Below are positions 1-64,000 of a stretch of DNA of 64,000 bases, piece after piece (positions within the stretch are counted from its first letter, which is position 1; every line of letters begins with the position of its first letter). Under the pieces are notes generated by a model that was given only the letters and a program-made list of their open reading frames with translations, did not search any database and was not told where the DNA came from. This stretch comes from an uncultured Frankiaceae bacterium (GTDB lineage Bacteria > Actinomycetota > Actinomycetes > BP-191), in NCBI GenBank assembly GCA_964651395.1, contig CAZYXZ010000003.1, positions 52,227-116,226 on the forward strand, written 5' to 3'. The translations under genes and the position numbers were made by a program.

Positions 1-565
1 TCGTGGCTGCGGCGACACCGAGACACCCTGCGGCAAGCCAGCCGTGCTGCGGGGTTCTGGACAGCGCCGCGACGGCGACGGCGACGAGCGCGATCGCCAT
101 GGGGTCGTCCAGGTGGCCCCAGCGAGCGGCGTAGATCGACCAGGTTCCGGCGACGGCGCCACTGGCCAGGAACATCGCCAGGCGGTAGCCGGTCGCTTGG
201 CGATCGTCGCCGCGGCGATGCGCCGCAAGGTCGACGGCAGCGATCGCGCCCACAGACATGAGCGCCATGCCCATGGTGATGACGAACTTCATGCGCAGGG
301 CCGTCAGCCCGCCCAGCAACGCTCCGATGATCAGTGCCGGCGGGCCGATCTGGATGTGCGGGTTGTCGACGTAGACGTGCAGACGAGGGTCCGTGAACGC
401 GGTGAGGGGGCCGTGATGGTGGTTCAGGGTGTACGCGCCGACCAGGAAGATGACGAAGTCGTTGTTCAGGTACTTCGTCTGCTCGAACCCGACCCACGCC
501 AGGACGCACGCGATGGCAGCGAGCAGCACGTAGCGCACCGTCGTGGACAGCGCTGACGTCCCCAC
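1..565 (-). CDS. Hypothetical polytopic membrane protein, partial (C-terminus beyond window start)
   Basis: Reverse-strand reading from ~565 gives a long hydrophobic open frame (VGTSALSTTVRYVLLAAIACVLAWVGFEQ...ALIIGALLGGLTALRMKFVITMGMALMSVGAIAAVDL...). GTG start at 565 is preceded by a GGGGAG RBS. It runs off the window, so it is absent from the ORF track. The overlapping + ORF 44..556 is R/D-rich junk. Confidence 0.5.
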   Translation of the reverse strand, partial: MGTSALSTTVRYVLLAAIACVLAWVGFEQTKYLNNDFVIFLVGAYTLNHHHGPLTAFTDPRLHVYVDNPHIQIGPPALIIGALLGGLTALRMKFVITMGMALMSVGAIAAVDLAAHRRGDDRQATGYRLAMFLASGAVAGTWSIYAARWGHLDDPMAIALVAVAVAALSRTPQHGWLAAGCLGVAAAT

Positions 566-581
566 AGGTGACTCCCCGCCG

Positions 582-1310
<729 letters not shown>

Positions 1311-1395
1311 GAACGGAAGCGTAGCGACACCCGCCACTTTCAAGATCGGCCAGATAGCGCAACGATGCCGATGTGGGGGCAGATGAGGAGGGCAC

Positions 1396-1749
1396 ATGGC
1401 TGGGATCGCAGGCGGCAGCTTCGAGAAGCCGGACGAGACCCGTACGTTCAGCCACGGCAAGGTGGACGTGATCACGCTCAACGGGCACACCGTGGGCCGC
1501 GCCGAGTTCGAGCCCGGCTGGAAGTGGTCGGAGTGCGTCAAGCCGATCGCCGGGACCGACTCCTGCCAGGCCCTCCACGTCGGCTTCTCCCTGGCCGGGC
1601 GCATGCACATCGTGCACAACGACGGCACCGAGTCCGACGCCGAAGCCGGCGACGTCTACGTGATCGAGCCGGGCCACGACGCGTGGGTCGTCGGCGACGA
1701 GACGTTCGTCGGCCTCGAGTTCCAGAGCGCCGCGACGTACGCGAAGTAG
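1396..1749 (+). CDS. Cupin domain protein
   Basis: 117-aa ORF with a two-His cupin-like core (GHTVGRAEFEPGWKW...HIVHNDGTESD...GDVYVIEPGHDAWVV). Confidence 0.65.
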   Translation: MAGIAGGSFEKPDETRTFSHGKVDVITLNGHTVGRAEFEPGWKWSECVKPIAGTDSCQALHVGFSLAGRMHIVHNDGTESDAEAGDVYVIEPGHDAWVVGDETFVGLEFQSAATYAK

Positions 1750-1775
1750 GTCGCGTACGCGCGGCGCCCCGGCAG

Positions 1776-2054
1776 CTACGCGACTTCCGCCGTGGTCGGG
1801 TCGATGACCGTCCGGACTCGCTGGGTGGCGTCCACGGGGAACCCGCCGGCCTTGCCGTGCTCCTCGACGGTCGCCACGTCGTCGGCGATGTAGACGCAGA
1901 ACAGCTTGTCGTCGGTCACGTACGTGTGGAGCCACTGAGCCCGCCCTGACATCGCGTCGAGGATCTCGTTGGACTTCTGCGAGATCCCCTGCAGCTCGTC
2001 GGCGGTGAGCTTGCCGGCGCCCGGCAGCGTGCGCTCGATCACGAACTTCGGCAT
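1776..2054 (-). CDS. DUF4242-like small protein
   Basis: 93-aa core MPKFVIERTLPGAGKLTADELQGISQKSNEILDAMSGRAQWLHTYVTDDKLFCVYIADDV...; an internal ATG was chosen over the longer ORF 1776..2195. Confidence 0.55.
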   Translation of the reverse strand: MPKFVIERTLPGAGKLTADELQGISQKSNEILDAMSGRAQWLHTYVTDDKLFCVYIADDVATVEEHGKAGGFPVDATQRVRTVIDPTTAEVA

Positions 2055-2175
2055 GGCCGTCTCCCTTGCGTCGACCCAGCGTGCCTGGGTGCCTGGTTGC
2101 GATGTCCCGAGTGTTGATGCGCGCACACCAGCGGGGAATGATCGCCGCACCGCCGTACCTGACCGGGAAGCCACG

Positions 2176-3147
2176 ATGGCAGTCAGCGAGAACACACCCG
2201 CGCCCCTGCAGTCCGCGCTGCAGCAGGTCCGGCTCGATGGTGCGATCTTCTTCCGGTCGGAGTTCAGCGAGGCGTGGGCCTACGAGTCTCCCGAGCCGAC
2301 GATCGTGTGCAGCATCCTGCGACCGGACGCCAGCCGGTTGCTCATGTTTCACATCGTCGCGGCCGGTCGATGCTGGATCGCGCTCGCCGACGGCGAGCGG
2401 CACTGGGCCAGCCGCGGCGACGTCATCGTCATCCCGTACGGCGACCAGCACTGGGTGGGCGGGGAGACTCCGACCGATCCGGTGCCCATCCTCGACCTCT
2501 TCGACGCACCGCCCTGGGACACGATGCCCGTCCTGCGTTACGGCGCAGGCGGCGAGCGCACCGACATCGTCTGCGGCTACTTGCATTCCGAGGATCCGCT
2601 GTTCAACCCGGCGATGGGCGCGCTGCCACCGCTCTTCGTGGTGCGGCCGGAAGGACCAGCCGCGCAGTGGGTCGAGTCGAGCATCCAGTTCGCCCTGGCC
2701 AGCACCACACCGGACCGACCGGCCGAGCTCGACTCCACGCGCCTGCCCGAGCTGCTGCTCATCGAGATCCTGCGCATCCACCTCGCCAGCGCGCCCGCCG
2801 CGGAGCGCGGCTGGATCGCGGCACTGCGCGACCCGGTGCTGGCTCCGGCCATGGCGGCCATGCACGCCGACCCGAGCCGCAAGTGGACGGTCGCTGACCT
2901 GGCCACCACGTGCCTGGTCTCGCGCTCACTCCTCGACGAGCGGTTCCGGGCGATGCTCGGACGTTCCCCGATCCGCTATCTCGCCGACTGGCGCATGCAC
3001 ATCGCCGAGGAGCTCCTCGCGACGACCGAGCTGTCCGTGGCCGCGGTCGCGCGCCGGGTCGGCTACGACGCCGAGGAGGCGTTCAGCCGCGCGTTCAAGC
3101 GCGCGCACGGCGAAGCGCCGAGTGTCTGGCGCGCCGCTCGGGCGTAG
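2176..3147 (+). CDS. AraC family transcriptional regulator (N-terminal cupin-like sensor + C-terminal HTH)
   Basis: C-terminal AraC HTH signature (LADWRMHIAEELLATTELSVAAVARRVGYDAEEAFSRAFKRAHGEAPSVWR). Start is placed at ATG 2176 (MAVSENTPAPL...). Confidence 0.8.
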   Translation: MAVSENTPAPLQSALQQVRLDGAIFFRSEFSEAWAYESPEPTIVCSILRPDASRLLMFHIVAAGRCWIALADGERHWASRGDVIVIPYGDQHWVGGETPTDPVPILDLFDAPPWDTMPVLRYGAGGERTDIVCGYLHSEDPLFNPAMGALPPLFVVRPEGPAAQWVESSIQFALASTTPDRPAELDSTRLPELLLIEILRIHLASAPAAERGWIAALRDPVLAPAMAAMHADPSRKWTVADLATTCLVSRSLLDERFRAMLGRSPIRYLADWRMHIAEELLATTELSVAAVARRVGYDAEEAFSRAFKRAHGEAPSVWRAARA

Positions 3148-3173
3148 TCTCCGGCGCAACGGAGGGGGATGGC

Positions 3174-4664
3174 ATGACCACCGAGCCACCAGCAGGTCCA
3201 CCTCAGGGACCACAGTCCGGACCGCCATCGGGACCACCGTCCGGGCCGCCCTCGGGTCCGCCCTCCGGTCCGCCGTCCGGGCCGCCCTCGGGTCCGCCGG
3301 CCGCGACTCCCTCCGGACCACCCCCCGCATCGCCCTCGGGACCGCCGCCTGGACCACCCGCGGCGGCGCCCCGCGCCGGCAGCAGCTGGCTCCAGCCGCC
3401 CCAACGCAACTGGCTCGCGCTCGTGGTGGTGCTGGCCCTGGTCGGCGGGTTCCTGCTCACGCGTGACGACGAGGCCGGCGGGGGCGAGATCTTCCTGCAG
3501 CCGGTGACCGAGCCGGGCCCCGACCCGTTCAGTCCGTCGGTCGCCCAACCGCGACCGACCGCCTCCCCGTCGCTGCCACAGGGCACCGGCGGACCGTTCG
3601 CGAGCCCCAGCCAGACGCCGACCGACTCGCCGACAGGCCTGCCTACCCCGTCGACGACGCCATCGCCCGACGCCACGCTGACCGCCGGCTCGACGAGCGG
3701 ACCGATCAGCGTCACCGCGAAGTCCGGCGCGACGCCGGGGCTCTACGGCGGGACGCGCGACCAGCAGAGCTGCAACAAGCAGCAGATGATCGCCTTCCTC
3801 GATGCGAACCCGGACAAGAAGGCCGCCTGGGCCGCCGCCCAGGGCATCAGCCCGGCAGAGGTCAGTGGCTACATCGCCGGGCTGGTCGACGGAGAGGTGA
3901 CCGGCAACATCCGCGTGACCAACCACGGCTTCAAGGGCGGCCGGGCCAACCCGTTCCAGGCGATCCTGCAGCACGGCACCGCCGTACTCATCGACAACCG
4001 CGGGCTGCCGCGGGCCCGATGCGCCTGCGGCAACCCCCTGACGCCGCCCAAGGCAGTGTCCACGAAGCCGCGCTACCGCGGCACGCCGTGGGGCGGGCTC
4101 TCGCCGACGAACATCACCGTCATCAACCAGAGCACGACGGTGATCAACGTCATCACCCTCATCGACATCAACACGGGGACCCCCTTCGGCCGTCAGCCGG
4201 GCGGGGTGGACCTGCCGCTCCCAGGCGGCGGCTCCCCGTTCCCGACCTCGCCCGCCACCTCGGGCCCGACGACCGGAACGGGTGGTTTCCGCCTGGTCGC
4301 GGTGAAGGACAACAGCGACAGCTACCGCGCGAACTGGCGGGTCAACGCCAACGCCGGCACAGCTCACATCGAGGGGCCCGGCTACACCGGCGACTACACG
4401 TGGACCGTGCCGCAGACGCTCGACGCACTCGGTACCACCCTGCGCTACGGCGGTACGTCGACCGGCAACTACGCGATCAGCATCAAGCCCTACAACAAGA
4501 GCGGGATCACACTGAACCCGAGCAGCGAGGACGAGCTGCACGCCTACGCGCCGAACTCGGTCAGCAAGGAGGCCGTCGTGACGGTGACCGGCGACGCGAC
4601 GGAGGTCGTGCTGGCCTACTCGATGGGCTTCGCCATCAACGTCGAGTACACGTACCGGCGCTGA
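3174..4664 (+). CDS. Proline-rich membrane-anchored protein with (PPSG)n N-terminus and a large extracytoplasmic domain
   Basis: ATG 3174 follows a GGAGGGGG RBS. The N-terminus is MTTEPPAGPPQGPQSGPPSGPPSGPPSGPPSGPP..., followed by one TM helix (WLALVVVLALVGGFLLT) and then a ~400-aa domain. The overlapping minus ORFs 3063..4541 and 3203..3715 are antisense artefacts. Confidence 0.65.
   Translation: MTTEPPAGPPQGPQSGPPSGPPSGPPSGPPSGPPSGPPSGPPAATPSGPPPASPSGPPPGPPAAAPRAGSSWLQPPQRNWLALVVVLALVGGFLLTRDDEAGGGEIFLQPVTEPGPDPFSPSVAQPRPTASPSLPQGTGGPFASPSQTPTDSPTGLPTPSTTPSPDATLTAGSTSGPISVTAKSGATPGLYGGTRDQQSCNKQQMIAFLDANPDKKAAWAAAQGISPAEVSGYIAGLVDGEVTGNIRVTNHGFKGGRANPFQAILQHGTAVLIDNRGLPRARCACGNPLTPPKAVSTKPRYRGTPWGGLSPTNITVINQSTTVINVITLIDINTGTPFGRQPGGVDLPLPGGGSPFPTSPATSGPTTGTGGFRLVAVKDNSDSYRANWRVNANAGTAHIEGPGYTGDYTWTVPQTLDALGTTLRYGGTSTGNYAISIKPYNKSGITLNPSSEDELHAYAPNSVSKEAVVTVTGDATEVVLAYSMGFAINVEYTYRR
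3205..3300 (+). repeat. Tandem 12-nt repeats encoding (PPSG)n
   Basis: Repeated ccgccgtccgggccgccctcgggtccgccctccggtccg units are visible inside the CDS. Confidence 0.6.
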
Positions 4665-4699
4665 GGTCCGCGCGAGGTTTGTCGCCGTAGGCTGCCGGC

Positions 4700-4978
4700 A
4701 TGGAGGACATCGCTCGCGATTACGCCGCGCAGTTCGGTGGGGACTTCCAGTCGCTCATCGTGCCGGTGGTCGGCGCGGCCGTGCTGCTGGTCGTCGCCAA
4801 GGCGCTGTTCAAGGGTGCGCTCAAGGGCGTCGCGATCGGGCTGATCGTCAGCGCGCTCCTGGTTGTCGGACTCGCCGCGGCTGCCGTCGGCGTGGCGCGC
4901 TCCTCCTGCCGGACGCTGGAGACGAAGGACCCCCGCGCCTACGCCGCCGCGCGTTGCGACCAGATCCTCGGCCGCTGA
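4700..4978 (+). CDS. Small hydrophobic membrane protein
   Basis: 92 aa with two predicted TM segments (VPVVGAAVLLVVAKALF; IGLIVSALLVVGLAAAAVGVA). Confidence 0.4.
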   Translation: MEDIARDYAAQFGGDFQSLIVPVVGAAVLLVVAKALFKGALKGVAIGLIVSALLVVGLAAAAVGVARSSCRTLETKDPRAYAAARCDQILGR

Positions 4979-4982
4979 CGCG

Positions 4983-6389
4983 CTAGCCCGCCTGTGCCGC
5001 CAGCCACGCGGCGGCCGACTTCGCGCGGGCTCTCAGGTCCGCGGCGCCCTCGGGGAGCAGGACACCGCTGCGCAAGGAGGCCTGGACCGCGGTCTCGAAC
5101 TTCCTCGAGAACGCCGCCGGCGAGGGGTAGAGCTCCTTCAGCGTCGCGGCGTCGAACACGCGGGTAGTGCCCTTCAACGCCGCGAAGCCGCCGGCCACAC
5201 CGCACGGGTCGTTCGTCGGCGCCATGTTGAGGCCGGTGAAGTACGACGCGATCGGCACCTCCATGTACGGCAGCCGGACGCCGCCGAGCATGTTGCCCCG
5301 CGCGTCGAACAACCGAGTGCCGTCGGCGGCGCGGGCCGCGCGGGGCTGCGGCTTGGGCGCGCGGCCGGTCCGAACCCACTGGTCGAGTGCCACGAGCGAC
5401 GCCGACCAGACCCACGTGGAGGAGATGTAGTTGGCGCTCAGGCACTCGCCGGCCGCCTTCTGATAGCCCCAGGCCAGGGCGTCGACCGGGTCGTACGAAC
5501 CGACGCTGCGATTGCTCGCGGAGTACTGCAGCACCGCGTCCTGGTAGCGGTCGCTGCCATAGCTCGTGTGCCCCGGGCCAGCCAGCTCCCAGAGCCGGAA
5601 CCGGCCGCTGTCGGGAGGAACCGGCTGCGCCGGGACCTCGGCCTGGCTGTTCACCCAGAGGATGGGAGCGAGGTCGCGGCGTACCTCCTCGGCGCCGATG
5701 ATCTGGGGGCTGAAGCCGTCGAAGACGCGGGCCGACTCGTGCACCTCGTTGATGTAGGACTTCAACCGGCTGGCCGACTGCGAGGCGCCGACCGCGAGCC
5801 GGCGCGCCACGCGCGGGCGCAGCGGGCCGAGCACCGTGGGGTGCACCGCTGCCTGCGCGGCCTGCGAGAAGATGTCGAAGGAGTAGTCGTCGCCCGGGTG
5901 GCTGAGCGAGCCGTAGCGGACCGGGTCGTACTGCTTCAGCGCGATCGGGCTGGCCTCGATGCTCAGCCTCTGCGCGGCCACCGCGACGTAGACGAAGCCT
6001 CTGTTCATGATCGTTCGGTGCATCGGCGCCCAGGACACGTCCTTGTCGAACGCGAGGGTGACGTTGTTCCAGTCGACGATCACGGTGCCGTTGAAGGCGC
6101 GGGGGTCGGTCGGTCGTCGTACCAGGATCCGGCTCTTGTACGGCGTCGTCCGGCTCTCCTCGGTCACGGTCCTCGCCATGCCCTCGAAGAAGAACTCCTG
6201 CTCGATCCAGCCCTTGTCGAGCGGCACCATCGTGCGGCCGAACGGCTCGCCGGTCCGGATGCCCCCGCTGACCGGTCCGCTGACGATCGGCACGGGGACG
6301 CTCGAGCCCCTCGCCGGCGCGGCGACGCCACCATGCGCCAGACCCTCCGCGCACAGCACCAGCGCGGTCACACCGACCAGCCAGGTCAT
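4983..6389 (-). CDS. Secreted hypothetical protein (~470 aa; hydrolase-like)
   Basis: Signal-peptide-like N-terminus MTWLVGVTALVLCAEGLAHGG followed by a long non-repetitive ORF. The overlapping + ORF 4863..6641 is R/G-rich antisense. Confidence 0.6.
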   Translation of the reverse strand: MTWLVGVTALVLCAEGLAHGGVAAPARGSSVPVPIVSGPVSGGIRTGEPFGRTMVPLDKGWIEQEFFFEGMARTVTEESRTTPYKSRILVRRPTDPRAFNGTVIVDWNNVTLAFDKDVSWAPMHRTIMNRGFVYVAVAAQRLSIEASPIALKQYDPVRYGSLSHPGDDYSFDIFSQAAQAAVHPTVLGPLRPRVARRLAVGASQSASRLKSYINEVHESARVFDGFSPQIIGAEEVRRDLAPILWVNSQAEVPAQPVPPDSGRFRLWELAGPGHTSYGSDRYQDAVLQYSASNRSVGSYDPVDALAWGYQKAAGECLSANYISSTWVWSASLVALDQWVRTGRAPKPQPRAARAADGTRLFDARGNMLGGVRLPYMEVPIASYFTGLNMAPTNDPCGVAGGFAALKGTTRVFDAATLKELYPSPAAFSRKFETAVQASLRSGVLLPEGAADLRARAKSAAAWLAAQAG

Positions 6390-6457
6390 CCGGTTGCTTC
6401 GCACGTCCGGCACTTCACCGTGCGGCCGCTCGTTCCTGCCGGGAGCAACCGTCGAGG

Positions 6458-6859
6458 TCAGGACTCGTTCAGGCTCACGGCGGCCTTGATGAGGTTGATG
6501 AAGGCCTTCTCGTCGAGCTTCTCACCCTCGCGCACGTCGATCGCGCGCCGGGTGTTGCCGTCGAGGCTCGAGTTGAACAGGCCGGTCGGGTCCGGCAGTG
6601 ACGCACCCTTCATGAAGGTCAGCTTCACGACGCTCTGGTAGGTCTCGCCGGTGCAGATCATCCCGTTGTGGGACCAGATCGGGACCCCCGGGCTCGATGC
6701 CTTCTGGTACTTCCACTCCTCGACCACGTCGGGGTCGGCCTTCTTGATGAGGCCACGCAGCGTGGCGAGCGTCTTGCCGCGCCAGTCGCCCAGCTCGTTG
6801 ATCCGTGCGTCGATCTGTTGAGAAGGGGACTCGTTCCTGCCCGCGGCGTTCTTCGTCAT
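6458..6859 (-). CDS. DUF1801-like domain protein
   Basis: 133 aa (INELGDWRGKTLATLRGLIKKADPDVVEEWKYQKASSPGVPIWSHNGMICTGETYQSVVKLTFMKGASL) is typical of the DUF1801/YdhG-like family. Confidence 0.6.
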   Translation of the reverse strand: MTKNAAGRNESPSQQIDARINELGDWRGKTLATLRGLIKKADPDVVEEWKYQKASSPGVPIWSHNGMICTGETYQSVVKLTFMKGASLPDPTGLFNSSLDGNTRRAIDVREGEKLDEKAFINLIKAAVSLNES

Positions 6860-8151
6860 CGGGCTGGTCTACCACACCAACGTCTGGTCACTACGGCGAC
6901 AGAGACCAGCAGCAGCGCGACCGGTAGCGCACTGTCCGAACCGGTCGCGGGGAGCGGCTCCGCGGCGCGTGGTGGGAGAGGCGGGGGCTGCGACGGCGCG
7001 CCCGGACCGGCGGCGGCGCCGGTGAGGTCGAGCAGCAGGATGCCGTCGCCCTCGCCCTCCTCACCTTCCACCTTGAGCCCGAAGGCGATCAGCCTCCCGT
7101 CCGGTGAGACCACCGGGTTGTTGGCGCCGAAGCCCCGGTAGTAGTCGAACGTCGTCAACCGTTCGAAGGCGCCGCTGCCGTCCAGCGGAAGTCGCCAGAT
7201 GTCGAGCATGCCCGGGAACAGCGTGACGGTGAGGTCGCGCTCCACGAGCACGTAGCGGCCGGCCGGGTCGGCGCCCTCGGCCTCCTCGTAGTACGGCGAG
7301 GTGGGTGCGTAGTCGGTGACCGCACCGGTGTCGAGGTTGACGCCCATTGCCTGGCCGCCGTTGTGGAAGTACGCCGAGAAGAGCAGCTCGTCGTCGGGGT
7401 CGGCGTCGCCGTCGTCGAGCCGCCGGAAGTCCTGCGCCTCGACCGCCGGCGTGTCCGGCGAGACGTCGCGCTTGTCGAGGACCACGCTCCGGTCGACAAC
7501 GGACGCTGCGCCGTCGGCGGCGTACGCGATCCGACCGGTGAGCACCTGGGACTCGCCGATGAGTGCCTCGACGAAGACGTCCGGCACTTTGGCGAAGTCG
7601 ATGCTCGACTGGTTCCAGGCGATGCGCGTGGAGCCCGGCTGCTTCGAGACCGCGATGCCCTCCCAGCAGCTCTCATCGCCCAGCCGGACCGGCGGCCGCG
7701 AGCCGAGGGGTCGGGGCAGCAGCCAGAGCTTGCCCCGGAAGCGGTCGCCCTCGGCGTCGGTCTCGCTGCGCTCCGTCAGCGCGCAGAGGATCAGGTCGCC
7801 GTTGGAGAGGTGGTGCGCGCGCAGCACCCCGGCCGGCAGCGCAGCCCCGGTCAGGTTGCGGGGCGCTCCCCCTGCCAGCGCGTACTGCCACACGTCACCG
7901 ATCGGCGCGTCGAGGAACACGAGCCGCTTCCCGTCCGGCGACCAGTCGGCCCGCATCGGCCGGCGGTCGTCCGGCAGCCGGATGTCGAGCAGCCGGATGT
8001 TGTCCGGGAGGTGGTCCACCGGCGAGCCGTCGAGCGTCCCCTTGTTCGGGTCGAGGCTGACCGGGTTCTCCTGCGCGACGGTTCGCGCGCTCGGCATAGC
8101 CAGCACCGAGAGCACCGCGAGCAACCCCGCGAGCAGCCCGCTTCGACGCAT
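6856..8151 (-). CDS. Secreted beta-propeller (TolB/PD40-like) protein with C-terminal LPXTG sortase sorting signal
   Basis: N-terminal signal peptide MRRSGLLAGLLAVLSVLAMPSARTVAQ, with repeated DWSPDGKRLVF... and VVSPDGRLIAF motifs. The C-terminus is LPATGSDSALPVALLLVSVAVVTRRWCGRPAR: an LPATG, a hydrophobic stretch and a basic tail. Confidence 0.7.
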   Translation of the reverse strand: MRRSGLLAGLLAVLSVLAMPSARTVAQENPVSLDPNKGTLDGSPVDHLPDNIRLLDIRLPDDRRPMRADWSPDGKRLVFLDAPIGDVWQYALAGGAPRNLTGAALPAGVLRAHHLSNGDLILCALTERSETDAEGDRFRGKLWLLPRPLGSRPPVRLGDESCWEGIAVSKQPGSTRIAWNQSSIDFAKVPDVFVEALIGESQVLTGRIAYAADGAASVVDRSVVLDKRDVSPDTPAVEAQDFRRLDDGDADPDDELLFSAYFHNGGQAMGVNLDTGAVTDYAPTSPYYEEAEGADPAGRYVLVERDLTVTLFPGMLDIWRLPLDGSGAFERLTTFDYYRGFGANNPVVSPDGRLIAFGLKVEGEEGEGDGILLLDLTGAAAGPGAPSQPPPLPPRAAEPLPATGSDSALPVALLLVSVAVVTRRWCGRPAR

Positions 8152-8157
8152 CCGCAG

Positions 8158-9057
8158 TCAGCCGGTCGTCAGGTGGCGACCGTCCACCCAGCACTCCCAG
8201 CCGTTCTCGCACGTGACGTGCGCCCAGTCGCCGTGCCAGGAGTCGACCTGGACGGGCAGCGACGGGTCCAGCTGGGCCACCGGGCCGGGACCGATGTCGG
8301 CGGCGGAGTACGCCGGCAGCCCGGCCGAGGGCACGGTGTGCGTCGGCGCCCAGGCGCCGGCGGTGACCGGTGGCCCGCTGGGAGCGCTGGGTGCGCTGGG
8401 AGCCGGTGCCGTTCCGGCGGTGGCGAGCCGGGGTCCGCGGCCGCGGACGTAGTAGGCGCCGGCGGCCACGACCGCCGCGCCGGCGGCCGCCACCGGGAGT
8501 ACGCCCACGCCGGAGGAGTCGTCGTCCCCCGATGCGGCCGCCGACGGGGCGACACCGCCGTGCGTAGCGCCACCGCCGGCACCGCCTCCACCGCCGCCGG
8601 GCGCCGCGCCCGTGCGCGGGATCTGGAACCCGCCGACCGTGCCTTGATGTGGTCCGTCGAGCGCGTAGACCGTGCCGGTGAGGATCTCCTCGCCGAAGCG
8701 GAGGCTGGTCGAGAACCGGGTCGGCTCCTTCGTCTCGTTCCCGCAGGGGCCGAGCAGGTAGACGCCGCTGGCCTGCACCTCAGTGATGCTCGCGCCCACC
8801 TCGTACGCCTGGCCCTGCCACTGGGCCTGTACGCCGTAGCACATGGAGTTGTCGCTCTGGGAGTGCGCGAGGTAGTCCAGAGTGCCGCTGGAGTCCGTGG
8901 CGCCGAGGGTGAACTGAACGGTGTTGCGCTCGAAGTCGAGCCCGGCCGAGTTCGACATCTCGCCGGCGAAGACGCCGGTCTCCGGCTGCGCCACCGCCCC
9001 CGGTGCGACCAGCAGCACGAACGTGGCCCCGGCTCCGAGCACCCATCGAGTGACCAT
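8158..9057 (-). CDS. Secreted/membrane hypothetical protein
   Basis: Signal peptide MVTRWVLGAGATFVLLVAPGAVAQ, a Gly-rich linker, a predicted TM segment (VGVLPVAAAGAAVVAAGAYYV) and a Trp/Cys-containing C-terminal tail. The start is 6 nt downstream of the preceding gene's end. Confidence 0.55.
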   Translation of the reverse strand: MVTRWVLGAGATFVLLVAPGAVAQPETGVFAGEMSNSAGLDFERNTVQFTLGATDSSGTLDYLAHSQSDNSMCYGVQAQWQGQAYEVGASITEVQASGVYLLGPCGNETKEPTRFSTSLRFGEEILTGTVYALDGPHQGTVGGFQIPRTGAAPGGGGGGAGGGATHGGVAPSAAASGDDDSSGVGVLPVAAAGAAVVAAGAYYVRGRGPRLATAGTAPAPSAPSAPSGPPVTAGAWAPTHTVPSAGLPAYSAADIGPGPVAQLDPSLPVQVDSWHGDWAHVTCENGWECWVDGRHLTTG

Positions 9058-9096
9058 GCGCGTCCCCTCCAGTGCCGCAGGTTACCGACTCCGGTG

Positions 9097-10239
9097 CTAC
9101 CAGTCGCGGGCCAGTGCCGTCGACGGCCCGAGGTCGACCGTGTCGCCGTTGAGTCGGCGGCGGAACAACCGATCCGACTGCTCCCAGAGCAGGTCGCCGA
9201 GTGGACCCACCTGCGGATTGCGCAGGTTCCCGCTGTACGGCGACACGACCTGCTCGGTCTCGCGCCCGTCCGGATAGCGCAGGACGATCGAGCGCTGCCC
9301 GTCCAGCTCGGGGTAGCAGCACAGGTGAAGGAAGACGAGCGCGTCGTCGTACGCCTCGAGCTGGTACGGCGAGTGCTGCAGCGTGATGCGTTCACCGTCG
9401 TCGAGCGTCTCGTCCGTCGTCGTGTCGATGAGCCGCAGGACCGGGCTGCTCTCCCAGTCGAGGGTGACCCAGACCTGACGGCCGTCGTGGTGCCAGGCGT
9501 GGTCGGTGAAGATGTTCGGACCCTCGTTGTTGTCCGCCTGGCCGAACTCCTCGGTGTTGCGGATTCGCTTCACCATGCCCGTCTGCAGGTCGCGGACCAC
9601 GAGAGCCTGCTCCGTGGCCGGACCTCCGCACTTCGAGCGGTAGGCGAGGAGCCTCCCGTTCGGGCTGACCTGGGGATCGATGCCCCGCTCGAGGCGAACG
9701 ACGCGCGGCGTCGGGGTGAGATCGATTCGCGTCATCGGACGCTCTTCCTCGCACGAGGGGTTCCAGGCATCACCGCTCGGGCTGGAGACGTACACCGCCT
9801 TGCGGTCCGGCGTGAGCTCGATCGCGGCGCCCGGACCGCCGTACGGGAGGCCGGTCGCGAGGGTGTCGGTCACCTGCCCGGTCTCTGCGGACACGACCAC
9901 GGCACGGCCGTCCGGCAGCAGGGCGACGAACTGGTCCTGGCTCAGTGCTTGCGGCTCCTCGGCCGGGGCTGAAGTCGACGTCGGTGCCGGCTCGGTGGTT
10001 GCGGACGGCTGCGGCGTGCCGCTCGTGATCGGCACCACCGCGAGCCCGTCGCCGCGCGTCGTCGTGACGACGGCGATGGTCGCCACAACGGCCATCGCGC
10101 TGGCCCCCGCGGTCGCGAGCCAGAGCCGCTGCCGCTGGCGGCGAGCCCTGGCCAGCACGCCGGCGTAGGCGGCCGGGTCCGGCGTGACGGCGGAGGCCCG
10201 TGCCTCCAATGCGTCACGGAGCCGGTTTTCGGTGCTCAT
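9097..10239 (-). CDS. Putative anti-sigma factor: cytoplasmic N-terminus, one TM helix, extracytoplasmic beta-propeller-like domain
   Basis: It overlaps the upstream ECF sigma gene by 4 nt (ATGA). The TM segment is LWLATAGASAMAVVATIAVVTT, followed by a Pro/Thr-rich linker and an extracytoplasmic domain. Confidence 0.6.
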   Translation of the reverse strand: MSTENRLRDALEARASAVTPDPAAYAGVLARARRQRQRLWLATAGASAMAVVATIAVVTTTRGDGLAVVPITSGTPQPSATTEPAPTSTSAPAEEPQALSQDQFVALLPDGRAVVVSAETGQVTDTLATGLPYGGPGAAIELTPDRKAVYVSSPSGDAWNPSCEEERPMTRIDLTPTPRVVRLERGIDPQVSPNGRLLAYRSKCGGPATEQALVVRDLQTGMVKRIRNTEEFGQADNNEGPNIFTDHAWHHDGRQVWVTLDWESSPVLRLIDTTTDETLDDGERITLQHSPYQLEAYDDALVFLHLCCYPELDGQRSIVLRYPDGRETEQVVSPYSGNLRNPQVGPLGDLLWEQSDRLFRRRLNGDTVDLGPSTALARDW

Positions 10240-10763
10240 GGTGTGACCTCCAGGGCGCGAGTGAGCGCCTCGATCCCGCGGTGCGCATGGGTCTTGACCG
10301 ACCCGGCGGAGATGCCGAGGGCGGCCGCGATATCGGCTTCGGACAGCTCGGCGTAGTAGCGGAGCACGAGCACCTCGCGCTGCCGGCCGGGGAGCGCGTC
10401 GAGGGCTCGCAACACCTCGCGACGGTCCTCCCGGTCGACGGCGAGGTCCTCCGCACTGGCCGCCGTGACGTCGTGCGCCGGTGCGTGCGCGCGCGCCGTC
10501 CGCACGCGTCGCCAGCCGGAGCGAGCGCCGTTGGCGACGCAGACGCGCAGGTACGCGCGCGCGTTGTCCGGTTCCGCGAGTCGGGTCCAGCGCCGGTAGG
10601 TCCGCGCGAACGCGTCCTGCACCAGGTCCTCGGCGGCGGAGGCGTCGGTGAGCAGGGTGGCGATGCGCAGCAGTCCTGGGTACTCGGCACGGAACAGCTC
10701 GGCAAAGGCGGCGTCGCGGTCGGCTGCGGCCACGCCCACCCCTTTGCTCGCGTACAGCGGCAT
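10236..10763 (-). CDS. ECF (sigma-70 family) RNA polymerase sigma factor
   Basis: Region 2 (AAFAELFRAEYPGLLRIATLLTDASAAEDLVQDAFARTYRRW) and region 4 (ALPGRQREVLVLRYYAELSEADIAAALGISAGSVKTHAHRGIEALT) signatures are present. Start is placed at internal ATG 10763 (MPLYASKG). Confidence 0.8.
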   Translation of the reverse strand: MPLYASKGVGVAAADRDAAFAELFRAEYPGLLRIATLLTDASAAEDLVQDAFARTYRRWTRLAEPDNARAYLRVCVANGARSGWRRVRTARAHAPAHDVTAASAEDLAVDREDRREVLRALDALPGRQREVLVLRYYAELSEADIAAALGISAGSVKTHAHRGIEALTRALEVTP

Positions 10764-10845
10764 CGTCACATCATGGGGACGTCTGACTCGGCCAGGGGTT
10801 GACCGAGGTCCAGGGATTTGATGGGACCACGGCGAACCTACGGAC

Positions 10846-12708
10846 ATGGCCGGTCACGGGTTGAAGCGCACCCGCGTGCTGCTCGGCATCCTGGCCCTGA
10901 TCGCGTTAGGGCCGATCGGACCGTCCCGCGCCGCCACTACCCCGACAGAGCGGATCGTCGGGGACCTGCCCATGTCCGACGGCGTCACCCTCCGCTACAC
11001 GGTCGTCAAGCCGGTGGGCCAGCAGCGGCTGCCGACGTTGCTGGAGTACTCCGGCTACGACCCCGGCACCAATCCGGACGCCACCTACATCCGCCGGTTC
11101 GTCGAGAGCGGCGCGGGCTACTCCTACATCGGCGTGAGCCTGCGCGGCACCGGGTGCTCGACCGGGACGTTCGACTTCTTCCAGCCCAGCGAGGCCACCG
11201 ACGCGGCCGCGGTCATCGCCTGGATCATCCGCCAGCCGTGGAACAACGGCCGCGTCGGCATGATCGGCAAGAGCTACCCCGGCATCACCCAGCTCTTCGC
11301 GGCCCAGGCCAACCCACCGGGACTGATGGCCATCGCTCCCGGCCACTTCTTCAACGACGCCTACCGCGACGTCGCCCGCCCCGGCGGCATCCAGAACTAC
11401 GGCTTCGCGTCCTTGTGGAGCTTCCTCGGACAGCCGAGCTATGAGGTGCAGAGCGGCACCGAGGCCGCGCTCGGCGGCGACGTGCAGTGTCTCAACGGGA
11501 CGACCGCGCCGTTCCGCGGCCTGCCGACCAACCCGTTCGTCCAGCTGCAGCAGCACCGCTTCGACGACGCGCTGTTCCGCGAGCGCTCCCCGCAGCTGCA
11601 TCTCGACCGGATCAGGGTGCCGGTGCTCGCCACGCTGTCATGGCAGGACGAGCAGCTGGCCTCGCGCGGCACCGACCTGCTCGCCCAGCTCGACGACCTC
11701 AACGCCATACGGCGTGCACGCGGCCAGCGCGAGACGCCGTGGTGGGCGACGCTCACCAACGGCGACCACGGCATGGCCCGGACCGAGACGGAGTACGCAG
11801 ACCTGCGGCGCTTCTTCGACTTCCACCTGAAGGGCATCCGCAACGGCTGGGAGCGCCGGCCGCGGGTGCTGGTGTGGTGGGACGCCACAGTCGGCGAGCG
11901 CGCGCCGAGCTGGGTCACCGGGCTCGACCACTGGTCGGAGCGCCGCCGGATCGCGACGCGCCGGCTGCGACCGACCGCCCTGTACCTACGTGCCGACGGC
12001 GGTCTGACGGCGGCGACGCCGGCCGCGGACGAGCCGAGCTCGCAGTACGTCTACACGCCGGTCGTCGGGTCGCAGGGCATCGGCAACCCGGCGTACGGCG
12101 GCGTCTCGACGGACACGCCGTTCGGAGAGTTCCCGCCGGACCGCTACCTCTGGGACCTCGCGCCCGCACCGGGCACGTCCGCGCAGTGGACGACCGCGGC
12201 GCTGCCCGACGACCTGACACTGCTCGGGTCGGCGTCCCTCGACGTCTGGCTGAGCAGCACGGCGCCCGACACCGACCTGCAGGTGACCCTCACCGAGGTG
12301 CGGCCGGACGGCCAGGAGATGTATCTGCAGAAGGGCTGGCTCAAGGCGAGCCAGCGGCATCTCGACCCGGCACGCTCCACGGCGTTGCGGCCGTACCAGA
12401 CGCATCAGGAGGCGGACGCCGAGCTGCTCCAGCCGGGTACGCCGGTGCTGGCCCGCGTCGAGATCTTCCCGTTCGGCGCACTGCTGCGCCGGGGCTCGCG
12501 GCTGCGCGTCTACCTCGAGTCGCCGACGGTGCTGCCGGAGCTCTGGGCCTTCACCCCGTCGCCCTTCCCGGCCGTGAATACCGTGCTGCACGACCCCGAG
12601 CACGCGTCGCGGCTCGTGCTGCCCGTCGTCCCCAACGACCCCAACCGCAAGCGAGCGCTGCCGGCCTGCGGCGGCCTCATCCGTCAACCCTGCCGCGCGA
12701 GTCGCTGA
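10846..12708 (+). CDS. CocE/NonD family hydrolase (S15 X-Pro dipeptidyl-peptidase-like), secreted
   Basis: Signal peptide followed by the GMIGKSYPGITQ nucleophile-elbow motif (GxSYxG) and a C-terminal beta-sandwich domain typical of CocE/NonD. Confidence 0.8.
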   Translation: MAGHGLKRTRVLLGILALIALGPIGPSRAATTPTERIVGDLPMSDGVTLRYTVVKPVGQQRLPTLLEYSGYDPGTNPDATYIRRFVESGAGYSYIGVSLRGTGCSTGTFDFFQPSEATDAAAVIAWIIRQPWNNGRVGMIGKSYPGITQLFAAQANPPGLMAIAPGHFFNDAYRDVARPGGIQNYGFASLWSFLGQPSYEVQSGTEAALGGDVQCLNGTTAPFRGLPTNPFVQLQQHRFDDALFRERSPQLHLDRIRVPVLATLSWQDEQLASRGTDLLAQLDDLNAIRRARGQRETPWWATLTNGDHGMARTETEYADLRRFFDFHLKGIRNGWERRPRVLVWWDATVGERAPSWVTGLDHWSERRRIATRRLRPTALYLRADGGLTAATPAADEPSSQYVYTPVVGSQGIGNPAYGGVSTDTPFGEFPPDRYLWDLAPAPGTSAQWTTAALPDDLTLLGSASLDVWLSSTAPDTDLQVTLTEVRPDGQEMYLQKGWLKASQRHLDPARSTALRPYQTHQEADAELLQPGTPVLARVEIFPFGALLRRGSRLRVYLESPTVLPELWAFTPSPFPAVNTVLHDPEHASRLVLPVVPNDPNRKRALPACGGLIRQPCRASR

Positions 12709-12711
12709 ACG

Positions 12712-13890
12712 TCAGCCGGACCAGCCGTGCCACTGCACCAGCACGAGAGTGGCGTCATCGCGCAGTGCGGTGACCCGGTGGTCGAGCACGCTACGCACGA
12801 TCTGACGGACGATCTCGGCCGGAGCGAGCTGGTTGGAGGCGTACTGACCGGCGAGATCGGCCAAGCGGTCCATCCCGAACTCCTCGCCGGTCTCCGTTCG
12901 CGCCTCGACCACGCCGTCGGTGAGGAACAGCACGCCGTCGCCCGGTTCGAGTACCTCGTCCGCCAGTTCGGCCGCGCCCCCGCCCAGCCCCCAGGGGAGG
13001 CTCGGAACGGCGTCCAGCTGCTTGATCACCTGACCGTTGCGGATGAGCAGCGGCGGCGGATGTCCCGCGCTCAGCCAGGTCAGCCGACCGGTCTCGAGAG
13101 CGAGCTGGGCGAGCTGCCCGGTGGCGAACGCCTCGCCGTCGTACTCGCGGTGCAACGTCTCGTTCAAGGAGCCATGGATGCCTGCGATGGTGCGGCCCTC
13201 GCGGCGTCCATGCCGGTAGCAGCCGATCACCAGCGCCGCGATCGCTGACGCCGCCACCCCGTGACCCATCGCATCGACCATGGCGAGGTCGAGCGCCCCG
13301 CCGTTGAGGGCGTAGTCGAAGCAGTCACCCCCGACCTCGTACGCCGGCTCGAGTAGAGCGGCCACGCTGCAGTGCGGGGTGTTGAGCACCAGCGGGGGCA
13401 GGAGGTCCCACTGCATGCTGGCCGCGAGTGACATGGCCTTGCGCCGGCGATGCAGCTGGTAGAGGTCCGTACACCGCGCATGCGTCGCGATGAGGTAGCC
13501 CGCCAGGGTGCCGAGATCGCAGCATTCGGCGATGACGCGGTCGTCGAGGTCGGGAAAGGTCAGGGCGAGGACGCCCGTGCGGTCGGAGCCTTCCACGATC
13601 GGCACCCAGACTCGCGTGCCGTCCGGGCGGTCGGCGGTCACCGGAGCACCGGTGAGGAACGCGCGCCCCACCATCGTTCCGGCGACGTCCTCGGTGTGCG
13701 GCAGCTCCGCGTGGGCGGCGCGGTCGGGGAGCGGCTCCAGCAGCTGCTGCTCGAAGTCGACGATGTAGGCGACGACATCGGTGGCACCTGCTTCGCGAGC
13801 CGCGGCGGCGAGGATGTCGACGACGGCGCCGGGGTCCACCACCTGGGAGGCTCGCAGCAGTGCGCGCAGGTCCAGGCTGGCTCTCACCAC
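12712..13890 (-). CDS. PP2C-family (SpoIIE-like) serine phosphatase with N-terminal GAF-like domain
   Basis: C-terminal PP2C motifs (EVGGDCFDY ... DAMGHGVAASAIAALV ... LFLTDGVVEAR). It converges on the CocE gene with a 3-nt gap. Confidence 0.75.
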   Translation of the reverse strand: MVRASLDLRALLRASQVVDPGAVVDILAAAAREAGATDVVAYIVDFEQQLLEPLPDRAAHAELPHTEDVAGTMVGRAFLTGAPVTADRPDGTRVWVPIVEGSDRTGVLALTFPDLDDRVIAECCDLGTLAGYLIATHARCTDLYQLHRRRKAMSLAASMQWDLLPPLVLNTPHCSVAALLEPAYEVGGDCFDYALNGGALDLAMVDAMGHGVAASAIAALVIGCYRHGRREGRTIAGIHGSLNETLHREYDGEAFATGQLAQLALETGRLTWLSAGHPPPLLIRNGQVIKQLDAVPSLPWGLGGGAAELADEVLEPGDGVLFLTDGVVEARTETGEEFGMDRLADLAGQYASNQLAPAEIVRQIVRSVLDHRVTALRDDATLVLVQWHGWSG

Positions 13891-13958
13891 CGCAGCCTAG
13901 ACCCGGCAGTTGACCGCGCTAGACACCGCCCAGACCCCTCGATGCGCCGCAGCGCCAC

Positions 13959-16037
13959 TCAAGGACGCGAGCCGAAGGTGTCCGGCCGCAACCTGAGCCG
14001 CCGCAAGAGCTGCGCGTTGAGCGCGACGACGATCGTGGACACGCTCATCAGCACGGCGCCGACAGCGGGCGCCAGGGTGACACCGGCGAAGGCGAGCACG
14101 CCGGCAGCGAGCGGGATCGCGAAGACGTTGTAGCCGGCCGCCCAGACCAGGTTCTGCACCATCTTGCGGTAGCTGGCCTGGGACAGCCGGATCACGCTGA
14201 CCACCGCGCGCGGGTCGCTGCTGGCCAGCACCACGCCGGCGGACTCGATCGCCACGTCGGTCCCCGCCCCGATCGCCAGGCCAACGTCGGCGCGGGCCAG
14301 CGCGGGCGCGTCGTTCACGCCGTCGCCGACCATCGCGACCGTCAGACCCCTCGCTTGCAGCTCCGCGACCTTGGCGTCCTTGTCCGCAGGCAGCACCTCG
14401 CTCATCACCTCGTCGATGCCGAGCTCGACGCCGACCGCGTCAGCAACTTGGCGCGCATCCCCGGTGATCATGACCACCCGCCGGCCGAGCCGGTGCAACT
14501 GCTCGACCGCCGCGCGTGCCTCCGGACGGATCTGGTCCTCCAGGGACAGCGCACCGAGGATGCGCCGGCCTTGGACCAGGTAGAGCACGGCCGCGCCGCG
14601 ACGCTCCCAGCCTTGCGTGGCGGCGACGAGGTCGTCCGGGACAGCGAGCCCGCGTTCCCGCAGCAGCGCGGGACCACCGACGGCGTACCGCCGCCCACCT
14701 ACAGTGGCTTCGACACCGCGGCCAGCGTGTGACTGGAAGTCCGTGCCGGACAGCGCATCGCCGTGCTCCGCTGCCGCGCTGACGATGGCCCGGGCGAGCG
14801 GGTGCTCACTGTCGGCCTCGACCGCGGCCGCGATCCGCAACAGCTCATCCTCTTCCAGTCCTGCACCCGCCACTCCGCTGACGGTGTGCTCGCCCTTGGT
14901 CAGGGTGCCGGTCTTGTCGAACATGACGATGTCGACGGTGCGCATGCGTTCCAGCGCCAGCCGGTCCTTGACGAGGATCCCGGCCTGCGCGGCCACGGCG
15001 CTGGACAACGACACGACCAGCGGGATCGCCAGGCCGAGTGCGTGGGGGCAGGCGATCACCAGCACCGTCACGGACCGGACCACGGCGTCGTTGCTGTTGC
15101 CGACCGCGAGCCAGGCGAGGAAGGTCACGACGCCGGAACCAGCGGCCACGTAGAACAGCAGGGCGGCGAACCGGTCGGCAAGTGCCTGAGCCCGGCTGCG
15201 CGATGTCTGCGCCTCACCTACCAGCCGCTGGATGCCGGCCAGCGCCGTGTCCTCACCCACCGCATCGACGCGCACGCGGACTGCGCTGTCGGTGGCCACC
15301 GTGCCGGCTACGACCTTCTCCGCCACGGTCCGGCGTACCGGTCGGGATTCACCGGTGACCATCGACTCGTCGAACTCCGCCGCCCCTTGCACGATCTCTC
15401 CGTCGGCGGGAACGCGAGCCCCTGGTCGGACCAGGACGAGGTCGCCGACCTGGAGCTCGTCGATCGCGACCGAGGTGGCCAGGCCGTCCGGTCCGAGCCG
15501 CTCGGCGACGTCTGGCAGCAATGCCGCGAGTGCAGACAGTGCACTGCTGGCTTGGCCCAGGGCCTTCATCTCCTGCCAATGACCGAGCAGCATGATGGTG
15601 ATCAATGCGGCGAGCTCCCACCAGAACTCGAGGGCGAATGCGCCGAGGCTGGTGGCCAGCGATGCGGCGAATGCGACGCTGATCGCCATCGAGATGAGCA
15701 GCATCATCCCTGGCTGGCGCGCGCGGATCTCCGCCCAGCCGCCGGCCAGGAACGGCCAGCCCGCCCAGGCGAAGACGATCGTGCCGAGTACCGGGCCGAC
15801 CAGGCTCATCCCGGGGAAGTCGATGGAGTAGCCGAACCAGTCCATGACCATGTGGCTGGTCGCGATGATCGGCAGGCTCAGCATGAGGCTCCAGACGAAC
15901 CTCCGCCGGAACTGCGCCTCGTGGCCTCCATGGCCTCCGCTGCCCGCGTCGTGGTCGCCATGGCCGTGGTGGGCAGAACCCACCGACGCGCCGTCGAGGT
16001 CAGCCGAGAGCATGGGGTGCGGGTGTGTAGTCGTCAT
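13959..16037 (-). CDS. copB: Heavy-metal (copper) translocating P1B-type ATPase, CopB-like (His-rich N-terminus, CPH motif)
   Basis: Contains DKTGTLT, GDGVNDAPAL and TGE motifs. A TM CPH motif (CPHALGLAIPL) replaces the usual CPC, and the N-terminus is His-rich (HHGHGDHDAGSGGHGGHE). ATG 16037 is preceded by a GAGGTG RBS; the upstream ORF extension is R/G-rich junk. Confidence 0.85.
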   Translation of the reverse strand: MTTTHPHPMLSADLDGASVGSAHHGHGDHDAGSGGHGGHEAQFRRRFVWSLMLSLPIIATSHMVMDWFGYSIDFPGMSLVGPVLGTIVFAWAGWPFLAGGWAEIRARQPGMMLLISMAISVAFAASLATSLGAFALEFWWELAALITIMLLGHWQEMKALGQASSALSALAALLPDVAERLGPDGLATSVAIDELQVGDLVLVRPGARVPADGEIVQGAAEFDESMVTGESRPVRRTVAEKVVAGTVATDSAVRVRVDAVGEDTALAGIQRLVGEAQTSRSRAQALADRFAALLFYVAAGSGVVTFLAWLAVGNSNDAVVRSVTVLVIACPHALGLAIPLVVSLSSAVAAQAGILVKDRLALERMRTVDIVMFDKTGTLTKGEHTVSGVAGAGLEEDELLRIAAAVEADSEHPLARAIVSAAAEHGDALSGTDFQSHAGRGVEATVGGRRYAVGGPALLRERGLAVPDDLVAATQGWERRGAAVLYLVQGRRILGALSLEDQIRPEARAAVEQLHRLGRRVVMITGDARQVADAVGVELGIDEVMSEVLPADKDAKVAELQARGLTVAMVGDGVNDAPALARADVGLAIGAGTDVAIESAGVVLASSDPRAVVSVIRLSQASYRKMVQNLVWAAGYNVFAIPLAAGVLAFAGVTLAPAVGAVLMSVSTIVVALNAQLLRRLRLRPDTFGSRP

Positions 16038-16048
16038 CGCGTTCACCT

Positions 16049-16330
16049 CTAGGACTTCAGGAGGCGCTCGACCGCAGTCGTCGCCTCGGTGAGCTTGCGC
16101 GCCGCGTCCGGACCGCCAGTGGCGACCGCATCGGCCACGCAATGACGCAGGTGGTCGTCGAAAAGCCCCAGGGCGATGCCCTGCAGACCCTTGGTGGCCG
16201 CGGCGACCTGCGTGAGGACATCGATGCAGTAGCGGTCCTCGTCCACCATCGCCGCGATGCCACGCACCTGACCCTCGACCCGACGAAGCCGGGCGAGCAC
16301 ATCTGCCTTGCTCATCTCGTATCCAGCCAT
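16049..16330 (-). CDS. csoR: CsoR/RcnR-family metal-sensing transcriptional repressor (copper-responsive)
   Basis: 93 aa with the conserved C-H-C metal ligand pattern (RYCIDVLTQVAAATKGLQGIALGLFDDHLRHCV). It sits directly upstream of the P-type ATPase in the same orientation. The alternative ATG at 16315 is possible. Confidence 0.8.
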   Translation of the reverse strand: MAGYEMSKADVLARLRRVEGQVRGIAAMVDEDRYCIDVLTQVAAATKGLQGIALGLFDDHLRHCVADAVATGGPDAARKLTEATTAVERLLKS

Positions 16331-16333
16331 GGA

Positions 16334-16360
16334 GGTACCATACCCCCCTAGGGTACCCTG
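16334..16360. promoter_or_regulatory. Candidate CsoR operator: GC-rich pseudo-palindrome GGTACCATACCCCCCTAGGGTACC (core CCCTAGGG)
   Basis: A C-tract/G-tract palindrome lies immediately 5' of csoR. It resembles the published CCCC-N-GGGG style of CsoR operators. Confidence 0.4.
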
Positions 16361-16723
16361 TCAAGGGGTCACGGCCCATACTCCGAAGGCATCCCGCCCA
16401 GCAAGAACCTCTTCGTGCCTGACCGGCAGCTCGACCACGGCCTCGCCCCCCTGCCTCGCTGCGTTCGGCACGCTAGACACGAGGTGCGGCCTCGATAGCG
16501 CGCGGTCTACCGCCCGCCGTTGCGCAACAGGGGCCCCGGATCCGCACGCGATGCTGAGCAGAGCGTCACCTCCGGTTGTCAGCAGATGACGGCCTACATC
16601 GCGGAGGTGCAGCGAGTGCCGGACTGCGTCGCCGAGAAGATCCATGAGCAAATGGCCGCCGCTGGCGCCGCGCTCATGGAGGGGCGAGTGCGGCGAATGA
16701 AGTCGCGCTTCCGGCGCCCACGC

Positions 16724-17185
16724 TCAGTTGGCTTCCTTCCATGCGGCTCGCGCGCTCTGGCATTCCACCCGGACATCGACCTCGAAACGCTGCGTTCCGT
16801 CGTCCGTACGGACCTGGTTGAGATAGAGCCGGACCTGACGACGTCCAGCGCTGTCGCGCCACTCCACCTGCCGCTGACCGGTCGGGGCGCGCTCGGGCAA
16901 CTCCCGGAACTCCGCAACGGGCGCCCCTTCGCCGGCGAACGCGGCTCGGACTGCCTCTTCGACGCTTCGGTGCTCCGGGAACGTGCCGCTGACCCGGTCT
17001 ACCGGCCCTTGGCCGCCCGTACCGACGCCTGCCGGACACTGCAGGTCGTACTGCTTCGTCGGCGTTGGCGCGGGTTGAGAAGCACCCGGGCTGACGGAGC
17101 TCCTCGGATCTTGCTCATCGCTGCACGAGGCCACCCCTGCTGTGATGGTCAGCACGACGGCCCACACCAGCTTCACTCGCGACAT
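16724..17185 (-). CDS. Putative lipoprotein
   Basis: N-terminus MSRVKLVWAVVLTITAGVASCSDEQD is signal-peptide and lipobox-like (VASC). Confidence 0.5.
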   Translation of the reverse strand: MSRVKLVWAVVLTITAGVASCSDEQDPRSSVSPGASQPAPTPTKQYDLQCPAGVGTGGQGPVDRVSGTFPEHRSVEEAVRAAFAGEGAPVAEFRELPERAPTGQRQVEWRDSAGRRQVRLYLNQVRTDDGTQRFEVDVRVECQSARAAWKEAN

Positions 17186-17493
17186 GGCCCAATGATGCAA
17201 TCAGCGGCGCGTTACGTGCAGACGGGATCACGCTCCGCGCGGAAAGCCGCCCTGCCTGCGCCGGCTGCCGAACACGACGAGCACTGAGCCGGAAAGCGAG
17301 CAACGTCGCGGCCGTGAGCGCCATCTGGCCGACCGGTCGACCGGTGTTGGGTAGGTGGGGGCGGCACGGGTGACGGTGAAAGCGACTGGATTCTTGCCGG
17401 AATGGCCGTGCGCGAAGATCTGCGCCGGCCCGGCGGCGGCCCAGCCGGGAACCGTCACCCGCTGCGAGATCCGATAGCGCTCCCCGCTCGCCC

Positions 17494-17760
17494 TCACGCG
17501 CGCTGCGAGTTCAACTCGCCCTGTTTGAAGAGCAAGCGCACCGTGTCGGGAGCTGCGACTCGACGTGGCTGCCCAACCGTCTGCATGTCCTCGCAACTAG
17601 CCATGTAGCCCTCGCCGCTCACCGTCACGCGGCTGCCTGCCGGGGAACGCGCTGGAGTAACGCGAAGACTCGGTCCATCACATGCAGCGCTTGCCGGCAT
17701 GGCCAGCATGAAGGAACCAGCGGACCCAACCGCCGCGGCCACACCCAGGAGTCGACGCAT
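17494..17760 (-). CDS. Small secreted hypothetical protein
   Basis: N-terminus MRRLLGVAAAVGSAGSFMLAMPASAA is a signal peptide. It is an 89-aa internal start within ORF 17494..17856. Confidence 0.35.
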   Translation of the reverse strand: MRRLLGVAAAVGSAGSFMLAMPASAACDGPSLRVTPARSPAGSRVTVSGEGYMASCEDMQTVGQPRRVAAPDTVRLLFKQGELNSQRA

Positions 17761-17916
17761 GAGCACAACGTACGCGGGCGCCGACCGCGTGGGGCACTGG
17801 ACAAGCCACGAACAGCGGACCAACCGCCCCCCTCCTCGCCAGCCGCCCTGTGTCACGTCCCTTGCAGACGCCAGCCGCCGACGAGGCGCATGATCGCCCT
17901 GCTACAGGGGGTTGCG

Positions 17917-18921
17917 ATGAACGCTCGCGCGCTCGGACTTGCGGTGGCTCTTGCGGTGGTGGCCTGCTCCGGTAGCACGCCTTCGCCTTCCCCTTCCCCG
18001 AGCTCGGTCTCCCCGACGACGGGATCGACTCCTACGCCATCGATTTCTCCATCGGTGGCGCGGACCGCGCAGGTCGAGAGCTCCCGGCCAGCGGAGTACG
18101 TCGCCGTCGACGACACCGACCGGCTCGCTGTCTTCCGCTCCAGCGACGGCTCACGAGTGCGCTACCTGACCGCGCAGCAGCCAGGTGGGGGCGTGAAGCA
18201 CCCGGTAGTACGGGGCGATCTCGTCTACTTCATCCGCGCCCTCGGCACGTGTGCTGCGAGCATCAACATCGCTCGGCTGGATGGCACCGGCGAAGAGCAA
18301 CAGCTCATCGACTTTGACGGCGTCCACATCCCCGACGACCTCACGTTATCAGGCAACGGCGTCAAGATGGGGTACACGAAGACACGTTGCTCCGACGGCC
18401 GGCAGTGGATCGTCACGCGACTCAACGACGGCAATGCGAAGGAGTCCAGCTTCCTCTCCCTGGAACCGGGCACGGAATCTGGTCCCGCATTCTCCCTGGC
18501 ACTCGACGGTGCTGGCGACACGATCTACTACCTGCAGTTCGCCGACAACGAGAACGGTCCGTCACTCCAAGCGCGGGCGCTTGTCGGCGATCCACACGCA
18601 GCCGAAGGCGGTCTCTCGGCGCAGCCCGGGTGCATGCTGCATGCCGCTACGTGGAGCAGGGTGCACGGCCCAGTAGTGGCCTGCGCCACGTCGCGCGGTC
18701 ACCAGGCCAAGAAGGTCTTGCCGGGGGGCGGCACGAATCCGCTGTTCTCGATGGCAGACGGAGCGAGAGCAGGCATCGACCGGCTGTCGTTCGACCTGAG
18801 CGGCAAGCACCTGCTGTTCGCGACTGTCACGGGCGACACCCGCGGATCGACCTACCGCTGGTCCGGCGATGGCAACACCCCTACGCAAGTGGCCCGCAAC
18901 CAGATATCCCCAACTTGGTAG
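17917..18921 (+). CDS. Putative lipoprotein with Pro/Ser-rich linker
   Basis: N-terminus MNARALGLAVALAVVACSGSTPSPSPSPSS has a signal peptide and a lipobox (VVAC), followed by a ~300-aa domain. Confidence 0.55.
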   Translation: MNARALGLAVALAVVACSGSTPSPSPSPSSVSPTTGSTPTPSISPSVARTAQVESSRPAEYVAVDDTDRLAVFRSSDGSRVRYLTAQQPGGGVKHPVVRGDLVYFIRALGTCAASINIARLDGTGEEQQLIDFDGVHIPDDLTLSGNGVKMGYTKTRCSDGRQWIVTRLNDGNAKESSFLSLEPGTESGPAFSLALDGAGDTIYYLQFADNENGPSLQARALVGDPHAAEGGLSAQPGCMLHAATWSRVHGPVVACATSRGHQAKKVLPGGGTNPLFSMADGARAGIDRLSFDLSGKHLLFATVTGDTRGSTYRWSGDGNTPTQVARNQISPTW

Positions 18922-19058
18922 ATCCAGCGTGCGGCTCCCGGATCAGAACACTGGTCCTCGGCAGCTTCTGAGAAGTTGATCTTCCTTCGCGTCGCAGGCG
19001 CCGACCTGGCAGAGTCGCGCCCACGACCCGTCCTCGCCTCATCGCCAAGGACTGCCGG

Positions 19059-19769
19059 ATGGCGACAGCACCTCGCCCACGTATCCTCGTCACTGGTTCC
19101 GCCGGCTACGTCGGGCAGCTCGTTCTGCCCTCGCTCCGCGCGCGCTACCAGCTTCGGTGTCTCGACCTGGAACAACAGCACCCCGTCGACGACGACGAGA
19201 TCGTCACTGCTGACATCAACGATCTCGACCGGATGGTGGCGGCCTGCGACGGCGTCTTCGCGATCGTGCACCTAGCAGCCAAGGCTTTCGAGGACGACTT
19301 CCCTACTGTCCTACAGCCGCGCAACATCACCGGCGCATGGACCATGTTCCAGTCCGCCGTGCAGGCCGGTGTCCGCAAGGTCGTCTTCGCCAGTACTGGT
19401 CAGGCCGTCGGCGGCAATGAGCCCGGCCTTCGCATCGACCCCGACCAGCCAGCGCGACCGATCTCCGAGTACGCCTGCACCAAGATCTTCGGCGAAGCTC
19501 TCGGGCGGTTCCATTCGGACACCCACGGGCTTCAGGTCGCCTGCCTCCGCCTTGGCTGGGTCGTCACCAACGACAGCCCCCTGTTTCTCACAGAACCGAC
19601 ACTGCCCGGCGCCTGGTGCTCCCCGGACGACCTCTCGCGCCTTATCCACGCAGCCATCACGGCCGACGTCCCCTACGCAGTCGTTCTCGCCGTCTCGCCA
19701 CCAGCAACGGAACGGTTCGACACACGCAACCCGTACGGCTGGATTCCGGCTGACCAGATCCAACGCTGA
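19059..19769 (+). CDS. NAD-dependent epimerase/dehydratase family protein
   Basis: Rossmann motif ILVTGSAGYVGQ and catalytic YxxxK (YACTKIF). Confidence 0.75.
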   Translation: MATAPRPRILVTGSAGYVGQLVLPSLRARYQLRCLDLEQQHPVDDDEIVTADINDLDRMVAACDGVFAIVHLAAKAFEDDFPTVLQPRNITGAWTMFQSAVQAGVRKVVFASTGQAVGGNEPGLRIDPDQPARPISEYACTKIFGEALGRFHSDTHGLQVACLRLGWVVTNDSPLFLTEPTLPGAWCSPDDLSRLIHAAITADVPYAVVLAVSPPATERFDTRNPYGWIPADQIQR

Positions 19770-19851
19770 CCTGGCTACTAACCACGTGCTCAGATGTTCT
19801 GCAATTGCGCAGCAGAAACTGCGCCCTACACCACTTCTAGTGCCGACGATG

Positions 19852-19940
19852 CGGCTTCTGTGAGAAGTCCTGAGCGCGAGGAATACGTCCGTGAGAAGTC
19901 CACTGGGTCGTTTCATGAGAAGTTGATCTTGCGCGCCGTA
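19852..19940. repeat. Three direct copies of GTGAGAAG(T) at ~28-30-nt spacing, the last extended as TGAGAAGTTGATCTTGCGCGCC
   Basis: ctgtGAGAAGtcc, ccgtGAGAAGtcc and catGAGAAGttgatctt lie upstream of the 19984 ORF. A further 15-nt identical copy (TGAGAAGTTGATCTT) is at 18969-18983, upstream of the epimerase gene. Confidence 0.45.
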
Positions 19941-19983
19941 CAGCAGCAGAACATGGTGGACGAGCAACCTATGTGCCCCTTCG

Positions 19984-20643
19984 ATGCCCCACAATCATCT
20001 GATGTCGGGCGGCCGCCTCATGAGCATGTGCCTGAGCGCCGGTGTTGTAGTGCTGTTCTGTTCGTGCAGCGCGGATGTGCCGCCGTCCCAGCCCAGGTCC
20101 CAGCAAGCATTGCGCGACGCCCTCCCCGAGGCGGACGACCTAGGTTCCCAATGGGTTGAACTGGATACGGGGCCGGTTCCCACAGCGACGCCCACAGGAC
20201 CCACGTCCTTCTGCAATGAGACGTTCGTGCGGCCAAAAATGGCGGACTACGCCGTGCGCCACTTTGAGGACGAAGACCGCGGTCGCACGGGCGTGGAGCT
20301 CATGCGCTATGCCGACCCGGCGATCGCCCAGGGACGACTCGCCGAGTACGAAAAGCTCGCCGGGTCATGCACCAACTTCACCTTCGAAATGCGGGCGGAA
20401 ACGTTGCCCGCGACGCTGGCGACCACGGAGCCGTACCCGTTGCCTGGCACCGACGTCAGGGCCAGCTGTTACCTGCTTTCGCTCGTGGAAAGAGAATCGA
20501 CCGGCTGGTTCGGTGTCTGTCTCGCTGTGATTGACGACGTCTTCGTGTCTACGAGTTCCCAGAGCTATCAGCGGTCCGCAACAGAAGCGAGTGCGCTATC
20601 CCGCCTGGTGATCCTGAAAGCGATCGAGCGGCTGCAGCGCTGA
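19984..20643 (+). CDS. Secreted or lipoprotein-like hypothetical protein
   Basis: Signal-peptide-like MSMCLSAGVVVLFCSCSA, with an alternative start at ATG 20020. It lies in a lower-GC stretch. Confidence 0.45.
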   Translation: MPHNHLMSGGRLMSMCLSAGVVVLFCSCSADVPPSQPRSQQALRDALPEADDLGSQWVELDTGPVPTATPTGPTSFCNETFVRPKMADYAVRHFEDEDRGRTGVELMRYADPAIAQGRLAEYEKLAGSCTNFTFEMRAETLPATLATTEPYPLPGTDVRASCYLLSLVERESTGWFGVCLAVIDDVFVSTSSQSYQRSATEASALSRLVILKAIERLQR

Positions 20644-20904
20644 CTTCCGCCCGGTGGCACGCTCGAGCACGATCTGCTTCTCACGAAGGTCTGCAATTTC
20701 TCACGCTTCTTAGGCAACAAGCCTATTTCGCAAGAAGCCCGCATCGTCGGCATCTAGTGCCGGCACAGCGCCGCGCAGGCGAATTCCTAAGCGTGAGCCG
20801 GCCGCGCAGGCGATTTTGTTCCGGGTGGTTTCCAGGCGAATTTGATCTCGTACCCGGATCCGCTCTCTCGCAGAGAAGCCAATGACTCTGTTATGTCGGC
20901 GGGA

Positions 20905-21423
20905 TCAGTCGGACGGGCCAAGATCCGCCCTGGTGAGGGCCGCCCGCAGCGCAATGCCCTGGGCGGCCAAATTCTTAACGCCACCTTGCTCGCGATCGAT
21001 CGCACAGACCACGGTGTCTATGAGTGCACCCGCGGCGCGCAGCTCGAGGCAGCCCTTGACCAGTGCGCCACCGGTGGTGACGACGTCCTCCACACCAACG
21101 ACGCGCAGGCCGTCGACTGGCCCGCCTTCGGCCACCTTGCACGTGCCATAGGGCTTCGCTTCCTTGCGAACGAAGACCGCTGGGATCCCGGTCAGCTGCG
21201 ACATCACGGTGACGAGCGGGATGCCCCCCATCTCCATTCCGGCCAAGACGTCGCATGCGGGTACCAAGGCGACCATGTGCTCGGCTACCTGGCGCAGCAA
21301 TGCCGGCTGGCCCTCGAACAGATACTTGTCGAAGTACTCCTTGCTGACCTGGCCCGAACGTAGAGTGAAGGAACCAGTCAGGTGGCAGGCGTCGTAAACG
21401 AGCCGGCCGAGGGGGGTTGCCAT
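20905..21423 (-). CDS. pyrE: Orotate phosphoribosyltransferase
   Basis: 172 aa with a PRTase fold and a PRPP-binding loop (VVGVEDVVTTGGALVKG); it matches actinobacterial PyrE (LRSGQVSKEYFDKYLFEGQPALL). Start is ATG 21423. Confidence 0.7.
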   Translation of the reverse strand: MATPLGRLVYDACHLTGSFTLRSGQVSKEYFDKYLFEGQPALLRQVAEHMVALVPACDVLAGMEMGGIPLVTVMSQLTGIPAVFVRKEAKPYGTCKVAEGGPVDGLRVVGVEDVVTTGGALVKGCLELRAAGALIDTVVCAIDREQGGVKNLAAQGIALRAALTRADLGPSD

Positions 21424-21540
21424 GTGGTCATCCTTCCGGACCCGGGTCGTGAGTCCGCGCGGGAGCAACGGGCCACGGTGACCAGGTCCCGCTGCGCCTG
21501 ATGAAGTGGCTTCGCCAGGCGCTGTCTCGCTGGTAGCTGA

Positions 21541-22215
21541 TCAACGCCCGCCGTAGTAGCGAATAGCCGACTCACCAAGGGCGCGCGCGAAACTCCGGTC
21601 GACGGTGTATCCGACTGCGGCGCCCGCGATGGGCACTAGCTTCACAAAGGACGTGAGCGACTTCTCGCCCGCTTTGGTCAGGATCTTTCGACTGACCACC
21701 TTGTTGACCCGCTTCATCGTCTCTCGCGTGACGATCTTCTGGACCCACTTCTTACCCATGTCGTTCGCTGCAGCGACTCCAAACGTTCTCAGCGCGCTGA
21801 CAGCGCTGTTGCCGGCCAGGATGAGTACTAGATCTTGCCGGAGATCGGGGCTGTCGAGTTCGTCATAGACGGCGGCGACCGCCAGCACTAGCGACGCTTG
21901 CAGGGTCAGCACCGACGAGATATTCAGCGCCAGAGTCGGGGCACCACCGAAGCCAGTGGCGAAGCTGGCCGCTCCCACCCGGCGGGTGCCACGCTTGACG
22001 ACCAGACGGGCAAGTTGGTCCTGCGAAAGACCAGGATTTCGTTTGCGGGCACGCTCGACGTCGGCGACGACGATCCCGCGGGCGCGAGCGATGGCGCCCA
22101 GTAGCAGATCGTCGAGGCGACCCACATCGTCCGAAGGGTCCAACTCTGGGCTGCTAACCGGGCCGTCGACAGTCATAAGAGCGCCATGGCATCCGTCATA
22201 TCCCGAGTCGATCAC
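21541..22215 (-). CDS. Hypothetical protein (possibly EcsC-family-like)
   Basis: 224-aa ORF with internal hydrophobic segments. The family assignment is only a tentative recollection. Confidence 0.45.
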   Translation of the reverse strand: MIDSGYDGCHGALMTVDGPVSSPELDPSDDVGRLDDLLLGAIARARGIVVADVERARKRNPGLSQDQLARLVVKRGTRRVGAASFATGFGGAPTLALNISSVLTLQASLVLAVAAVYDELDSPDLRQDLVLILAGNSAVSALRTFGVAAANDMGKKWVQKIVTRETMKRVNKVVSRKILTKAGEKSLTSFVKLVPIAGAAVGYTVDRSFARALGESAIRYYGGR

Positions 22216-22432
22216 GACCTAGTCCTCGTTGGCCACCGGCTAGACGCAAGCAGAACCCAATGCCAATCAACTTCGTCGTGACCAGCCGGCCGGAACCTGT
22301 CTCAAGGGTCCGGACATGCGCAGGCGCTAGATCAGATCCGGCGAGATGCGACACCGATCATCCCTTGGACATGCGAAGAATGGCAGCTGAGTCTGAGCCC
22401 GCGGCTGGCGCGCCGGACTAACGCTGTACCTG

Positions 22433-25400
22433 CTAATCCAGGTCGCCGGTAGCCGAGCTAGGGCCTTCCTCGGACTCGGTAAAGGGGACATCGATCGCGC
22501 GCCGAGTGCGAATTCCACCCAAGTGAATCGTCGTGGATGGTCGCCACTCCAACTCGGTGAGTGGTGACTTGAAGATGCGCATCCTCGTCGGCCAGCCGCG
22601 TTCCAGACCCGCGATAACGGCAAGGAAGTACGCATTGCCTTGTCGCGATGCTTGATGTGACTCGGCCGCCGTGAGCGAAACCTCATCGGGCATCTCCCTG
22701 GCATGCGCCTTGATCTCGAAGTATCGAAGAAGCTCATCGACGGCGTCTGCTCCAATACCGTGTTGGTTTCGGAAGTCAGTCAGCTCGGCTATCTCTCTGA
22801 CACGAAGTGTCTCTCTGAGTAGCTCCAGCCCGAACGTTTCGACGTCGTCCTGGGTAAAGGCAGCTGGCGCAGTGCGCGGCGCCGCGCGCGGCTTGGGCGC
22901 GGGCAAGTTGTCCTTTAGTGGCCGCTTGCCACGTCGCTTGTTGGTCGGCTGGCCCTCACCGATCTCTATGGCTGCGACGTCAACTTCTACGCTCGTCTTC
23001 AACTGCCGTGTGGGCGGCGTGTCAGGGTCTTCAGTGTCTGTCGCTGTGGGTGTTGCCGGTCTGGCGACAGGTCGGCGCCCCTTCCGTGGTGCCTGCAGTT
23101 CAGCTGCGAGGTCCGCGAGTGAGTCGTCGCTGTCGCCGGCCACAGCGATCTGAATGTTCTCCGGCGCTTCACCTCGCTCAGCCCGACGCCACGCCTTCTC
23201 CCACAACAGGGCCACCTTTGTGCGATCGACCATGTCCTCGCCGGAACGGCCGAACAACGCAGCGATGGCAAGGCCGCCCGTCTCGGAATCGCGCAGTGCC
23301 TCCACGGTCCGAGCGGCGACGATGGTCGGAGTGCGGGAGACATGAGCCCCGATGGGAACCGCAACGGACCGACTCTCGGGTAGTTGAACTTCGACCGAGA
23401 GGTGGGCGGTCAGAGCGACCTGGGCGCCGATCAGCTCTGCCCATGTGAGGGACAGCCCGGCGTACACATCCGGATCCTCAGCGAGGATCATGTCGTGTAG
23501 ATGACGTACGGCGGCTTCGAAGGTCTGACGGACAGTCACGCCCGCGAGCTGTGCTGCCGGCGTCAGGCCATTGAGAGCGAACTCGGAGCGGTCGAGCGTT
23601 ATCACGCCGGCCCACGATGGAAAGTCGCCAAAGGAATCCAGGCCGCCGGGCGGGATCCACACCTGTGCATGCTCGCCCAGCGCCTCCGCTAGTGCGCGGT
23701 CGTCCACCGCGTAGATCGGTCGTTGCGTCTGCCAACCGCTGACGGTTTGGAGCGGAATCTTTCGCAACTCATCTCGCTGACGGCCCCGCATTTCTGGGTG
23801 CCTGCTCAGGTAGCGATAGACCTGCAGAAGGACTCCGCGCTCGTGTGGCTGTGGCGGGTCTTGTGCAATCTCGTTGAGCACGGCAAAGCAGACGTCCGGC
23901 TTGGGGGTACTGAGTGCCAGGACTTCCCATAGCGGTTCCAACTGGGGCTGCTCTGGGACGAATGGTCGTCTTGATCCAAAGATGGGATCGCCGCGGTAGA
24001 CGGCGGATGGGGGATACCAGCGTCCGTGCCAGTACAGCAGTCCCGGCGACTTGCGACCGATGCCAAATCTTCCGCGCAGCTGGGCAACCGTGAGCTCGCC
24101 AACCAGTGATGAGGACGTGGCGGTACCTAACGCCGGGCAGCGTTGCGCGAGGGCGAGATACAAGCTGACCGCGTCCATCGGATCCACCGTGTCAGCGTCC
24201 GTGTCGCGCAACGCCGTGAGCTCGCGGAGGACGTCCTCGGTGGTCGGAGAGGTCTTCATGCCTAGGGCATGGAGCACTGTTAGATCGCGATCTGCATCGA
24301 CTTCCGCTGCGTACCACTCTGGTTGCTCACCGAAGACACTGAGCATCTCCGGGGTTCGGACGGCGAGCTCTCTTGGAGCCTTGGCCTCACCTGCCATGTT
24401 CGACATCCAGGGGGCACTCGCCAGCCGCGATAACCAGGTCGCCGGCACCGGCCCAACTCGCTTCCAGCGGTAGTCCGAGTACACGGCGTGTGCGAACTCG
24501 TGGTCTGCATAGACGCGCCTCCAGCCGCGGCTGATGGTGGCCAAGAGGCCGCGCGCCCGTTCGCGGCGGGACCTGACAGGGCTTGCGACGATCTCTGCTA
24601 CGACAGCATCCAGGTCGGCTGATACGCGGTCTGCTTGCAGGTGCGTCGGCCGTCGCTTCAGTGCGTCGATCGCCAAGGCCTGCATCGCGCCGTTGGCCTG
24701 CCTGTGGATAGGCGACGCGGGATCATCGCGACGGAAGTCGCGCTGTCTGGGGACCGTCAGCCGAGGTACCACCTCCGCGCCCAGCGAGGAAAGAAAGGCT
24801 CGAGCACCCAAGCCCCCGCCTTCGGTCGGCCTCAGCAAGGCGCTGTACCGGCCGTCTATCCACAACAACCCGGCCGCAGTGCCGGCTGCGGGAGCCCAGC
24901 CAGCACTGCCCCCTTCGATTCGACTTGGCAGGTACGCGGTGGGTGGTGTGACCAAGCGTTCGGATCTGCTTCCGTTCTCGTGGCTGAAACCGGCTAGTAG
25001 TAGGCGTTGCCCGAGGGCAGGCGCGAGCCGGTCTCTGCGTGCGGCTGGCGCTGCCGCGAGAAGGTCCCTGATCTGCGTCAATTGCGAGTCACTCGGGGTG
25101 ATCTTGCTCTCGTGGTCAGCGATGACCTGTAGAGCAAGCTCGGGTGTGATGACGCTGTGCAGCGTGCCCGCATGCTTGAGCCAGGCCGTCACGTCTTCGC
25201 CAGCCGAGGCCCCCAGGAACTCAGGATGCAGCTGCCACGCGAAGCCCAGCTGGTGCAGGAGTTGCCCTGCTGGGCCCCCATCGTGCTGGCTTACGAGCAC
25301 ACCTTGGGAAAGTGTCTGTGGTGGCCGCACGCGGGCACCGCTGGCGAGGACCGCGCAACGATGCGTGGCGACTGTTCTGCCGAGGCCCGCGGCGAGCGCG

Positions 25401-26908
25401 GCCCCGACCAGGTCTGCGTACCACGCTGGTGGTCGCGGGTGGCGCTCATCTTCGAGAAGAGTCAGCGCCAGCGGCAAGTCGACTCGTTTGCTCACGGCCA
25501 GCTCGTCGAGAACCAGTCGCCACCGACCACCAGGATCCCGCACCGCGTTGGCGAGGGGTGTTGCCTCCGGCGCAAGCTCGGCGATGTCTGCTGCTGTGAG
25601 AACTCCGTCCAGCTCGTCAACTTCGTACGCCAATTGCTGAAGGGCGACGCCGTCGGGCATCGGCAGCAGGAGACTCTCGGCGATCTGCCTATGCACACCC
25701 TCGATGTGCTTACGCAGTCGGTCCTGGAGCCACGCGTCTTCCGCCACGAAAGACTCGTCCGCAAGCGGCACGATCTCCCAGGTCAGCGCCGGTGTGGCGC
25801 TGGCTACCTGAACCGCGATCGTCGACACAAGACGAGCGAGCTCATCTATCAGCCAGGCATTCCATGGTTCGTGTTGAAGGCGGGATCGGGCCGTGTCAGG
25901 GTCGAACTGGGCTTGCAACGCGTACGGCATTCGCGTGCGGAGCGCGATTGGCAGTCCAGCATGAATTCGCCCCGGCTCCGCCCGCGAGGGGACGGCAACT
26001 GCGATCGGGACCTCGTCGGCGGTTTCCTTTCCCGCACGACGCAGGGTGGTTGGGTGGCGGACGGTGGTCGAATACCGCGTCCAATAGCGGTCTTCACTCG
26101 GGTCGCGCACTAGGTCGACCTCGATTGACAGATCCCGCCAACGATCTGTGGTGATTGTTTCGAGGACGATGCCTCGCCGGTCGAGTTCGCGCGCTTCCGC
26201 ATCGAACAGGCGGACGGTTGAGACCGCATCCAGGAACAGGAGAAATCCGGCGTCGAAGGTACTGAACCAATCGACGACGGTGGCGGCGCTGACCTCCTCC
26301 CTGAGTGCCAGCACTAGCAACGTGTCGAGCTGCTCAGGGTCGTAGAAGCCGGGAATGCCCGGGACGGCCGGGATGATCCGGGGACCATCGCTTTCCGCTT
26401 CGAAGTGGTACGGGTGGCAATGAACCGCCATCGCGGTGCTGATCCTGCTGAGCGTCTTTAGGCCGATGCCGAACTTGCCCTTGCTGGCCGCCTCTCCTCG
26501 CTTCGTCGATACATACGCCAAGGCCATCGCCGCGGTATCGACGAACCCAATGCGAGCCCCGTCATGGGCGACGAGAAGTTCCGTTCGAGAACCCACGGTG
26601 CGAATGAGGAACCGAACTTCGTGCGCGCCCTCGTCGTCTGCATTTTGCAGAATCTCGACGAGGCCGGTCAGGCCCTCCACGTTCAGCTGTTCGGCACTGA
26701 ACGTTGCCCCTTCTAGGACGTCGCGAAGTAGACCAGGCGTCTCGTCGCGAATCAGCCGGCTCAGCTCTTGGAGGGCGGATTCTGCGAAGCTGGTGGTGAA
26801 GCGGTCCTCTATCGAGTGCTTGCGCCCATGCCGGTACAGCTGATCAGCTGCCTGTGTCCCGGCAGCACTGTCATCCGATGTCGGTCCTTCGCCGCCGTCG
26901 TTGTTCAT
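22433..26908 (-). CDS. Giant 1491-aa protein: N-terminal sacsin/Hsp90-like GHKL ATPase (HATPase_c_3-type) + long middle region + C-terminal DUF3883-like (restriction-endonuclease-like) domain
   Basis: Bergerat motifs are present: VEILQNADDEGA (motif I), HDGARIGF (motif II) and KGKFGIGLKT (motif III). The C-terminal ~150 aa (ELLRYFEIKAHAREMPDEVSLTAAESHQASRQGNAYFLAVIAGLERG) resembles DUF3883. It starts 285 nt downstream of the second tniQ on the same strand. Confidence 0.8.
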   Translation of the reverse strand: MNNDGGEGPTSDDSAAGTQAADQLYRHGRKHSIEDRFTTSFAESALQELSRLIRDETPGLLRDVLEGATFSAEQLNVEGLTGLVEILQNADDEGAHEVRFLIRTVGSRTELLVAHDGARIGFVDTAAMALAYVSTKRGEAASKGKFGIGLKTLSRISTAMAVHCHPYHFEAESDGPRIIPAVPGIPGFYDPEQLDTLLVLALREEVSAATVVDWFSTFDAGFLLFLDAVSTVRLFDAEARELDRRGIVLETITTDRWRDLSIEVDLVRDPSEDRYWTRYSTTVRHPTTLRRAGKETADEVPIAVAVPSRAEPGRIHAGLPIALRTRMPYALQAQFDPDTARSRLQHEPWNAWLIDELARLVSTIAVQVASATPALTWEIVPLADESFVAEDAWLQDRLRKHIEGVHRQIAESLLLPMPDGVALQQLAYEVDELDGVLTAADIAELAPEATPLANAVRDPGGRWRLVLDELAVSKRVDLPLALTLLEDERHPRPPAWYADLVGAALAAGLGRTVATHRCAVLASGARVRPPQTLSQGVLVSQHDGGPAGQLLHQLGFAWQLHPEFLGASAGEDVTAWLKHAGTLHSVITPELALQVIADHESKITPSDSQLTQIRDLLAAAPAARRDRLAPALGQRLLLAGFSHENGSRSERLVTPPTAYLPSRIEGGSAGWAPAAGTAAGLLWIDGRYSALLRPTEGGGLGARAFLSSLGAEVVPRLTVPRQRDFRRDDPASPIHRQANGAMQALAIDALKRRPTHLQADRVSADLDAVVAEIVASPVRSRRERARGLLATISRGWRRVYADHEFAHAVYSDYRWKRVGPVPATWLSRLASAPWMSNMAGEAKAPRELAVRTPEMLSVFGEQPEWYAAEVDADRDLTVLHALGMKTSPTTEDVLRELTALRDTDADTVDPMDAVSLYLALAQRCPALGTATSSSLVGELTVAQLRGRFGIGRKSPGLLYWHGRWYPPSAVYRGDPIFGSRRPFVPEQPQLEPLWEVLALSTPKPDVCFAVLNEIAQDPPQPHERGVLLQVYRYLSRHPEMRGRQRDELRKIPLQTVSGWQTQRPIYAVDDRALAEALGEHAQVWIPPGGLDSFGDFPSWAGVITLDRSEFALNGLTPAAQLAGVTVRQTFEAAVRHLHDMILAEDPDVYAGLSLTWAELIGAQVALTAHLSVEVQLPESRSVAVPIGAHVSRTPTIVAARTVEALRDSETGGLAIAALFGRSGEDMVDRTKVALLWEKAWRRAERGEAPENIQIAVAGDSDDSLADLAAELQAPRKGRRPVARPATPTATDTEDPDTPPTRQLKTSVEVDVAAIEIGEGQPTNKRRGKRPLKDNLPAPKPRAAPRTAPAAFTQDDVETFGLELLRETLRVREIAELTDFRNQHGIGADAVDELLRYFEIKAHAREMPDEVSLTAAESHQASRQGNAYFLAVIAGLERGWPTRMRIFKSPLTELEWRPSTTIHLGGIRTRRAIDVPFTESEEGPSSATGDLD

Positions 26909-27193
26909 GAGCGGATTCTCTCGGTTGCGGCCCTGACGTGAGCGGTCGTCTACAGACCGACCCGCCCGGACGCACTGTGTGACATCAGCTGCTCGCGTTT
27001 CACGTAACTGAGCAGTGCCCCGGTGCTACGGATCCCGGACTGGTAGCCGACTAGGTGTGAAGCGACACCGACGCGGGCCGCCGTCTGGAGGAATCCACGT
27101 CGAAGACTCGCGAAGTTGTGTTGGCCCAGTAGGCCGGCTCTTCGGCGCGGCGGCGGACAAGCGCACTCAGGGCCGGGACCTCGATGCCTCTTG

Positions 27194-28678
27194 CTACTGA
27201 CACGTTCCGGACGACATATGTCCCGTCCCTAATCGGCTCGCGCACGGGCACCACCATCCTTCGATGGAGCAGGGGGCAGCGGTTACCCGGTCAAGGCGGT
27301 GGCGCGCCAGTCGGCGAGTAGGCCACGGCCGCGTCCAGCCGCTGCTTGATGCGAGTTCACGTGCCAGCGCCATCGCCTGCTTATCAAGGCGGACCTTGTC
27401 GGCTGCTGGAAGTGCGTTGTGGACGTAGTGGGCCCACCGCTTTCCCTGCTCAGCCGGCAGTCCCAGGCTTCGGGCGGCATCCGCCCACGACGTGGTGTGC
27501 GTGCGGGCTACCGCGAGGCTGATGTACGCACGCAAGACGTCGAGCGTCGGACGGCGCAGAGCGTGAAGGTCTGCCGGGACCGCGCACGACCACGCGAGCT
27601 GTGGCATGTCGGCAAGGAACGCTGAGTGATCGGAGGTGGTGCGGGAGCGATTGAGACGGGACGACGGTCGGCCGGTCCGCCTCAGGACGTGATCCAGGAA
27701 CTCGCGCAGGACTGGTTGCCTGCCGCGGGCAAGCTGCTCAGTCAAGACCTTTCCCGCCGGCACTCTGTTGTGGCTGGCAGCCTCCTCAACGAACGCGCTG
27801 CTTGCGGAGGCAGGATCCGCCGCTTCCGCCCAGCGCCGGGCGCCGGAAACCAGTTCGCGGACACCCGCGAGATCTCTGGGAGGGCTTCGCCAGAAGCGTG
27901 TCGTTGCCGGCTGGGCTGCAAGCCCGTTGCTCAGCCAGTTCTGCAAGGACAGGACTTCGCGTAGAGCGCGCAGGCCTTCGTTCGCTGCTATCTCCACACC
28001 CGCGACACGGATGGGGCTGCCGGCGAGGACGGTGTCCACGAGGTGTTGCCAGGCAGCCTCGTGTGGCTGCATCGGCTCGGTGACGGCGGTCCGCAGATCG
28101 CCGCCACAGGGCCTTGCTCCCCGTCCGCGACCGCGGACTTCGGACATCTCTGGACGGTGGCATCGCGCGGGTTGACGGACCTGCTCCATGAAGACTGGTT
28201 GAGCACTGGTGCCGTTGCCGCCGTGGGGCCACCCGAGGCATGTGGGGCAGCGGTCAGCGAGTGTGCGGCCATGCTCGATGCATCCGACGTTGACGGCGAT
28301 TCGATGTGCGAGTTGCCACGCGCCGTCGTCGGCCAAGTGCTGCGGGCAGAAGAAGGAACCGCCAAGGTGCACCCATTCGCGGCAGGCCCACAGTCCCAAG
28401 TGCTCGCGTGTGAGTGCACTCGGAGGGGTAACGGCGTGCGTGTATGCAGCGAGCGTCATTCCGCGAACTTCTGCCGCGTCCAGATCAAGCGAATCGGCGA
28501 CATCCTCGATCAATTCGTCGGGTAGGTATGCCCCCCAGCCGGCTCGGAAGCCTGCGGGCAGCCCCACCGCATCAAGCACGAACCCGAACGGCGCCTGAAG
28601 CGCGGCGCTGAGCCGTTCGAGGTAGCTGTCGTAGCCCTCGCCGGCGATCAGCAAGGGCATCGTGGGAAGTTGGGTCAT
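27194..28678 (-). CDS. tniQ: TniQ-family protein (second paralog; TnsD/TniQ-like target selector)
   Basis: N-terminus MTQLPTMPLLIAGEGYDSYLERLSAAL and a Cys/His Zn-finger-like region FCPQHLADDGAWQLAHRIAVNVGCIEHGRTLADRCPTCLGW. It overlaps the upstream tniQ by 4 nt. Confidence 0.7.
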   Translation of the reverse strand: MTQLPTMPLLIAGEGYDSYLERLSAALQAPFGFVLDAVGLPAGFRAGWGAYLPDELIEDVADSLDLDAAEVRGMTLAAYTHAVTPPSALTREHLGLWACREWVHLGGSFFCPQHLADDGAWQLAHRIAVNVGCIEHGRTLADRCPTCLGWPHGGNGTSAQPVFMEQVRQPARCHRPEMSEVRGRGRGARPCGGDLRTAVTEPMQPHEAAWQHLVDTVLAGSPIRVAGVEIAANEGLRALREVLSLQNWLSNGLAAQPATTRFWRSPPRDLAGVRELVSGARRWAEAADPASASSAFVEEAASHNRVPAGKVLTEQLARGRQPVLREFLDHVLRRTGRPSSRLNRSRTTSDHSAFLADMPQLAWSCAVPADLHALRRPTLDVLRAYISLAVARTHTTSWADAARSLGLPAEQGKRWAHYVHNALPAADKVRLDKQAMALARELASSSGWTRPWPTRRLARHRLDRVTAAPCSIEGWWCPCASRLGTGHMSSGTCQ

Positions 28679-30057
28679 CCGGTGGCCTCTCGCGTGGCCA
28701 AGGTGCGGGCCGAGGTAGACGGCCACCGCGCGTGTAGGTCCTGAAGGATGCGGAACCACGCATCTGGCCCGGGGCCTTTGAGGGCCTCCATGGCAGCACC
28801 GAGTTCGGCGAGCAGTGTTTCGCCGATCTCGCCTTCAGCATGGCGAAAGCGCTTCGCGTCGAGGGCAGCGGCAACTGCGGCCAGCCAACAGCGCGCAGAC
28901 GCCGGGCCGTCTGGAATCGTCTCTTCGACGAAGTCTCGGAGCGCGGGTTCATACAGGCCGATCGCGTCCTCGTCGCTCAGCACGTGGGGTGGTTGCCGGC
29001 AAGGGACGTTCGACCAGAGGCCAAACAGTGTGCGTTGCGACTTTGGCGCGCGGAGGTGTGCCCCCTGTGGCCGGATGCTGTTCAGGTGCTCTCGGGCTTC
29101 GGCCAAGTCCGCGAGCATCGCCTGGGATGTGTACTTGCTCACGCCACGATGAGTGACGAGCTGGCTTGCGACTCTGCCGAGCAGCGTCTTCCACGAGTCG
29201 TCTCGCCGGGCGATGGAGACTGCCGCTGGCAGAAGCACGCCGGTCGTTGCGCGGCCGAGCATCTCGTGCCTACCCAGGCTTTCCCGAGGCCAACGATCGG
29301 TGCGAGAGGCCACGACGCCGTCGATGCCGAAAATGATGAGGAGCTGAGCCCAGTCAGCGACCGCGGCCAGTTGGCCGGGGGCCATGTCCGGCTCGTCGAT
29401 GAGCCGCTGCAGCCATGTACTGGATGCCAGCAGCCCCGGCACGTCCGTGGCATCGAGCGGCGTCGCGTCAGCCAACGAGGACTGACAGTGCTGGCACGAT
29501 GGGGGGTCGGAGCGTGCGCTGAGTTCGAGGGGGGCATGGCAGCCCGCTTGCCCGCAGCTCGAGCAGTCATCGAGGAGCAGGACGCCGTGCTTGACGCAGA
29601 CCGGCTGGAGTGGGACGAGCCACGTGAATCGGTCAACCGTGGGGCGCTCGGCCAGGCACAGTGGGCAGTACCCGGAGGTGTGACCGGGCATCCATTTGCC
29701 TGGGCGAGGGTCGCGGGGGTGCAGGCCCCACCGTGAGGCACCAAGGCTTGCGACGTCATGCGAGATGGGGGTGAGGCTCGAGAACCGGAGGCCGGTCATC
29801 GCCGCCAGCTGCTCCGCGCTACGGTCGAGTGCCGTGGCGAGCTGCTGTAGGTCGCCATCGGAAGGCAGCATCAATCGGCAGGACCAGCGCTTGGTGAATT
29901 TCACGTCGTGGCGGTGACCGGGATCGAATCCAACGGCTCGAAGGAAGGTGTGTAGAGGCAGATCGTTGGCGCGTGCCAGTCGCCGTACCAAGCTCTGCAA
30001 TGACTCGTCGGCGGCAGGCTCAACGTCGGACGGCAGCCCCGCGGCATCATCAGTCAC
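28675..30057 (-). CDS. tniQ: TniQ-family protein (first paralog)
   Basis: Classic TniQ N-terminus ESLQSLVRRLARANDLPLHTFL and a Cys cluster YCPLCLAERPTVDRFTWLVPLQPVCVKHGVLLLDDCSSCG. It overlaps tnsC by 4 nt (ATGA). Confidence 0.8.
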   Translation of the reverse strand: MTDDAAGLPSDVEPAADESLQSLVRRLARANDLPLHTFLRAVGFDPGHRHDVKFTKRWSCRLMLPSDGDLQQLATALDRSAEQLAAMTGLRFSSLTPISHDVASLGASRWGLHPRDPRPGKWMPGHTSGYCPLCLAERPTVDRFTWLVPLQPVCVKHGVLLLDDCSSCGQAGCHAPLELSARSDPPSCQHCQSSLADATPLDATDVPGLLASSTWLQRLIDEPDMAPGQLAAVADWAQLLIIFGIDGVVASRTDRWPRESLGRHEMLGRATTGVLLPAAVSIARRDDSWKTLLGRVASQLVTHRGVSKYTSQAMLADLAEAREHLNSIRPQGAHLRAPKSQRTLFGLWSNVPCRQPPHVLSDEDAIGLYEPALRDFVEETIPDGPASARCWLAAVAAALDAKRFRHAEGEIGETLLAELGAAMEALKGPGPDAWFRILQDLHARWPSTSARTLATREATG

Positions 30058-31088
30058 GCGGACAGACGCTTCCGCGAAAGGGATGCCGACTCGAGCTCGG
30101 CGAACCCAACGCGCTCTGTCTGCCCGACTGCTCGATAGGCGGTGCGCGCCACCAGGTCAAGCGCGGCACCGATTTTGCCGAGGCTCTGGTTGAACAGGAG
30201 CGTGAGGGCGGGGCTCTCTAGGAGGTCACTGCCGGCCTGGTTGCTCAGCCGCAGCATCACTGCCTGGCTGTGGATCGCGTCGCGGAGCATCAGTCGCGCG
30301 TCGACGTCGTCAGCGTCGACGGCCGGGAACTCAAAGGTTTCCTTGCGCTCGTGCAGTTGGGCCAGCAGGTCGCGGAGCTCACCTTCCGGCACCAGCATCG
30401 GGTTGCACAGCGGCGACTGGTCGAAGTCAAGTGCGGTGAAGAGAACGATCGCGGGCACGAGGTCGACGACGCGCTTGAGGAAGTTCACCATGTCGGCGAA
30501 CTTCGACGACGCGAAGTTCACCATCCCGGCCCTGCGCGCCGACGCGTTGTGAACGTCGTCAATGATTACCAGGCGAACACCGTAGGTGTGGCATTCCTCG
30601 GCGAACTGGTCAAGCATCTCGTTCGCCGTCATCCCCAATCTCCTCGGCGGGATCCCGAGGCTGGCCAGCAGGACGCGCGCGAGGTCCTTGATTTCACTAG
30701 TGGGCGCCTTCACGCATACCACCGGGATGATCTTGTGGCGGCGATCGCCGTCCAAGTAGTCCCGTCCAGTGCGCCAGTCCCGTTCGCACAGTTCCAACCC
30801 GAGGCGAATCGCGAAGGCAGTCTTGCCCGATCGTGCCGGTCCGCCGACACAGAACAACTTGGAGTCCGTTCGAGGTTCCTGGAGGACTTGCCAGGCGTAG
30901 TCGAAGGCGGCGGTCCAACGCGGATACTTCACGTGCCCGAGCCCAATGTTGTAGCGCCGGCGGTTGTCGTCGTCGAGGTCCATTGGCGCGTCACGGTGCC
31001 GAACGTGCCAGTCGTAGTAGCGCTCCAGCATCGGGAGACGGGTCGGCAGTTCCGCGGGGCGCTCGGGGACCCACAACGTCGCTTTCAC
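30054..31088 (-). CDS. tnsC: TnsC/TniB-family AAA+ ATPase (transposition regulator)
   Basis: Walker A FCVGGPARSGKT and Walker B LVIIDDVHN. It sits between the Mu-type transposase and tniQ. Confidence 0.85.
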   Translation of the reverse strand: MKATLWVPERPAELPTRLPMLERYYDWHVRHRDAPMDLDDDNRRRYNIGLGHVKYPRWTAAFDYAWQVLQEPRTDSKLFCVGGPARSGKTAFAIRLGLELCERDWRTGRDYLDGDRRHKIIPVVCVKAPTSEIKDLARVLLASLGIPPRRLGMTANEMLDQFAEECHTYGVRLVIIDDVHNASARRAGMVNFASSKFADMVNFLKRVVDLVPAIVLFTALDFDQSPLCNPMLVPEGELRDLLAQLHERKETFEFPAVDADDVDARLMLRDAIHSQAVMLRLSNQAGSDLLESPALTLLFNQSLGKIGAALDLVARTAYRAVGQTERVGFAELESASLSRKRLSA

Positions 31089-33091
31089 GGCTCTCCGACG
31101 GGCGGCAGGTCCCAGGGGTCAAGTGCGGTCGGTGGCGCCGCGCCTACCCCCACGGGCTCCATGGTCGGCGTGTGCCGGCGGGTGTTGCTCAGCGCAATGT
31201 CTCGGAGCGCATCGCTGACGAGTGCTACCGCCCCGCGGTACCACTCCTTCGGCAACCGGCTGGCGTCCAGCAGCGCATCACGAACCAGTTGAGCTCTGAC
31301 GTCGTTCAGCGGCGCCAGCGGCATGCCGTTGTTGCGGTTGGGCACCATGAGCTTGCGACCGTCCATGTCGGTCACCCAGATGCACTCCAAACGCGTGGGG
31401 TCGAAGCGCACCGACAGCGGCCTGGGCTTGAAGTGGTCGTCGCCTTGCGAGTGCCGCTTCAGGTCTTGGATCTCGTCGCAGTCGAAGTCCTCGCCGAGGA
31501 CACGGATGCCCTCATCGTTCGCCACACGCTTGCTGGCAGTAAGCAGGTTGAGCGCGGCAAGTGGGTCTTCGTCAATGGGGATCTCGCCGGCCGTCTCGAG
31601 CTCGATCCAGAACTTCTCTCGCGGTGTCATCTTGAGCGTCTTGTGCCAGGTGTTGTGGTAGATCTCCTCGATGTAGAACATGAATGCCGCCTCGAGGGTG
31701 TGGATGTCGACAGGCGCGAGTTGCTTGCCGCGTCCGCGGTGTTCGGCACGGCGCCCCTTGGACCCAGGCCACGACTGGATGACGCTGCTGAGTCGGCGGA
31801 ATAGCGCTTCGACGATGGCCTTGGCCCACCCGGTGCCGGGTGGAGCGATGTCGATGCTGGAGCCGGCTCGCAAGAGCTGCGCAAGGGCGCGTAGGCCGAC
31901 CATCTGCAGGCCGTTGTCCGTGCCAGTTCGCGAGATTGCGCGCTCGCGTTCCCCAACCTGTTCCAGCACTTCCTCCGTCACCAAGACTAAGGGCGGGACG
32001 CACGGCGCTGTCGCCTCCTCGGTCGGCCACAGGGAGCCCCCTCGTCGCATGTTGAACACGAGCAGGCATACGTCTTCGGCGGAGTACGCCTTCGGTACGA
32101 CGCGCAACGCGAGGACGACCCGTGTGCAGACGTCGATGGCGAGCAGCAGGGCCGCATTGATCAGCTTGCCGTACTGGTCCAGGACGAAGGCGTTGATGTC
32201 CCAGGCGTCAATCTGTACCTGCTCGAAGGGGGCCGCTGCATGGAATCGGTCCTGTGGGCCCCGCTTGCGATCCGCCTTGGACTGCCGGCTCGCGGCAGCC
32301 GCGTTGACACGCTTGCCGCGCAGCATCTCGCGCGTGACAAGGTCGAGCAGGCGACGGGAGTAGTGGACCGGGTCCAGGTCGGTTTCTTCGCGCAGGTAGC
32401 GTCGGAAGTTCTCGTAGTGGACCGCGATGTCCTGGGTGTTCGCCGACGCGACACCCTCGGCCCATGCCCGTCCGGCAGCAACGAGCCGTGGGTCCTTGCC
32501 ATGGAGGGGACCGAAGACGCGCTTCAGCTGCGTCTTGGTGAGAACGGCAGTGATGCTGCCGCCGCTTTTCTTTAGGGCGGCAATGCGCTCGTAGAGCGCC
32601 TTCGGGCGCACGTCGGTGTGGCCCTTTCGGCGCAACTGAACACTGAGTGCCTCGTAGGCCTCCTTGCGGCGCCTCTTCCCCTTCTCGGGCTGCCTCGCGC
32701 CAGGGTCGACGTCGTCCGGGTGCAATGGCTGTTCCGCGGCGATGTCGCCGTGCGGATCGCCGGTGATGAATTTGGTGAGTTCCTCGCGGAGGCCCTTTGC
32801 CATCTTCTGTTCGTGGTCCGTCAACCTGTCGAGGATCTCGTCTTCGAAGATGCGGGGACGGTTCTCCTCAGCATCTGATGGCCCCAGCGGTCCTAGTGCC
32901 TCCTCCGCAAAGTCGGCCAGGCTGAGGATGAATTCGTCACCGTGTGGATCGGTGCATACCGCGCCGACCGAGAAGGCTGTTAGCAGTTCTTTGGGCTGGC
33001 GCTCGAATCGCTTGAACGTCCAAATGCCCCCGACGCCGTGCCAAGTGTGCTCGCGCATGACCATGTAGTGGGGCAGTCGGCGGGTGCTCAC
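31085..33091 (-). CDS. tnsB: TnsB/TniA-type Mu-like DDE transposase (rve integrase core)
   Basis: DDE triad context: QVQIDAWDINAFVLD, TDNGLQM and YHNTWHKTLKMTPREKF. Size is 668 aa. Confidence 0.85.
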   Translation of the reverse strand: MSTRRLPHYMVMREHTWHGVGGIWTFKRFERQPKELLTAFSVGAVCTDPHGDEFILSLADFAEEALGPLGPSDAEENRPRIFEDEILDRLTDHEQKMAKGLREELTKFITGDPHGDIAAEQPLHPDDVDPGARQPEKGKRRRKEAYEALSVQLRRKGHTDVRPKALYERIAALKKSGGSITAVLTKTQLKRVFGPLHGKDPRLVAAGRAWAEGVASANTQDIAVHYENFRRYLREETDLDPVHYSRRLLDLVTREMLRGKRVNAAAASRQSKADRKRGPQDRFHAAAPFEQVQIDAWDINAFVLDQYGKLINAALLLAIDVCTRVVLALRVVPKAYSAEDVCLLVFNMRRGGSLWPTEEATAPCVPPLVLVTEEVLEQVGERERAISRTGTDNGLQMVGLRALAQLLRAGSSIDIAPPGTGWAKAIVEALFRRLSSVIQSWPGSKGRRAEHRGRGKQLAPVDIHTLEAAFMFYIEEIYHNTWHKTLKMTPREKFWIELETAGEIPIDEDPLAALNLLTASKRVANDEGIRVLGEDFDCDEIQDLKRHSQGDDHFKPRPLSVRFDPTRLECIWVTDMDGRKLMVPNRNNGMPLAPLNDVRAQLVRDALLDASRLPKEWYRGAVALVSDALRDIALSNTRRHTPTMEPVGVGAAPPTALDPWDLPPVGEP

Positions 33092-34149
33092 GACGTTCGC
33101 CCGAACACAGCCCTACCTACGCCGGCGTTCAACCGCGCCCGCAGCCCCTGACCCTCTGAGACGCGGCGAGTCATGTCCACCAGATCCGCGATTTCTGGTC
33201 GCGTCATGATGTCCGGCCGTTGCTCGAAGGCAGGCTCCCTCGTGATCCAGGTGGGGCCGATGATCGGCGGGCCGAGCGGAAGGTGCAGACGGCCGTTCTG
33301 AATCAGGTGCTCGGTCGCGTGGAGCGGAGCGACAGGCCCTCTGAAGGTGGTGCGGATTCGCTGCATCGAGCACCCGTTCGCCGGCAGCCACTCCTCGATC
33401 CGTTCGGCGAGGGCGACATAGCGCCTGGGGGGATCCGCCCACTGGTCGAGGGCTCGCAGGTTGAAAGCACGCTGTGCCGTCATGGGGTGGCGGACCTCGT
33501 ACGTCCAGCCCACGGACTCTGCGAAGCGTGCCGTCAGCTCCCACTGCAGCAGCACGTCGAGCGGCGGCCGCTCGTAACTGGTGACGTCGAGCAGAACCCT
33601 CTCGCCGGCGTCGGTGAACACCAGCAGATCCGGGTCGTGCCGCAGGTCCAGGCTGCCGTGCCGCCAAGACAGCCGGACCATCTGGGTCACGAGTGCTCGG
33701 TCGGGCCTGCCGCGGAGCGCATCCCACATGTGCTCGAGCTCGTTCTGGCTCGCGCCGGCGACATGGAACGGCACCCGCCGCTTGATCAACTGGAACCTGA
33801 TCTGATTCGTGCGGCCCTTGTAGTTCGCGGCTCGGCGGACCTCAGCCAACCGAAGTGGATCGATGGCCGCGAACTCCGAGGGAGTGAGCCGCGTCTGCTT
33901 GCCTTCGTGCTGGTCCGTGGCGTCGAGCAGTGCCAGACAGGAGCAGCTTTCGGCCAGCGAGTCCAGCGTCGCGTCATCGACCAGAGCGTCGAAAACGGCC
34001 CGCACACGCTCATCCCGCCCGATCTGCAGGCGGGGGATGTCGTCGACGACGTAGACGCTGCGGGTGCGGCGTCGCTGCGGCCGCGGCTGCCTGCGCGTGG
34101 TCGCTGACTCCGTCACGCGGGAGAGCAGGACGCGCACAGGCACCGACAT
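33088..34149 (-). CDS. tnsA: TnsA-like endonuclease subunit (putative)
   Basis: First gene of the ATGA-coupled operon. It has restriction-endonuclease-like motifs (NELEHMW ... DPDLLVFTDAGERVLLDVT) resembling the TnsA E...D...K region, but the canonical Lys position is not evident. Confidence 0.5.
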   Translation of the reverse strand: MSVPVRVLLSRVTESATTRRQPRPQRRRTRSVYVVDDIPRLQIGRDERVRAVFDALVDDATLDSLAESCSCLALLDATDQHEGKQTRLTPSEFAAIDPLRLAEVRRAANYKGRTNQIRFQLIKRRVPFHVAGASQNELEHMWDALRGRPDRALVTQMVRLSWRHGSLDLRHDPDLLVFTDAGERVLLDVTSYERPPLDVLLQWELTARFAESVGWTYEVRHPMTAQRAFNLRALDQWADPPRRYVALAERIEEWLPANGCSMQRIRTTFRGPVAPLHATEHLIQNGRLHLPLGPPIIGPTWITREPAFEQRPDIMTRPEIADLVDMTRRVSEGQGLRARLNAGVGRAVFGRTS

Positions 34150-34823
34150 GGCGCGTCGGGCGGCTCGCTTCCTATGGGTTCGAGCGTCCAGGCGTCCAGG
34201 ACAACTGCCGCGGGGACCCTGCAGGGCTCGACGTCGGGCGCTCCTGGACGATCACTGCGCTGGTGGCCCGGCGTTGCTCTCTCGGCGCAGTCTGTGGACA
34301 AGGATGCGGGCGATGGCAGACTTCGCATAGCGGTACTCCCAGGACTCGGCTTGCTGGCTGACGTTTGAGGGGCGACCGCGAGTAGGGCCCGCGACGGCGG
34401 CAACTGTCGCGGGCCTTACGCATTGCTCTCGGCACATGTGGGCCGTCCTCGAACGAACTCGGCGCGCTGGCTGACTCAAGGCTTCAGCAACACGCCCCGT
34501 GGCGACGGCAACCGCCCACGGTGACGTTGACAGCCCACAGAACTCGGCCATCACGCTGCCACCAGACCTCTTGGCGCGGGAGCGTATTGCCGTCCGCCTC
34601 ATTACGCCAGTCCAACGTGGCCGATTTTTGCAACGCCAGGTGCGTCTCACGTCTCCGGAATTGTGCCTACAGTCCGGGAAGTGCTGCTGGGTGACAGCAC
34701 ATCTGTGCCGAATTTCGCGCGCATTTAGCGGTGCGCATGGACTGATATCGCTTTCTTGCCAAGGGATCTGACACGTAGCCTGGCAACTGCTTCCGGTGAC
34801 CTGTCAACGCTAGACTCGCCGCC

Positions 34824-35150
34824 ATGGGGCGCCAACGACCGCACGCAGCCGTCCCGCCGTGGGCGACCAGGGTGATCGGCGGAACCACGTTCTTGGCTCG
34901 ACCATGCGCCAATCCGGGTTGCCGGCGACCAGTCTTTTGGGACGGCGGACGGGGTCGGCCGAGCGAGTACTGCTCCCCTCAGGGCAACCCGATCGGCAAC
35001 TGTCGACTGGAACGACTGCGCCGGCGACGCGAGGTAACCGCCCGCATCGCCCACGTTCGACGGCAACTGAGCGAGGCTCGAAGTGGGACTGACCGCGACG
35101 AACTCGAGTCCGGTCTGCGCCAGCTGGAGTGGTTGCGCGGTGCGCTGTAG
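34824..35150 (+). CDS. Small Cys-containing (Zn-ribbon-like) hypothetical protein
   Basis: 108 aa, CANPGC...YCS...NC followed by a basic coiled region. It lies between tnsA and hsdM. An overlapping minus ORF 34725..35357 is equally possible, and both are uncertain. Confidence 0.25.
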   Translation: MGRQRPHAAVPPWATRVIGGTTFLARPCANPGCRRPVFWDGGRGRPSEYCSPQGNPIGNCRLERLRRRREVTARIAHVRRQLSEARSGTDRDELESGLRQLEWLRGAL

Positions 35151-35322
35151 CCGCAGAAGGCGGCCGCGCAGTCGTGAGAGCCGGTTCGGTAAGTCCAGGT
35201 GCGGAGGCGACTGCTGAGACCAGGCTCGCGCGGGCTGTCCGAGCGGCACCAGTACGGGCCACTCGTCCTTTCCGCAGAGCGGGCAGACTCCACTAGTACC
35301 CGCGACGACCAGGGGCCGCTCG

Positions 35323-36885
35323 ATGACCAAGCACAAGACCCGCGAAACGGTGGACATCTACAACATCGCCGATCGCCTATGGGCGACCGCCGACGAGCTA
35401 CGCGCCAACTCCCACCTGAAGGCCGCCGAGTACTCCGTGCCGGTTCTCGGCCTGATCTTTCTCAAGTTCGCCGACAGCAGGTTCGCCCAGGCCGAAGCCG
35501 AGTTGGCAGGGAGCAGCACCGGTCGTCGCGAGATCGGCAAGGCCAACTACCAAGCCAAGAGCGTCCTCTACCTGCCTGATGGGGCCCGGTTCGCCAACCT
35601 GCTCAACCTCAAAGAGGGCGACAACCTCGGCAAGGCGATCAACGACGCCATGTCGGCCATCGAGGCGGAGAACCCGTCGCTGAAAGGCGTCTTGCCACGG
35701 ACCTACCAAGCGCTGACCAACGACACATTGGTAAGCCTGCTTCGCTCCGTGAACTCCATCCTCGGCGACATCGAAGGCGACGCCTTCGGCAAGGTCTACG
35801 AGTACTTCCTCGGCAAGTTCGCAGTGGTCGAAGGTTCAAAGGGAGGCGAGTACTTCACGCCTACCCCGATCGTTCGCCTGATCGTCGAGATCATCGAACC
35901 GTTCAACGGCAAGATCCTCGACCCAGCATGTGGGTCAGGCGGCATGTTCGTTCAGAGCGCCCGCTTCGTGGAGGAACACCGCAACGGCAAGTCCGGTCGG
36001 CTCTCGATCTACGGCCAGGAGCGAGTGAACGAGACCATCCGGCTGTGCAAGATGAACCTCGCCGTGCATGGGCTTGAAGGCCAAGTGCGCCAGGCCAACA
36101 CTTACTACGACGATCCCTTCAAGTCTGTTGGTCAGTTCGACTACGTGATGGCTAACCCGCCCTTCAACGTCAACAAGATCGACAAGACCAAGCTTGAGGG
36201 CGACAAGCGATTCCGGCTCGGAGTGCCGAAGGCCGACAACGGCAACTACATCTGGATCCAGACCTTCTACTCGGCGCTGAACGAGAAGGGCCGCGCTGGG
36301 TTCGTCATGGCCAATTCAGCCGCTGATGCAGGCGGGAGCGAGTTGGCAATTCGCCAAAGGATGCTGGCGGAGAAGGCAGTGGATGTCGTTGTCTCGGTTG
36401 GACCGAACTTCTTCTACAGCGTGACGTTGCCGGTCACGCTGTGGTTCCTGGACCGGGGCAAGGCCACCGACGAGCGCGCGGAGAAAGTGCTGTTCATTGA
36501 CGCGCGCAGAGTCTTCCGCCAGATCGATCGTGCGCATCGCGACTGGACCCCCGACCAGATTGAGTTCTTGGCAAACATCGCCCGCATGTACCGAGGCGAG
36601 GAGCCAGAGTTGGTCCACGGATCAGCCTTGCTGTCTTCAGCGTTTCCGGACGGGAAGTACACCGACGTTCCGGGGCTTTGCGCAGTTGCGACCATTGAGC
36701 AGATCCAAGAGCAGGGTTGGAGCCTCAATCCCGGCCGCTATGTAGGCGTCGCAGAGGCGAAGCACGACGGAGTCGACTTCAAGACACGCTTGGCTGAGCT
36801 GACCAAAGAGTTGGACGAGCTGACCACCGAAGCTGCACAGCTCCAGTCAAGGATCGCAGCCAACGCCGCAGAGCTGCTGCGTTGA
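35323..36885 (+). CDS. hsdM: Type I restriction-modification system DNA methyltransferase subunit
   Basis: HsdM N-terminal domain ([34 protein letters not shown]), AdoMet motif [10 protein letters not shown] and catalytic NPPFN. Confidence 0.9.
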
Positions 36886-38117
36886 ACACGTCGTGGCCGG
36901 CGGTCCGACTCGCCAACGTGTGCGATCGGATCACGGTGGGTTGGGTTGGCCCGATGGTCGACCAGTATGTGGACGCCGGAGTTCCCTTCCTGCGGTCGCA
37001 AAACATCACGCCGTTCCGCATTGCCACAGAGAACATCAAGTTCATCACGCCGGAATTCCACGAGCGCATCCGCAAGTCAGCGCTTCGCCCCGGAGACGTC
37101 GCAGTTGTCCGCACGGGTTACCCCGGCACAGCCGCGGTAGTGCCTGCGTCACTAGGCGAGGCCAACTGCGCCGACCTCGTCGTGATCACCCCTGGCCCGC
37201 AGCTCGACTCGCGGTTCCTCGCAGCAATCTTCAACTCGTCCTGGGGGGTTGCCTCTGTCGGAGGCAATCTCGTTGGCTCTGCTCAGCAGCACTTCAATGT
37301 CGGGGCAGCCAAACACATGGAAGTGCGACTTCCCCCGATAACGATCCAGCAGAAGATCGCTGGTGTCCTCACGGCCTACGACGCCCTCATCGACAACAAC
37401 ATGCGTCGGATCAAGCTCTTCGAGGAGTTGGCGCAGCGCATCTACCGTGAATGGTTCGTTGAGTTTCGCTATCCCGAGCACCGAACGGTTCCGCTCGTCG
37501 ACACGGAACTTGGCTGTGCGCCGCAAGGCTGGTCGGTAGAGCCATTGTTCGCAGTAGCTGACGTTGCCTTCGGGTTTGCATTCAAGTCCACGGGATTCAA
37601 CGAAGAGCACGGAACGCCGGTGGTGCGAATCCGTGACATCCCTAATGGAGAGAGCCGGACGCTAACCACGGAGGACCCCGGTGATCAATATCGCATCAGG
37701 GACGGCGACATCCTCATCGGCATGGACGGCGACTTCCACATGGGCCGATGGTCAGCTGGTGAGGCGTGGCTCAACCAGCGGGTCACACGCGTTCGGCCAG
37801 CGACTCCGGGCCTCTCGACGTACTCCCTCTACATGGCCCTCGAGGATCCCATCGCAAGGTGGAACGAAGCAATCGTGGGAACGACGGTTGCTCACTTGGG
37901 CAAGCGCCACCTCGAGAGAATCAGCATCCTGATCCCGCCTGCACCGTTGCGAGAGGCAACGTCACGCCTGCTTGATCCCATCCTTTCCATGGAGATCACT
38001 CTTCGGAAAGCCAACCGCCAACTCCGAGCCAGCCGCGATCTCTTGCTGCCGCGCCTGATCGCAGGTGACCTCGAATTGGCAAAGCTCACTATCGACGTCG
38101 ACACGGATGCCTCGTGA
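36882..38117 (+). CDS. hsdS: Type I restriction-modification system specificity subunit
   Basis: Two target-recognition domains separated by conserved coiled repeats. It overlaps hsdM by 4 nt. Confidence 0.85.
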
Positions 38118-41100
38118 CTCCGTCAGGGCGGTACACCGAGGACCAACTCGTGGAGCAACCCGCCATCCAGCTGTTCGAGTCGCTGGGTTGGGAGGCGGTT
38201 AACGCGTACCACGAGACGCTTGGGCCGAACGGCACGTTAGGGAGGGACAACAAGTCTGAAGTCTTTCTGACGCGGCGCCTCCGCGCGGCGATAGAGCGAT
38301 TGAACCCAATGGCGCCGAGCGAGGCCGTGGAGCAGGCCGTCGCGGAACTCACCAAGGCTCGCACGGTCATGCACTACGCGAGGGCCAATGCAGAGATCCA
38401 TGGGTTGCTACGTGACCGTGTTGAGGTCTCCGTCCGACAGCCAGACGGGACCACCTTGCCCGAGCGGCTCATCGTCATCGACTGGGACAACCCCGAGAAC
38501 AACGACTTCCTGCTGGTCTCTCAGCTCTGGGTTCACTCGGACCTGTACCGCCGTCGAACGGATCTCGTCGGCTACGTCAACGGGATCCCGCTTGTTTTCA
38601 TCGAGTTAAAGGCGTCGCATCGCAGCCTCAAGCACGCATACGACGACAACCTTCGCGACTACCGCGACGCCATCCCAGAGCTATTCACTCCGAACGGGTT
38701 CATCGTCCTGTCCAACGGAGCAGACACGAAGGTCGGATCGATCACCGCCGGCTGGGAGTTCTTCTCCGAGTGGAAGAAGATCGACTCCGAAGGTGAACAG
38801 GGCTCGGTCTCGCTCGAGACCGTCATCCGGGGCATGTGCACCAAGGATCGCCTGCTCGACATCGTGGAGAACTTCATCGCCTACCAGGACCTGCCCGGTG
38901 GCTTCGTCAAGATCCTTGCCCGCAACCACCAGTACCTCGGCGTCAACAACGCCATGGCCCGCCTGGAGGAGCTCCGGCACGCAACGCCCGAGGAGCGCGG
39001 CAAACTCGGCGTCTTCTGGCACACCCAAGGCTCCGGCAAGACCATCTCGATGTTGTTCTTCTCGCAGAAGGTGCTACGCAAGCTCCCCGGCAACTGGTCG
39101 TTCGTCATCGTCACCGACCGCGACGACCTCGATGAGCAGGCCTATAAAGAGTTCTCCTACGCTGGGGCAATCGCCGAAAAGCACATGCGTGCAACGAGTT
39201 CCGAGCACCTTCGACAGCTGCTCGGCGAAGACCACCGCTACGTCTTCACGCTGATACACAAGTTCCGCACCGACAAGGGCGAGACACACCCGGTCATCTC
39301 AGACCGCGACGACGTCATCGTGATCACGGACGAAGCTCATCGCACTCAGTACGACACCCTGGCGCTCAACATGCGCAATGCGCTTCCGAATGCGAGCTTC
39401 CTCGGGTTCACCGGCACCCCGCTCATCGCGGGCGAGGAGCGGACGCGAGAGGTCTTCGGCGACTACGTCTCTGTCTACAACTTCGCCGCGTCCGCGGCTG
39501 ACAAGGCGACCGTCCCGTTGTACTTCGAGAACCGCATTCCCCAAGTCGCGATCGAGAACCCAAACTTCGCAGACGACCTCATGGCCATCGTCGAGGAGGC
39601 GGATCTCGATGACGACCAGGAGCGCAAGCTCGGCCGCCTCCTGGGCCAGCAATACGAGCTGATCACCCGGGATGACCGACTAGATGCCGTCGCTGGGGAC
39701 ATCGTCGACCACTTCCTCGGCCGGGGTTTCCCCGGCAAGGCTCTCGTCGTTTCCATCGACAAGATCACCGCGGTACGAACCTACGAGAAAGTGCAACGGT
39801 TCTGGGCAGAACGGTTGGAGCACAGCAAGCAGGCCATCGCGGGCGGAGGTCTCACGGAGGACGAACACGACCGGCTCGTCCGCGAGATCGTCTTCATGCG
39901 CAACACCGACATGGCTGTGGTCATCTCGCAGTCGCAGAACGAGATCTCGGATATGGCGGCGCGGGGGCTCGATATCAAGCCTCACCGCAAGCGCATGGTG
40001 GAAGAAAGCCTGGAAGACAGGTTCAAGGACGCGCAGGACCCGCTGCGAATAGCGTTCGTCTGCTCCATGTGGACCACGGGTTTTGACGTGCCATCTCTGT
40101 CCACCGTGTACCTGGACAAGCCGTTGCGCAACCACACGCTGATGCAGACGATCACACGCGCCAACCGGGTGTTCCCCGAGAAGAACAACGGACTGATCGT
40201 CGCCTACGTGGATGTGTTCAGCAACCTTCAGAAGGCTCTCGCCATCTACGCGATCGGGGGTAAGCCCGGCGATGTTCCCGTCGAGGAGAAGGGAGCCCTG
40301 GTCGACGCGCTGAGCGAGGCTGTCGGCGATCTCCGCGCATTCTGCGCCGCACGGGAGGTCGACCTCGACGCACTTGCCGGCCTAACAGGCTTCGAGTTGG
40401 TCGCGGAAGGCAAGCGAACCGTCGAACTGTTGATGGTCGACGACGACGAGAAGATCGCATTCCTCTCTCGCACCGCCCTCGTTGACCGGCTCTACAAGGC
40501 CATCCTGCCGGACACCCGCGCGAATCAGTTCAGCCGGCTTCGCGCAGTCTCCAAGTTCCTCGCCGACGGCATCGCTGCGTACACCGAGCGCCCGGACGTC
40601 GGCAGCGTCCTAGGGAGAATTCAGCAGCTCCTCGATGAGTCCGTCGCCGCTCAGGAGTACGTGATCCCACGGACCGACGCCGAGGCGTTGTTCGATCTCG
40701 GAGCTGTTGACTGGACGGGCCTTCAAGACGCCTTCAAGCAAGGCCGGCCCCGCACGGCGGCGCAACGGCTTCGCACCCTGCTCGCCGCCAGGATCACCGC
40801 TCTCGTTCGGCTCAACCCATCACGAGTAGACCTCGTCGAACGCTTCGAGAAGCTGGTCGCCAACTACAACGCCGGCAGCATCAACACCGAGACGTTCTTC
40901 CAAGAGCTACTGAGCTTCAGCGCATCGCTTTCCACCGAAGAGGCACGGGCGTTGTCCGAGAACCTCAACGAAGAGCAGCTCGCCATCTTCGACCTGCTCA
41001 TGCGCCCAGCACCCGACCTATCTGACGAGGAGCACGCGCAAGTGAAGCGCGTCGCCGAGGAACTGCTTGCAGTCCTGAAGCGCGACAAGATCGTGCTCGA

Positions 41101-41278
41101 CTGGCGCAAGGAGCAAGCAACCCGCGCCGCGGTGAGAGTCGCGGTCGAGGAAACCCTCGACCGGTTGCCGGAGAAGTTCACCCGGCAGCTCTACGCACAG
41201 AAGTGCGACGCGGTCTATCAGCATGTCTTCGACAGCTACTGGGACGACGGACACTCGATATACGAGCACGTCGCCTAG
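38114..41278 (+). CDS. hsdR: Type I restriction enzyme endonuclease/helicase subunit
   Basis: 1054 aa with an N-terminal PD-(D/E)xK region, the SF2 helicase motifs GSGKT and ITDEAHRTQ, and a C-terminal domain. It overlaps hsdS by 4 nt. Confidence 0.9.
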   Translation: MTPSGRYTEDQLVEQPAIQLFESLGWEAVNAYHETLGPNGTLGRDNKSEVFLTRRLRAAIERLNPMAPSEAVEQAVAELTKARTVMHYARANAEIHGLLRDRVEVSVRQPDGTTLPERLIVIDWDNPENNDFLLVSQLWVHSDLYRRRTDLVGYVNGIPLVFIELKASHRSLKHAYDDNLRDYRDAIPELFTPNGFIVLSNGADTKVGSITAGWEFFSEWKKIDSEGEQGSVSLETVIRGMCTKDRLLDIVENFIAYQDLPGGFVKILARNHQYLGVNNAMARLEELRHATPEERGKLGVFWHTQGSGKTISMLFFSQKVLRKLPGNWSFVIVTDRDDLDEQAYKEFSYAGAIAEKHMRATSSEHLRQLLGEDHRYVFTLIHKFRTDKGETHPVISDRDDVIVITDEAHRTQYDTLALNMRNALPNASFLGFTGTPLIAGEERTREVFGDYVSVYNFAASAADKATVPLYFENRIPQVAIENPNFADDLMAIVEEADLDDDQERKLGRLLGQQYELITRDDRLDAVAGDIVDHFLGRGFPGKALVVSIDKITAVRTYEKVQRFWAERLEHSKQAIAGGGLTEDEHDRLVREIVFMRNTDMAVVISQSQNEISDMAARGLDIKPHRKRMVEESLEDRFKDAQDPLRIAFVCSMWTTGFDVPSLSTVYLDKPLRNHTLMQTITRANRVFPEKNNGLIVAYVDVFSNLQKALAIYAIGGKPGDVPVEEKGALVDALSEAVGDLRAFCAAREVDLDALAGLTGFELVAEGKRTVELLMVDDDEKIAFLSRTALVDRLYKAILPDTRANQFSRLRAVSKFLADGIAAYTERPDVGSVLGRIQQLLDESVAAQEYVIPRTDAEALFDLGAVDWTGLQDAFKQGRPRTAAQRLRTLLAARITALVRLNPSRVDLVERFEKLVANYNAGSINTETFFQELLSFSASLSTEEARALSENLNEEQLAIFDLLMRPAPDLSDEEHAQVKRVAEELLAVLKRDKIVLDWRKEQATRAAVRVAVEETLDRLPEKFTRQLYAQKCDAVYQHVFDSYWDDGHSIYEHVA

Positions 41279-41399
41279 GGCGCAAACTGTCGTTGTCGAG
41301 CATCTGCTCGCCGCTACCTTCGCGCACTCGGCACCTGACGCCGCCCGTGGAGGACGATACGTGGCGCGATCTGCGATGAGAGGCATTGAGGATCTGCTC

Positions 41400-41858
41400 A
41401 TGACACGAGTGCTAGGCATCAACGTCGCGGGTTCGACGGCCTATCTCGCGCTCTGCGACGACGCGGAGATCACGAACGACAAGCCGGAGAAACTCGTCGC
41501 ACCCGATGGGCTGGCGGCTGACAGTGGCACGCTCGCATTTCTCGACGACATCGGCCGTGTGCTTGGTCAGCTCCGGGTTGAACGCGTTCGCGTCCTGGAC
41601 CCCGAGCCGACTTATTCGACCAGCGTCCAGAGTGTCGTCCCGAGGATCACGATCGAGACCCTGTTCCTGCTAGCCGCGTGGCAGCGAGGCCTCGACGCCG
41701 GCCGCATCAGTCGCGCCCGTATCCGGTCGCTGCTCGACCTGGGCCGATCGGGCTCGCTCAGCTCCTTGGCCGCGAGCGTGACCAAGCCCGTAGGCTCCTC
41801 GTGGACCGGCAAGCGCGATCTGGCGGCGCTGGCAGCGCTCGCCGGCGGGCGGGAGTGA
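41400..41858 (+). CDS. Hypothetical protein coupled to the Ser/Thr kinase (N-terminus faintly RNase-H/YqgF-like)
   Basis: GAGGA RBS and ATG 41400. The protein reads MTRVLGINVAGSTAYLALCDD.... Its stop is 2 nt before the kinase ATG, inside the kinase RBS (GGGAGTGAccATG). Confidence 0.45.
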   Translation: MTRVLGINVAGSTAYLALCDDAEITNDKPEKLVAPDGLAADSGTLAFLDDIGRVLGQLRVERVRVLDPEPTYSTSVQSVVPRITIETLFLLAAWQRGLDAGRISRARIRSLLDLGRSGSLSSLAASVTKPVGSSWTGKRDLAALAALAGGRE

Positions 41859-41860
41859 CC

Positions 41861-42967
41861 ATGGTGCTGCACGGCGAACGACTGGACCGGCCCACCTACA
41901 ACTTCCTGACGACCATCAACGAGGGCAACACTGGGATGGCGTACCTGGGCGTGCATGAGGTGTACGACCGCAAAGTCGTCCAAAAGGTCATCTCGCTGCT
42001 CGGGGTCGAGGACGCGATCGCGTTCAACGAGCCCCGCATGCTGAACGAGATGCGCCACCCACATCTCGTAGAGGTCTGGGAGGCCCAATGGGACCCGGAC
42101 AACAAGGCAGTCAAGGCGATCACATTCACCATGCCGTTCTACGAGGGCGGCAGCGTCAACCAGCAGCTCGCGACCGGCAGCCGGTTCAGCCTCGCCGAGG
42201 CGGTCAGCGTCACGCGCGGCACGCTCTCCGCGTTGCACTACCTCCACGTCGAGCGCGCCGTGCTGCACCGCGATATCAAGCCCGGCAACATCTTCCTCTC
42301 CGCAGACCGTCGTCACCCCTACCTCGGCGATCTGGGCAGCGCCGTCACCATGACCCCAGCCAGGGATGCAGAAGCGCGAAGCGGTACTCCGCTTTACCGC
42401 CCCCCGGAGAACCACCTCGGGCGGTACACCGTGCGCGGGGAGCTCTACGGACTCGGTATGACCCTGCGGGAGATGCTCCACGGGCCATACCCCTACGCCG
42501 ACTTCGACGACGCCACGATTGCCACTCGCCTGGACGCCGGCCGACGAGCCATCCCCGATCGCTTCTACGAGATCACGGCGCCGCAGGTTCCGGATGCACT
42601 AGCTCGACTCGCCCGCAGTCTCACCCATGCCGATCCGGCGCGACGGCCGGCGTCCGCCGCAGACGCTCTCAGGCGACTCGACAGCATCCGTTATCTGACG
42701 TGGCACGTCGTCCATGAGGACGCCGACAGGGTCGTGTGGGATGCCACGTGGTCTAACCAGCCCGCCAACCGGGCGAGGGTCTATCGCATTGAACTGACGC
42801 AGATTCGGCGCGGCCGCTACGCGGGACTCGTTCGTGCAGAGGCCCGCTGGCGCCCACCGGGCACCGCCGCCTGGCGTGGCATACGCGCCTTGGATGCCCG
42901 GCTTCGCTCGGACGATCGGGCGGCGCTACGGGGCGTCTTTTCAGCGGTCGAGCAAGCCGCGAGGTAA
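41861..42967 (+). CDS. Ser/Thr protein kinase (Hanks-type) with ~100-aa C-terminal extension
   Basis: Motifs: VVQKV (beta-3 Lys), catalytic loop HRDIKPGNIFL, LGDLGSA, GTPLYRPPE. Confidence 0.75.
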   Translation: MVLHGERLDRPTYNFLTTINEGNTGMAYLGVHEVYDRKVVQKVISLLGVEDAIAFNEPRMLNEMRHPHLVEVWEAQWDPDNKAVKAITFTMPFYEGGSVNQQLATGSRFSLAEAVSVTRGTLSALHYLHVERAVLHRDIKPGNIFLSADRRHPYLGDLGSAVTMTPARDAEARSGTPLYRPPENHLGRYTVRGELYGLGMTLREMLHGPYPYADFDDATIATRLDAGRRAIPDRFYEITAPQVPDALARLARSLTHADPARRPASAADALRRLDSIRYLTWHVVHEDADRVVWDATWSNQPANRARVYRIELTQIRRGRYAGLVRAEARWRPPGTAAWRGIRALDARLRSDDRAALRGVFSAVEQAAR

Positions 42968-43350
42968 CCGCTCACTTCGTCCACTGCTTGAACAACCGTC
43001 GGGTCCAGCCGTAGCACCGCACGCCTCGCCGCCGTCCGCGCACCCGCCGCAATTGCATACCCTGCAGTCAAGCCCGGGGCTTCCGTGACGAGCGAGCCCT
43101 CGGCCGCGAGCTCCCACAACGCGGGAGTAACCCCTCGAGCCCGACGCCCAACCTCGGCGTCCGGCTCGATCCGCAGCACTGGTAACCGAGCGTGAGACCA
43201 CGCCGCCCGGAACGCGTCGTCGCTGGCCACCCGGTCCATCAGCGTGCTGAGTCCGCGATGCAGCGGTGTGTGGTCGCGCGCGTCTAGCCAGCAGTCGTCG
43301 GCTGCTGCGAAGATCAGACGAAGCAGAAATGTCAGACCTGTATCAGACAT
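42817..43350 (-). CDS. Hypothetical protein
   Basis: ATG 43350 sits in an AT-rich divergent promoter region. The ~135-aa protein-like N-terminus is MSDTGLTFLLRLIFAAADDCWLDARDHTPLHRGL.... The C-terminal low-complexity tail overlaps the kinase 3' end by ~150 nt. Confidence 0.3.
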   Translation of the reverse strand: MSDTGLTFLLRLIFAAADDCWLDARDHTPLHRGLSTLMDRVASDDAFRAAWSHARLPVLRIEPDAEVGRRARGVTPALWELAAEGSLVTEAPGLTAGYAIAAGARTAARRAVLRLDPTVVQAVDEVSGYLAACSTAEKTPRSAARSSERSRASKARMPRQAAVPGGRQRASARTSPA

Positions 43351-43372
43351 ATGTTTATCGTAGGAGGCCGGT

Positions 43373-43702
43373 GTGACATCGGGAGTCGACGACACGTTGG
43401 ATCCCGGAGAACTCCTCTGCACATCACGCGACCGCCAGGTCGGGCTGCGGGTTCCTGTCGCCGTCAGCCAGCGCGTCGATGCACTCCTCGCCCGGGCCCG
43501 AGCGGCGGGCGAGCGGACGGACCGCAAGGAACTGATCACGGCCTTGTTGGCGGAGACAGATCTCTCCGGCGACCAACTGGGCGACTTGCTGCGGCGGTAT
43601 CGACGCATGACTGTCGCGCACGCCCTTCTGGACCAGAGCGCTGATGGCTCCGTTGTGAGACTCGCGCGAGCTCGGCCCGGGCCGCGCCCGCGTGCCTCCT
43701 GA
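43373..43702 (+). CDS. Small hypothetical protein (possible DNA-binding/regulatory)
   Basis: GTG start 7 nt after a TAGGAGG RBS; 109 aa, charged and helical (RKELITALLAETDLSGDQLGDLLRRYRR). Confidence 0.4.
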   Translation: MTSGVDDTLDPGELLCTSRDRQVGLRVPVAVSQRVDALLARARAAGERTDRKELITALLAETDLSGDQLGDLLRRYRRMTVAHALLDQSADGSVVRLARARPGPRPRAS

Positions 43703-43912
43703 CGCAGTAGCGGGGATGGCCCGTCATCACCGCAAGACTCAGCACGGCCATGACGAGTACTCCGGCCCAGTAGAGCCACGCGTTGCGTCCGCCGCGCTGA
43801 GGCGGATCGCTTGTGGCTCGATGCCCCGCCCATCGACAGGAACCCCGCTCACGGCGTCACCTTTCCACGAACGCGTCGGCGCGACATTGCGCGACAGCCC
43901 GGATCGACAGCG

Positions 43913-45085
43913 TCACGGAAGGCTCCAAAGCGGTTCGTAAGGTCCGGTCTTTCCCAACCAGTTCATCAATCGGAGAGGACCAACCGCGTTAGCCCACCAG
44001 CCGATGGCGACTGCCAGCTCAACTGGGGTCGCCAAGTACAGGTCTATGCAGTCGATGTCGTTCCGGTCCGAGAGCTCCGTCAGGGTGCTGCCAATCTGTG
44101 CAGCCCAAGCCGCGCAAGTGTTTGCGTCTTGAACTGCCGTTCTCGCGGTCCCTTTCGGGGGCTTGAGCGTGAGCCGTTCACGGTATTTGTCGCCGGCCCG
44201 CACCCGTGCAGTGATCCCGGCGTCGACGTCGCGACTCACTGCGACCCCCAACGCCGCCGCTCGGGCATCGATCGGACCGGCCGGGAAGGCTTCCCGCACA
44301 AGAGGCTCGACGGCATCGGGCCTACGGATCGTGTGGAACTCCTCCTCTCCCCGTGGCATGCGAATGGTGTAGCCGGTTGGTTCGGCGAACGCGTACCCAA
44401 TGGCTGCAGCAATGGGCAGGTGCGACTTGATGGCCAGTTGGAGGGTCGACGGCCCGTATCGGGCCTTCAGCAATCCGGCCACAGTTGCGAGGGCTTCCTT
44501 CAGATCCGCACGCGTGGCTTCGTCGATCGCACCTGAGCTGAATCGATGGCGCCAATCGACACTGAGGACAGCGGTGTCTCGCATGTCTGCCGTGTCGTCG
44601 TAGGTGACGAGGCGCATCGACGCCGGCAGGTTCTCGCTGTAGGCCCGCGCAATGAGTGCCTCTGCCACACGCGCTGCGACGGCGCGCGCCGTCACAGTCG
44701 GATCAGAGCCTGGCTGAACGACGTGGCCGTTCTGCTCGCCCAGTTCGAATCCTGTCGCCTCGCGCAGGCGATCGCTGCCTTCGCTCGGCGTCATGTCATC
44801 GAACACCGGGATGACGAGCAGGCCGTGGCCGGACCGCGCCGCGGCGATAGCTGGGAGCTCGACAGTCGCGACGTACTCGGACGCCAACAGCCTCGCATCG
44901 ACCCACACAATCGCCGCCCTGCAGGTGGCGAGGTCCGCAAGCACGAACTCGGTCGTCCCTGCTCCTACCGTTAGGCTCTCGACGTCGCGCCATGGCGTGA
45001 CTCCATGTTCAGAGAGTGCCTCGACAAGAAGGCGTCGTTCGTCCCGACTACCCGAGTAGCTGATGAACGTTCGGTTCACGCGCAA
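43913..45085 (-). CDS. TIR-domain effector with C-terminal putative SAVED-like sensor domain (CBASS Cap-type effector)
   Basis: The N-terminus FISYSGSRDERRLLVEALSEHGVTPWRD... is a typical TIR fold with a WxxxE-like segment (SEYVATVEL). The ~250-aa C-terminal domain is putative SAVED. The TTG start overlaps the upstream gene's stop by 10 nt. Confidence 0.65.
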   Translation of the reverse strand: MRVNRTFISYSGSRDERRLLVEALSEHGVTPWRDVESLTVGAGTTEFVLADLATCRAAIVWVDARLLASEYVATVELPAIAAARSGHGLLVIPVFDDMTPSEGSDRLREATGFELGEQNGHVVQPGSDPTVTARAVAARVAEALIARAYSENLPASMRLVTYDDTADMRDTAVLSVDWRHRFSSGAIDEATRADLKEALATVAGLLKARYGPSTLQLAIKSHLPIAAAIGYAFAEPTGYTIRMPRGEEEFHTIRRPDAVEPLVREAFPAGPIDARAAALGVAVSRDVDAGITARVRAGDKYRERLTLKPPKGTARTAVQDANTCAAWAAQIGSTLTELSDRNDIDCIDLYLATPVELAVAIGWWANAVGPLRLMNWLGKTGPYEPLWSLP

Positions 45086-47142
45086 GCCTCCGGGGATGCA
45101 GCGGGCAGGTCGCCGGCCTCGCAGATGTCAGCCGGGATCAGCTGCCCTTCGGTGACTACGTGCCCACGAACGAGTCTTGTGTCCGCGTGCACGATCACAA
45201 GCACCGGTTCGTCGGTGCCCGACTCCTCGGCGAGCGCAAGCATGCTGGCGACGTCGAGGTGGCTCGGACCGCTGGGCTCCGGGCCTGTGTGGGAGTGCCA
45301 CTCACCGAGATAGCCCAGACGCTCGTCCGCGTCGTGAAACGGTTCCACGGTGCGCGGAACGCTGTGCGCGGCGATCCTGAAGCTCTGGGGAGCAGCACCG
45401 GGATCGGAGACCTCGACTGCGGCTGTCACAACTGGTCTGGCATCGATGAGCGCGCCGACAAGGACCCCGCCGGTCTCGTTGGGCGCAGCGGCACTGGCCG
45501 CGGACCGCATACTCGCCAGCGCGCTCTCCACCACGTCGATCGTCCTCGTCATGTCCGTCCGACGCAGGCGCCCCACTCTGTGGAACGGGACGGGTCCCGA
45601 ACGAAGTACCTCGATCACCTCGTCGGGCTGCTCATTGCGGCCGACAAGGAAGTCGACGACCACCTCGGAAGCTAGTGCGGCTGCATGCACGACTGCGATC
45701 GGAGGCGAGTTGTGGACCAGCGCTAGGCAACCCGTCTCCGAGCCGACGTATTCGACCTCCTCCTCTAACGGGGTGATTTCGGGATACGCGTCGAGGTGCG
45801 GGCGCCGGATGAACAGAGTGTCCGAAGGCAGCGCTTGTCGGCGTACTCGCGCAACGGTCCCTCCCCGAAACAGCGCGGCCGAGACCAACGGCCTCTGCTG
45901 GGCGGCCGCGACCTGTCCGGCCAGCTGAGACAGACCCACGAAACCGGTCGCTTCGACAGTCACATCGACGTCCGCGAGCAGTTCGCGCAGCCCGTCAATC
46001 GACCACTTGATGCCGTAGTCGTCCTCCGCTGGTACTTCGACGCGGACCCACGGGTATTGCTCCAGGTCCGCCTGCAGGGCGTGGGTCTTCAACGTCGCCG
46101 CGGGAGTGCCCGGCGCGGCAGCATGGCGGATCAGGTTGGCTGGCCAGAGCCGGTCCGAGTCCACAAGGCGCAGCGTGCCCACGCCGGCACGGGCGAGGAG
46201 CTCGGCGACGTGCGACCCGACGGCACCGACGCCGAGGATCGCGACCCGTTTCCCCTGCAGTGTCGCCGCGTCGGGTCCGGCCCGCAGCAGCAGCTCGTCC
46301 GGGCCGTTTGGCCGTAGCGCTACGAGGGCGGTTTCCCGCGCGCCGTCAGCGCCGCGGACCGAGAGAAGCATCGTCGCCACGAGCCCGGCGTTGTTGCGCC
46401 AGATGAGGCCGAACATGACGACAGCGCGATCGCGAAGGTCCTTGTCGAGTCGTTCGCGTTGCCGATCGGTCAGCAGTGACCGGAACTCATCGAGGTTGCG
46501 TGGTGGCCCTGAGACGTTTTCGCGCAAGAACCATCGGCCGCGGACCTGGCCGTAGTTCACTCCGCCGGGCAGCGGGCTGCCCGCTGTGTACGCGCCCGGG
46601 CGCAGGTCGTAGACAGCTCCTGGACTGGGGCGCCCGTCCGCCGATACCGCATCCGCGAACTGGAACTCACCGTGCTGACCATCGGCGGTCTCGCCGGACA
46701 GCAGCCCCTCCAGATCGACGAGTCCGGCAACCATCGGCATCGGCTGCTGCCAGTAGATCTCGGGGTTGCGCGCATTCTCCGAACGAGCAAATCCGAGATC
46801 AGCGTCCTCGACCCACTCTGCGATCCGCGCACTCAACCCGTCGAGAGTGGTCCACCGTTGGCTCGCATCCTCCGCCTGCCAGATGCACAGGCGTTCTTGG
46901 TCGGCGTGCCAGTTTGAGATCCCCGGGACGATGAGCAGTGGCGGAAGGTATGGCCACGAGACCCTCAGACGGATGCCCATGCGCTCCGCGGTCGTGTACC
47001 CAGCGGAGATAAGGGCGGGATCCGTGGGGCCCGTCCAGGTCCAATCGTCTTCGCGTACGTAGCCGGCCCGCTCGAGTTCACCGATGAAGGATCGGAGGCT
47101 GTCGGGGTCTGCAGCGGAGTCGAACGGCGGGTCAGCGACCAC
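45076..47142 (-). CDS. E2-like / E1 (ThiF/MoeB Rossmann) / JAB (JAMM) deubiquitinase-like fusion protein (Cap2+Cap3-type CBASS accessory)
   Basis: The N-terminus is E2-like (WHADQERLCIW, candidate catalytic Cys). The middle is a ThiF Rossmann domain (RVAILGVGAVGSHVAELLARAGVGTLRLVDSDRL). The C-terminus carries JAMM-type GEWHSHTGPEPSGPSHLD. The GTG start at 47142 overlaps the CD-NTase stop. The longer ORF N-terminal extension (to 47562) is low-complexity and is rejected. Confidence 0.7.
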   Translation of the reverse strand: MVADPPFDSAADPDSLRSFIGELERAGYVREDDWTWTGPTDPALISAGYTTAERMGIRLRVSWPYLPPLLIVPGISNWHADQERLCIWQAEDASQRWTTLDGLSARIAEWVEDADLGFARSENARNPEIYWQQPMPMVAGLVDLEGLLSGETADGQHGEFQFADAVSADGRPSPGAVYDLRPGAYTAGSPLPGGVNYGQVRGRWFLRENVSGPPRNLDEFRSLLTDRQRERLDKDLRDRAVVMFGLIWRNNAGLVATMLLSVRGADGARETALVALRPNGPDELLLRAGPDAATLQGKRVAILGVGAVGSHVAELLARAGVGTLRLVDSDRLWPANLIRHAAAPGTPAATLKTHALQADLEQYPWVRVEVPAEDDYGIKWSIDGLRELLADVDVTVEATGFVGLSQLAGQVAAAQQRPLVSAALFRGGTVARVRRQALPSDTLFIRRPHLDAYPEITPLEEEVEYVGSETGCLALVHNSPPIAVVHAAALASEVVVDFLVGRNEQPDEVIEVLRSGPVPFHRVGRLRRTDMTRTIDVVESALASMRSAASAAAPNETGGVLVGALIDARPVVTAAVEVSDPGAAPQSFRIAAHSVPRTVEPFHDADERLGYLGEWHSHTGPEPSGPSHLDVASMLALAEESGTDEPVLVIVHADTRLVRGHVVTEGQLIPADICEAGDLPAASPEACA

Positions 47143-48256
47143 CGAATCCTCGCTCTGCGCTCCCGCCCACGGCCAGATTGGCCGCTGCGGCGCCCATCGT
47201 GGCGCCCGTGCCACGGCAACCAGGCGGGAGTGGGAAGACCTGCGTGTCCCGGCCGTTGCCTCCGAAGACCGCACGCCATTCATGTGCCGCCTGGCATTGC
47301 GAGTCCGCGGTGACGGCGCTCCTCGCTCGTCTTGCCAGCATCGCGAATGTCTCCGCAGCGACTTGCGATTCGGCTTGCGTTGGCGCCGGCTGGTAGGGCA
47401 CGTCGAGAACTGGGTCGCGGATCGGCTCGCTCGAAGCCAGGCGGGACGCCAAGAACACCAACGCAGACTCTGCGATATCAGCCCAGCTCGCTCCAACGAT
47501 CGCACCCGTTCGGAAACCCTCGTGTAGAGCCATCTCGTAGTAGAGCGCGCCTGGCTTTGCATCGGGCAAGTGCGCGGACTTGATCTGCCGGACCATCCTC
47601 ACGACGCGAACGAATCCACCGATGCCGTCGATCTGCGGATCCCGGTTGCGCTCGTGAGTGAGGTCCGTGAGTGCAACTGGGTTGGTGAGACGCCAACGTC
47701 CGCTGCGCGCCACTACATCTGTTCGGGGATCGCGCTGCACCTCGGGGATTCCGTAGTGCTTCCCCCACTTGACCGCAGGCACGACGTCCACCGAGAACTC
47801 GAACGCCAGCTCCGGTAGCCGCTGAATCACCGACTCCGCGCGGGTTGCCTCCCATTCGTAGACCTGTGCCGCGCTTCTCAGTGATGCCACGCTCGGCGTT
47901 CGAGTGCGACTGAAGGCGATCTTGAACGACCGCGGTTGCCTTGTGAGTCGTGATTGCGCAGCGAACGGGTCCAAGGCTCGGCCGAACATCTCGTAGGTTT
48001 CGTCGGCAGTGATCGACTCCGTGTTCTCTGAGGACAGCCGCCCGAAGACGTCGACATCCTTGCCCGGCCACGTGGATACCTTGCGCCCGTAGCTGCCGAT
48101 GAGGACGTCTTCCAGGCCGTGCCCGAGCAGCTCGGTGCTGGATCGCAGGACCTGCCGCACCTCTTGATGCGCCGCGATCGCGATCAGGGCTCTGTCCCCC
48201 AGCCGGATCCGCTGCTGCATGACCGTGAATTGAGGGTTCAGCTCGAACCTCGCCAT
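47132..48256 (-). CDS. cGAS/DncV-like nucleotidyltransferase (CD-NTase, SMODS family)
   Basis: Polymerase-beta-type motif IGSYGRKVSTWPGKDVDVFGRL (GS...DxD). Start is placed at ATG 48256 (MARFELNPQF...). Confidence 0.75.
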   Translation of the reverse strand: MARFELNPQFTVMQQRIRLGDRALIAIAAHQEVRQVLRSSTELLGHGLEDVLIGSYGRKVSTWPGKDVDVFGRLSSENTESITADETYEMFGRALDPFAAQSRLTRQPRSFKIAFSRTRTPSVASLRSAAQVYEWEATRAESVIQRLPELAFEFSVDVVPAVKWGKHYGIPEVQRDPRTDVVARSGRWRLTNPVALTDLTHERNRDPQIDGIGGFVRVVRMVRQIKSAHLPDAKPGALYYEMALHEGFRTGAIVGASWADIAESALVFLASRLASSEPIRDPVLDVPYQPAPTQAESQVAAETFAMLARRARSAVTADSQCQAAHEWRAVFGGNGRDTQVFPLPPGCRGTGATMGAAAANLAVGGSAERGFGGR

Positions 48257-48427
48257 CTGCGGTCCAATCGATGCGCTGTCGTGGGGTCTACACGGCCCTT
48301 GCGGTCCCATCAGAGATATCACTCGGGTGTGACAACTTGGCCCGGTGTGGGGCATGCCTGTGGACGACCGGGGACAACGGATGGCTAGGGGTCGGACTCC
48401 GCTTCCGCACGGTCATGGTGATCAGGT

Positions 48428-48495
48428 CGTGCGCAGAAGTTTGATCACGCGCTGATCAGATAGCTCTGCAATTGATCACTGGAATTGCCACCTAC
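48428..48495. repeat. Related motif copy GCGCAGAAGTTTGATCACGCGC plus TCTGCAATTGATCACTGGAATTGC palindrome at the right island edge
   Basis: Similar to AGAAGTTGATCTTGCGCGC (19918) and TCTGCAATTGCGCAG (19797). It lies in the lower-GC spacer between the CD-NTase start and the dnaB stop. Confidence 0.4.
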
Positions 48496-48574
48496 AATTC
48501 GCCTCGGAACGCCCGCGATTCGCCGAAGTCGCCCCGTGACGCGGGAATTTGCCCCTAGGGTGCTGTGTCAGCAT

Positions 48575-50422
48575 CTAGGTCGTAGGACTCATGTCGACGA
48601 AGCGGGAGTAGTGACCCTGGAAGGCGACGGTCACGGTGTTGGTCGGGCCGTTGCGGTGCTTGGCCACGATGAAGTCGGCCTCGCCGGCGCGCGCCGACTC
48701 CCGCTCGAATGCGTCCTCGCGGTACAGCAGGATCACGACGTCTGCGTCCTGCTCGAGACTGCCTGACTCTCTCAAGTCCGAGAGCTGCGGCTTCTTGTCG
48801 GAGCGCTGCTCAGGGGAACGGTTGAGCTGGCTGATCGCAACGACCGGGACGTCGAGCTCCTTGGCCAGCAGCTTCATCGACCGGGAGATCTCGCTGACCT
48901 CCTGCTGGCGGTTCTCGACGCGCTTCGGTGACGTCATCAGCTGCATGTAGTCGACGACGACGAGCTGGAGGTCGTGACGCTGCTTGAGCCGCCGCGCCTT
49001 CGCGCGGATCTCCATCATCGTGAGGTTCGGCGAGTCGTCGATGAACAGCGGCGCGTTGGCCACCTCGCCCATCCGCCTCGCGAGCCGGCCCCAGTCCTCC
49101 TCGCTCATCCGACCGGTGCGCATGCTCTGCAGGTGCACGCGCGCCTCGGCGGACAGCAGACGCATGGTGATCTCGAGCTTGCTCATCTCCAGCGAGAAGA
49201 TGACCGCCGGCAGCTGGTGCTTGATCGCCGCCGACCGCGCGATGTCGAGACCGAGCGTCGAGTTGTGCGTGGGGATCTTCGTGGGCCCGGCGAGGAACAG
49301 GTGGTCGGCGGCATCGACCTGCACGCACCGCACGGGCACGCTGGGCACCCGCCGGGCTCCCGTGACGAAGACCTCGCTGTCCCCCTCGCCGATCGCATGG
49401 TTCGGCGCGCCCGCGACGCGCAGCGTCGCGGCGATCTCGACCGTCGTGACCACGGCGGCAGCGGTGAAGGGTTCGGCTCGTGCGCCGACCGTGACCAACG
49501 CGCGGGCGCGTCGCCGAGTGTGCGTCGTCGTCAGCCACTGGTGCTGCGCGTCGGCGACGATCGTCGCGCCGTCGGAGAAGGTCAGCTCGAAGCACGCGCG
49601 AAGGTGCATGACCTCCGTCGCGGCCACCACCCGCGTCGGCTGACCTTCTGAGCCGAGCAGGAAGTCACCGACCTGTACCTCACCCATCGTGGTCCAGCCG
49701 GTGGGCGTGGGCAGCGGAGTGTCGAGGGCCAGCGCCTTACCCACCGCCGGGCGCGCGGCGAGGATGACGAGGTTGCCAGGGTGCAGGCCGTTGGTGAGCT
49801 TGTCGAGCTCGATGAAGCCGGTCGGTACGCCGGTCATGATGCCGTCGCGCGACTCGATCGACTCGATCTCGTGCAGGGTCGGCTGGAGCAGGTCCTCGAG
49901 GCGGATGTAGTCCTCGCTGGCCCGCCGCTCGGTCACATCGAAGATGGCCTGTTGCGCGCGGTCGACGATGTCGTCGACGTCCTGCCCGCGCCCGGCGAAG
50001 CCGAGCTGCACGATGCGCGTGCCGGCCTCGACCAGCCGGCGCAGGATCGCCTGCTCGGCCACGATCTTCGCGTAGTAGCCCGCGCTCGCCGCAGTCACGA
50101 CCGTCGAGACCAGGGTGTGCAGGTACGGCGCGCCGCCGGCCCGCGCGAGGTCGCCGCGCCGGTTGAGCTCGGCCATCACGGTCACCGCGTCGGCGGGGTC
50201 GCCGCGCGCGTAGAGGTCGAGCGCGGCCTCGTAGATGGTCTGGTGCGCCGGCCGGTAGAAGTCGGTCGGCTTGAGTACCTCGAGGACGTCGCTGATCGCG
50301 TCCTTCGACAGCAGCATCCCGCCGAGCACACCCTGTTCCGCCTCGATGTTCTGAGGGGGCGTGCGCTCGAACTCCGAGGGCGGCGCAGACGACGGGCCCG
50401 GCGCGTTGAGGTCGATGCTCAC
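48575..50422 (-). CDS. dnaB: Replicative DNA helicase DnaB, interrupted by a 158-aa mini-intein in the P-loop
   Basis: N-terminal DnaB domain, and Walker A AARPAVGK | intein | STLGLDIA. Intein block A is ALALDTPLPTPTGW, block B is LTTTHT, and the terminal blocks end ...HLFLAGPTKIPTHN with Ser at the +1 position. RecA-like C-terminal motifs are intact. Confidence 0.9.
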   Translation of the reverse strand: MSIDLNAPGPSSAPPSEFERTPPQNIEAEQGVLGGMLLSKDAISDVLEVLKPTDFYRPAHQTIYEAALDLYARGDPADAVTVMAELNRRGDLARAGGAPYLHTLVSTVVTAASAGYYAKIVAEQAILRRLVEAGTRIVQLGFAGRGQDVDDIVDRAQQAIFDVTERRASEDYIRLEDLLQPTLHEIESIESRDGIMTGVPTGFIELDKLTNGLHPGNLVILAARPAVGKALALDTPLPTPTGWTTMGEVQVGDFLLGSEGQPTRVVAATEVMHLRACFELTFSDGATIVADAQHQWLTTTHTRRRARALVTVGARAEPFTAAAVVTTVEIAATLRVAGAPNHAIGEGDSEVFVTGARRVPSVPVRCVQVDAADHLFLAGPTKIPTHNSTLGLDIARSAAIKHQLPAVIFSLEMSKLEITMRLLSAEARVHLQSMRTGRMSEEDWGRLARRMGEVANAPLFIDDSPNLTMMEIRAKARRLKQRHDLQLVVVDYMQLMTSPKRVENRQQEVSEISRSMKLLAKELDVPVVAISQLNRSPEQRSDKKPQLSDLRESGSLEQDADVVILLYREDAFERESARAGEADFIVAKHRNGPTNTVTVAFQGHYSRFVDMSPTT

Positions 50423-50672
50423 GGTCTCGCTCCCCCCTTCGAAATCGTCCTCGAAACAGGATCGAGCGGACCTGTGACAAGACTGCGAGGGGGCAGGCTA
50501 AGCAGCGCCGTGGGTGGGGACAAGGGCGCCGTCCACCGCCACCTGTGCGCAACGTGTGCACGCTCCGGCGCGGCGCTGTGTGCAAGGTGTGCACGCGTTG
50601 TGGACGGCGGTACGCCGCACCGCGCTGACCTGCGACAAGGAACGCACAGGCTGTGTGTGGAAGAAACTTCGC

Positions 50673-52034
50673 ATGAATCGAGCGCTGAGACCGCTACTCG
50701 CCGTCGCGGTCATCGCGCTGGCCGTTCCGCTGCCGAAGCTGTCGCGGCAGGCCCACGCTGCGCCGACCCGGGTCCCCATCGCGCAGTTCACCCCGCTGCC
50801 GGCCGCCCCGACCGTCTCACCCGCCGCGCGCGCGGTCCGCGACCAGCTGCTCGGCGACCACTGGGACGACCCGGCGTACGTGACGCTGCACTGGACCGGC
50901 GTGTCGAGCTTCGTCATCACGATCGGCGGCCACCTGCTGCTCTTCGACGCGTGGGAGATCATCGGCGCGGTCGAGGACTACCTGCCGCTCGGCCGCGAGG
51001 AGCTCGCCGCACTCGACCCCGAGGCGATCCTCGTCGGGCACGGCCACTTCGACCACGCCGGCGACCTCGGCTACGTCGCCGGCCTCGCCAACGCGGTCGT
51101 CGTCGGCAGTGAGGAAATCTGCACGGTCGGCGAGGAGGGCGCGGCACGCGAGGGCGTGCCCACCGACTTCACCTGCGCGATCACCGGCACGATGACCTCA
51201 CCGGCACCCGGTACGGCGGCGCCGCTCAAGCTCTTCGCCGACCTCGACCCGGTGACCGTCCTCCAGCACATCCACTCCAACACCAGCCCACCCGGCGGCG
51301 GCAACGAGCTCGACCCGTACGTGCCGGTCATGGACCCGCAGCCCTACATCGAGCACTTCCAGGACAACCCCGAGGAGCTGGAGCGCTTCCTCGCGCAGCA
51401 GAACGAGAGCAACCAGGGCGGCACCTGGCTCTACCACTTCCGGATCGGCGACTTCACGCTCGTCGTCGGCGACTCGGCCGGGCCGATCTTCGACCAGCCC
51501 GCGGTGCAGCAGGCGCTCGACGCCTTCCCCGGCTGCATCGACGTGCTGGCCAACGCGATCCTCGGCTTCGACCAGCCGGTCTCCGGCCTGCAGGACCCCC
51601 GCCTCTACGTCCAGTACGGCCACCCGAAGGTCTTCGTCCCGACGCACGGCGACGCGTGGGCGCCGGTCATCTCGGCCGGCCAGGCGGCCTACGCCGACGA
51701 GCTGGCCAGCCAGCTCAACGCGCTGCCCAACCCGCCGGAGATCGACCACCTGCTCGACCCGGCCGACTACCTGAAGGAGCGCGCGTACCGCGTCGCCGAC
51801 CCGAAGTGGGTCGCGCCGATGCCCGGCTCGAGCTGCGCCACGGCCGCCGGCGGACCGGCCACACCCGTCGTACCACCGGCGGCCCCGTCCCCTGCACCGG
51901 CACCGGGCGGACCGCCGATGCCCAGCACCGGTGCGTCGGGTACGACGGCCCTGCTCGGTCTGGCCTGTCTCCTGGTCGCGGGGCTGTTGCTTCAGCGCCG
52001 GCGCGCGGTGACCACCCAGCAGGCCGACGGATAG
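50673..52034 (+). CDS. MBL-fold metallo-hydrolase, secreted, with C-terminal hydrophobic anchor (possible sortase-type signal MPSTG)
   Basis: Signal peptide MNRALRPLLAVAVIALAVPLP. Contains HxHxDH (LVGHGHFDHAG). The C-terminus is PPMPSTGASGTTALLGLACLLVAGLLLQRRRA. Confidence 0.7.
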   Translation: MNRALRPLLAVAVIALAVPLPKLSRQAHAAPTRVPIAQFTPLPAAPTVSPAARAVRDQLLGDHWDDPAYVTLHWTGVSSFVITIGGHLLLFDAWEIIGAVEDYLPLGREELAALDPEAILVGHGHFDHAGDLGYVAGLANAVVVGSEEICTVGEEGAAREGVPTDFTCAITGTMTSPAPGTAAPLKLFADLDPVTVLQHIHSNTSPPGGGNELDPYVPVMDPQPYIEHFQDNPEELERFLAQQNESNQGGTWLYHFRIGDFTLVVGDSAGPIFDQPAVQQALDAFPGCIDVLANAILGFDQPVSGLQDPRLYVQYGHPKVFVPTHGDAWAPVISAGQAAYADELASQLNALPNPPEIDHLLDPADYLKERAYRVADPKWVAPMPGSSCATAAGGPATPVVPPAAPSPAPAPGGPPMPSTGASGTTALLGLACLLVAGLLLQRRRAVTTQQADG

Positions 52035-52858
52035 ACGACGCCGTCGGCCGTCACGTGCTCGGCGAGCGTCGTCCGTAGCGCCTCGAGCGCGCCGGCCTGC
52101 GCATCCGCGTCGAGGTCGCGGAGCATGAACCGCGCGAAGCCCAGGCCGCTGACGAACCGGTAGGCGTCGTCGAGGTCCCGGCCGAAGTACATGGGCTCGC
52201 TGCGCCCGCCCAGCGCGACGTCACCGAAACCGCCGGCGGTGAGGATCGTCCGCACGCGATCCGGATCGGAGAGCGAGAACGGGCCGGGCGCGTCCGGCGC
52301 GGGCGGTGGCATCGTGCGGCCCGCGGCGAGCGCCTGGCCGAACGCGAGGAACCAGTCGTTGAGCGGGATCGGCTGCCACACCAGCAGCGAGAGCCGCCCA
52401 CCCGGCCGCAGCGCGCGACCGATGTTGCTGAACGCCGCGACCGGGTCGGCGAAGAACATCGCGCCGGTCCGGCTCACCGCGACGTCGTACGACCCCGCGC
52501 CGAAATCGTGGATCTGCGCATCGGCCTGCAAGTACTCGGTGTTGTCCAGACCCTCCTCGCTCGCGCGCCGCCGGGCGACAGCGAGCATCCGCGACGACAG
52601 GTCCACGCCGAGGACGCGGCCCTCGGCGGCGAGCCGAGCCGCGTCGCGCGTGGTCTGGCCGTTGCCGCAGCCGATGTCCAGGACGCGGTCCGTCGCCTCG
52701 ATCCTCGCGGCCGCGAGGAACGGCTCCTGGTAGCGCTGGATGGCGGCGTCGAAGATCCGCTCCTCCTGCGCCCAGTACTCGCCGTCCTCGCCGTCCCAGG
52801 CGAGCAAGGCGTACCCGTTGTCCGGTGCGGTCGGGATGGTGGTGGGGGTGCTCGTCAT
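51992..52858 (-). CDS. Class I SAM-dependent methyltransferase
   Basis: AdoMet motif I VLDIGCGNGQ. Start is placed at ATG 52858 (MTSTPTT). Confidence 0.75.
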   Translation of the reverse strand: MTSTPTTIPTAPDNGYALLAWDGEDGEYWAQEERIFDAAIQRYQEPFLAAARIEATDRVLDIGCGNGQTTRDAARLAAEGRVLGVDLSSRMLAVARRRASEEGLDNTEYLQADAQIHDFGAGSYDVAVSRTGAMFFADPVAAFSNIGRALRPGGRLSLLVWQPIPLNDWFLAFGQALAAGRTMPPPAPDAPGPFSLSDPDRVRTILTAGGFGDVALGGRSEPMYFGRDLDDAYRFVSGLGFARFMLRDLDADAQAGALEALRTTLAEHVTADGVVYPSACWVVTARRR

Positions 52859-52874
52859 GGCGTCTCCTCCGGCT

Positions 52875-52915
52875 ATACTCCCTTTGGGAGTTATAAATAG
52901 TCCCTTTGGGAGCAA
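52875..52915. promoter_or_regulatory. Two copies of palindrome (C/G)TCCCTTTGGGAG flanking a TTATAAATAG -10-like element (candidate PadR operators)
   Basis: ctccctttgggag at 52878-52890 and gtccctttgggag at 52900-52912. They lie in the 73-bp divergent intergenic region between the methyltransferase and the PadR gene. Confidence 0.45.
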
Positions 52916-52931
52916 GAGTCAAGGAGTGCCG

Positions 52932-53567
52932 GTGACCACGACGTCGTACGCGATCCTCGGCCTGCTGGCGATCCAGTCGTGGACGTCGTACGAGCTGGTG
53001 CAGCAGGTCGCGCTGAGCACGCGCCGGATCTGGCCGCGCGCGCAGAGCAAGCTCTACGAGGAGCCGAAGAAGCTCGTCGCGCTCGGCTTCGCCCGCGCCG
53101 CCGAGGAGACCGTCGGCAAGCGCAAGCGGACCCGCTACACGATCACTCCGAAGGGTCGCCGTGCCCTGGCCGCGTGGGTGGCGGAGCCGGGCGCCGGGCC
53201 GGAGCTCGAGTTCGAGCAGCTGCTCAAGATCCACTTCGCGGACAGCGGCACGAAGGCGGACGTGCTGGCCAACCTCGAGGCAGCACGAGCGTGGGCGCAC
53301 GAGCAGAACGCCGAGAGCCTCCAGGTGGGGCGCGCGTACCTGGCCGGCGCCGACCCGTTCCCGGGACGCGCGCCGATCAACCAGCTGGTCGGCGGCTTCC
53401 TCACGCAGTTCTACGCACTTGTCGACGACTGGGCCGTCTGGGCGGGCGAGGTCGTGACCGACTGGCCGGACGACGTCACACAAGCCGAGCTCAACCTGCC
53501 CGAGCTGGCGGCCACGGTCCGCGTCGCGGAGCGGATCGCGAGCGGCGCGCCGGGGATGGCATCCTGA
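52932..53567 (+). CDS. PadR family transcriptional regulator
   Basis: GTG start after an AAGGAG RBS. Winged-HTH signature YAILGLLAIQSWTSYELVQQV...IWPRAQSKLYEEPKKLVALGF. Confidence 0.75.
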   Translation: MTTTSYAILGLLAIQSWTSYELVQQVALSTRRIWPRAQSKLYEEPKKLVALGFARAAEETVGKRKRTRYTITPKGRRALAAWVAEPGAGPELEFEQLLKIHFADSGTKADVLANLEAARAWAHEQNAESLQVGRAYLAGADPFPGRAPINQLVGGFLTQFYALVDDWAVWAGEVVTDWPDDVTQAELNLPELAATVRVAERIASGAPGMAS

Positions 53568-53572
53568 CGCCC

Positions 53573-54352
53573 ATGGAGATCTCGAACTCAGTAGCCATCG
53601 TCACCGGCGGAGCCTCCGGGCTCGGCGAAGCCACGTCCCGCGCCCTCGCGGCGCAGGGCGCCTTCGTCGTCGTCGCCGACCTGCAGGACGAGCGCGGCGA
53701 AGCGCTCGCGAAGGAGCTCGGCGGCGCGTTCGCGCACACCGACGTCACGTCGACCGAGCAGAACATCGCGACCGTCGACCAGGCGGCCGCCCACGGGCAG
53801 CTGCGCATCCTGGTCAACTGCGCGGGCGTGGGCTCCGCGTCGCGCATCGTCGGCCGCGACGGGAAGTACGAGTCGGCGTTCCCGATCGACCACTTCCGCA
53901 AGGTGATCGAGATCAACCTGGTCGGGACCTTCGACATGATGCGGCTCGCGGCGACGGCGATGAGCCGGCTCGAGCCGACCAACGCCGACGGCGCGAAGGG
54001 CGTGGTGATCAACACCGCGTCGGTGGCCGCGTTCGACGGCCAGATCGGGCAGTCGGCGTACACCGCGAGCAAGGCCGGCATCACGGGGCTGACCCTCACC
54101 GCGGCGCGCGACCTGGCGGCGGTCGGCGTCCGCGTGAACACCATCGCGCCCGGGCTGATCGACACGCCGATCTACGGCAGCGGCGAGGCCTCCGAGGCGT
54201 TCAAGGAGGGCCTGAAGAAGGACGTCGTCTTCCCGAAGCGGCTCGGCGAGGCGACCGAGTTCGCGCAGCTGGTGGTCGCCATGGTCGCGAACGACTACCT
54301 CAACGGCGAAGTCATCCGCCTCGACGGCGCCGCGAGGCTCGCACCCAAGTAG
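53573..54352 (+). CDS. SDR family oxidoreductase (3-hydroxyacyl-CoA dehydrogenase type-2-like)
   Basis: TGGASGLG cofactor motif, NAG-like segment (VNCAGV) and catalytic YxxxK (YTASKAG). Confidence 0.85.
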   Translation: MEISNSVAIVTGGASGLGEATSRALAAQGAFVVVADLQDERGEALAKELGGAFAHTDVTSTEQNIATVDQAAAHGQLRILVNCAGVGSASRIVGRDGKYESAFPIDHFRKVIEINLVGTFDMMRLAATAMSRLEPTNADGAKGVVINTASVAAFDGQIGQSAYTASKAGITGLTLTAARDLAAVGVRVNTIAPGLIDTPIYGSGEASEAFKEGLKKDVVFPKRLGEATEFAQLVVAMVANDYLNGEVIRLDGAARLAPK

Positions 54353-54370
54353 CCCCAGCAGCGTGCGGAG

Positions 54371-54817
54371 CTAGGCGGAGACGACCTCGACGGTGATCTT
54401 CGCGTCGACCTCGGCGTGCACCCGTACGCCGACCGTGTGCGTCCCGAGCGACTTGATCGGCGTCTCGATGTGCACCCGCCGCTTGTCCAGCGCCGGCCCG
54501 CCCGAGGACTTGACCGCGTCGACCACGTCGGAGGCCGTGACCGCACCGAAGAGCCGGCCGCCCGCGCCGGAGCGCATCGGCAGCTTCACGTCGAGCGACT
54601 GGAGCTGGGACGCGAGGTCCTGCGCCTGGCCGAGGTCGTGCACTTCCCGTACCTCGCGGGCCCGCTTGATCGTGGCGACCTGCTTCTCGGCGCCCTTGGT
54701 GGCGACGATCGCGAAGCCGCGCGGCACGAGGTAGTTGCGGCCGTAGCCGTCCTTGACCTCGACGATCTCGCCGGGCCCACCGAGGCCGGAGACCTCCTGC
54801 GTGAGGATCAGCTTCAT
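54371..54817 (-). CDS. rplI: 50S ribosomal protein L9
   Basis: MKLILTQEVSGLGGPGEIVEVKDGYGRNYLVPRGFA... is a classic L9 sequence. Confidence 0.9.
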   Translation of the reverse strand: MKLILTQEVSGLGGPGEIVEVKDGYGRNYLVPRGFAIVATKGAEKQVATIKRAREVREVHDLGQAQDLASQLQSLDVKLPMRSGAGGRLFGAVTASDVVDAVKSSGGPALDKRRVHIETPIKSLGTHTVGVRVHAEVDAKITVEVVSA

Positions 54818-54827
54818 CCCCGCGCCC

Positions 54828-55064
54828 CTATCGGGCGGTGCTGCTGTAGGGCAGCAGCGCCATCTCGCGGGAGTTCTTGACCGCGACGGCGACGTCGCGC
54901 TGGTGCTGGCTGCAGTTGCCGGACACGCGCCGCGCGCGGATCTTGCCGCGGTCGCTGATGAACTTCCGGAGCAGCCCGGTGTCCTTGTAGTCGACGTACG
55001 TGATCTTGTCCTTGCAGAAGACGCAGACCTTGCGCTTCGGCTTGCGGACCGGTGCCTTGGCCAT
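54828..55064 (-). CDS. rpsR: 30S ribosomal protein S18
   Basis: [51 protein letters not shown]... Confidence 0.9.
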
Positions 55065-55108
55065 CGGGATTCGTCGCTTTCGTCAGTAAGGGGAAGGGAT
55101 GCGAGCCG

Positions 55109-55588
55109 CTAGAACGGCGGCTCGTCGGTGCTCGGTACGCCGGCGCCCGCCGTCGCCCACTGGTCCTCGGCCGGAGCCGACGCCGGTGCGCCGCCGAAGC
55201 CGCCGCCGCCGGGTGCCGCACCGCGCTGCTGGCGGTTGACCTTGGCGGTCGCGTACTTCAGCGAGGGACCGATCTCGTCGACCTCGACCTCGTAGACGGT
55301 GCGCTTCTCGCCTTCCTTGGTCTCGTACGAGCGCTGCTTGAGCCGCCCGGTGACGATGACCCGCATGCCGCGCTGGAGCGACTCGGCGACGTTCTCCGCG
55401 GCCTGGCGCCAGATCGAGCAGCGCAGGAACAGGGCGTCGCCGTCGCGCCACTCGTTGGTGGTCTTGTCGAGGAACCGCGGCGTGGAGGCCACGGTGAAGT
55501 TGGCCACGGCCGCCCCGTTGGGGGTGAACCGCAGCTCCGGGTCGTCGGTGAGGTTCCCGACCAGGGTGATCGTCGTGTCGTTGGCCAT
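55109..55588 (-). CDS. ssb: Single-stranded DNA-binding protein
   Basis: OB-fold N-terminus [34 protein letters not shown]..., a Gly-rich tail and the acidic C-terminus DEPPF. Confidence 0.9.
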
Positions 55589-55684
55589 GTGAGTCCTTTG
55601 CCCTTCCGCCCTAGTCGGGCTGGTGCCGGGCTGCGGCGGGTGCCGGAGCCATGAGGGGAAGGGTTCGTGTCGGGTGTCCGGGGG

Positions 55685-55975
55685 CTAGCGGAGCTCGGGT
55701 CGCAGCACCTTCGTGCGCATGACGACCTCGTTGAGGTTGAGCTGGCGGTCCAGCTCCTTGACGGTCGCCGGCTCGGCCTGGAGGTCGACGACGGCGTAGA
55801 TGCCTTCCCACCGCTTGTCGATCTCGAACGACAGGCGGCGCCGGCCCCAGATGTCGATCTTCTCCACGGTCCCGCCGTCGTCCTTGACGACCTTGAGGAA
55901 CGTGTCGAGCGCCGGTCCTACCAAGCGCTCTTCGAGGTCCGGGCTGAGGATGAGCATCAGCTCGTAGTGACGCAA
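55685..55975 (-). CDS. rpsF: 30S ribosomal protein S6
   Basis: TTG start ([15 protein letters not shown]...) 8 nt after a GGAGGTGG RBS; 96 aa. Confidence 0.85.
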
Positions 55976-56155
55976 AACAGTCCACCTCCTTCGGTCTAAG
56001 CGGTCACGGTCGATCCGTGACAGGAGGCTGTCCGCGTCGCGAACAAGTGCGAAACCTAACACGCGGCCCCCGGGCCGAACGAACCCGAAGACGACAGTAG
56101 GGGCCACGTCCGACAGTCCCCGCCGTACGCCGGACGGGCTGTGGACGGGCGGGCG

Positions 56156-56878
56156 TCAGTCCTTGGCGGTGGGGACGGACAGCAGCACCCGCACCTCGGC
56201 CGTGCCCACGCCCAGCAGCGCGATCACGGCCAGCGCGATGGGCAGGCCGCGCTCCCGGTGGGTCGGCTCGGCACCCTTCAGCCCGCCGAAGCCCAGCTCG
56301 AGCGGGGCCGGGGTCACGGCGGGCTCGACGTGCCGGGTCGGCAGCTGGGTCTGCGGGGTAAGGGGGGCGCTGCGCGACGGCGAGGGCTTCGCGGTCGCCG
56401 ACGGCGTACGGCTGGGCGTCCGGGTCGGCGTCGGGGAAGGCGCGACCGAGGGGCTGACCGAGGGCTTGGGCGTCGGCTTCGGGGTCGGCTTCGCGGAGGG
56501 ACTGGCCGGCGGCGTCGGCGACGCGGCCCCACGGACGACGACCGTGCCGCTCATGCCCGACCCGGGACCGCCGTGCGTCTGGCAGTAGTAGCCGTAGGTG
56601 CCGGGCGACTCGAACGTGTAGGCGGTGCTCTGCCCCGAGAAGCCGATGCTGTTGTTCTTCGCCCAGTTGTTCGTGGACGCGGTGACCGTGTGGTTGAGCC
56701 CGCCGTTGTTGGTCCAGGTCACCGTGTCGCCGACGTCCACCGTCACCGAGGCCGGCGAGAAGGTGTTGCCACCCGTGGTCTGCACCGCCGCGTCGTCGGC
56801 CCACGCGGGCAGGCCGGCCAGCCCCAGCACCGGCGCGGCGAGCAGCGCGGCGAGGGCGGTCCGGCGTACGGCGGTCAT
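56156..56878 (-). CDS. Cupredoxin (plastocyanin/pseudoazurin-like blue copper) domain protein with Pro/Ser/Thr-rich linker and C-terminal TM anchor
   Basis: Signal peptide MTAVRRTALAALLAAPVLGLAGLPAWA. Cu ligands YGYYCQTHGGPGSGM. Linker PTPKPTPKPS.... C-terminal TM segment GLPIALAVIALLGVG. The long ORF 56156..58393 is otherwise antisense to the aldehyde dehydrogenase gene. Confidence 0.7.
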   Translation of the reverse strand: MTAVRRTALAALLAAPVLGLAGLPAWADDAAVQTTGGNTFSPASVTVDVGDTVTWTNNGGLNHTVTASTNNWAKNNSIGFSGQSTAYTFESPGTYGYYCQTHGGPGSGMSGTVVVRGAASPTPPASPSAKPTPKPTPKPSVSPSVAPSPTPTRTPSRTPSATAKPSPSRSAPLTPQTQLPTRHVEPAVTPAPLELGFGGLKGAEPTHRERGLPIALAVIALLGVGTAEVRVLLSVPTAKD

Positions 56879-56950
56879 GGGGCAAGTGTGGCATCCGGCG
56901 GGACCGGCCCGCTCTGGCACGGGTGCAGGCCCCCGCGTAGCGTTCGAGCC

Positions 56951-58462
56951 ATGACCGAGACCTACCAGCTGTTCATCGACGGCGAGCTCTGCCCGGCCGC
57001 CTCCGGCGCGACCTTCGAGTCGCACGACCCGTCCACCGGCGAGGTGGTCGGCGTCGCCGCCGACGGCGGCGTCGCGGACGTCGAGCGGGCCATCGCGGCC
57101 GCACGCCGCGCGTTCGACACCGGCGACTGGGCGACGCAGAGCCGCGAGTCGCGGATCCGCCTCGTGCGCGACTTCGTCGAGCGGATCACCGCCGCACTGC
57201 CCGAGTTCATCGACATGGAGAGTCGCGACGCCGGCCACACCATGCGCCTCGCGTCGATGTTCACGGTGCCGCTCGGCGTCGAGCACTCCCGCACGGTCAT
57301 CGATCTCTACGAGTCGCGGCGCGACATCGAGGGCCTGCCGCAGAACGCGACGCCCGAGCTGTCCTGGGACTACGCGCGCAAGGAGCCGGTCGGCGTCTGC
57401 GCCCTGATCGCGCCGTTCAACTTCCCGCTCATCCTCGCGATGTGGAAGGTCGCGCCGGCGCTCGTCACCGGCTGCACCGTCGTCCTCAAGCCCTCGACGT
57501 TCACGCCGGGCACCGCCGCGCTGCTCGGCCGGGTCGCCGCCGAGGCCGGCCTGCCGCCGGGCGTCTTCAACGTCGTCACCTCGACCTCGATCGCCGTCGG
57601 CGAGGCGATGACCGCCTCGCCGCTGGTGGACAAGGTCGCCTTCACGGGCTCGACCGAGGTGGGCAGGCGGATCATGCGTGGCGCCGCCGACACGGTGAAG
57701 AGCCTCACGCTCGAGCTCGGGGGCAAGGGCGTCACGCTGCTCCTCGACGACGCCGACCTCGACCTCGCGATCCCCGGCGCGCTGTGGGGATTCCTCACCC
57801 ACCAGGGCCAGATGTGCGAGTCGGGCACGCGCCTCCTCGTCCCGCGCCGGATGTACGACGAGGTGCTCGACCGGCTCGTCCCCCTGGCCGAGGCGCTCAA
57901 GGTCGGCCCGGCCGGCGACTTCGAGAGCGACCTCGGGCCGCTGATCTCCGCGGCGCAGATCGAGCGCGTGCAGGGCTACGTGAAGATCGGCCTCGACCAG
58001 GGCGCCCGGCTGGTCACCGGCGGCGAGGTGCTCACCGACGGCGAGCTCGCGAAGGGCCACTTCCACGCGCCGACGATCTTCGCCGACGTCACCAACGACA
58101 TGACCATCGCGCAGGAGGAGATCTTCGGCCCGGTGCTCTCGGTGATCGGCTACGACGGCGACTCCGAGGCGGTCGCGATCGCCAACGACTCGCCGTACGG
58201 CCTGGCCAACTCGGTCTGGTCGACGAACATCCCGCGCGCGATCGCCGTCGCCAACCGGCTGCGCAGCGGCGCCGTCTGGGTCAACGAGAACCACGCGATG
58301 AACGCGAGCTCGCCGTTCGGCGGCTACAAGCAGTCCGGTGTCGGCCGCGAGCTCGGCAGCGCCGGCCTCGACGCGTACCTCGAGACCAAGCACGTGCGGG
58401 TCGACCAGACGACCTCGCTCGCCCAGCGCTACTGGTACGGCGTCATCGGCCTCGGCGACTAA
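56951..58462 (+). CDS. Aldehyde dehydrogenase family protein
   Basis: Catalytic Cys/Glu context (ELGGKG ... GQMCESGTRLLV) and a Rossmann GxxxxG (FTGSTEVG). Start is MTETYQLFIDGEL. Confidence 0.85.
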   Translation: MTETYQLFIDGELCPAASGATFESHDPSTGEVVGVAADGGVADVERAIAAARRAFDTGDWATQSRESRIRLVRDFVERITAALPEFIDMESRDAGHTMRLASMFTVPLGVEHSRTVIDLYESRRDIEGLPQNATPELSWDYARKEPVGVCALIAPFNFPLILAMWKVAPALVTGCTVVLKPSTFTPGTAALLGRVAAEAGLPPGVFNVVTSTSIAVGEAMTASPLVDKVAFTGSTEVGRRIMRGAADTVKSLTLELGGKGVTLLLDDADLDLAIPGALWGFLTHQGQMCESGTRLLVPRRMYDEVLDRLVPLAEALKVGPAGDFESDLGPLISAAQIERVQGYVKIGLDQGARLVTGGEVLTDGELAKGHFHAPTIFADVTNDMTIAQEEIFGPVLSVIGYDGDSEAVAIANDSPYGLANSVWSTNIPRAIAVANRLRSGAVWVNENHAMNASSPFGGYKQSGVGRELGSAGLDAYLETKHVRVDQTTSLAQRYWYGVIGLGD

Positions 58463-58475
58463 CGCGCCCCTTTTC

Positions 58476-58530
58476 GGATCTCACGTACCGTCAGGGGTCG
58501 CTTTTCGACCCCTACTGGTACGTGAGATCC
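58476..58530. repeat. Long imperfect inverted repeat (25-nt arms, 5-nt loop): GGATCTCACGTACCGTCAGGGGTCG-cttttCGACCCCTACTGGTACGTGAGATCC
   Basis: Located between the aldehyde dehydrogenase stop (58462) and the nfo start (58559). Possible terminator or structured RNA. Confidence 0.45.
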
Positions 58531-58558
58531 GGAAGTGGGGGGGTCGTAGGGTGAGGGG

Positions 58559-59320
58559 ATGCTGAAGATTGGCGCGCATGTCGACCCGAAGGACCCGATC
58601 AGCGAGGCGAAGGCGCGCGACACCGACTTCGTGCAGCTCTTCCTCGGCGACCCGCAGGACTGGAAGAAGCCGGTCCCGCGCGACGACATCACCGAGCTGC
58701 GCGCGAGCGGTCTGACGTACGTCGTCCACGCGCCGTACGTCGTCAACGTCGCGACGCTGAACAACAAGATCCGGATCCCCAGCCGGAAGATCCTGCAACA
58801 GCACTGCGACGGCGCGGTCGAGCTCGGCGCGGTGGCCGTCGTCGTGCACGGCGGCCACGTCGCCAGCGACGACGAGATCGACAAGGGCATCGACAACTGG
58901 CGCAAGGCGGTGGAGCAGCTCGAGACGCCCGTCCAGCTGCTGCTCGAGAACACCGCCGGCGGCGACCACGCGCTCGCCCGGCGCTTCGAGCGGCTCGCGA
59001 GGCTCTGGGACGCGATCGGCGACAGCGGCATCGGCTTCTGCCTCGACACCTGTCACGCGCATGCCGGTGGCGAGGAGCTGCCCGGCATCGTCGACCGCGT
59101 GCTGTCCATCACCGGGCGGATCGACCTGGTCCACGCCAACGACTCCAAGGACGCCGCCGACTCCGGCCGCGACCGGCACGAGAACTTCGGCGCCGGCCAG
59201 ATCGACCCGCAGCTGCTCGTCGAGGTGGTGAAGAAGGCCAAGGCGCCGGTGGTCTGCGAGACCCCCGGCGGCGCCGAGGGTCAGGGCGCCGACATCGCCT
59301 TCCTGCGCGAGCGCCTGTAG
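58559..59320 (+). CDS. nfo: Deoxyribonuclease IV (AP endonuclease family 2)
   Basis: TIM-barrel AP endonuclease motifs: [31 protein letters not shown]. Confidence 0.8.
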
Positions 59321-62109
59321 GTCAGCGCCCCCACGGCCGACAGCAGCAGGGCCGTCGTCGGACCGACCATGCCCCAGCCGGTCGCGGGGAGCGGGCGGTC
59401 ACTGGGCCGCGGCCGGATCACGGGGTCGCCGTGCGGCGCGGCCGGTCGCACGCGATGGGTCCGGATGTCGACGACCTGCTGGAACGTCGGCCGGTTCTGC
59501 CAGTCGATCGGCCGTACGCCGACCACGCCGACCGCGGAGTGGCGGATGCTGTCCTGCGTCTTGTCGTAGGTCCAGGTCTCCATGTTCTCGCCCTGGTCCG
59601 TGCGGATGTTCTCGACGACGGTGGCGAGTGACGCGCTCAGCTGGTTGCGGCAGGTCGCGAGGACGCCGCCGCCGCAGTACGTGCGGTGCCAGCGGCCCTG
59701 CACCGGGCGGCCCAGGATCTGGCGCAGGTCCTTGCTGAGGTAGCCGTACCAGGCGACGCCGTTCCAGGACGAGCCGATGCCCTGCCGCGGGTGGTCGTCG
59801 ATGCCGGCCGGCAGCTGGTCGACCAGGTCGCCGAGCGTGCCCCGCAGGATGTCGCGGGCGAGCGTCTCGTACCACGCGTCGAAGATCGCGATGGCCGGCT
59901 GGTGGCTGTAACCGGCGGTGCGGTCGTTGTCCTCGCGCAGGGCGCCGTCGTCGACCCACGCCTTGAGGACGGCGCGCGCCTCCGCGGTCTGCGCGTCGTT
60001 GCCCAGCACGTCGAGCACGAGCGGCAGCAGCTCGGCCCCGCGCGTGTCGACGTGCGCCGCCTCGGCCATCACGCCGACCAGCTGGGCACGGGTCATCTTC
60101 TTCGGCCCGGCGATGCCGGCCTCGATCCGCCGCGAGAGGTTGAGGGAGCGGTAGACCGGCCCGTAGGCCCACTCGCCGTCCGAGGAGTCGAAGTCGGGCG
60201 CCTGCTTGTTGTTCCAGTTCGCGATGTAGCCGGGCGCGGGGTTGATCGACCGCGGGTGCGCCTCGAACGGCAGCTCGCCCTTCCAGTCGTACTGACCCGT
60301 GCCCCACGTCGGGAAGTCCGGGTCCACGCCCGCCGCGCGGCGCGGCATCTTCGCCGAGTTGAAGTACGCGATGTCCTTGTCGTCGGCGTAGAACCAGTTG
60401 AACGTGTAGCCGACACCGTGGAAGGCCTTCTGGAAGCTGGCGGCGTCCTTCACGAAGTTCGGGTTCATGGCGCGCAGGAACCCGATGCCGCTGTCCAGCT
60501 CGCCGTTGAACGTCGAGCGCTGGTTCACGATCGCGACCGGCTTGCCCTTGGCCATGGTGCGGAACGCGACGTTGCCGTGGACGGTGCGCTGCAGCTCCAT
60601 CGTCACGAGGATCGGCGTGCCCTGGCCGCCGGCCGACGGCTTGGCCATCTGCTCGTGGTCGCGGATGAGCATCTCGACGCACTGCCCGTTGTACATGTAG
60701 CCGGTCGACTCGAGCGTCGGCTCGGAACCGTCGGCGTTGCACAGCTCCTCGGCGATCTGGTCCACGACGTCGTTGCCCGAGCTGGTCGCGGACCACGCGA
60801 AGTCGCGGCCGTGCCCGAGCTGCACGACGGCGTTGGTGCCGGCGAAGGACACGCCGCGCGCGTCGATGTTCGGCCCGTGCAGGTCGATCTCGACGAGCAG
60901 CTGCGGCGCGTAGTAGCTGGTCTGCGGGCCGAACACGGCCAGCGGGTGCCCGGTCGCCGACTCCGCCGCCGACACCAGCAGCGCGTTGCTGTTGCCCTGC
61001 TTGAGGTTGAGGTGGATCGGGCCGAACGGTCCGTCGACCTTGGTCGGGATGGCCAGTTCCGGGGGCAGCGTGGTCACGACGCCGCCCGTGCCGGGAGCCG
61101 TCGGTCCGTCGACGTCGGGCAGCACGATGGCCGCGGCCTGCGGCGTCGGCAGCTGCTGCGCCGGGAAGCGGTCGGGGATGGTCACCGGCGCCTCCGGGTC
61201 GTCCTTCATCCGGAAGTCGTCGTACATCTTGCGGCCCTCGACCGCGCCGAACTTCGCCTGCAGCCGCTGCAGCCAGATCGCGTTGGCGTACTCGCGGCCG
61301 CCGCCCTTGCCGAAGATGCCACCGACGAGCGAGGCGATGTAGACGATGTCCTTCGGGGTCCACGGCGTCGGGAGGATCTGCAGTGCGGCGTACTCGCCGG
61401 GCAGCTTGGTCACGTCGCGTATCGCCGCGTCCTGCGCCGCGTTGATGCCGTCGACGTAGGCCTGGATCCCGTCCTCGAAGAGCTGGCCCTCCGCCCCGAA
61501 CTTCTCCGACATCGAGTCGATCTGCGCCTGCGCCTCCTCGTCGTTGTAGCCGGCCGCGAGCAGCTGTCCGCGGTCCATCGCGAGGTTGGCCGGGGAGGCG
61601 CCGAGGAACTCGGACATGCGGGCGGCGCCGACGTGGCGCAGCGCGTCCTGGAGGAACATCCGGTCCTCGGTGCCGGCGTAGCCCGCCCCGTACGCCGTGT
61701 CGAGGTCGGTGTCGCCGTAGATGTGCGGCACGCCGAAGGTGTCCCTGATGATCGTCACGCCGGGGCGCGGCGAGTACATGCGCACGATGTTGGCCGGCTC
61801 GACGCCGAACGACCCGTCCTTGAAGACGGCGTCGACGTCCGCCTCGGTCAGCTCGTTCGGGTCCTTGGTGCCGAGGGCGTCGTAGAGCTCCAGCTGGTCC
61901 GCGTAGTTGGGCGGCACGGTGCCGAAGAGCTGCGCCTGGGCGATGTCGAAGGCGCTCATGGTGCCGTTGCTGCCCGGGGGCAGGACGTTGCGGATGTTGC
62001 CGTAGCCGTTGGCGCCGTACTCCGTCGGCGTGACCGCGTGGCCGCCCGGCAGGGCCAGGGTCACGGAGAGAGTGCCGGCAATTGCGACAATCGGTAGAAG
62101 TCGACGCAT
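59281..62109 (-). CDS. Penicillin acylase (Ntn-hydrolase) family protein with C-terminal LPXTG sortase signal
   Basis: 942 aa with a signal peptide. The family resemblance (…[15 protein letters not shown]…) is recalled, not searched. The C-terminus is [31 protein letters not shown]. Confidence 0.85.
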
Positions 62110-62161
62110 CCTTACCCGTTCGTCACTTCAGGGTCCGGCCCCTGCCGCCGATGTCCCGCCC

Positions 62162-63484
62162 ATGCGCCTGCGCCGCTCCGCCGTACTGCTGGCCGTGGCG
62201 CTCGGCCTGACGGCCACGGCGCTGCCCGGTCTGGGCACCGAGCTCGTACCGGTCTCGCAGGTCCTCCGCTCCTCCCTCCGCGCCGGCGTCAGTGCCCTGG
62301 ACCTGGCGCCGGGGACGCAGCTGCTGGGCGTCACGTGGTCGTCCGGTACGCCGGAGATCGCGGTCCGCTGGCACGGCCGGGCCGGCTGGTCGCCCTGGCA
62401 GGCCGCGGAGGCCGACGGCGGCCCGGACGCCGACAGCGCCGAGGGCCGCGGCGCCCGGGCGGGCACCGAGCCGCTGTGGGTCCCGGCCGGCGCCGACCGC
62501 CCGGAGGTCCGCTCCTCCGTCGCCGGCACGGAGCTGGTCGTCGTCCGCGAGCGGCAGCAGCGCCGCTGGCGCGCCGGTACGCCGGCCCGCGCCACGGTCG
62601 CGCTGCCCCGGCTGGGCGACGTCGTCACCCGGGCCGAGTGGGGCGCGAACGAGAAGCTCCGCGGCAAGACGGAGTACGGCCCCCGCCCCGTCGCCGCCGT
62701 CGTGCACCACACGGTGAACTCGAACAGCTACACGCAGGCGGAGGCCGCGGGACTGATCCGCGGCATCTACGCGTACCACGTGCAAGGGCGCCGCTGGGAC
62801 GACATCGCCTACCACCTGGTCGTCGACCGGTTCGGTCGCGTCTTCGAAGGCCGGTACGGCGCGCTCGGCGCGAAGCCGGTCGTCGGGGCGCACACCGCCG
62901 GCTTCAACACCGGGACGGTGGGCATCGCGATGCTCGGCGACGCCGACCTGGCAGCGCCCGCGCAGGAGCAGATGCATCGGGTCGCCGCTGCCGGTGCATG
63001 GGCGGCGGACCGGTGGGGGTTCGACCCGCGCACGTCGGTGACGCTGACGTCGCGCGGGTCGCCGCGGTTCAAGAGCGGCACCAAGGTGTCGGTGGCTCGC
63101 ATGCCGGGGCACCGGGATCTCGGTCAGACCGCGTGTCCGGGGCGATATGCGTATCCGGCTCTACCCCAGCTGCGCGACAAGGCGTGGTCGCTGCTGGCTC
63201 CGGTGTTCACCGCGGTCTCGGTTACCGGGCCGGCTCAAGCGAGTACGCCGGCGCGGGTCGCCGCTGTCCTGACTGGTGCTGCGTCGTGGCAGGTCACGGT
63301 GGAGAACGCTCTTGGTCTCACCGTGAAAAACGCAGCTGGGACAGGGCGGGCGGTCGAACTGACGTGGGACGGCACCTTCCTCGGGTTGCCGCTGCCGGGC
63401 AGGTACACCTGGACCATGACCGCTGACGACGGCATCCACGGCCCGTCGGAGCCTGTGTCCGGAACGGTCGACGCGACTTTCTGA
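62162..63484 (+). CDS. N-acetylmuramoyl-L-alanine amidase (PGRP / Amidase_2 domain) with signal peptide and C-terminal extra domain
   Basis: Signal peptide MRLRRSAVLLAVALGLTATALP. The amidase_2 core is AVVHHTVNSNSYTQAEAAGLIRGIYAYHVQGRRWDDIAYHLVVDRFGRVFEGR...GAHTAGFNTGTVGIAMLGD. Confidence 0.75.
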   Translation: MRLRRSAVLLAVALGLTATALPGLGTELVPVSQVLRSSLRAGVSALDLAPGTQLLGVTWSSGTPEIAVRWHGRAGWSPWQAAEADGGPDADSAEGRGARAGTEPLWVPAGADRPEVRSSVAGTELVVVRERQQRRWRAGTPARATVALPRLGDVVTRAEWGANEKLRGKTEYGPRPVAAVVHHTVNSNSYTQAEAAGLIRGIYAYHVQGRRWDDIAYHLVVDRFGRVFEGRYGALGAKPVVGAHTAGFNTGTVGIAMLGDADLAAPAQEQMHRVAAAGAWAADRWGFDPRTSVTLTSRGSPRFKSGTKVSVARMPGHRDLGQTACPGRYAYPALPQLRDKAWSLLAPVFTAVSVTGPAQASTPARVAAVLTGAASWQVTVENALGLTVKNAAGTGRAVELTWDGTFLGLPLPGRYTWTMTADDGIHGPSEPVSGTVDATF

Positions 63485-63486
63485 AG

Positions 63487-63521
63487 ACTTATGCGCTGTC
63501 AGCGCGAATAAGTCTTCATGA
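63487..63521. terminator. Hairpin between convergent genes (GAAGACTTATGCGC-tgtca-GCGCGAATAAGTCTTC)
   Basis: AT-richer near-perfect inverted repeat lying exactly between the amidase stop and the GT2 gene stop. Confidence 0.4.
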
Positions 63522-64000
63522 TCACGGCTTCTGGACGCCGCGGAGGCGGACCTTCATCAGGATCCACAGCGCCTCGACGCCGTCCTTCCACGTCAGCTTC
63601 TTGCCGGCCTCGCGCGTCCGGGCCTTGTAGCTGATCGGCACCTCGAACGGTCGCAGCCCGCGTGCCAGCACCTTGCCGGTCAGCTCCGCCTCCATGCCGA
63701 AGCCCGTCGCCTTCACGTCCAGCTCCCGGTAGAACGCGAGCGGCATGAGCTTGAAGCAGGTCTCGAGGTCGCTGATCCAGCTGTTGAACAGCACGTTGGC
63801 GAACATCGTCACGGCCTTGTTGCCCATGACGTACCAGAACGAGAACGCCGTGTTCGACCCGAACGAGCGGGTGCCGTAGACGATCGTCGCCTCGCCCTGC
63901 AGGACCGGCTGCAGCAGCGACGGCAGCTGCTCCGGCGCGTACTCGAGGTCGGCGTCGCAGATCACCATGTAGTCGCCGGACGCCAGCCCGGCGGCCGTCC
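63522..64000 (-). CDS. Glycosyltransferase family 2 (polyprenol-phosphate mannose/glucose synthase-like), partial
   Basis: C-terminal 148 aa (…VICDADLEYAPEQLPSLL...TRSFGSN...) match GT2 Dpm1-like enzymes. The N-terminus is beyond the window end. Confidence 0.7.
   Translation of the reverse strand, partial: TAAGLASGDYMVICDADLEYAPEQLPSLLQPVLQGEATIVYGTRSFGSNTAFSFWYVMGNKAVTMFANVLFNSWISDLETCFKLMPLAFYRELDVKATGFGMEAELTGKVLARGLRPFEVPISYKARTREAGKKLTWKDGVEALWILMKVRLRGVQKP

Follow-up and report, generated by a model that had tools for sequence, protein, structure and literature searches.

Tn7 of E. coli inserts at attTn7, downstream of glmS, in one orientation, with its right end by the 3' end of this conserved essential gene and with a duplication of 5 bp. 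It is moved by TnsA and TnsB together with the ATPase TnsC and a target selector of the TniQ/TnsD type, and its TnsB sites lie apart from one another at the left end and close together at the right. Binding of TnsB at the right end of Tn7 represses tnsAB, and in Tn7 sites of the TnsB type can also act as repressor sites. Transposon ends are likewise present on MITEs and mobile insertion cassettes, both of which are non-autonomous, the cassettes carrying passenger genes. The architecture of spaced left and packed right ends has been summarized for Tn7-like elements (PMC8649781), and TGT..ACA is cited as their canonical pair of termini. R-M and CBASS systems are typical cargo (PMC8649781), and two tniQ/tnsD genes were reported to be common (PMC10293859). 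Furthermore, islands are known in which Tn7-like elements have inserted next to or into each other at a single att site (PMC8649781; Tn6022 configurations, PMC11014353). Clade 2 of these elements is dominated by Actinobacteria, and according to Benler et al. (2021, PMC8649781) none of its members has been characterized experimentally.

Here we analyzed a stretch of 64,000 nucleotides from an uncultured Frankiaceae bacterium (referred to as the window), in which a preliminary description had pointed to a family of short repeats around an epimerase and a lipoprotein gene. These repeats are very probably arrays of putative TnsB-binding sites at the ends of Tn7-like elements, stacked in tandem at the stop codon of dnaB. 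The stack most likely consists of a 27.8-kb element with defence genes, a 912-bp element with a single gene and a probably older relic, here named E2, E1 and E0, respectively (Table 1). The earlier suggestion of terminal repeats left by mobile DNA, or of MITE-like fragments, is supported and can be made specific in this form.

Table 1. Putative Tn7-like elements, their ends and their genes at the dnaB locus
Feature	Position	Strand	Remarks
E0, innermost left-end site	18968..18983	+	CTGAGAAGTTGATCTT; contains first 15-mer copy
E0, passenger ORF	19059..19769	+	NAD-dependent epimerase/dehydratase family, 236 aa; PF01370, E 7.7e-21
E0, putative right-end remnant	19796..19830	-	TGTAGGGCGCAGTTTCTGCTGCGCAATTGCAGAAC on - strand; includes near-palindrome
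TCTAG, copy 1	19836..19840		Putative target-site duplication; left flank of E1, pairs with 20753-20757
E1, non-autonomous mini Tn7-like element	19841..20752	+	912 bp; paired ends and TCTAG flanks
E1, left-end array	19860..19930	+	GTGAGAAGTCC 19860, GTGAGAAGTCC 19891, ATGAGAAGTTG(ATCTT) 19915
E1, passenger ORF	19984..20643	+	219 aa; lipoprotein-like signal (..VVVLFCSCS..)
E1, right-end array	20674..20733	-	TTGCGAAATAG 20723-33, GTGAGAAATTG 20694-704, GTGAGAAGCAG 20674-84
TCTAG, copy 2	20753..20757		Putative target-site duplication; right flank of E1 = left flank of E2
E2, Tn7-like transposon, autonomous	20758..48573	- (tns genes)	27,816 bp; termini TGCCGGCACAGC... / ...GCTGTGTCAGCA
E2, left-end array	20777..20850	+	AGGCGAATTCC 20777, AGGCGATTTTG 20808, AGGCGAATTTG(ATCTC) 20834
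E2, two TniQ/TnsD-family target selectors	27194-28759, 28675-30057	-	Pfam TniQ, E 3.2e-13 and 3.7e-19
E2, TnsC/TniB-type AAA+ regulator	30054..31088	-	Pfam AAA_22 (PF13401) and TniB (PF05621)
E2, TnsB, DDE transposase	31085..33091	-	Profile matches to solved TnsB structures
E2, TnsA-like endonuclease subunit	33088..34149	-	Upstream of tnsB, as expected
E2, cargo	35323..48355		Between tnsA and right end
E2 cargo, type I R-M hsdM/S/R	35323-41278
E2 cargo, Ser/Thr kinase	41678-42967
E2 cargo, CBASS	43913-45085, 45076-47562, 47132-48355		TIR-SAVED, E1/JAB and cyclase, respectively
E2, right-end array	48469..48554	-	Six to seven packed GGCGAATT-type sites: 48544-54, 48524-34, 48515-25, 48494-504, 48481-91, 48469-79
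TCTAG, copy 3	48574..48578		Putative target-site duplication; overlaps dnaB stop (CTA, + strand, 48575-48577)
dnaB, replicative DNA helicase	48575..50422	-	Pfam DnaB and DnaB_C, TIGR00665

E2 resembles Tn7 in its TnsB, TnsC ATPase and TniQ/TnsD selector together with a candidate TnsA subunit, in the spacing of the sites at the left and their packing at the right end, in the 5-bp duplication and in the oriented insertion beside a conserved essential gene. It differs in the target, which is dnaB with the duplication overlapping its stop codon, in termini of TGC..GCA instead of TGT..ACA, in two TniQ-family genes and the absence of tnsE, and in a cargo region of about 14 kb that separates tnsA from the right end. 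Furthermore, its TnsB matches that of Tn7 at the profile level only (E 1e-22).

The set of TnsA-like protein, TnsB, TnsC and two TniQ proteins is apparently intact. A TnsB profile built from the protein and its relatives matched the TnsB chains of PseCAST, ShCAST, Tn7 and Tn6677 in the PDB (E 1.2e-28 to 5e-15), and the residues D295, D392 and E428 are invariant with a DD(35)E spacing. A word-indexed homologue search with TnsB returned self hits only, and matches on plasmids were at most 28% identical. TnsC carries Walker A (GPARSGKT) and Walker B (LVIIDD) motifs. Both TniQ proteins exceeded the gathering score of PF06527, the first one containing CxxC pairs. The TnsA-like protein had no match to Pfam TnsA; it aligned with positions 39-205 of the 212 of NCBIfam NF033179 (TnsA_like_Actin, E 5.5e-14) at a score of 52 bits, which is under the curated cut-off of 110.

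The actinobacterial host, the candidate TnsA_like_Actin-type protein, the R-M and CBASS cargo and the ends with arrays of inverted repeats liken E2 to clade 2 (PMC8649781), to which it may belong. The TnsB lineage is rare: the nearest relative found with HMMER among 1.84 billion representatives was 39% identical. With the stacked Tn7-like islands the locus shares left and right ends in series beside one attachment site and the repeated use of one insertion point. However, two of the three units are single-gene elements of about 0.9 kb without transposition genes, and the units carry differing site sequences, which we infer to fit an escape from target immunity.

In agreement with the preliminary description, the 15-mer TGAGAAGTTGATCTT was found at 18969-18983 and 19916-19930, and these are the only two exact matches in the window, 90 and 68 nt 5' of the + strand ORFs at 19059 and 19984. 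In total, the window contains about 20 distinct pairs of exact direct 15-mer repeats. TGAGAAGTTGATCTT is the sole AT-rich pair, with a GC content of 33% compared with at least 60% for every other repeated 15-mer. At up to two mismatches no third copy appeared; the chance expectation was 0.02, and none of 100 shuffles gave two copies. Two further copies at a spacing of about 30 nt had been described before the second 15-mer, and these are the GTGAGAAGTCC sites of E1, 31 nt apart. Likewise, the related copies seen near 20688-20727 and 48432-48490 are real and represent opposite-strand arrays at 20674-20733 and 48469-48554, the right ends of E1 and E2, respectively.

The 8-mer GTGAGAAG alone was not significantly enriched (4 copies versus 1.73 expected; 10 of 100 shuffles reached 4). 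BLAST of the three spacers across the window gave weak single matches (E > 0.01), which are uninformative by themselves. In a strand-specific scan of the window, site clusters were confined to the element edges with the exception of a 3-hit cluster at 15561-15711, which lies within a coding region and was taken to be chance. The sites are about 11-22 bp long, and a small TTC-N(3-5)-GAA dyad is present in many of them. The near-palindrome TTCTGCAATTGCGCAGCAGAA, placed at 19795 in the preliminary description, is present but starts at 19797. A hairpin or terminator at the near-palindrome and at the first 15-mer was rejected: the fold was not above that of shuffles (z = -0.65), and two terminator-like sites were found versus 1.2 expected.

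E1 ends in a perfect terminal inverted repeat of 14 bp (TGCCGACGATGCGG, 19841-19854 and 20739-20752), and this is the only inverted repeat of at least 14 nt in the window with identical 5-bp direct repeats alongside. Over the terminal 30 nt the two ends of E1 are identical at 21 positions, which was reached at only 2 of the 127,940 positions of the window. The left end of E2 and its reverse-complemented right end are also identical in 21 of 30 nt. Among the 127,940 positions the right end is the only other one that matches the left terminus that well, and the best inverted match of the left terminus lies exactly beside the TCTAG copy at the dnaB stop codon. TCTAG directly abuts all four termini of E1 and E2, and judged by sequence and position its copies are a target duplication of 5 bp, as is typical of elements related to Tn7. 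The termini of both elements read TGC..GCA and not TGT..ACA, with only the TG..CA dinucleotides kept. The 14-bp inverted repeat, the three copies of TCTAG and the GGCGAATT-type array at 20777-20844 were absent from the preliminary description.

At the dnaB-distal end of E1 and E2 the sites form direct repeats on the + strand, and at the dnaB-proximal end they are inverted. E1 carries three sites per end (3 + 3). The ends of E2 are asymmetric: three GGCGAATT-type sites stand apart at the left, and six or seven are packed at the right beside dnaB, where the densest same-strand cluster of the window is located (7 hits in 120 nt). This asymmetry agrees with the Tn7-like end architecture of PMC8649781. 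All four ends are in one register with the terminus TGC(C/T)G and a first site at offset 20. At the left ends further sites follow at about 51 and 75-77 from the terminus (20, 51 and 75 in E1; 20, 51 and 77 in E2) and then a GATCT box. The last of the E1 sites is the second copy of the 15-mer. The 15-mer is the innermost left-end site plus the conserved GATCT box.

With matrices from which one element was left out, the sites of neither element detected the other element above background: the matrix of the E1 sites missed the ends of E2, and that of the E2 sites found the left end of E1 at background level only. Since a position matrix of all sites is circular and leaving one element out failed, no single shared site consensus is claimed. 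Because of this weak cross-detection, it is the termini, the register and the common insertion point on which the homology of E1 and E2 is based. The terminal TGCCG, the site offsets and the GATCT box are common to both, the identity in the pre-set register was 17/30 (p about 5e-4), and local alignment of the left ends gave z = 4.2, with 1 of 500 shuffles scoring as high.

The preliminary description had also proposed iterated operator or promoter elements for one regulator, possibly the ECF sigma. A transcription factor or ECF sigma co-regulating the epimerase and lipoprotein genes would account for the location of both 15-mer copies 5' of + strand ORFs, and the TTC-N(3-5)-GAA dyad is operator-like. 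Nevertheless, this explanation is very improbable, since the site family recurs in inverted orientation 3' of each gene (+ strand left, - strand right) and the arrays keep set distances to TG..CA termini, each with TCTAG alongside. Additionally, no sigma-70-like promoter was predicted in 18800-21000, and no copy of the motif within the 64 kb lies away from the element edges. That the 15-mer is situated 70-90 nt 5' of an ORF is solely a consequence of the compactness of the mini-elements. As transposon ends, the sites may have a secondary role as promoter or repressor elements by analogy with Tn7.

Transposition genes are absent inside E1, and the 219-aa ORF is its sole gene. This ORF matched no family in Pfam or NCBIfam, and a word-indexed search of 5.8 billion proteins returned only the self-match. 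When metagenomes were scanned for the terminus of E1 together with its first site, 104 hits were obtained; all of them were chance matches, as identity outside the pattern did not exceed 26 of 70 nt.

E1 is comparable to MITEs and mobile insertion cassettes in that it is short, has perfect terminal inverted repeats and a duplication, lacks a transposase and carries one passenger ORF. It is distinguished from them by its ends, where Tn7-type arrays of several sites take the place of the simple inverted repeats of an IS, and by insertion at a specific attachment site. One could regard E1, and E0 as well, as such derivatives of an unrelated ordinary IS that came to lie beside E2 by accident. The 912-bp size with the 14-bp inverted repeat, the 5-bp duplication and no transposase would suit this origin, as would the lacking cross-detection between the two types of sites. 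We consider it hardly probable, because the insertion point, the duplication and the orientation of E1 are identical to those of E2 at the dnaB stop, the terminal features and the register are common to both elements as given above, and E1 has multiple subterminal sites and not one inverted repeat.

The first copy of the 15-mer belongs to E0. Its inner left site and flank match the innermost site of E1 (G[C/T]TTC[A]TGAGAAGTTGATCTT). The right-end remnant starts with TGTAGG and is identical to the inner right end of E2 in 26 of 33 nt of a local alignment (z = 4.6; 2 of 500 shuffles scored as high), compared with z = 3.3 for the right end of E1. The DNA further outward (18870-18967) showed no significant similarity to the left ends of E1 or E2, and alignment revealed no significant outer left end and no matching target duplication. 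By-eye candidates for this end at 18916 (TGGTAG; flanks CAACT and CCACT) and at about 18890 were discarded, as alignment gave no support. These matches suggest that E0 is probably an older Tn7-like relic which keeps only the inner sites. The GC3 of its passenger ORF is 0.78 and that of the island genes 0.71-0.81, compared with 0.93 for dnaB. The GC content of the island is 61-67% (1-kb windows) versus about 70% in the flanks, so that its composition is foreign to the surroundings.

The TCTAG direct repeat, present three times at junctions, and the inverted repeats bounding E1 could also be expected for sites of a site-specific recombinase, either attL and attR of the island or the borders of an invertible segment around the lipoprotein gene. 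Here too the evidence is contrary and this origin is extremely improbable: no integrase or invertase domain was found among the scanned island ORFs, which included part of the small ones, Rfam and tRNA scans returned nothing, the window contains no tRNA or tmRNA target, and an att core would have to be longer than a repeat of 5 bp. What is present instead is an apparently complete heteromeric transposase set of the Tn7 type. Chance similarity in AT-richer intergenic spacers, which the 8-mer counts and the single short BLAST matches would allow, has a practically negligible probability and is refuted by the 15-mer shuffles, by the combination of inverted repeat and duplication unique in the window and by E2 termini that are each other's unique inverted match.

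In the proposed Tn7-like mechanism a TniQ/TnsD-type protein would bind the last approximately 40 conserved bp of dnaB and recruit TnsC, and TnsB on the site arrays would pair the two ends. TnsA and TnsB would then excise the element and join it at a fixed distance and in one orientation with the right end beside dnaB, the joining step giving rise to the 5-bp duplication. Newcomers would insert between dnaB and the preceding element, and the order of arrival would therefore be E0, E1 and E2. Since E1 is without transposition genes, it must have been mobilised in trans. The sites of E1 are of the GTGAGAAGT type and those of E2 of the GGCGAATT type, so the partner of E1 was probably a different, related element. 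This difference may also explain that E1 did not block E2 by target immunity.

The position of the cargo in E2 is unusual, and E2 itself may be a fused tandem pair. In a search for a right end adjoining tnsA (34150-35330), a back-to-back pair of internal ends was recognized by eye at 34657-34720; it reached significance neither in alignments nor with the matrix and was rejected.

For annotation, the motif family now provides exact putative transposon boundaries. It identifies the genes of the R-M and CBASS systems, the kinase gene and the small genes next to them as mobile cargo rather than a regulon. E2 represents a compact natural system with defined ends and E1 a natural mini-element. Together they could serve as material for experiments on end specificity, trans-mobilisation and target immunity in Gram-positive bacteria of high GC content, and are a possible basis for a site-specific integration tool in these organisms.

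The conserved 3' coding end of dnaB is presumed to be the attachment site. Both E1 and E2 inserted at one and the same stretch of 5 bp, located 16 nt past the conserved GACATG of dnaB, and the motif ..TTCGTCGACATG.., which is kept across 80 actinobacterial dnaB loci, lies 16 nt from the insertion point. The element is of a known kind and a rare lineage, and its attachment site was not found described in the literature searched: no paper linking Tn7-like elements to dnaB was retrieved, and no mention of dnaB was found in the text and supplement of PMC8649781 that were searched. Sister genomes in which the site is empty or only some of the elements are present were not found, and the sole other contig with the locus was identical. 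Gene synteny of the left flank with other dnaB loci, sought for the left border of the island, was not detected.

Across the 80 other actinobacterial dnaB loci, proximity of tnsB and the occurrence of TGTAGG were preferred as tests over the counting of repeated 9-mers after dnaB, which as a test for end arrays showed no excess (16 of 78 loci versus 177 of 765 control windows). Across Actinobacteria, Tn7-like elements seem to have landed repeatedly at the dnaB stop codon. We tentatively propose, as a possibility that is still rather doubtful, that the dnaB 3' end is a widely used, yet undescribed attachment site in Actinobacteria, where defence elements and single-gene mini-Tn7 elements of differing end specificity pile up, the differences between their sites evading target immunity. 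In three of the 80 loci (L017, L021 and L024) tnsB follows on the downstream side of dnaB at less than 10 kb and has the same orientation, and a putative terminus lies 14-22 nt past the same dnaB motif. In L017 and L021 the ORFs upstream of tnsB gave weak BLASTP matches to the TnsA-like protein of E2. Finally, the terminus-like motif TGTAGG was present within 45 nt after the dnaB stop codon in 11 of the 80 loci, compared with 0.25 expected.

The four ends of the 912-bp mini-element E1 and of the 27.8-kb Tn7-like transposon E2 share one register when the junctions are read directly (see table). TCTAG is found at 19836, 20753 and 48574, each copy is adjoined by a terminus, and the last one overlaps the dnaB stop codon. 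E1 is bounded by a perfect 14-bp terminal inverted repeat, the only one of at least 14 nt in the window with an identical 5-bp direct repeat on both flanks. The termini of E2 are identical at 21 of 30 positions in an ungapped register; at that level the E2 left terminus matched one other of 127,940 window positions, namely the E2 right end. Both elements end in TGC..GCA as opposed to the canonical TGT..ACA.

The first site is located at offset 20 in both elements. In the left ends more sites follow at about 51 and 75-77, then a GATCT box, and local alignment of the two left ends gave z = 4.2. Six or seven packed sites at the E2 right end form the densest same-strand cluster of the window. Left-end site clusters are on the + strand, right-end clusters on the - strand. 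The sole cluster elsewhere in the window (3 hits, 15561-15711, within a coding region) was taken as chance.

Element ends, short motifs and genes of the locus (slash, junction; rc, reverse complement)
Feature	Position	Strand	Sequence or remark
E1	19841-20752		
E1 left end			TCTAG/TGCCGACGATGCGG-CTTCT-GTGAGAAGTCC...
E1 right end (rc)			CTAGA/TGCCGACGATGCGGGCTTCT-TGCGAAATAG...
E2	20758-48573		
E2 left end			TCTAG/TGCCGGCACAGCGCCGCGC-AGGCGAATTCC...
E2 right end (rc)			CTAGA/TGCTGACACAGCACCCTAG-GGGCAAATTCC...
15-mer with flank, E0			GCTTC-TGAGAAGTTGATCTT
15-mer with flank, E1			GTTTCATGAGAAGTTGATCTT
15-mer version with flank, E2			GTTTCCAGGCGAATTTGATCTC
E0 right side	19796-19830	-	TGTAGGGCGCAGTTTCTGCTGCGCAATTGCAGA; resembles inner part of E2 and E1 right ends
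TniQ	27194-28759	-	
TniQ	28675-30057	-	
TnsC/TniB	30054-31088	-	Walker motifs present
TnsB	31085-33091	-	profile match to solved TnsB structures
TnsA-like protein	33088-34149	-	NF033179, E 5.5e-14, score under curated cut-off
TnsB-like site	34657-34720	-	GGCACAATTCC; weak
TnsB-like site	34657-34720	+	GCCGAATTTCG; weak
dnaB	48575-50422	-	

The preliminary description had reported an identical 15-mer, TGAGAAGTTGATCTT, at 18969 and 19916. Both copies were found there, and allowing 2 mismatches revealed no third one in the window (chance expectation at up to 2 mismatches, 0.02; two copies in 0 of 100 shuffles). Of the roughly 20 distinct pairs of exact direct 15-mer repeats in the window, this is the sole AT-rich one, with 33% GC versus at least 60% in all others. 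The 15-mer combines the innermost left-end site with the GATCT box; the copy at 19916 is part of E1 and that at 18969 part of E0, the probable relic of an older element around the epimerase gene. The additional GTGAGAAGTCC copies were likewise recovered, at 19860 and 19891, and the bare 8-mer GTGAGAAG was not enriched in the window (4 copies versus 1.7 expected). Related copies at about 20674-20733 and 48469-48554 do exist, but on the opposite strand.

A repeat search assigned ATGAGTACTAGATCTTGC (21821-21838, within an EcsC-family ORF; 83% identity) to the 15-mer family as its fourth member, probably a chance match. TGTAGG, mostly intragenic, occurred 21 times in the whole window (8.8 expected), a number reached by no shuffle; an effect of codons or composition may explain this excess.

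The right side of E0 aligned to the inner part of the right ends with z = 4.6 (E2) and z = 3.3 (E1). The near-palindrome noticed earlier is part of this right-end remnant; it is present, but starts at 19797 and folds no better than shuffled sequence. TCTGCAATT (19798, 20690 and 48469) flanks a right-end site in E0, E1 and E2 alike. Since alignment recognised no outer left end and a matching duplication was likewise absent, we regard E0 as a probable relic and not as a demonstrated element.

In Tn7-like ends, inverted repeats of about 20 bp form subterminal arrays, with three repeats left and four right in Tn7, and insertion beside an existing element leads to multiple left and right ends (PMC8649781). 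The ends of E1 and E2 show the same architecture. The locus is most likely a Tn7-like system with insertions stacked at one attachment site, an arrangement of known kind. The profile of TnsB and its relatives matched solved TnsB structures (E 1e-28 to 1e-22), and TnsB has the DD(35)E triad. This lineage is rare: a search of 1.84 billion representatives gave 437 matches with E < 1e-3, of which the nearest shares 39% identity; no near relative was found among plasmids. New here are the TGC termini, a TnsB of divergent lineage, natural mini-elements that are about 0.9 kb long and carry a single gene, and dnaB as target, since the literature and supplements searched held no link between Tn7-like elements and dnaB. 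A metagenome scan did not recover the E1 ends.

From established Tn7 biology we infer that a TniQ/TnsD-type selector would recognise the conserved dnaB 3' coding end and TnsC would pass the target signal to TnsA and TnsB, with the ends paired by TnsB bound to the site arrays. Insertion would occur at a fixed distance from the dnaB end and in one orientation, generating the 5-bp duplications. Each newcomer would insert between dnaB and the preceding element, which would give the arrival order E0, E1, E2. E1 itself lacks transposition genes. A position matrix built from the sites of E1 or E2 did not detect those of the other element above background. Because of this failure and the differing site sequences, the ends suggest that E1 was served by a cognate TnsB other than that of E2. 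The difference could possibly permit escape from target immunity, which is described for Tn7 and Tn6022 (PMC11014353).

The ..TTCGTCGACATG.. motif of the dnaB 3' coding end, 16 nt from the insertion point, is conserved in the 80 other actinobacterial dnaB loci compared. Three of these (L017 Paraoerskovia, L021 Actinocrinis and L024 Frankiaceae) carry a tnsB homologue within 10 kb downstream of dnaB in the same orientation, and a putative TGT terminus 14-22 nt past the GACATG motif of dnaB. Furthermore, TGTAGG is present within 45 nt after the dnaB stop codon in 11 of the 80 loci (0.25 expected from control windows). TGT-terminated elements seem to use the dnaB 3' end as a general landing site. 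Hosts of the TGTAGG-bearing loci include Streptomyces, Nocardia, Mycobacterium, Kribbella, Blastococcus, Pseudonocardia, Dietzia and Frankiaceae; in locus L067 a weak TnsA-like ORF directly follows the motif.

In the species-level genome collection no dnaB relative exceeds 83% identity, which leaves no close empty site to compare, and the sole other contig with the E1/E2 locus is identical in sequence. DnaB contains an insert (residues about 235-387) at the position of the intein in mycobacterial DnaB, and weakly matches an intein-containing protein model (E 1.9e-4).

A lower-GC island from about 18 kb to 48.6 kb (61-67% in 1-kb windows versus about 70% in the flanks) terminates at dnaB; GC3 is 0.71-0.81 in island ORFs versus 0.93 in dnaB. 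It probably reaches further left than the E0 site. The stop codon of a 343-aa lipoprotein-like ORF (17890-18921; signal ..LAVVACSGS, GC3 0.78), for which no family match was found, lies just left of that site.

Among the cargo genes of E2 are those of a type I R-M system and a Ser/Thr kinase, besides a type II CBASS operon (cyclase, E1/JAB, TIR-SAVED). This defence cargo of about 14 kb (35323-48355) is located between the right end and tnsA and not beyond tniQ, which is unusual for Tn7-like elements. In L021 (Actinocrinis sp. MAG, 10729-17160) the order is dnaB, TGTAGG terminus, MerR gene, CBASS cyclase, tnsA-tnsB-tnsC, the same layout as in the E2 locus with the cyclase between dnaB and tnsA. 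ATGGCGG-type repeats adjoin dnaB there (10750-10800) and recur just upstream of tnsA (16980-17060). The L021 locus suggests a tandem pair of elements, and E2 might be such a pair in fused form. Weak inverted TnsB-like sites, 38 nt apart, lie 0.5 kb upstream of the E2 tnsA. As candidate internal ends they reached no significance by alignment or matrix; either a fused tandem pair whose internal ends have decayed or an autoregulatory site could account for them. Additionally, a 1491-aa cargo protein (22433-26908) has an N-terminal P-loop/ATP-binding domain of the sacsin type (NF047352, E 5e-15), along with a weak NOV_C match.

Follow-up and report, generated by a model that had tools for sequence, protein, structure and literature searches.

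Tn7 homes to glmS via TnsD/TniQ and inserts about 25 bp past this gene, and other Tn7-like elements home to tRNA genes or comM. A catalogue of the defence-rich cargo that Tn7-like transposons carry was compiled by Benler et al. 2021 (PMC8649781); it does not mention dnaB as an attachment site. In Acinetobacter, Tn6022/AbaR forms stacked or rearranged Tn7-like islands at comM, with TnsF/TniQ as selector (PMC11014353). Our literature search found no paper linking Tn7-like elements with dnaB as an attachment site.

The locus described here belongs to an uncultured Frankiaceae bacterium and lies in a window of 64,000 nucleotides, which is the whole stretch of DNA analysed. It holds a 27,816-bp (27.8-kb) Tn7-like transposon, named X, that ends one base past the stop codon of dnaB, an essential helicase gene. 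Its inverted ends, the identical flanks of 5 bp on either side, its gene content, and its GC3 (the GC content of third codon positions) are all concordant. The right end of X points towards dnaB, and its tns genes are co-oriented with dnaB. The island very probably arose when a transposition of the Tn7 type, specific for both site and orientation, targeted the dnaB 3′ end. X is bounded by the following features:

20758..48573 (−): element X
20758..20850 (+): left end of X, made of TGCCGGCACAGCGCC and three CAGGCGAATT-type sites
48453..48573 (−): right end of X, made of TGCTGACACAGCACC and GGCGAATT-type sites
19836..19840: TCTAG duplication, copy 1, left of the neighbouring element Y
20753..20757: TCTAG duplication, copy 2, between Y and X
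48574..48578: TCTAG duplication, copy 3, including the dnaB stop codon (48575-48577)

The inverted ends TGCCGGCACAGCGCC and TGCTGACACAGCACC are imperfect, start with 5′-TG, and finish with CA-3′. Their alignment scores 37 against a shuffle maximum of 30 (0/300 shuffles). Repeat arrays of the GGCGAATT type are contained in both ends. On the left, the CAGGCGAATT-type sites lie at about 20776, 20807, and 20833 (+), spaced by 31 and 26 nt; on the right, the GGCGAATT-type sites lie at 48553, 48533, 48524, and 48503 (−), with an inner TGTAGGTGGCAATTCC and a AATTGCAGA box located further inward. The 5-bp target-site duplication TCTAG flanks X at 20753-20757 and 48574-48578 and Y at 19836-19840 and 20753-20757, and TCTAGTG occurs in the window at 19836 and 20753 only. 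The ends of X and Y were found by inspecting intergenic DNA and by targeted alignments; a generic repeat finder did not reveal them. An earlier note on this DNA had placed the island at 22216-48574 and had named direct repeats as something to look for at the junctions. Its right border is exact to the base, with X ending at 48573, and the exact 5-bp TCTAG flanking X is such a repeat; the left end of the transposon lies instead at 20758.

The composition of the region sets the island apart. GC is 0.706/0.707 in the flanks vs 0.646 in the element, and GC3 is 0.909 for 23 flank genes vs 0.757 for 18 island genes (Mann-Whitney p=5e-8), which bears out the compositional break described before. Herein, genes between 16.4 and 48.6 kb show a GC3 of 0.76-0.77 vs 0.91 in the flanking genes, meaning that island-like composition extends leftward to about 16.4 kb. 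All 100-nt windows with GC<=0.54 fall within 19.8-48.5 kb. Of the GC dips reported earlier, those at 19.86-20.0, 20.66-20.76, 43.28-43.42, and 48.40-48.52 kb are recovered, and the one at 34.6-34.8 kb stays above the GC<=0.54 threshold. The dip at 43.3 kb was considered as a junction and rejected, as it is the gap between two divergent small ORFs. The earlier description of a horizontally acquired defence island adjoining the dnaB stop codon is supported, and its right flank does contain dnaB, rplI, ssb, and rpsF.

Two further elements adjoin X on its left side, and the attachment site proper lies on its right side:

19841..20752 (+): Y, a 912-bp (0.9-kb) non-autonomous mini-element with inverted TGCCGACGATGCGG... 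ends
19984..20643 (+): sole ORF of Y (219 aa), with a lipoprotein-like N terminus
19787..19835 (−): Z, a stump left from an older right end, with the terminus TGTAGGG at 19830 (−)
48590..48613 (−): coding end of dnaB, CACTACTCCCGCTTCGTCGACATG, encoding HYSRFVDM; putative selector-binding site

The ends of Y are homologous to those of X and carry a different repeat core within the same TCTAG flanks. GTGAGAAGT sites are located at 19860/19891/19915 (+) and 20704/20684 (−). The two ends of Y align with a score of 45 (shuffle maximum 32; 0/300 shuffles), and the left ends of Y and X with a score of 38 (shuffle maximum 28; 0/300 shuffles). The 219-aa ORF has no family match. Z aligns with the inner right end of X (48453-48496), to which it is homologous, at a score of 40, where shuffles peak at 25-33 (reached by 0/300 and 0/200 of them); the alignment begins exactly at TGTAGG, and the terminus of Z adjoins a 5-nt spacer, AGTGG (19831-19835). 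Once X and Y are removed, this terminus stands 21 nt past the GACATG of dnaB, which is the spacing in other genomes. A search of 16.38-19.0 kb for a left end of Z found none. The order Z-Y-X fits serial insertion at one site.

The dnaB 3′ end is occupied in other genomes as well. The HYSRFVDM-coding end is kept in 80/80 loci, and element termini keep fixed distances to it. Of these 80 dnaB loci from other actinobacteria, 12 show a terminus of the TGTAGG or TGTCGA kind 19-22 nt past the conserved GACATG; three of the 12 (L010, L026, and L037) bear tnsA and tnsB directly downstream of dnaB and co-oriented with it. The offset from GACATG is independent of the position of the stop codon and amounts to +16 for X. 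Stacked ends at the dnaB site are found in Cellulomonas. The siblings L084 and L085 share the tnsA-B-C-TniQ-TniQ layout of X and have defence genes immediately next to tnsA on its upstream side; the second ends of their elements were not found within their contigs. The integration hotspot proposed in the earlier note thus holds: the window shows three generations of insertion (Z, Y, and X), and other genomes carry Tn7-like elements at this position. What follows dnaB varies among all 80 relatives, which have no gene order in common. Neither an empty site nor a close relative was found by an exact-protein look-up with RplI, a genome scan, or metagenome scans, and the insertion of X is therefore reconstructed rather than observed. 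Herein, the best match in the genome scan with the DnaB C terminus has 85% identity and no downstream genes in common, and the metagenome scans with TnsB and with a degenerate dnaB 3′ DNA pattern gave no matches.

X encodes tnsA-tnsB-tnsC, the tnsA being putative, and two TnsD-sized TniQ genes, all co-oriented with dnaB, between 27194 and 34149. HMM searches thereby agree with the Tn7-like module reported earlier:

27194..28759 (−): TniQ2 (521 aa), predicted TnsD-sized target selector; Pfam TniQ 51 bits (cut-off 27)
28675..30057 (−): TniQ1 (460 aa), second TnsD-sized selector; Pfam TniQ 70 bits (cut-off 27)
30054..31088 (−): TnsC (AAA+ / TniB); AAA_22 41.9 bits and TniB 33.1 bits, both above cut-offs
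31085..33091, likely start 33064 (−): TnsB (DDE transposase); weak Mu-transpos_C match
33088..34149 (−): TnsA-like endonuclease subunit of actinobacterial type; NF033179 TnsA_like_Actin 52 bits (cut-off 110, not reached)

TniQ2 is conserved over its full length in the siblings: across about 480 aa, the second TniQ of L084 and that of L085 are 31-34% identical to it. TniQ1 has the N-terminal TniQ domain only in common with them. TnsC is 40% identical to that of L084 and L085. TnsB was linked to rve/Mu-transpos_C proteins by an iterated jackhmmer search, has 437 HMMER relatives of about 650-750 aa, and is 39% identical to its nearest representative among 1.84 billion. Word-index homologue searches gave four matches for TnsB, none for TniQ1, and the identical protein only for TnsC; the identical TnsB was found on one 2.8-kb contig only, and the identical TnsC was not located. 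TnsA aligns across the E...PD...D core with TnsA of L037, a bearer of Pfam Tn7_TnsA-like_N. Its clade shows Thr in the column of the D-x-K motif where relatives have Lys/Arg. Because of this residue and the score below the NCBIfam cut-off, present-day activity of X is a prediction only. The tnsA gene lies 14.4 kb from the right end of X, which is unusual among Tn7-like elements and therefore requires either right-side cargo or a fusion.

The remainder of X is cargo:

20905..21468 (−): orotate-phosphoribosyltransferase-like gene, called pyrE in the earlier note; TIGR00336 114 bits vs a cut-off of 106.8
21541..22215 (−): EcsC-like protein, PADLOC defence candidate PDC-S29; Pfam EcsC 37 bits, PDC-S29 94 bits
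22433..26908 (−): TmtA (Tiamat), a sacsin/GHKL-type ATPase giant; PADLOC PDLC03968 1241 bits
35323..41278 (+): type I restriction-modification (R-M) system, with hsdM (35323-36885), hsdS (36882-38117), and hsdR (38114-41278)
41400..42967 (+): small ORF (41400-41858) and Ser/Thr kinase (41861-42967), the latter resembling PADLOC mad6 and PD-T4-6
42817-43350 (−) and 43373-43702 (+): two small divergent ORFs flanking an AT-rich promoter-like gap
43913..48355 (−): type II CBASS, with the CD-NTase (47132-48355), a Cap2(E1/E2)-Cap3(JAB) fusion (about 45076-47130), and the effector TIR-SAVED (43913-45085)

Judging from these matches, the cargo appears to be anti-phage defence almost throughout. The match of TmtA to PDLC03968 is full-length (residues 9-1480 of 1491), and the NCBIfam sacsin P-loop domain is found too. 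The three hsd genes form one operon; HsdM matches N6_Mtase with 289 bits, HsdS matches Methylase_S with 58 bits, and HsdR contains HSDR_N, SWI2_SNF2, and the C-terminal domain. For CBASS, the PADLOC scores are 231 (Cyclase), 325 (E1-E2), 86 (JAB, fused with the former), and 115 bits (TIR-SAVED), and the Pfam domains are ThiF, Prok-JAB, SAVED, and TIR_2. The gene content given before, namely the GHKL-DUF3883 giant (here TmtA), the Tn7-like module, type I R-M, and CBASS, is hence sustained; of the reported kinase pair, only the product of 41861-42967 is a Ser/Thr kinase, and the gene upstream of it encodes a small partner. The two small divergent ORFs have no family match, and the AT-rich gap between them is the GC dip noted earlier at 43.33 kb. 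Two parts of the cargo are worth flagging for function: the pair of PDC-S29 and the OPRT-like gene, and the kinase module.

The inverted ends, the repeat arrays, and the 5-bp duplication agree with the earlier proposal of the Tn7-like module as the builder of the island. In the mechanism that we propose, one TniQ/TnsD-like protein would bind the conserved last codons of dnaB (HYSRFVDM) and recruit TnsC, upon which TnsA and TnsB, the latter bound to the end repeats, would move the element by cut-and-paste to a position 16 nt past GACATG on its downstream side. Our guess for the dnaB-binding selector, made from sequence conservation, is TniQ2, the TniQ conserved in sibling elements. Since the stop codon is duplicated, dnaB is left intact. 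Each newcomer would insert beside dnaB and displace older elements outward, so that Z, Y, and X would rank from oldest to newest. The different repeat core of Y may account for X not having been blocked by target immunity. The predicted unoccupied site reads ...GACATGAGTCCTACGACCTAGA, followed by non-element DNA.

Whether X moved as one element or is composite is a separate question, raised by an end-like relic upstream of tnsA, which suggests that X may be two fused units:

34656..34730: internal end-like relic, with TGTAGGCACAATTCC (34671, −), GTCCG/GGAAG, and TGCTGCTGGGTGACAGCAC...CCGAATTTCG (+)

According to this reading, X is a tandem or fusion of T (20758 to about 34671) and U (about 34687 to 48573). 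T would be autonomous and carry the tns genes, Tiamat, PDC-S29, and the OPRT-like gene; U would be a non-autonomous defence unit with R-M, kinase, and CBASS. The two would have paired at the dnaB of an earlier host and then moved as a composite, by the left end of T and the right end of U. The right-end-type site TGTAGGCACAATTCC is correctly oriented and stands upstream of tnsA at a distance of 520 nt, and its pattern, TAGG-N3-5-AATTCC, occurs three times in the window vs 0.03 expected (two in the right end of X, one in the relic), albeit the pattern was drawn up after the site was seen. The internal junction is arranged like the one between Z and Y (CCTACA, 5 nt, 5 nt, then TGC...), and about 1.2 kb around it are without a convincing coding frame. 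Defence blocks just upstream of tnsA are also present in the siblings L084, L085, and L037, and in L084 a repeat occurs as an array of three copies, 330-360 nt upstream of tnsA. However, local alignments of the candidate inner ends with the ends of X and Y are no better than shuffles, and the junction lacks TCTAG or any matching 5-bp pair. Furthermore, the left end of X is of the TGCCGRC type and the inner right-end site resembles the TGTAGG type; hence, the two ends of T do not obviously match. With the junction set at 34701/34706 the alignments were not significant, and neither were they after re-setting it to TGTAGG at 34671, which leaves the short site pattern as sole support. Two units are a serious possibility, against which we lean slightly. 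The later insertions into the island that the earlier note supposed are not borne out, as this relic (about 34.67-34.71 kb) is weak and the only internal candidate, and the clear extras, Y and Z, lie outside 22216-48574.

That earlier reading, in which an island of roughly 26 kb at 22216-48574 lies between a housekeeping pyrE and dnaB and combines a Tn7-like module with unrelated later insertions, is very improbable as a whole. It has gene content and right border as described, and its pyrE-like gene does exceed the TIGR00336 cut-off. But neither 22216-22440 nor 26905-27200, both rejected as left ends, contains end-like repeats, and an inverted end with TCTAG is found at 20753-20758 instead. 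Because the left end lies at 20758, the pyrE-like (20905-21468) and EcsC-like (21541-22215) genes fall inside the duplication-bounded X. Their GC3 of 0.80 and 0.72, respectively, is of island type, and the EcsC-like gene matches the defence candidate PDC-S29. The best solved relatives of the pyrE-like protein are OPRTs of the eukaryote type (73 bits), and it is distant from M. tuberculosis PyrE (57 bits). The pyrE-like gene is thus an atypical cargo gene of X and no housekeeping flank. Delivery of the block by another mechanism, such as an integrase, an ICE, or a phage, is scarcely credible, as is a variable region of old vertical descent whose end-like repeats are coincidental: the region downstream of dnaB is indeed variable in 80/80 relatives, with no common gene order and no empty site seen, but the island ORFs scanned contain no integrase/recombinase (no tyrosine or serine recombinase among their Pfam results), conjugation, or phage genes, three identical 5-bp flanks exactly bound two statistically supported inverted-repeat pairs, and the tnsABC-tniQ set, with its putative tnsA, appears complete and is in the expected orientation.

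Tn7-type transposition into the dnaB 3′ end, as preferred here, leads to a wider proposal, which we put forward tentatively and with slightly less than even confidence. The last codons of dnaB would serve throughout the phylum Actinomycetota as an "attTn7-like" site not reported before, used by at least three end families (TGTAGGG, TGTCGAGATGCA, and TGCYGRC), each at its own fixed offset from GACATG. Through repeated homing, autonomous as well as satellite elements would accumulate there as stacked defence islands. The clade of X would be a rare lineage that has two TnsD-like selectors, termini of the TGC/GCA kind, a TnsA lacking the usual Lys, and defence genes between right end and tnsA, and may gain this right-side cargo by satellite fusion. 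The data indicate that the dnaB 3′ end in actinobacteria resembles glmS in Tn7 hosts, being a safe harbour where several transposon families settle and defence builds up. A vague hotspot is thereby replaced by a base-precise mechanism, in which the transposon ends are mapped and the duplicated target takes in the stop codon of an essential gene. It also supplies a search rule for such islands, namely to inspect 16-22 nt past the GACATG of dnaB, and candidate parts for site-specific integration in high-GC Gram-positive bacteria: the ends, TnsABC, and a TnsD-like selector.

Compared with Tn7, X has the same TnsC AAA+ regulator and selectors of the TniQ/TnsD family, together with a putative heteromeric TnsA+TnsB transposase. 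Its ends are asymmetric with multiple repeats, dispersed on the left and packed on the right, of the kind that TnsB binds in Tn7; it has TG...CA termini and a 5-bp duplication, and its right end and tns genes face an intact target gene. In contrast to Tn7, the target is dnaB, with the stop codon within the duplication, and the termini are TGC...GCA instead of the canonical TGT...ACA. X has two TnsD-sized selectors and no TnsE, and its tnsA is separated from the right end by 14 kb that carry defence cargo. Its TnsB is <=39% identical to any representative protein, and the TnsA of its clade is without the Lys/Arg of the D-x-K motif column. The defence-rich cargo is likewise in line with the catalogue of Benler et al. 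X resembles the actinobacteria-dominated Tn7-like clade therein by its actinobacterial host, TnsA_like_Actin match below the cut-off, and CBASS and R-M cargo, a likeness by features that makes X a candidate member. From Tn6022/AbaR, X, Y, and Z differ in host, target, and selector, and the neighbours here have different repeat cores with one identical 5-bp duplication in common. As in Tn6022/AbaR, related elements or ends pile up at one site, and composite islands result from proximal insertions.

The ends of X, the 27,816-bp Tn7-like transposon at 20758-48573 with its right end facing dnaB, were spotted by reading intergenic DNA and then aligned. The left terminus starts with TGCCGGCACAGCGCC... 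on the plus strand from 20758 and the right terminus with TGCTGACACAGCACC... on the minus strand from 48573. Both exhibit a GGC(G/A)AATT site at offset 20 that is followed by more copies: three on the left (20778, 20809, and 20835), spaced by 31 and 26 nt, and four or five in tighter packing on the right (48553, 48533, 48524, and 48503). X shares with Tn7 the asymmetry between a left end with scattered sites and a right end with closely packed ones. The inverted similarity of the two ends over 85 nt scores 37, whereas none of 300 dinucleotide shuffles exceeds 30. Directly outside both termini lies TCTAG (20753-20757 and 48574-48578). Since the dnaB stop codon occupies 48575-48577, this duplication takes in the third base of the terminal Thr codon, the TAG stop codon, and a single further base. 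X begins one base past the stop and leaves dnaB intact.

The window has a G+C content of ~70%, and its genes fall into two populations by codon-position G+C. Mean GC3 is 0.909 for the 23 genes at ≤16.4 kb and ≥48.6 kb and 0.757 for the 18 genes located at 20.9-48.4 kb (Mann-Whitney p=5e-8 versus the flank genes); four ORFs at 16.7-20.6 kb show values of 0.75-0.78. Bulk G+C drops from 0.706 and 0.707 in the flanks to 0.646 across 20758-48573 and 0.614 across 19841-20752, and all 100-nt windows with G+C ≤0.54 are confined to 19.8-48.5 kb. Hence, the compositional island is real and statistically clear. The island adjoining dnaB that was claimed in an earlier note is real, with its right junction exactly as that note described.

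The gene content of X, from profile HMM searches, is as follows.
47132-48355, minus strand, CD-NTase
about 45076-47130, minus strand, Cap2 E1/E2-Cap3 JAB fusion
43913-45085, minus strand, TIR-SAVED
41400-42967, plus strand, small ORF and one Ser/Thr kinase
35323-41278, plus strand, hsdM, hsdS, and hsdR
33088-34149, minus strand, tnsA-like gene
31085-33091, minus strand, tnsB
30054-31088, minus strand, tnsC
minus strand, two TniQ genes (TniQ1, 460 aa; TniQ2, 521 aa)
22433-26908, minus strand, TmtA (Tiamat system; full-length match of 1241 bits)
minus strand, EcsC-like protein matching defense candidate PDC-S29
minus strand, orotate-phosphoribosyltransferase (OPRT)-like gene

The CD-NTase, the Cap2-Cap3 fusion, and TIR-SAVED form a type II CBASS, which is followed, in the direction away from dnaB, by two small divergent ORFs. 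No recombinase, phage, or conjugation genes were found among the island ORFs scanned. The small ORF (41400-41858) and the kinase gene (41861-42967) each contain one arm (41577-41607 and 41998-42028, respectively) of a 31-nt inverted repeat with 94% complementarity. The apparently noncoding 1.2 kb between tnsA and hsdM contains a 38-nt GC-rich hairpin at 34382-34419 (GTAGGGCCCGCGAC...GTCGCGGGCCTTAC).

The OPRT-like gene had been read in the earlier note as housekeeping pyrE and left flank of the island. It passes the TIGR00336 cut-off of 106.8 only narrowly (114 bits), and eukaryote-type OPRT domains match it with 73 bits but PyrE of M. tuberculosis with only 57 bits. It has a GC3 of 0.80, adjoins the PDC-S29 candidate, and lies within the duplication-bounded X. 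It is cargo and not a housekeeping gene; therefore, both that left flank and the left border given in the note (22216) were misread, as X starts at 20758. This atypical gene and its EcsC-like neighbor (20905-22215, at the left end of the transposon) may form a two-gene defense module.

X is not the only element at this site. A third TCTAG at 19836-19840 is followed by TGCCGACGATGCGGCTTCT..., of which a near-perfect inverted copy ends at 20752. The 912-bp mini-element Y delimited in this way contains a single ORF, whose start resembles that of a lipoprotein. Its left side has three GTGAGAAGT sites at spacings of 31 and 24 nt, like those of X, and its right side has two. Its left end scores 45 against its right end (shuffle maximum 32) and 38 against the left end of X (shuffle maximum 28). 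TCTAGTG occurs only twice in the window, at the left TCTAG copies of Y (19836) and X (20753). To the left of Y, the segment 19787-19830 shows homology to the inner right end of X (48453-48496) with a score of 40, reached by 0/300 and 0/200 shuffles, and the alignment begins exactly at TGTAGG on the minus strand. Deleting X and Y in silico joins ...GACATGAGTCCTACGACCTAGAAGTGG to TGTAGGG. This stump, Z, is a right end, located 21 nt past the ATG of the conserved ...FVDM codons once X and Y are removed. Neither a left end for Z nor any other transposon end was found in the low-GC3 stretch at 16380-19786. Three of its four ORFs with island-like GC3 were scanned; two lack a family match and one is a short NAD-dependent epimerase-like gene. 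They may belong to Z as its body or stem from an older, unrelated acquisition.

Beyond the island, dnaB is followed on the right by three small genes and then rplI, ssb, and rpsF, and a P-type ATPase, a SpoIIE phosphatase, an S15 peptidase, and an ECF sigma factor lie left of 16.4 kb. The palindrome TACCCCCCTAGGGTA at 16340-16356, flanked by a TTGACA-type promoter and the start of the ATPase gene (13959-16379, minus strand), is similar to a CsoR-type copper operator. In one-genome-per-species collections, the closest DnaB, from Mycobacteriales and Frankiaceae MAGs, shows 85% identity. DnaB (48575-50422, minus strand) carries a 158-aa insertion in its P-loop at 49262-49735 (GK/ALALDTP...PTHN/ST), which resembles a mini-intein that has Ala as its first residue; Pfam gave no match to an intein family. 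Kribbella (L025) has the same insertion, and DnaB matches are split at this point in many relatives.

Among 80 actinobacterial dnaB loci, the gene order 3' of dnaB is not conserved, and the coding end CAC TAC TCS CGS TTC GTS GAC ATG is. In 12 of these loci, TGTAGG or TGTCGA starts 19-22 nt past the conserved ATG, with the stop codon anywhere 6-15 nt past it; of all such motifs within 45 nt of the ATG, 12/17 fall into this 4-nt window. A constant spacing from a conserved coding motif, regardless of the stop, is the product to be expected of a TnsD-type selector, analogous to Tn7 at glmS. Iterated searches with the proteins of the window revealed tnsA and tnsB directly 3' of dnaB and co-oriented in three loci: tnsA lies immediately after dnaB in a Frankiaceae MAG (L010), 0.85 kb from it in Paraoerskovia marina (L026), and behind a MerR-family gene and a SMODS/OAS-like nucleotidyltransferase (cyclase) in Actinocrinis sp. 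(L037, 10699-17121), where these two genes separate it from the dnaB-proximal TGTAGGGAC end. Two GATGGCGG repeats recur in L037 ~170 nt upstream of tnsA, an echo of the layout in the window. In two Cellulomonas loci (L023, 10690-17350; L034, 10690-15340), several forward and reverse TGTCGAGATGCA ends behind dnaB suggest stacked mini-elements or solo ends; their 5-bp flanks show no clean match.

Taken together, the island very probably arose by Tn7-type homing to dnaB with serial stacking, the individual steps being modeled on the Tn7 paradigm. A TniQ/TnsD-like protein would bind the last dnaB codons and TnsC would then be recruited, upon which TnsA/TnsB would insert the element with its right end toward dnaB, at an offset of +16 (X/Y type) or about +21 (TGTAGG type). 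Each new element would insert between dnaB and the resident one; because newcomers land next to dnaB, Z, Y, and X would be ordered from oldest to newest. The different site cores, GTGAGAAGT in Y and GGCGAATT in X, would enable X to evade the target immunity conferred by Y. TniQ2 is our guess for the dnaB selector: its conservation in L084 and L085, the two sibling elements nearest to X, extends over the whole protein (31-34%), whereas TniQ1 has only the N-terminal TniQ domain in common with them.

tnsA is located 14.4 kb from the right end of X, for which two explanations are considered. The clade of X may carry cargo on its right side. The siblings L084 and L085, identified through a full HMMER search (TnsB 39% and 32% identical), exhibit the same tnsA-B-C-TniQ-TniQ layout, both with a defense block directly upstream of tnsA, and L037 has its cyclase between end and tnsA. 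Both siblings stem from sample SRR33619856; the block is of the HATPase/Z1/DUF4420/AIPR type with Vsr in L084 (733-8178), and in L085 (2-6440) it consists of a type I R-M system whose HsdR is split, plus a YgjP-like gene. Alternatively, X could be a fusion of two units, to which we give slightly less than an even chance. TGTAGGCACAATTCC occurs at 34671 on the minus strand, 520 nt upstream of tnsA, and is followed by two 5-nt blocks and then TGCTGCTGGGTGACAGCAC...CCGAATTTCG, the layout of the Z/Y junction. The pattern TAGG-N3-5-AATTCC has three matches in the window versus 0.03 expected, the other two in the right end of X, but it was picked after the site had been seen. Moreover, the internal junction lacks TCTAG, and the candidate inner ends align to the real ends no better than shuffles. 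If X is a fusion, the 10 nt that separate the inner ends may be a remnant of dnaB-flanking sequence from a previous host. The outer boundaries and homing with stacking hold for right-side cargo and fusion alike.

An uncharacterized, Actinobacteria-dominated clade and defense-rich cargo have been described among Tn7-like elements (Benler et al., PMC8649781), as have loci with two TniQ/TnsD genes (Faure et al., PMC10293859). dnaB is mentioned neither there nor in a survey of Tn7-like elements in Streptomyces (10.1101/2024.11.13.623437), and combining Tn7 terms with dnaB gave nothing relevant in the literature searched, with an earlier mention elsewhere being possible. Only four relatives of the TnsB of X fall below E=1e-30 among 1.84 billion representatives. 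Those defining features of Tn7-like transposons that are open to in silico testing are present in X, which departs from them in three points: its TGC/GCA termini, a TnsA under the NCBIfam cut-off, and a Thr in the D-x-K/R column of TnsA that is common to three siblings. This D-V-T is found in X (33088-34149), L084 (8995-10014), and L085 (7518-8489), all with conserved E, PD, and D, whereas L026, L037, L082, and L083 have Lys/Arg; this clade may use a different chemistry for 5' cleavage. Homing as a principle is well known; what X adds are new variations in attachment site, end type, and architecture.

Follow-up and report, generated by a model that had tools for sequence, protein, structure and literature searches.

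A Tiamat-family TmtA protein, assigned by profile match, as cargo of a Tn7-like defence island at the 3′ end of dnaB

The gene described here, tmtA (22433..26908, minus strand), lies within a 64,000-nt stretch of DNA, the window, and its 1491-aa product can be assigned by a full-length profile match to Tiamat, a named family of anti-phage proteins. It is carried by a Tn7-like element of 27,816 bp, a probable mobile defence island located directly after the dnaB stop codon, and the protein would act as an ATP-dependent clamp controlling its own nuclease. To this reading as a whole, mechanism included, we attach a probability of roughly three in four. What had appeared as a candidate new architecture is a named system, and the value of the analysis is in this respect mainly corrective.

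The tmtA reading frame is intact and its product includes, in order, a GHKL ATPase, a central region specific to the family, a disordered linker and a PD-(D/E)xK nuclease. Together with the homologues, the assignment as TmtA draws on the PADLOC profile PDLC03968 (E=0, 1241 bits), whose positions 5-1484 of 1486 match residues 9-1480. With five further PADLOC TmtA profiles the match is confined to the N-terminal ~300-400 residues. Pfam domains NOV_C, SACS and HATPase_c_3 are found below threshold only, and DUF3684 (PF12449) gives no Pfam match even at E<=10 in the window protein and three homologues. Tiamat was described as a single-gene TmtA system annotated as "Hsp90, DUF3684, DUF3883"; the only gene marked as verified is that of Bacillus cereus FORC_005 (1590 aa), while an Enterobacter TmtA is marked "x", that is, tested with defence not seen (Millman et al. 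2022, 10.1101/2022.05.11.491447). Their DUF3684 annotation probably stems from a more sensitive profile-profile method. The initial annotation of this DNA had held that the architecture was not among the named systems, yet the Tiamat domain description is the same and the system is included in both PADLOC and DefenseFinder. Its view of the protein as a defence-type protein is supported. The term "uncharacterised" stands in part: our literature search found no paper on the mechanism of Tiamat and the protein is only distantly related to the sole verified member (22% identity, limited to the first ~400 aa), although the family is already named.

The GHKL/Bergerat ATP-binding domain (residues ~75-225; 26234..26686, minus strand) is supported by its motifs, family conservation, NF047352 and Foldseek. 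Motifs I (E85-x3-N89), II (D116-G117), III (G144-x2-G147-x-G149) and IV (T196) can be read directly from the sequence and are conserved across the family alignment; in some homologues the motif II Asp is replaced by Asn. The NCBIfam model NF047352 ("sacsin N-terminal ATP-binding-like") scores above its cut-off. Foldseek matches of the N-terminal part include Hsp90 (E 4e-8), GyrB/ParE, sacsin SR1 and MORC3/4, and an Hsp90-like middle-domain fold is also present in the predicted model. As modelled, the N-terminal and middle parts have an Hsp90/sacsin-like fold with an intact ATP-binding site.

The central region (residues ~350-1250; 23159..25861, minus strand) is kept within the family and matches neither Pfam families nor solved structures. 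It is followed by a predicted disordered linker rich in Pro, Arg, Lys and Thr (residues ~1251-1340; 22889..23158, minus strand), with low pLDDT (30-47 in the AF2 model) and poor conservation in homologue alignments A1 and A4. The C-terminal DUF3883/NOV_C domain (residues ~1345-1480; 22469..22876, minus strand) is built around an alpha-beta-beta-beta-alpha-beta core whose strand 2 carries the D and strand 3 the (D/E)xK. It adopts the PD-(D/E)xK fold, in which a D...ExK site is conserved, and is a predicted nuclease, with E1357, D1378, D1388 and E1398-x-K1400 as the candidate active site. Motifs, fold matches and the PD-(D/E)xK fold agree with the earlier description of a 1491-aa reading frame with a complete Bergerat set and a C-terminal nuclease, in which one protein combines a GHKL ATPase and a restriction-endonuclease-like domain. 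These features provide a residue map for mutagenesis of TmtA (E85, N89 and D116 for the ATPase; D1388, E1398 and K1400 for the nuclease), which also defines a family-specific core of ~900 residues and a disordered tether.

By analogy with Hsp90, MutL, GyrB and MORC, the N-terminal domains of TmtA may dimerize on ATP binding to form a clamp. The large central region would sense or hold the invader, most probably invader DNA. Clamp closure would position or release the nuclease domain, tethered by the ~90-residue linker, which would then cut foreign DNA, and ATP hydrolysis would reset the protein; no partner gene would be required. Dimerization of the GHKL domains driven by ATP is proposed as the likely gate of the C-terminal nuclease against invading DNA. 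The same domains could also compose an abortive-infection effector, in which a triggered nuclease degrades both host and phage DNA and the cell dies, protecting the population. Many single-protein ATPase-nuclease systems act in this way, no methyltransferase or other self-marking partner was found at the TmtA loci, and the element also carries a CBASS system with a TIR-SAVED effector, so that suicide-type immunity is already present in the island. We regard this as possible rather than probable: the sequence features fit targeted cleavage equally, and MutL, MORC and similar GHKL clamps are directed at particular DNA structures and not indiscriminate.

The distribution of the family is patchy, across Chloroflexota, Actinomycetota, Proteobacteria and Gemmatimonadota, and 87 full-length homologues were found at 27-39% identity. 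Plasmids seldom encode homologues (5 of 72,556 records), and none was found in phage records. The window protein is closer to the Enterobacter TmtA (30% identity) than to that of B. cereus, which falls in a different TmtA profile group. No neighbouring gene is conserved across 80 tmtA homologue loci and Tiamat is a single gene without an obligatory partner. Since tns homologues occur within 10 kb at none of these 80 loci, the Tn7 link belongs to the window locus and not to the Tiamat family. A role in conflict between mobile elements, such as destruction of plasmids or rival transposons or stabilization of the Tn7-like element itself, is another explanation, which we consider unlikely. It would account for the location of tmtA on a transposon, for the lack of an anti-phage phenotype in the closest tested relative, that of Enterobacter, and for the integrases and IS transposases found near homologues. 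However, the family was defined by enrichment beside known defence genes (Millman et al. 2022, methods, 10.1101/2022.05.11.491447), phage protection is known for one member, Tn7 genes are linked to none of the 80 homologue loci, and the scarcity of homologues on plasmids and their absence from phage records also argue against it.

The element carrying tmtA includes a Tn7-like core set in a single minus-strand operon in which all five reading frames are intact. These are a second copy of tniQ (27194..28759, with translation probably starting near 28678; Pfam TniQ 51 bits, cut-off 27), predicted at 494 aa in an independent contig (L001), the first tniQ (28675..30057; 70.2 bits, cut-off 27), a tnsC/tniB AAA+ regulator (30054..31088; Pfam TniB 33.1 bits, cut-off 22.4, and AAA_22 41.9 bits), a divergent tnsB-like DDE transposase (31085..33091; Mu-transpos_C 20.2 bits, just below the cut-off of 21.7) and a divergent tnsA-like endonuclease subunit (33088..34149; NCBIfam TnsA_like_Actin E 5.5e-14, 52 bits, below the 110-bit cut-off). 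TnsA and TnsB are therefore recognizable, below curated cut-offs. The tnsB-like gene also gives weak matches to IS481/IS3 DDE cores and, in tblastn, is 26-28% identical to "Mu transposase C-terminal domain" proteins of actinobacterial plasmids; no TnsB relative of the element was found. As noted initially, 285 nt separate the second tniQ from the start of tmtA. One contig of run SRR13766249, independent of the window, shows the same gene arrangement.

Both ends of the element can be recognized. The left end (20753..20860, plus strand) is composed of a target-site duplication, TCTAG (20753-20757), the terminus TGCCGGCACAGC at 20758 and GGCGAATT-like sites in three places, +21, +52 and +78. The right, dnaB-proximal end (48470..48578, minus strand) has the terminus ...GCTGTGTCAGCA at 48573, TCTAG at 48574-48578 and, counted from the terminus, GGCGAATT-like sites at +21, (+41), +50, +71 and +85, four or five in all. 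The element (20758-48573) thus has TG...CA termini, and its ends form imperfect inverted repeats of about 90 bp; their alignment scores 21, where 500 shuffles averaged 6.2 (sd 2.4, max 14.5). The first sub-terminal repeat is at +21 in both ends and the asymmetry in the number of sites (3 vs 4-5) is Tn7-like. The 5-bp duplication is perfect and abuts both termini; its right copy overlaps the stop codon (48575-48577) of dnaB (48575..50422, minus strand; Pfam DnaB, DnaB_C), the replicative helicase gene, at the 3′ end of which the element inserted. This gene is intact, and the DnaB C-terminus (...FVDMSPTT, then stop) is as long as in relatives. Termini, repeat arrays and duplication enclose tmtA, which is therefore cargo of the Tn7-like element, as had been proposed.

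The remaining cargo lies on both sides of the operon. Close to the left end are a phosphoribosyltransferase-domain protein (20905..21468, minus strand; Pfam Pribosyltran 29.9 bits) and an EcsC-family protein resembling the PADLOC defence candidate PDC-S29 (21541..22215, minus strand; Pfam EcsC 37.4 bits, PDC-S29 E 2.5e-27), of which no homologue was found beside tmtA at the 80 loci. On the other side are a type I R-M operon, hsdM-hsdS-hsdR (35323..41278, plus strand; PADLOC MTase_I E 6e-209, Specificity_I E 8e-57, REase_I E 4e-162), a Ser/Thr protein kinase resembling PD-T4-6 and mad6 (41678..42967, plus strand; Pfam Pkinase E 8e-33, PADLOC mad6 E 1.7e-39, PD-T4-6 E 5.8e-34) and a type II CBASS operon (43913..48355, minus strand; PADLOC Cyclase E 4e-69, E1-E2 E 2e-97 together with JAB, SAVED_TIR E 1.3e-33). 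The latter encodes, all on the minus strand, a CD-NTase (47132-48355), an E1/E2-JAB (Cap2-Cap3) fusion (45076-47562; Pfam ThiF, Prok-JAB) and a TIR-SAVED effector (43913-45085; Pfam SAVED, TIR_2). The element is probably a mobile defence island in which at least four defence systems are carried together.

The proximity of tmtA and the tns genes might instead be coincidental or historical, the repeats at 20758 and 48573 not being functional ends and the whole representing a fixed, decayed island. In favour of this, 14.4 kb separate the tns operon from the dnaB-proximal end, an atypical arrangement in a Tn7-like element. TnsA and TnsB are also divergent, and GC is low in the left flank (16.4-20.7 kb), as it is in the element with tmtA. 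No second copy, relative or empty site was found to confirm the ends, and in relatives whose DnaB is 69-82% identical the dnaB loci lack a Tn7 element and have diverged too far to stand in for an empty site. Decay of this kind is nevertheless improbable given the form of the termini, the shared +21 position and the unequal site numbers, the perfect duplication, a position exactly behind the intact stop codon of dnaB, an end alignment more than 6 sd above shuffles and the integrity of all five tns reading frames. A housekeeping role for TmtA, as an Hsp90/HtpG-like chaperone or as a MutL/topoisomerase paralogue, is scarcely credible: the best structural matches of its N-terminal half are indeed the Hsp90 family and GyrB, but at 9-12% sequence identity, and the protein lacks the Hsp90 C-terminal dimerization domain, the MutL C-terminal domain and a Toprim domain, ends in a PD-(D/E)xK nuclease, is encoded in a low-GC transposon and is patchily distributed across four phyla.

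If TmtA is indeed cargo of such an island, then Tiamat, PDC-S29, type I R-M, the kinase and CBASS would travel as one mobile unit. The element, complete and precisely bounded at 27.8 kb in a high-GC actinobacterium, is a further case of the link between Tn7-like transposons and defence. For the TmtA clade common in Actinomycetota and Chloroflexota, anti-phage defence is a putative function. More speculatively, the element may represent a new divergent actinobacterial Tn7-like lineage, with TniQ targeting the dnaB 3′ end and defence cargo on both sides of the operon, and the target of the TmtA clade may not be that of the verified Bacillus Tiamat but, for example, other mobile DNA instead of phage.

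In many respects the window protein resembles the verified B. cereus Tiamat: both are single large proteins of ~1500 aa with an Hsp90/sacsin-like GHKL ATPase, a long middle region and a DUF3883 nuclease, although they differ in profile group and show the low identity given above. According to a survey, Tiamat in Actinobacteria is almost always chromosomal, whereas the window tmtA is on a Tn7-like transposon. The sacsin SRR/SR1 region has the same GHKL motif sub-type and is the structural match of highest sequence identity (18-20%), and plant NO VEIN is the source of the name NOV_C (DUF3883) of the C-terminal Pfam domain. Both are eukaryotic, with chaperone or developmental roles, and sacsin ends in DnaJ and HEPN domains rather than PD-(D/E)xK. 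GHKL ATPases of the MORC/paraMORC and MutL types are reportedly linked to restriction systems, a proposal attributed to Iyer, Abhiman and Aravind in 2008. The link is mentioned in PMC3710099. TmtA shares with them a GHKL ATPase with a nuclease, a conflict context, structural matches to MORC3/4 and a presumed ATP-dependent dimeric clamp on DNA; unlike them, it has a unique central region of 900 residues and no CW, S5-only or HEPN module, and no membership was detected at the sequence level. The element shares with Tn7-like transposons carrying defence cargo (Benler et al. 2021, PMC8649781) TnsA, TnsB, TnsC and TniQ, TG...CA ends, asymmetric sub-terminal repeat arrays, a 5-bp duplication, insertion immediately 3′ of a conserved essential gene, the multi-site end being the one nearest to it, and R-M and CBASS as cargo. 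It differs in its target, the dnaB 3′ end, which was not found mentioned in the Tn7 literature searched, in the mid-element position of its tns operon, with 14.4 kb of cargo before the gene-proximal end, and in its very divergent TnsB and TnsA. Finally, one survey places Tiamat with Shedu (SduA) on the basis of a PD-(D/E)xK nuclease effector in single-gene defence; unlike TmtA, Shedu is much smaller, has no GHKL ATPase and carries a DUF4263 nuclease.

The tmtA ORF (22433-26908, minus strand) comprises 1491 codons, starts with ATG and carries no internal stops. Its product can be assigned to the named Tiamat family as a new and divergent member: the PADLOC TmtA profile PDLC03968 matches it from end to end (E=0, 1241 bits, residues 9-1480 against profile positions 5-1484 of 1486) and five further TmtA profiles of the PADLOC library match the N-terminal third alone. 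Tiamat, of which TmtA is the sole gene, belongs to the systems that Millman et al. 2022 named; in that paper the name occurs in figures and tables only. The initial annotation had placed this architecture outside the named systems, which was wrong since the TmtA profile covers the protein and Millman et al. 2022 had already named Tiamat. Two tested Tiamat genes, each with the annotation "Hsp90, DUF3684, DUF3883", are included in the supplement of that study: SG165 from Bacillus cereus FORC_005 (1590 aa), marked verified, and SG164 from Enterobacter sp. ku-bf2 (1429 aa), marked "x". Over the first ~400 residues of each, as printed in the supplement, the window protein shares 30% identity with the Enterobacter fragment (E 2e-56) and 22% with the Bacillus fragment (E 8e-9). 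According to their methods, clusters sharing domain organisation, with similar size and a defence score >0.3, were pooled as one single-gene family and the TmtA clade of the window protein is presumably covered through this pooling.

All three motifs quoted in the initial annotation are present (EILQNADDEGA at residues 85-95, HDGARIGF at 115-122 and KGKFGIGLKT at 143-152). In an alignment of 28 full-length TmtA homologues (27-39% identity), H115, G117, G144, F146, G147, G149 and T196 are invariant, while E85, Q88, N89 and D92 are conserved in at least 90% of the sequences. Together, these conserved N-terminal residues cover all of the Bergerat motifs. Invariant positions of the C-terminal domain are D1378, G1386-A-D1388, E1398 and K1400; E1357 and D1391 reach at least 90%. 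Pfam matches of the window protein are all below threshold (NOV_C 18.6 bits, SACS 15, HATPase_c_3 13.8); one homologue, P0004, is above threshold for NOV_C and HATPase_c_3, and the window protein itself is above the cut-off of the NCBIfam "sacsin N-terminal ATP-binding-like" model. Residues 1-700 as modelled with AlphaFold (pLDDT 82.4, pTM 0.70) match full-length Hsp90 proteins (E 4e-8), MORC3/4 and ATPase fragments of GyrB/ParE, as well as sacsin SR1 at 18-20% identity. The model of residues 681-1491 (pLDDT 71.7) includes a family-specific ordered region extending to ~1250, a predicted disordered linker rich in Pro, Arg and Lys (~1251-1340) and then a compact alpha/beta domain, the predicted nuclease, in which strand 2 bears D1388 and strand 3 bears E1398-x-K1400. 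The central ~900 residues matched nothing. When all PDB sequences were searched with a profile, sacsin SR1 was the only match and no solved Tiamat structure was among them. An internal duplication of the GHKL module was also considered and rejected, the sequence RGRFGIGRKS at residues 945-954 being neither significant nor conserved.

A profile of TmtA residues 681-1491 retrieved 391 clusters (50% identity) at E<=1e-30, and most of the listed matches are ~1500 aa long with the match at residues ~680-1500. A scan of one genome per species identified 188 TmtA loci, in Chloroflexota, Actinomycetota, Alpha- and Gammaproteobacteria and Gemmatimonadota. At the 80 loci fetched, no homologue of the window TnsA, TnsB, TnsC, TniQ, EcsC or PRTase (phosphoribosyltransferase-domain) proteins is encoded within 10 kb of the TmtA gene; the EcsC gene, which matches the PADLOC candidate PDC-S29, and the PRTase gene were thus rejected as TmtA partners, having no homologue within this distance at any other homologue locus. 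An HsdM-like methylase is present at 9 of the 80. Among the 134 nearest-neighbour ORFs are Mokosh MkoA/C (3), RosmerTA-type RmrA (4), DpdJ (2), type II methylases (2), capH/capP (2), phage integrases (3), IS66/IS4 transposases (4) and UvrD-type helicases (4), together with ordinary metabolic genes. This fits variable, partly defensive islands without a fixed partner gene. Among 72,556 plasmid records, 5 carry a TmtA homologue, and 50,697 phage records yielded none, a rarity which agrees with a survey that found Tiamat in Actinobacteria to be almost always chromosomal.

TmtA combines an intact ATP-binding site, an intact nuclease site, an Hsp90-like two-domain N-terminal half and a flexible tether, and has no partner gene. 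GHKL proteins act as ATP-closed dimeric clamps and, by analogy, TmtA may do likewise. In the simplest model, invading DNA or some product of the phage would be recognised by the central region, closure driven by ATP would license the tethered nuclease and hydrolysis would reset the protein. The sequence is compatible with two outcomes of such activity, cell death and destruction of the phage DNA alone. TmtA may instead serve in conflict between mobile elements, although this is less likely, and it is very unlikely to be a housekeeping chaperone or repair protein. The sole statement on mechanism that we found is a review table which puts Tiamat among the systems of unknown mechanism; a 2024 survey classes it as a single-gene PD-(D/E)xK system and the literature searched yielded no mechanistic study.

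As had been claimed, tmtA starts 285 nt past a TniQ ORF of the same orientation. This ORF is itself preceded by those for another TniQ, a TniB/TnsC AAA+ protein and, further upstream, a TnsB-like transposase and a TnsA-like protein, the five ORFs together covering 27194-34149 (minus strand). Between about 17 and 50 kb of the window, GC falls from ~71% to 60-67% and GC3 from ~0.9 to 0.72-0.84. The reading of tmtA as cargo of a Tn7-like element is confirmed, with new evidence for the boundaries. The ends were first seen as two oppositely oriented clusters of GGCGAATT-like octamers (20778-20842 and 48496-48553). A generic repeat search and blastn at word size 7 on the window had not picked them up because their similarity is broken into short blocks. 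The left end reads TGCCGGCACAGCGCC... from 20758, the right end, in reverse complement from 48573, TGCTGACACAGCACC..., and in both the first octamer lies at +21. An end-to-end alignment over 100 nt gives 68 matches and a score of 21, compared to 6.2 ± 2.4 (maximum 14.5) for 500 shuffles. A 5-bp target-site duplication, TCTAG, directly abuts both termini (20753-20757 and 48574-48578), the right copy including the stop codon of the replicative helicase gene dnaB (48575-50422, minus strand). The DnaB C-terminus (...FVDMSPTT) has the same length as in its relatives and the gene is therefore untouched. With termini at 20758 and 48573, the element is 27,816 bp long. In an independent assembly of run SRR13766249, gene order is identical from tnsC to the left flank. 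The locus is a typical, neatly delimited and probably mobile defence island.

Other boundaries were tried and rejected. For two tandem elements with a junction near 34.6 kb, there is neither an internal TCTAG nor a convincing internal end. A TGTGGG end near tnsA, in the style of Tn7, was considered from an inverted TGTGGGC[CT]GTC pair (34437/34539), which has no far-side partner and no target-site duplication; 13-mers similar to it occur at chance frequency. The two copies, TGTGGGCCGTC and GACAGCCCACA, lie ~290 nt upstream of tnsA with 81 nt between them. The Tn7 terminus is TGTGGGCG, which the pair resembles, and they may represent a relic end or chance. The sequence GACGGCCCACA at 17156 falls within an ORF for a likely lipoprotein (16724-17200). 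Concerning an RNA attachment site, the window contains no tRNA gene and no Rfam match at gathering score.

Cargo on the dnaB-proximal side of tnsA includes hsdMSR, a PD-T4-6/mad6-like kinase and a type II CBASS (43913-48355) composed of a CD-NTase (47132-48355), a single 828-aa E1/E2 plus JAB fusion equivalent to Cap2-Cap3 (45076-47562) and a TIR-SAVED effector (43913-45085). This complete CBASS sits directly inside the dnaB-proximal end of the transposon. As listed, its cyclase ORF overlaps the E1/E2 ORF by ~430 nt, so that one of the two starts, that of the cyclase or that of Cap2, needs refinement. Across the tns operon from this cargo, tmtA is followed downstream by the EcsC-family gene (PDC-S29, E 2.5e-27) and the PRTase-domain gene (together 20905-22215), which may form another small defence module. 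The best inverted repeat of the window (31 nt, 93.5% identical, arms 41577-41607 and 41998-42028) covers the intergenic region between hsdR and the kinase together with the 5' portion of the kinase ORF.

The 1.17-kb spacer between tnsA and hsdM (34150-35320) has no recognisable gene, and a 210-aa ORF (34725-35357, minus strand) has no family match. The spacer carries four exact copies of the octamer GGCAACTG, all on the plus strand (34399, 34782, 34995 and 35062), from a total of 8 in the whole window (1.9 expected). The copies lie in differing frames of the 210-aa ORF and therefore represent a DNA-level motif, possibly the binding sites of a regulator.

Outside the transposon, the left flank includes csoR (16049-16330) followed by a P-type ATPase, several small ORFs without a family match, the likely lipoprotein ORF among them, and an epimerase gene (19059-19769). 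GC and GC3 between 13959 and 20750 are also below those of the core genome; the region downstream of dnaB next to which the transposon inserted was therefore already variable. GTGAGAAGT-like repeats occur in this flank (18968-20704), with three direct copies (19860, 19891 and 19915) upstream of an unannotated ORF (19984-20643, plus strand), two inverted copies (20676 and 20696) downstream of it and another at 18968. The 15-mer TGAGAAGTTGATCTT is identical at 18969 and 19916. The repeats may serve as operator sites or delimit a small element.

Neither TnsB nor DnaB relatives led to an empty site or a sister element. The protein search with TnsB gave the same protein only, and no close relative for comparison of the ends; its plasmid matches reach only 26-28% identity. 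The nearest DnaB proteins, from Frankiales- or Mycobacteriales-like metagenome genomes, are 69-82% identical and have unrelated downstream genes. Relatives of DnaB are 760-870 aa long with LAGLIDADG intein domains. The DnaB of the window is 615 aa long and its DnaB_C match is split into two separated stretches, which suggests a mini-intein.

The layout of the element can be compared with that of Tn7. An unusual feature is the 14.4 kb of cargo separating the dnaB-proximal end from tnsA. [quoted passage not shown]
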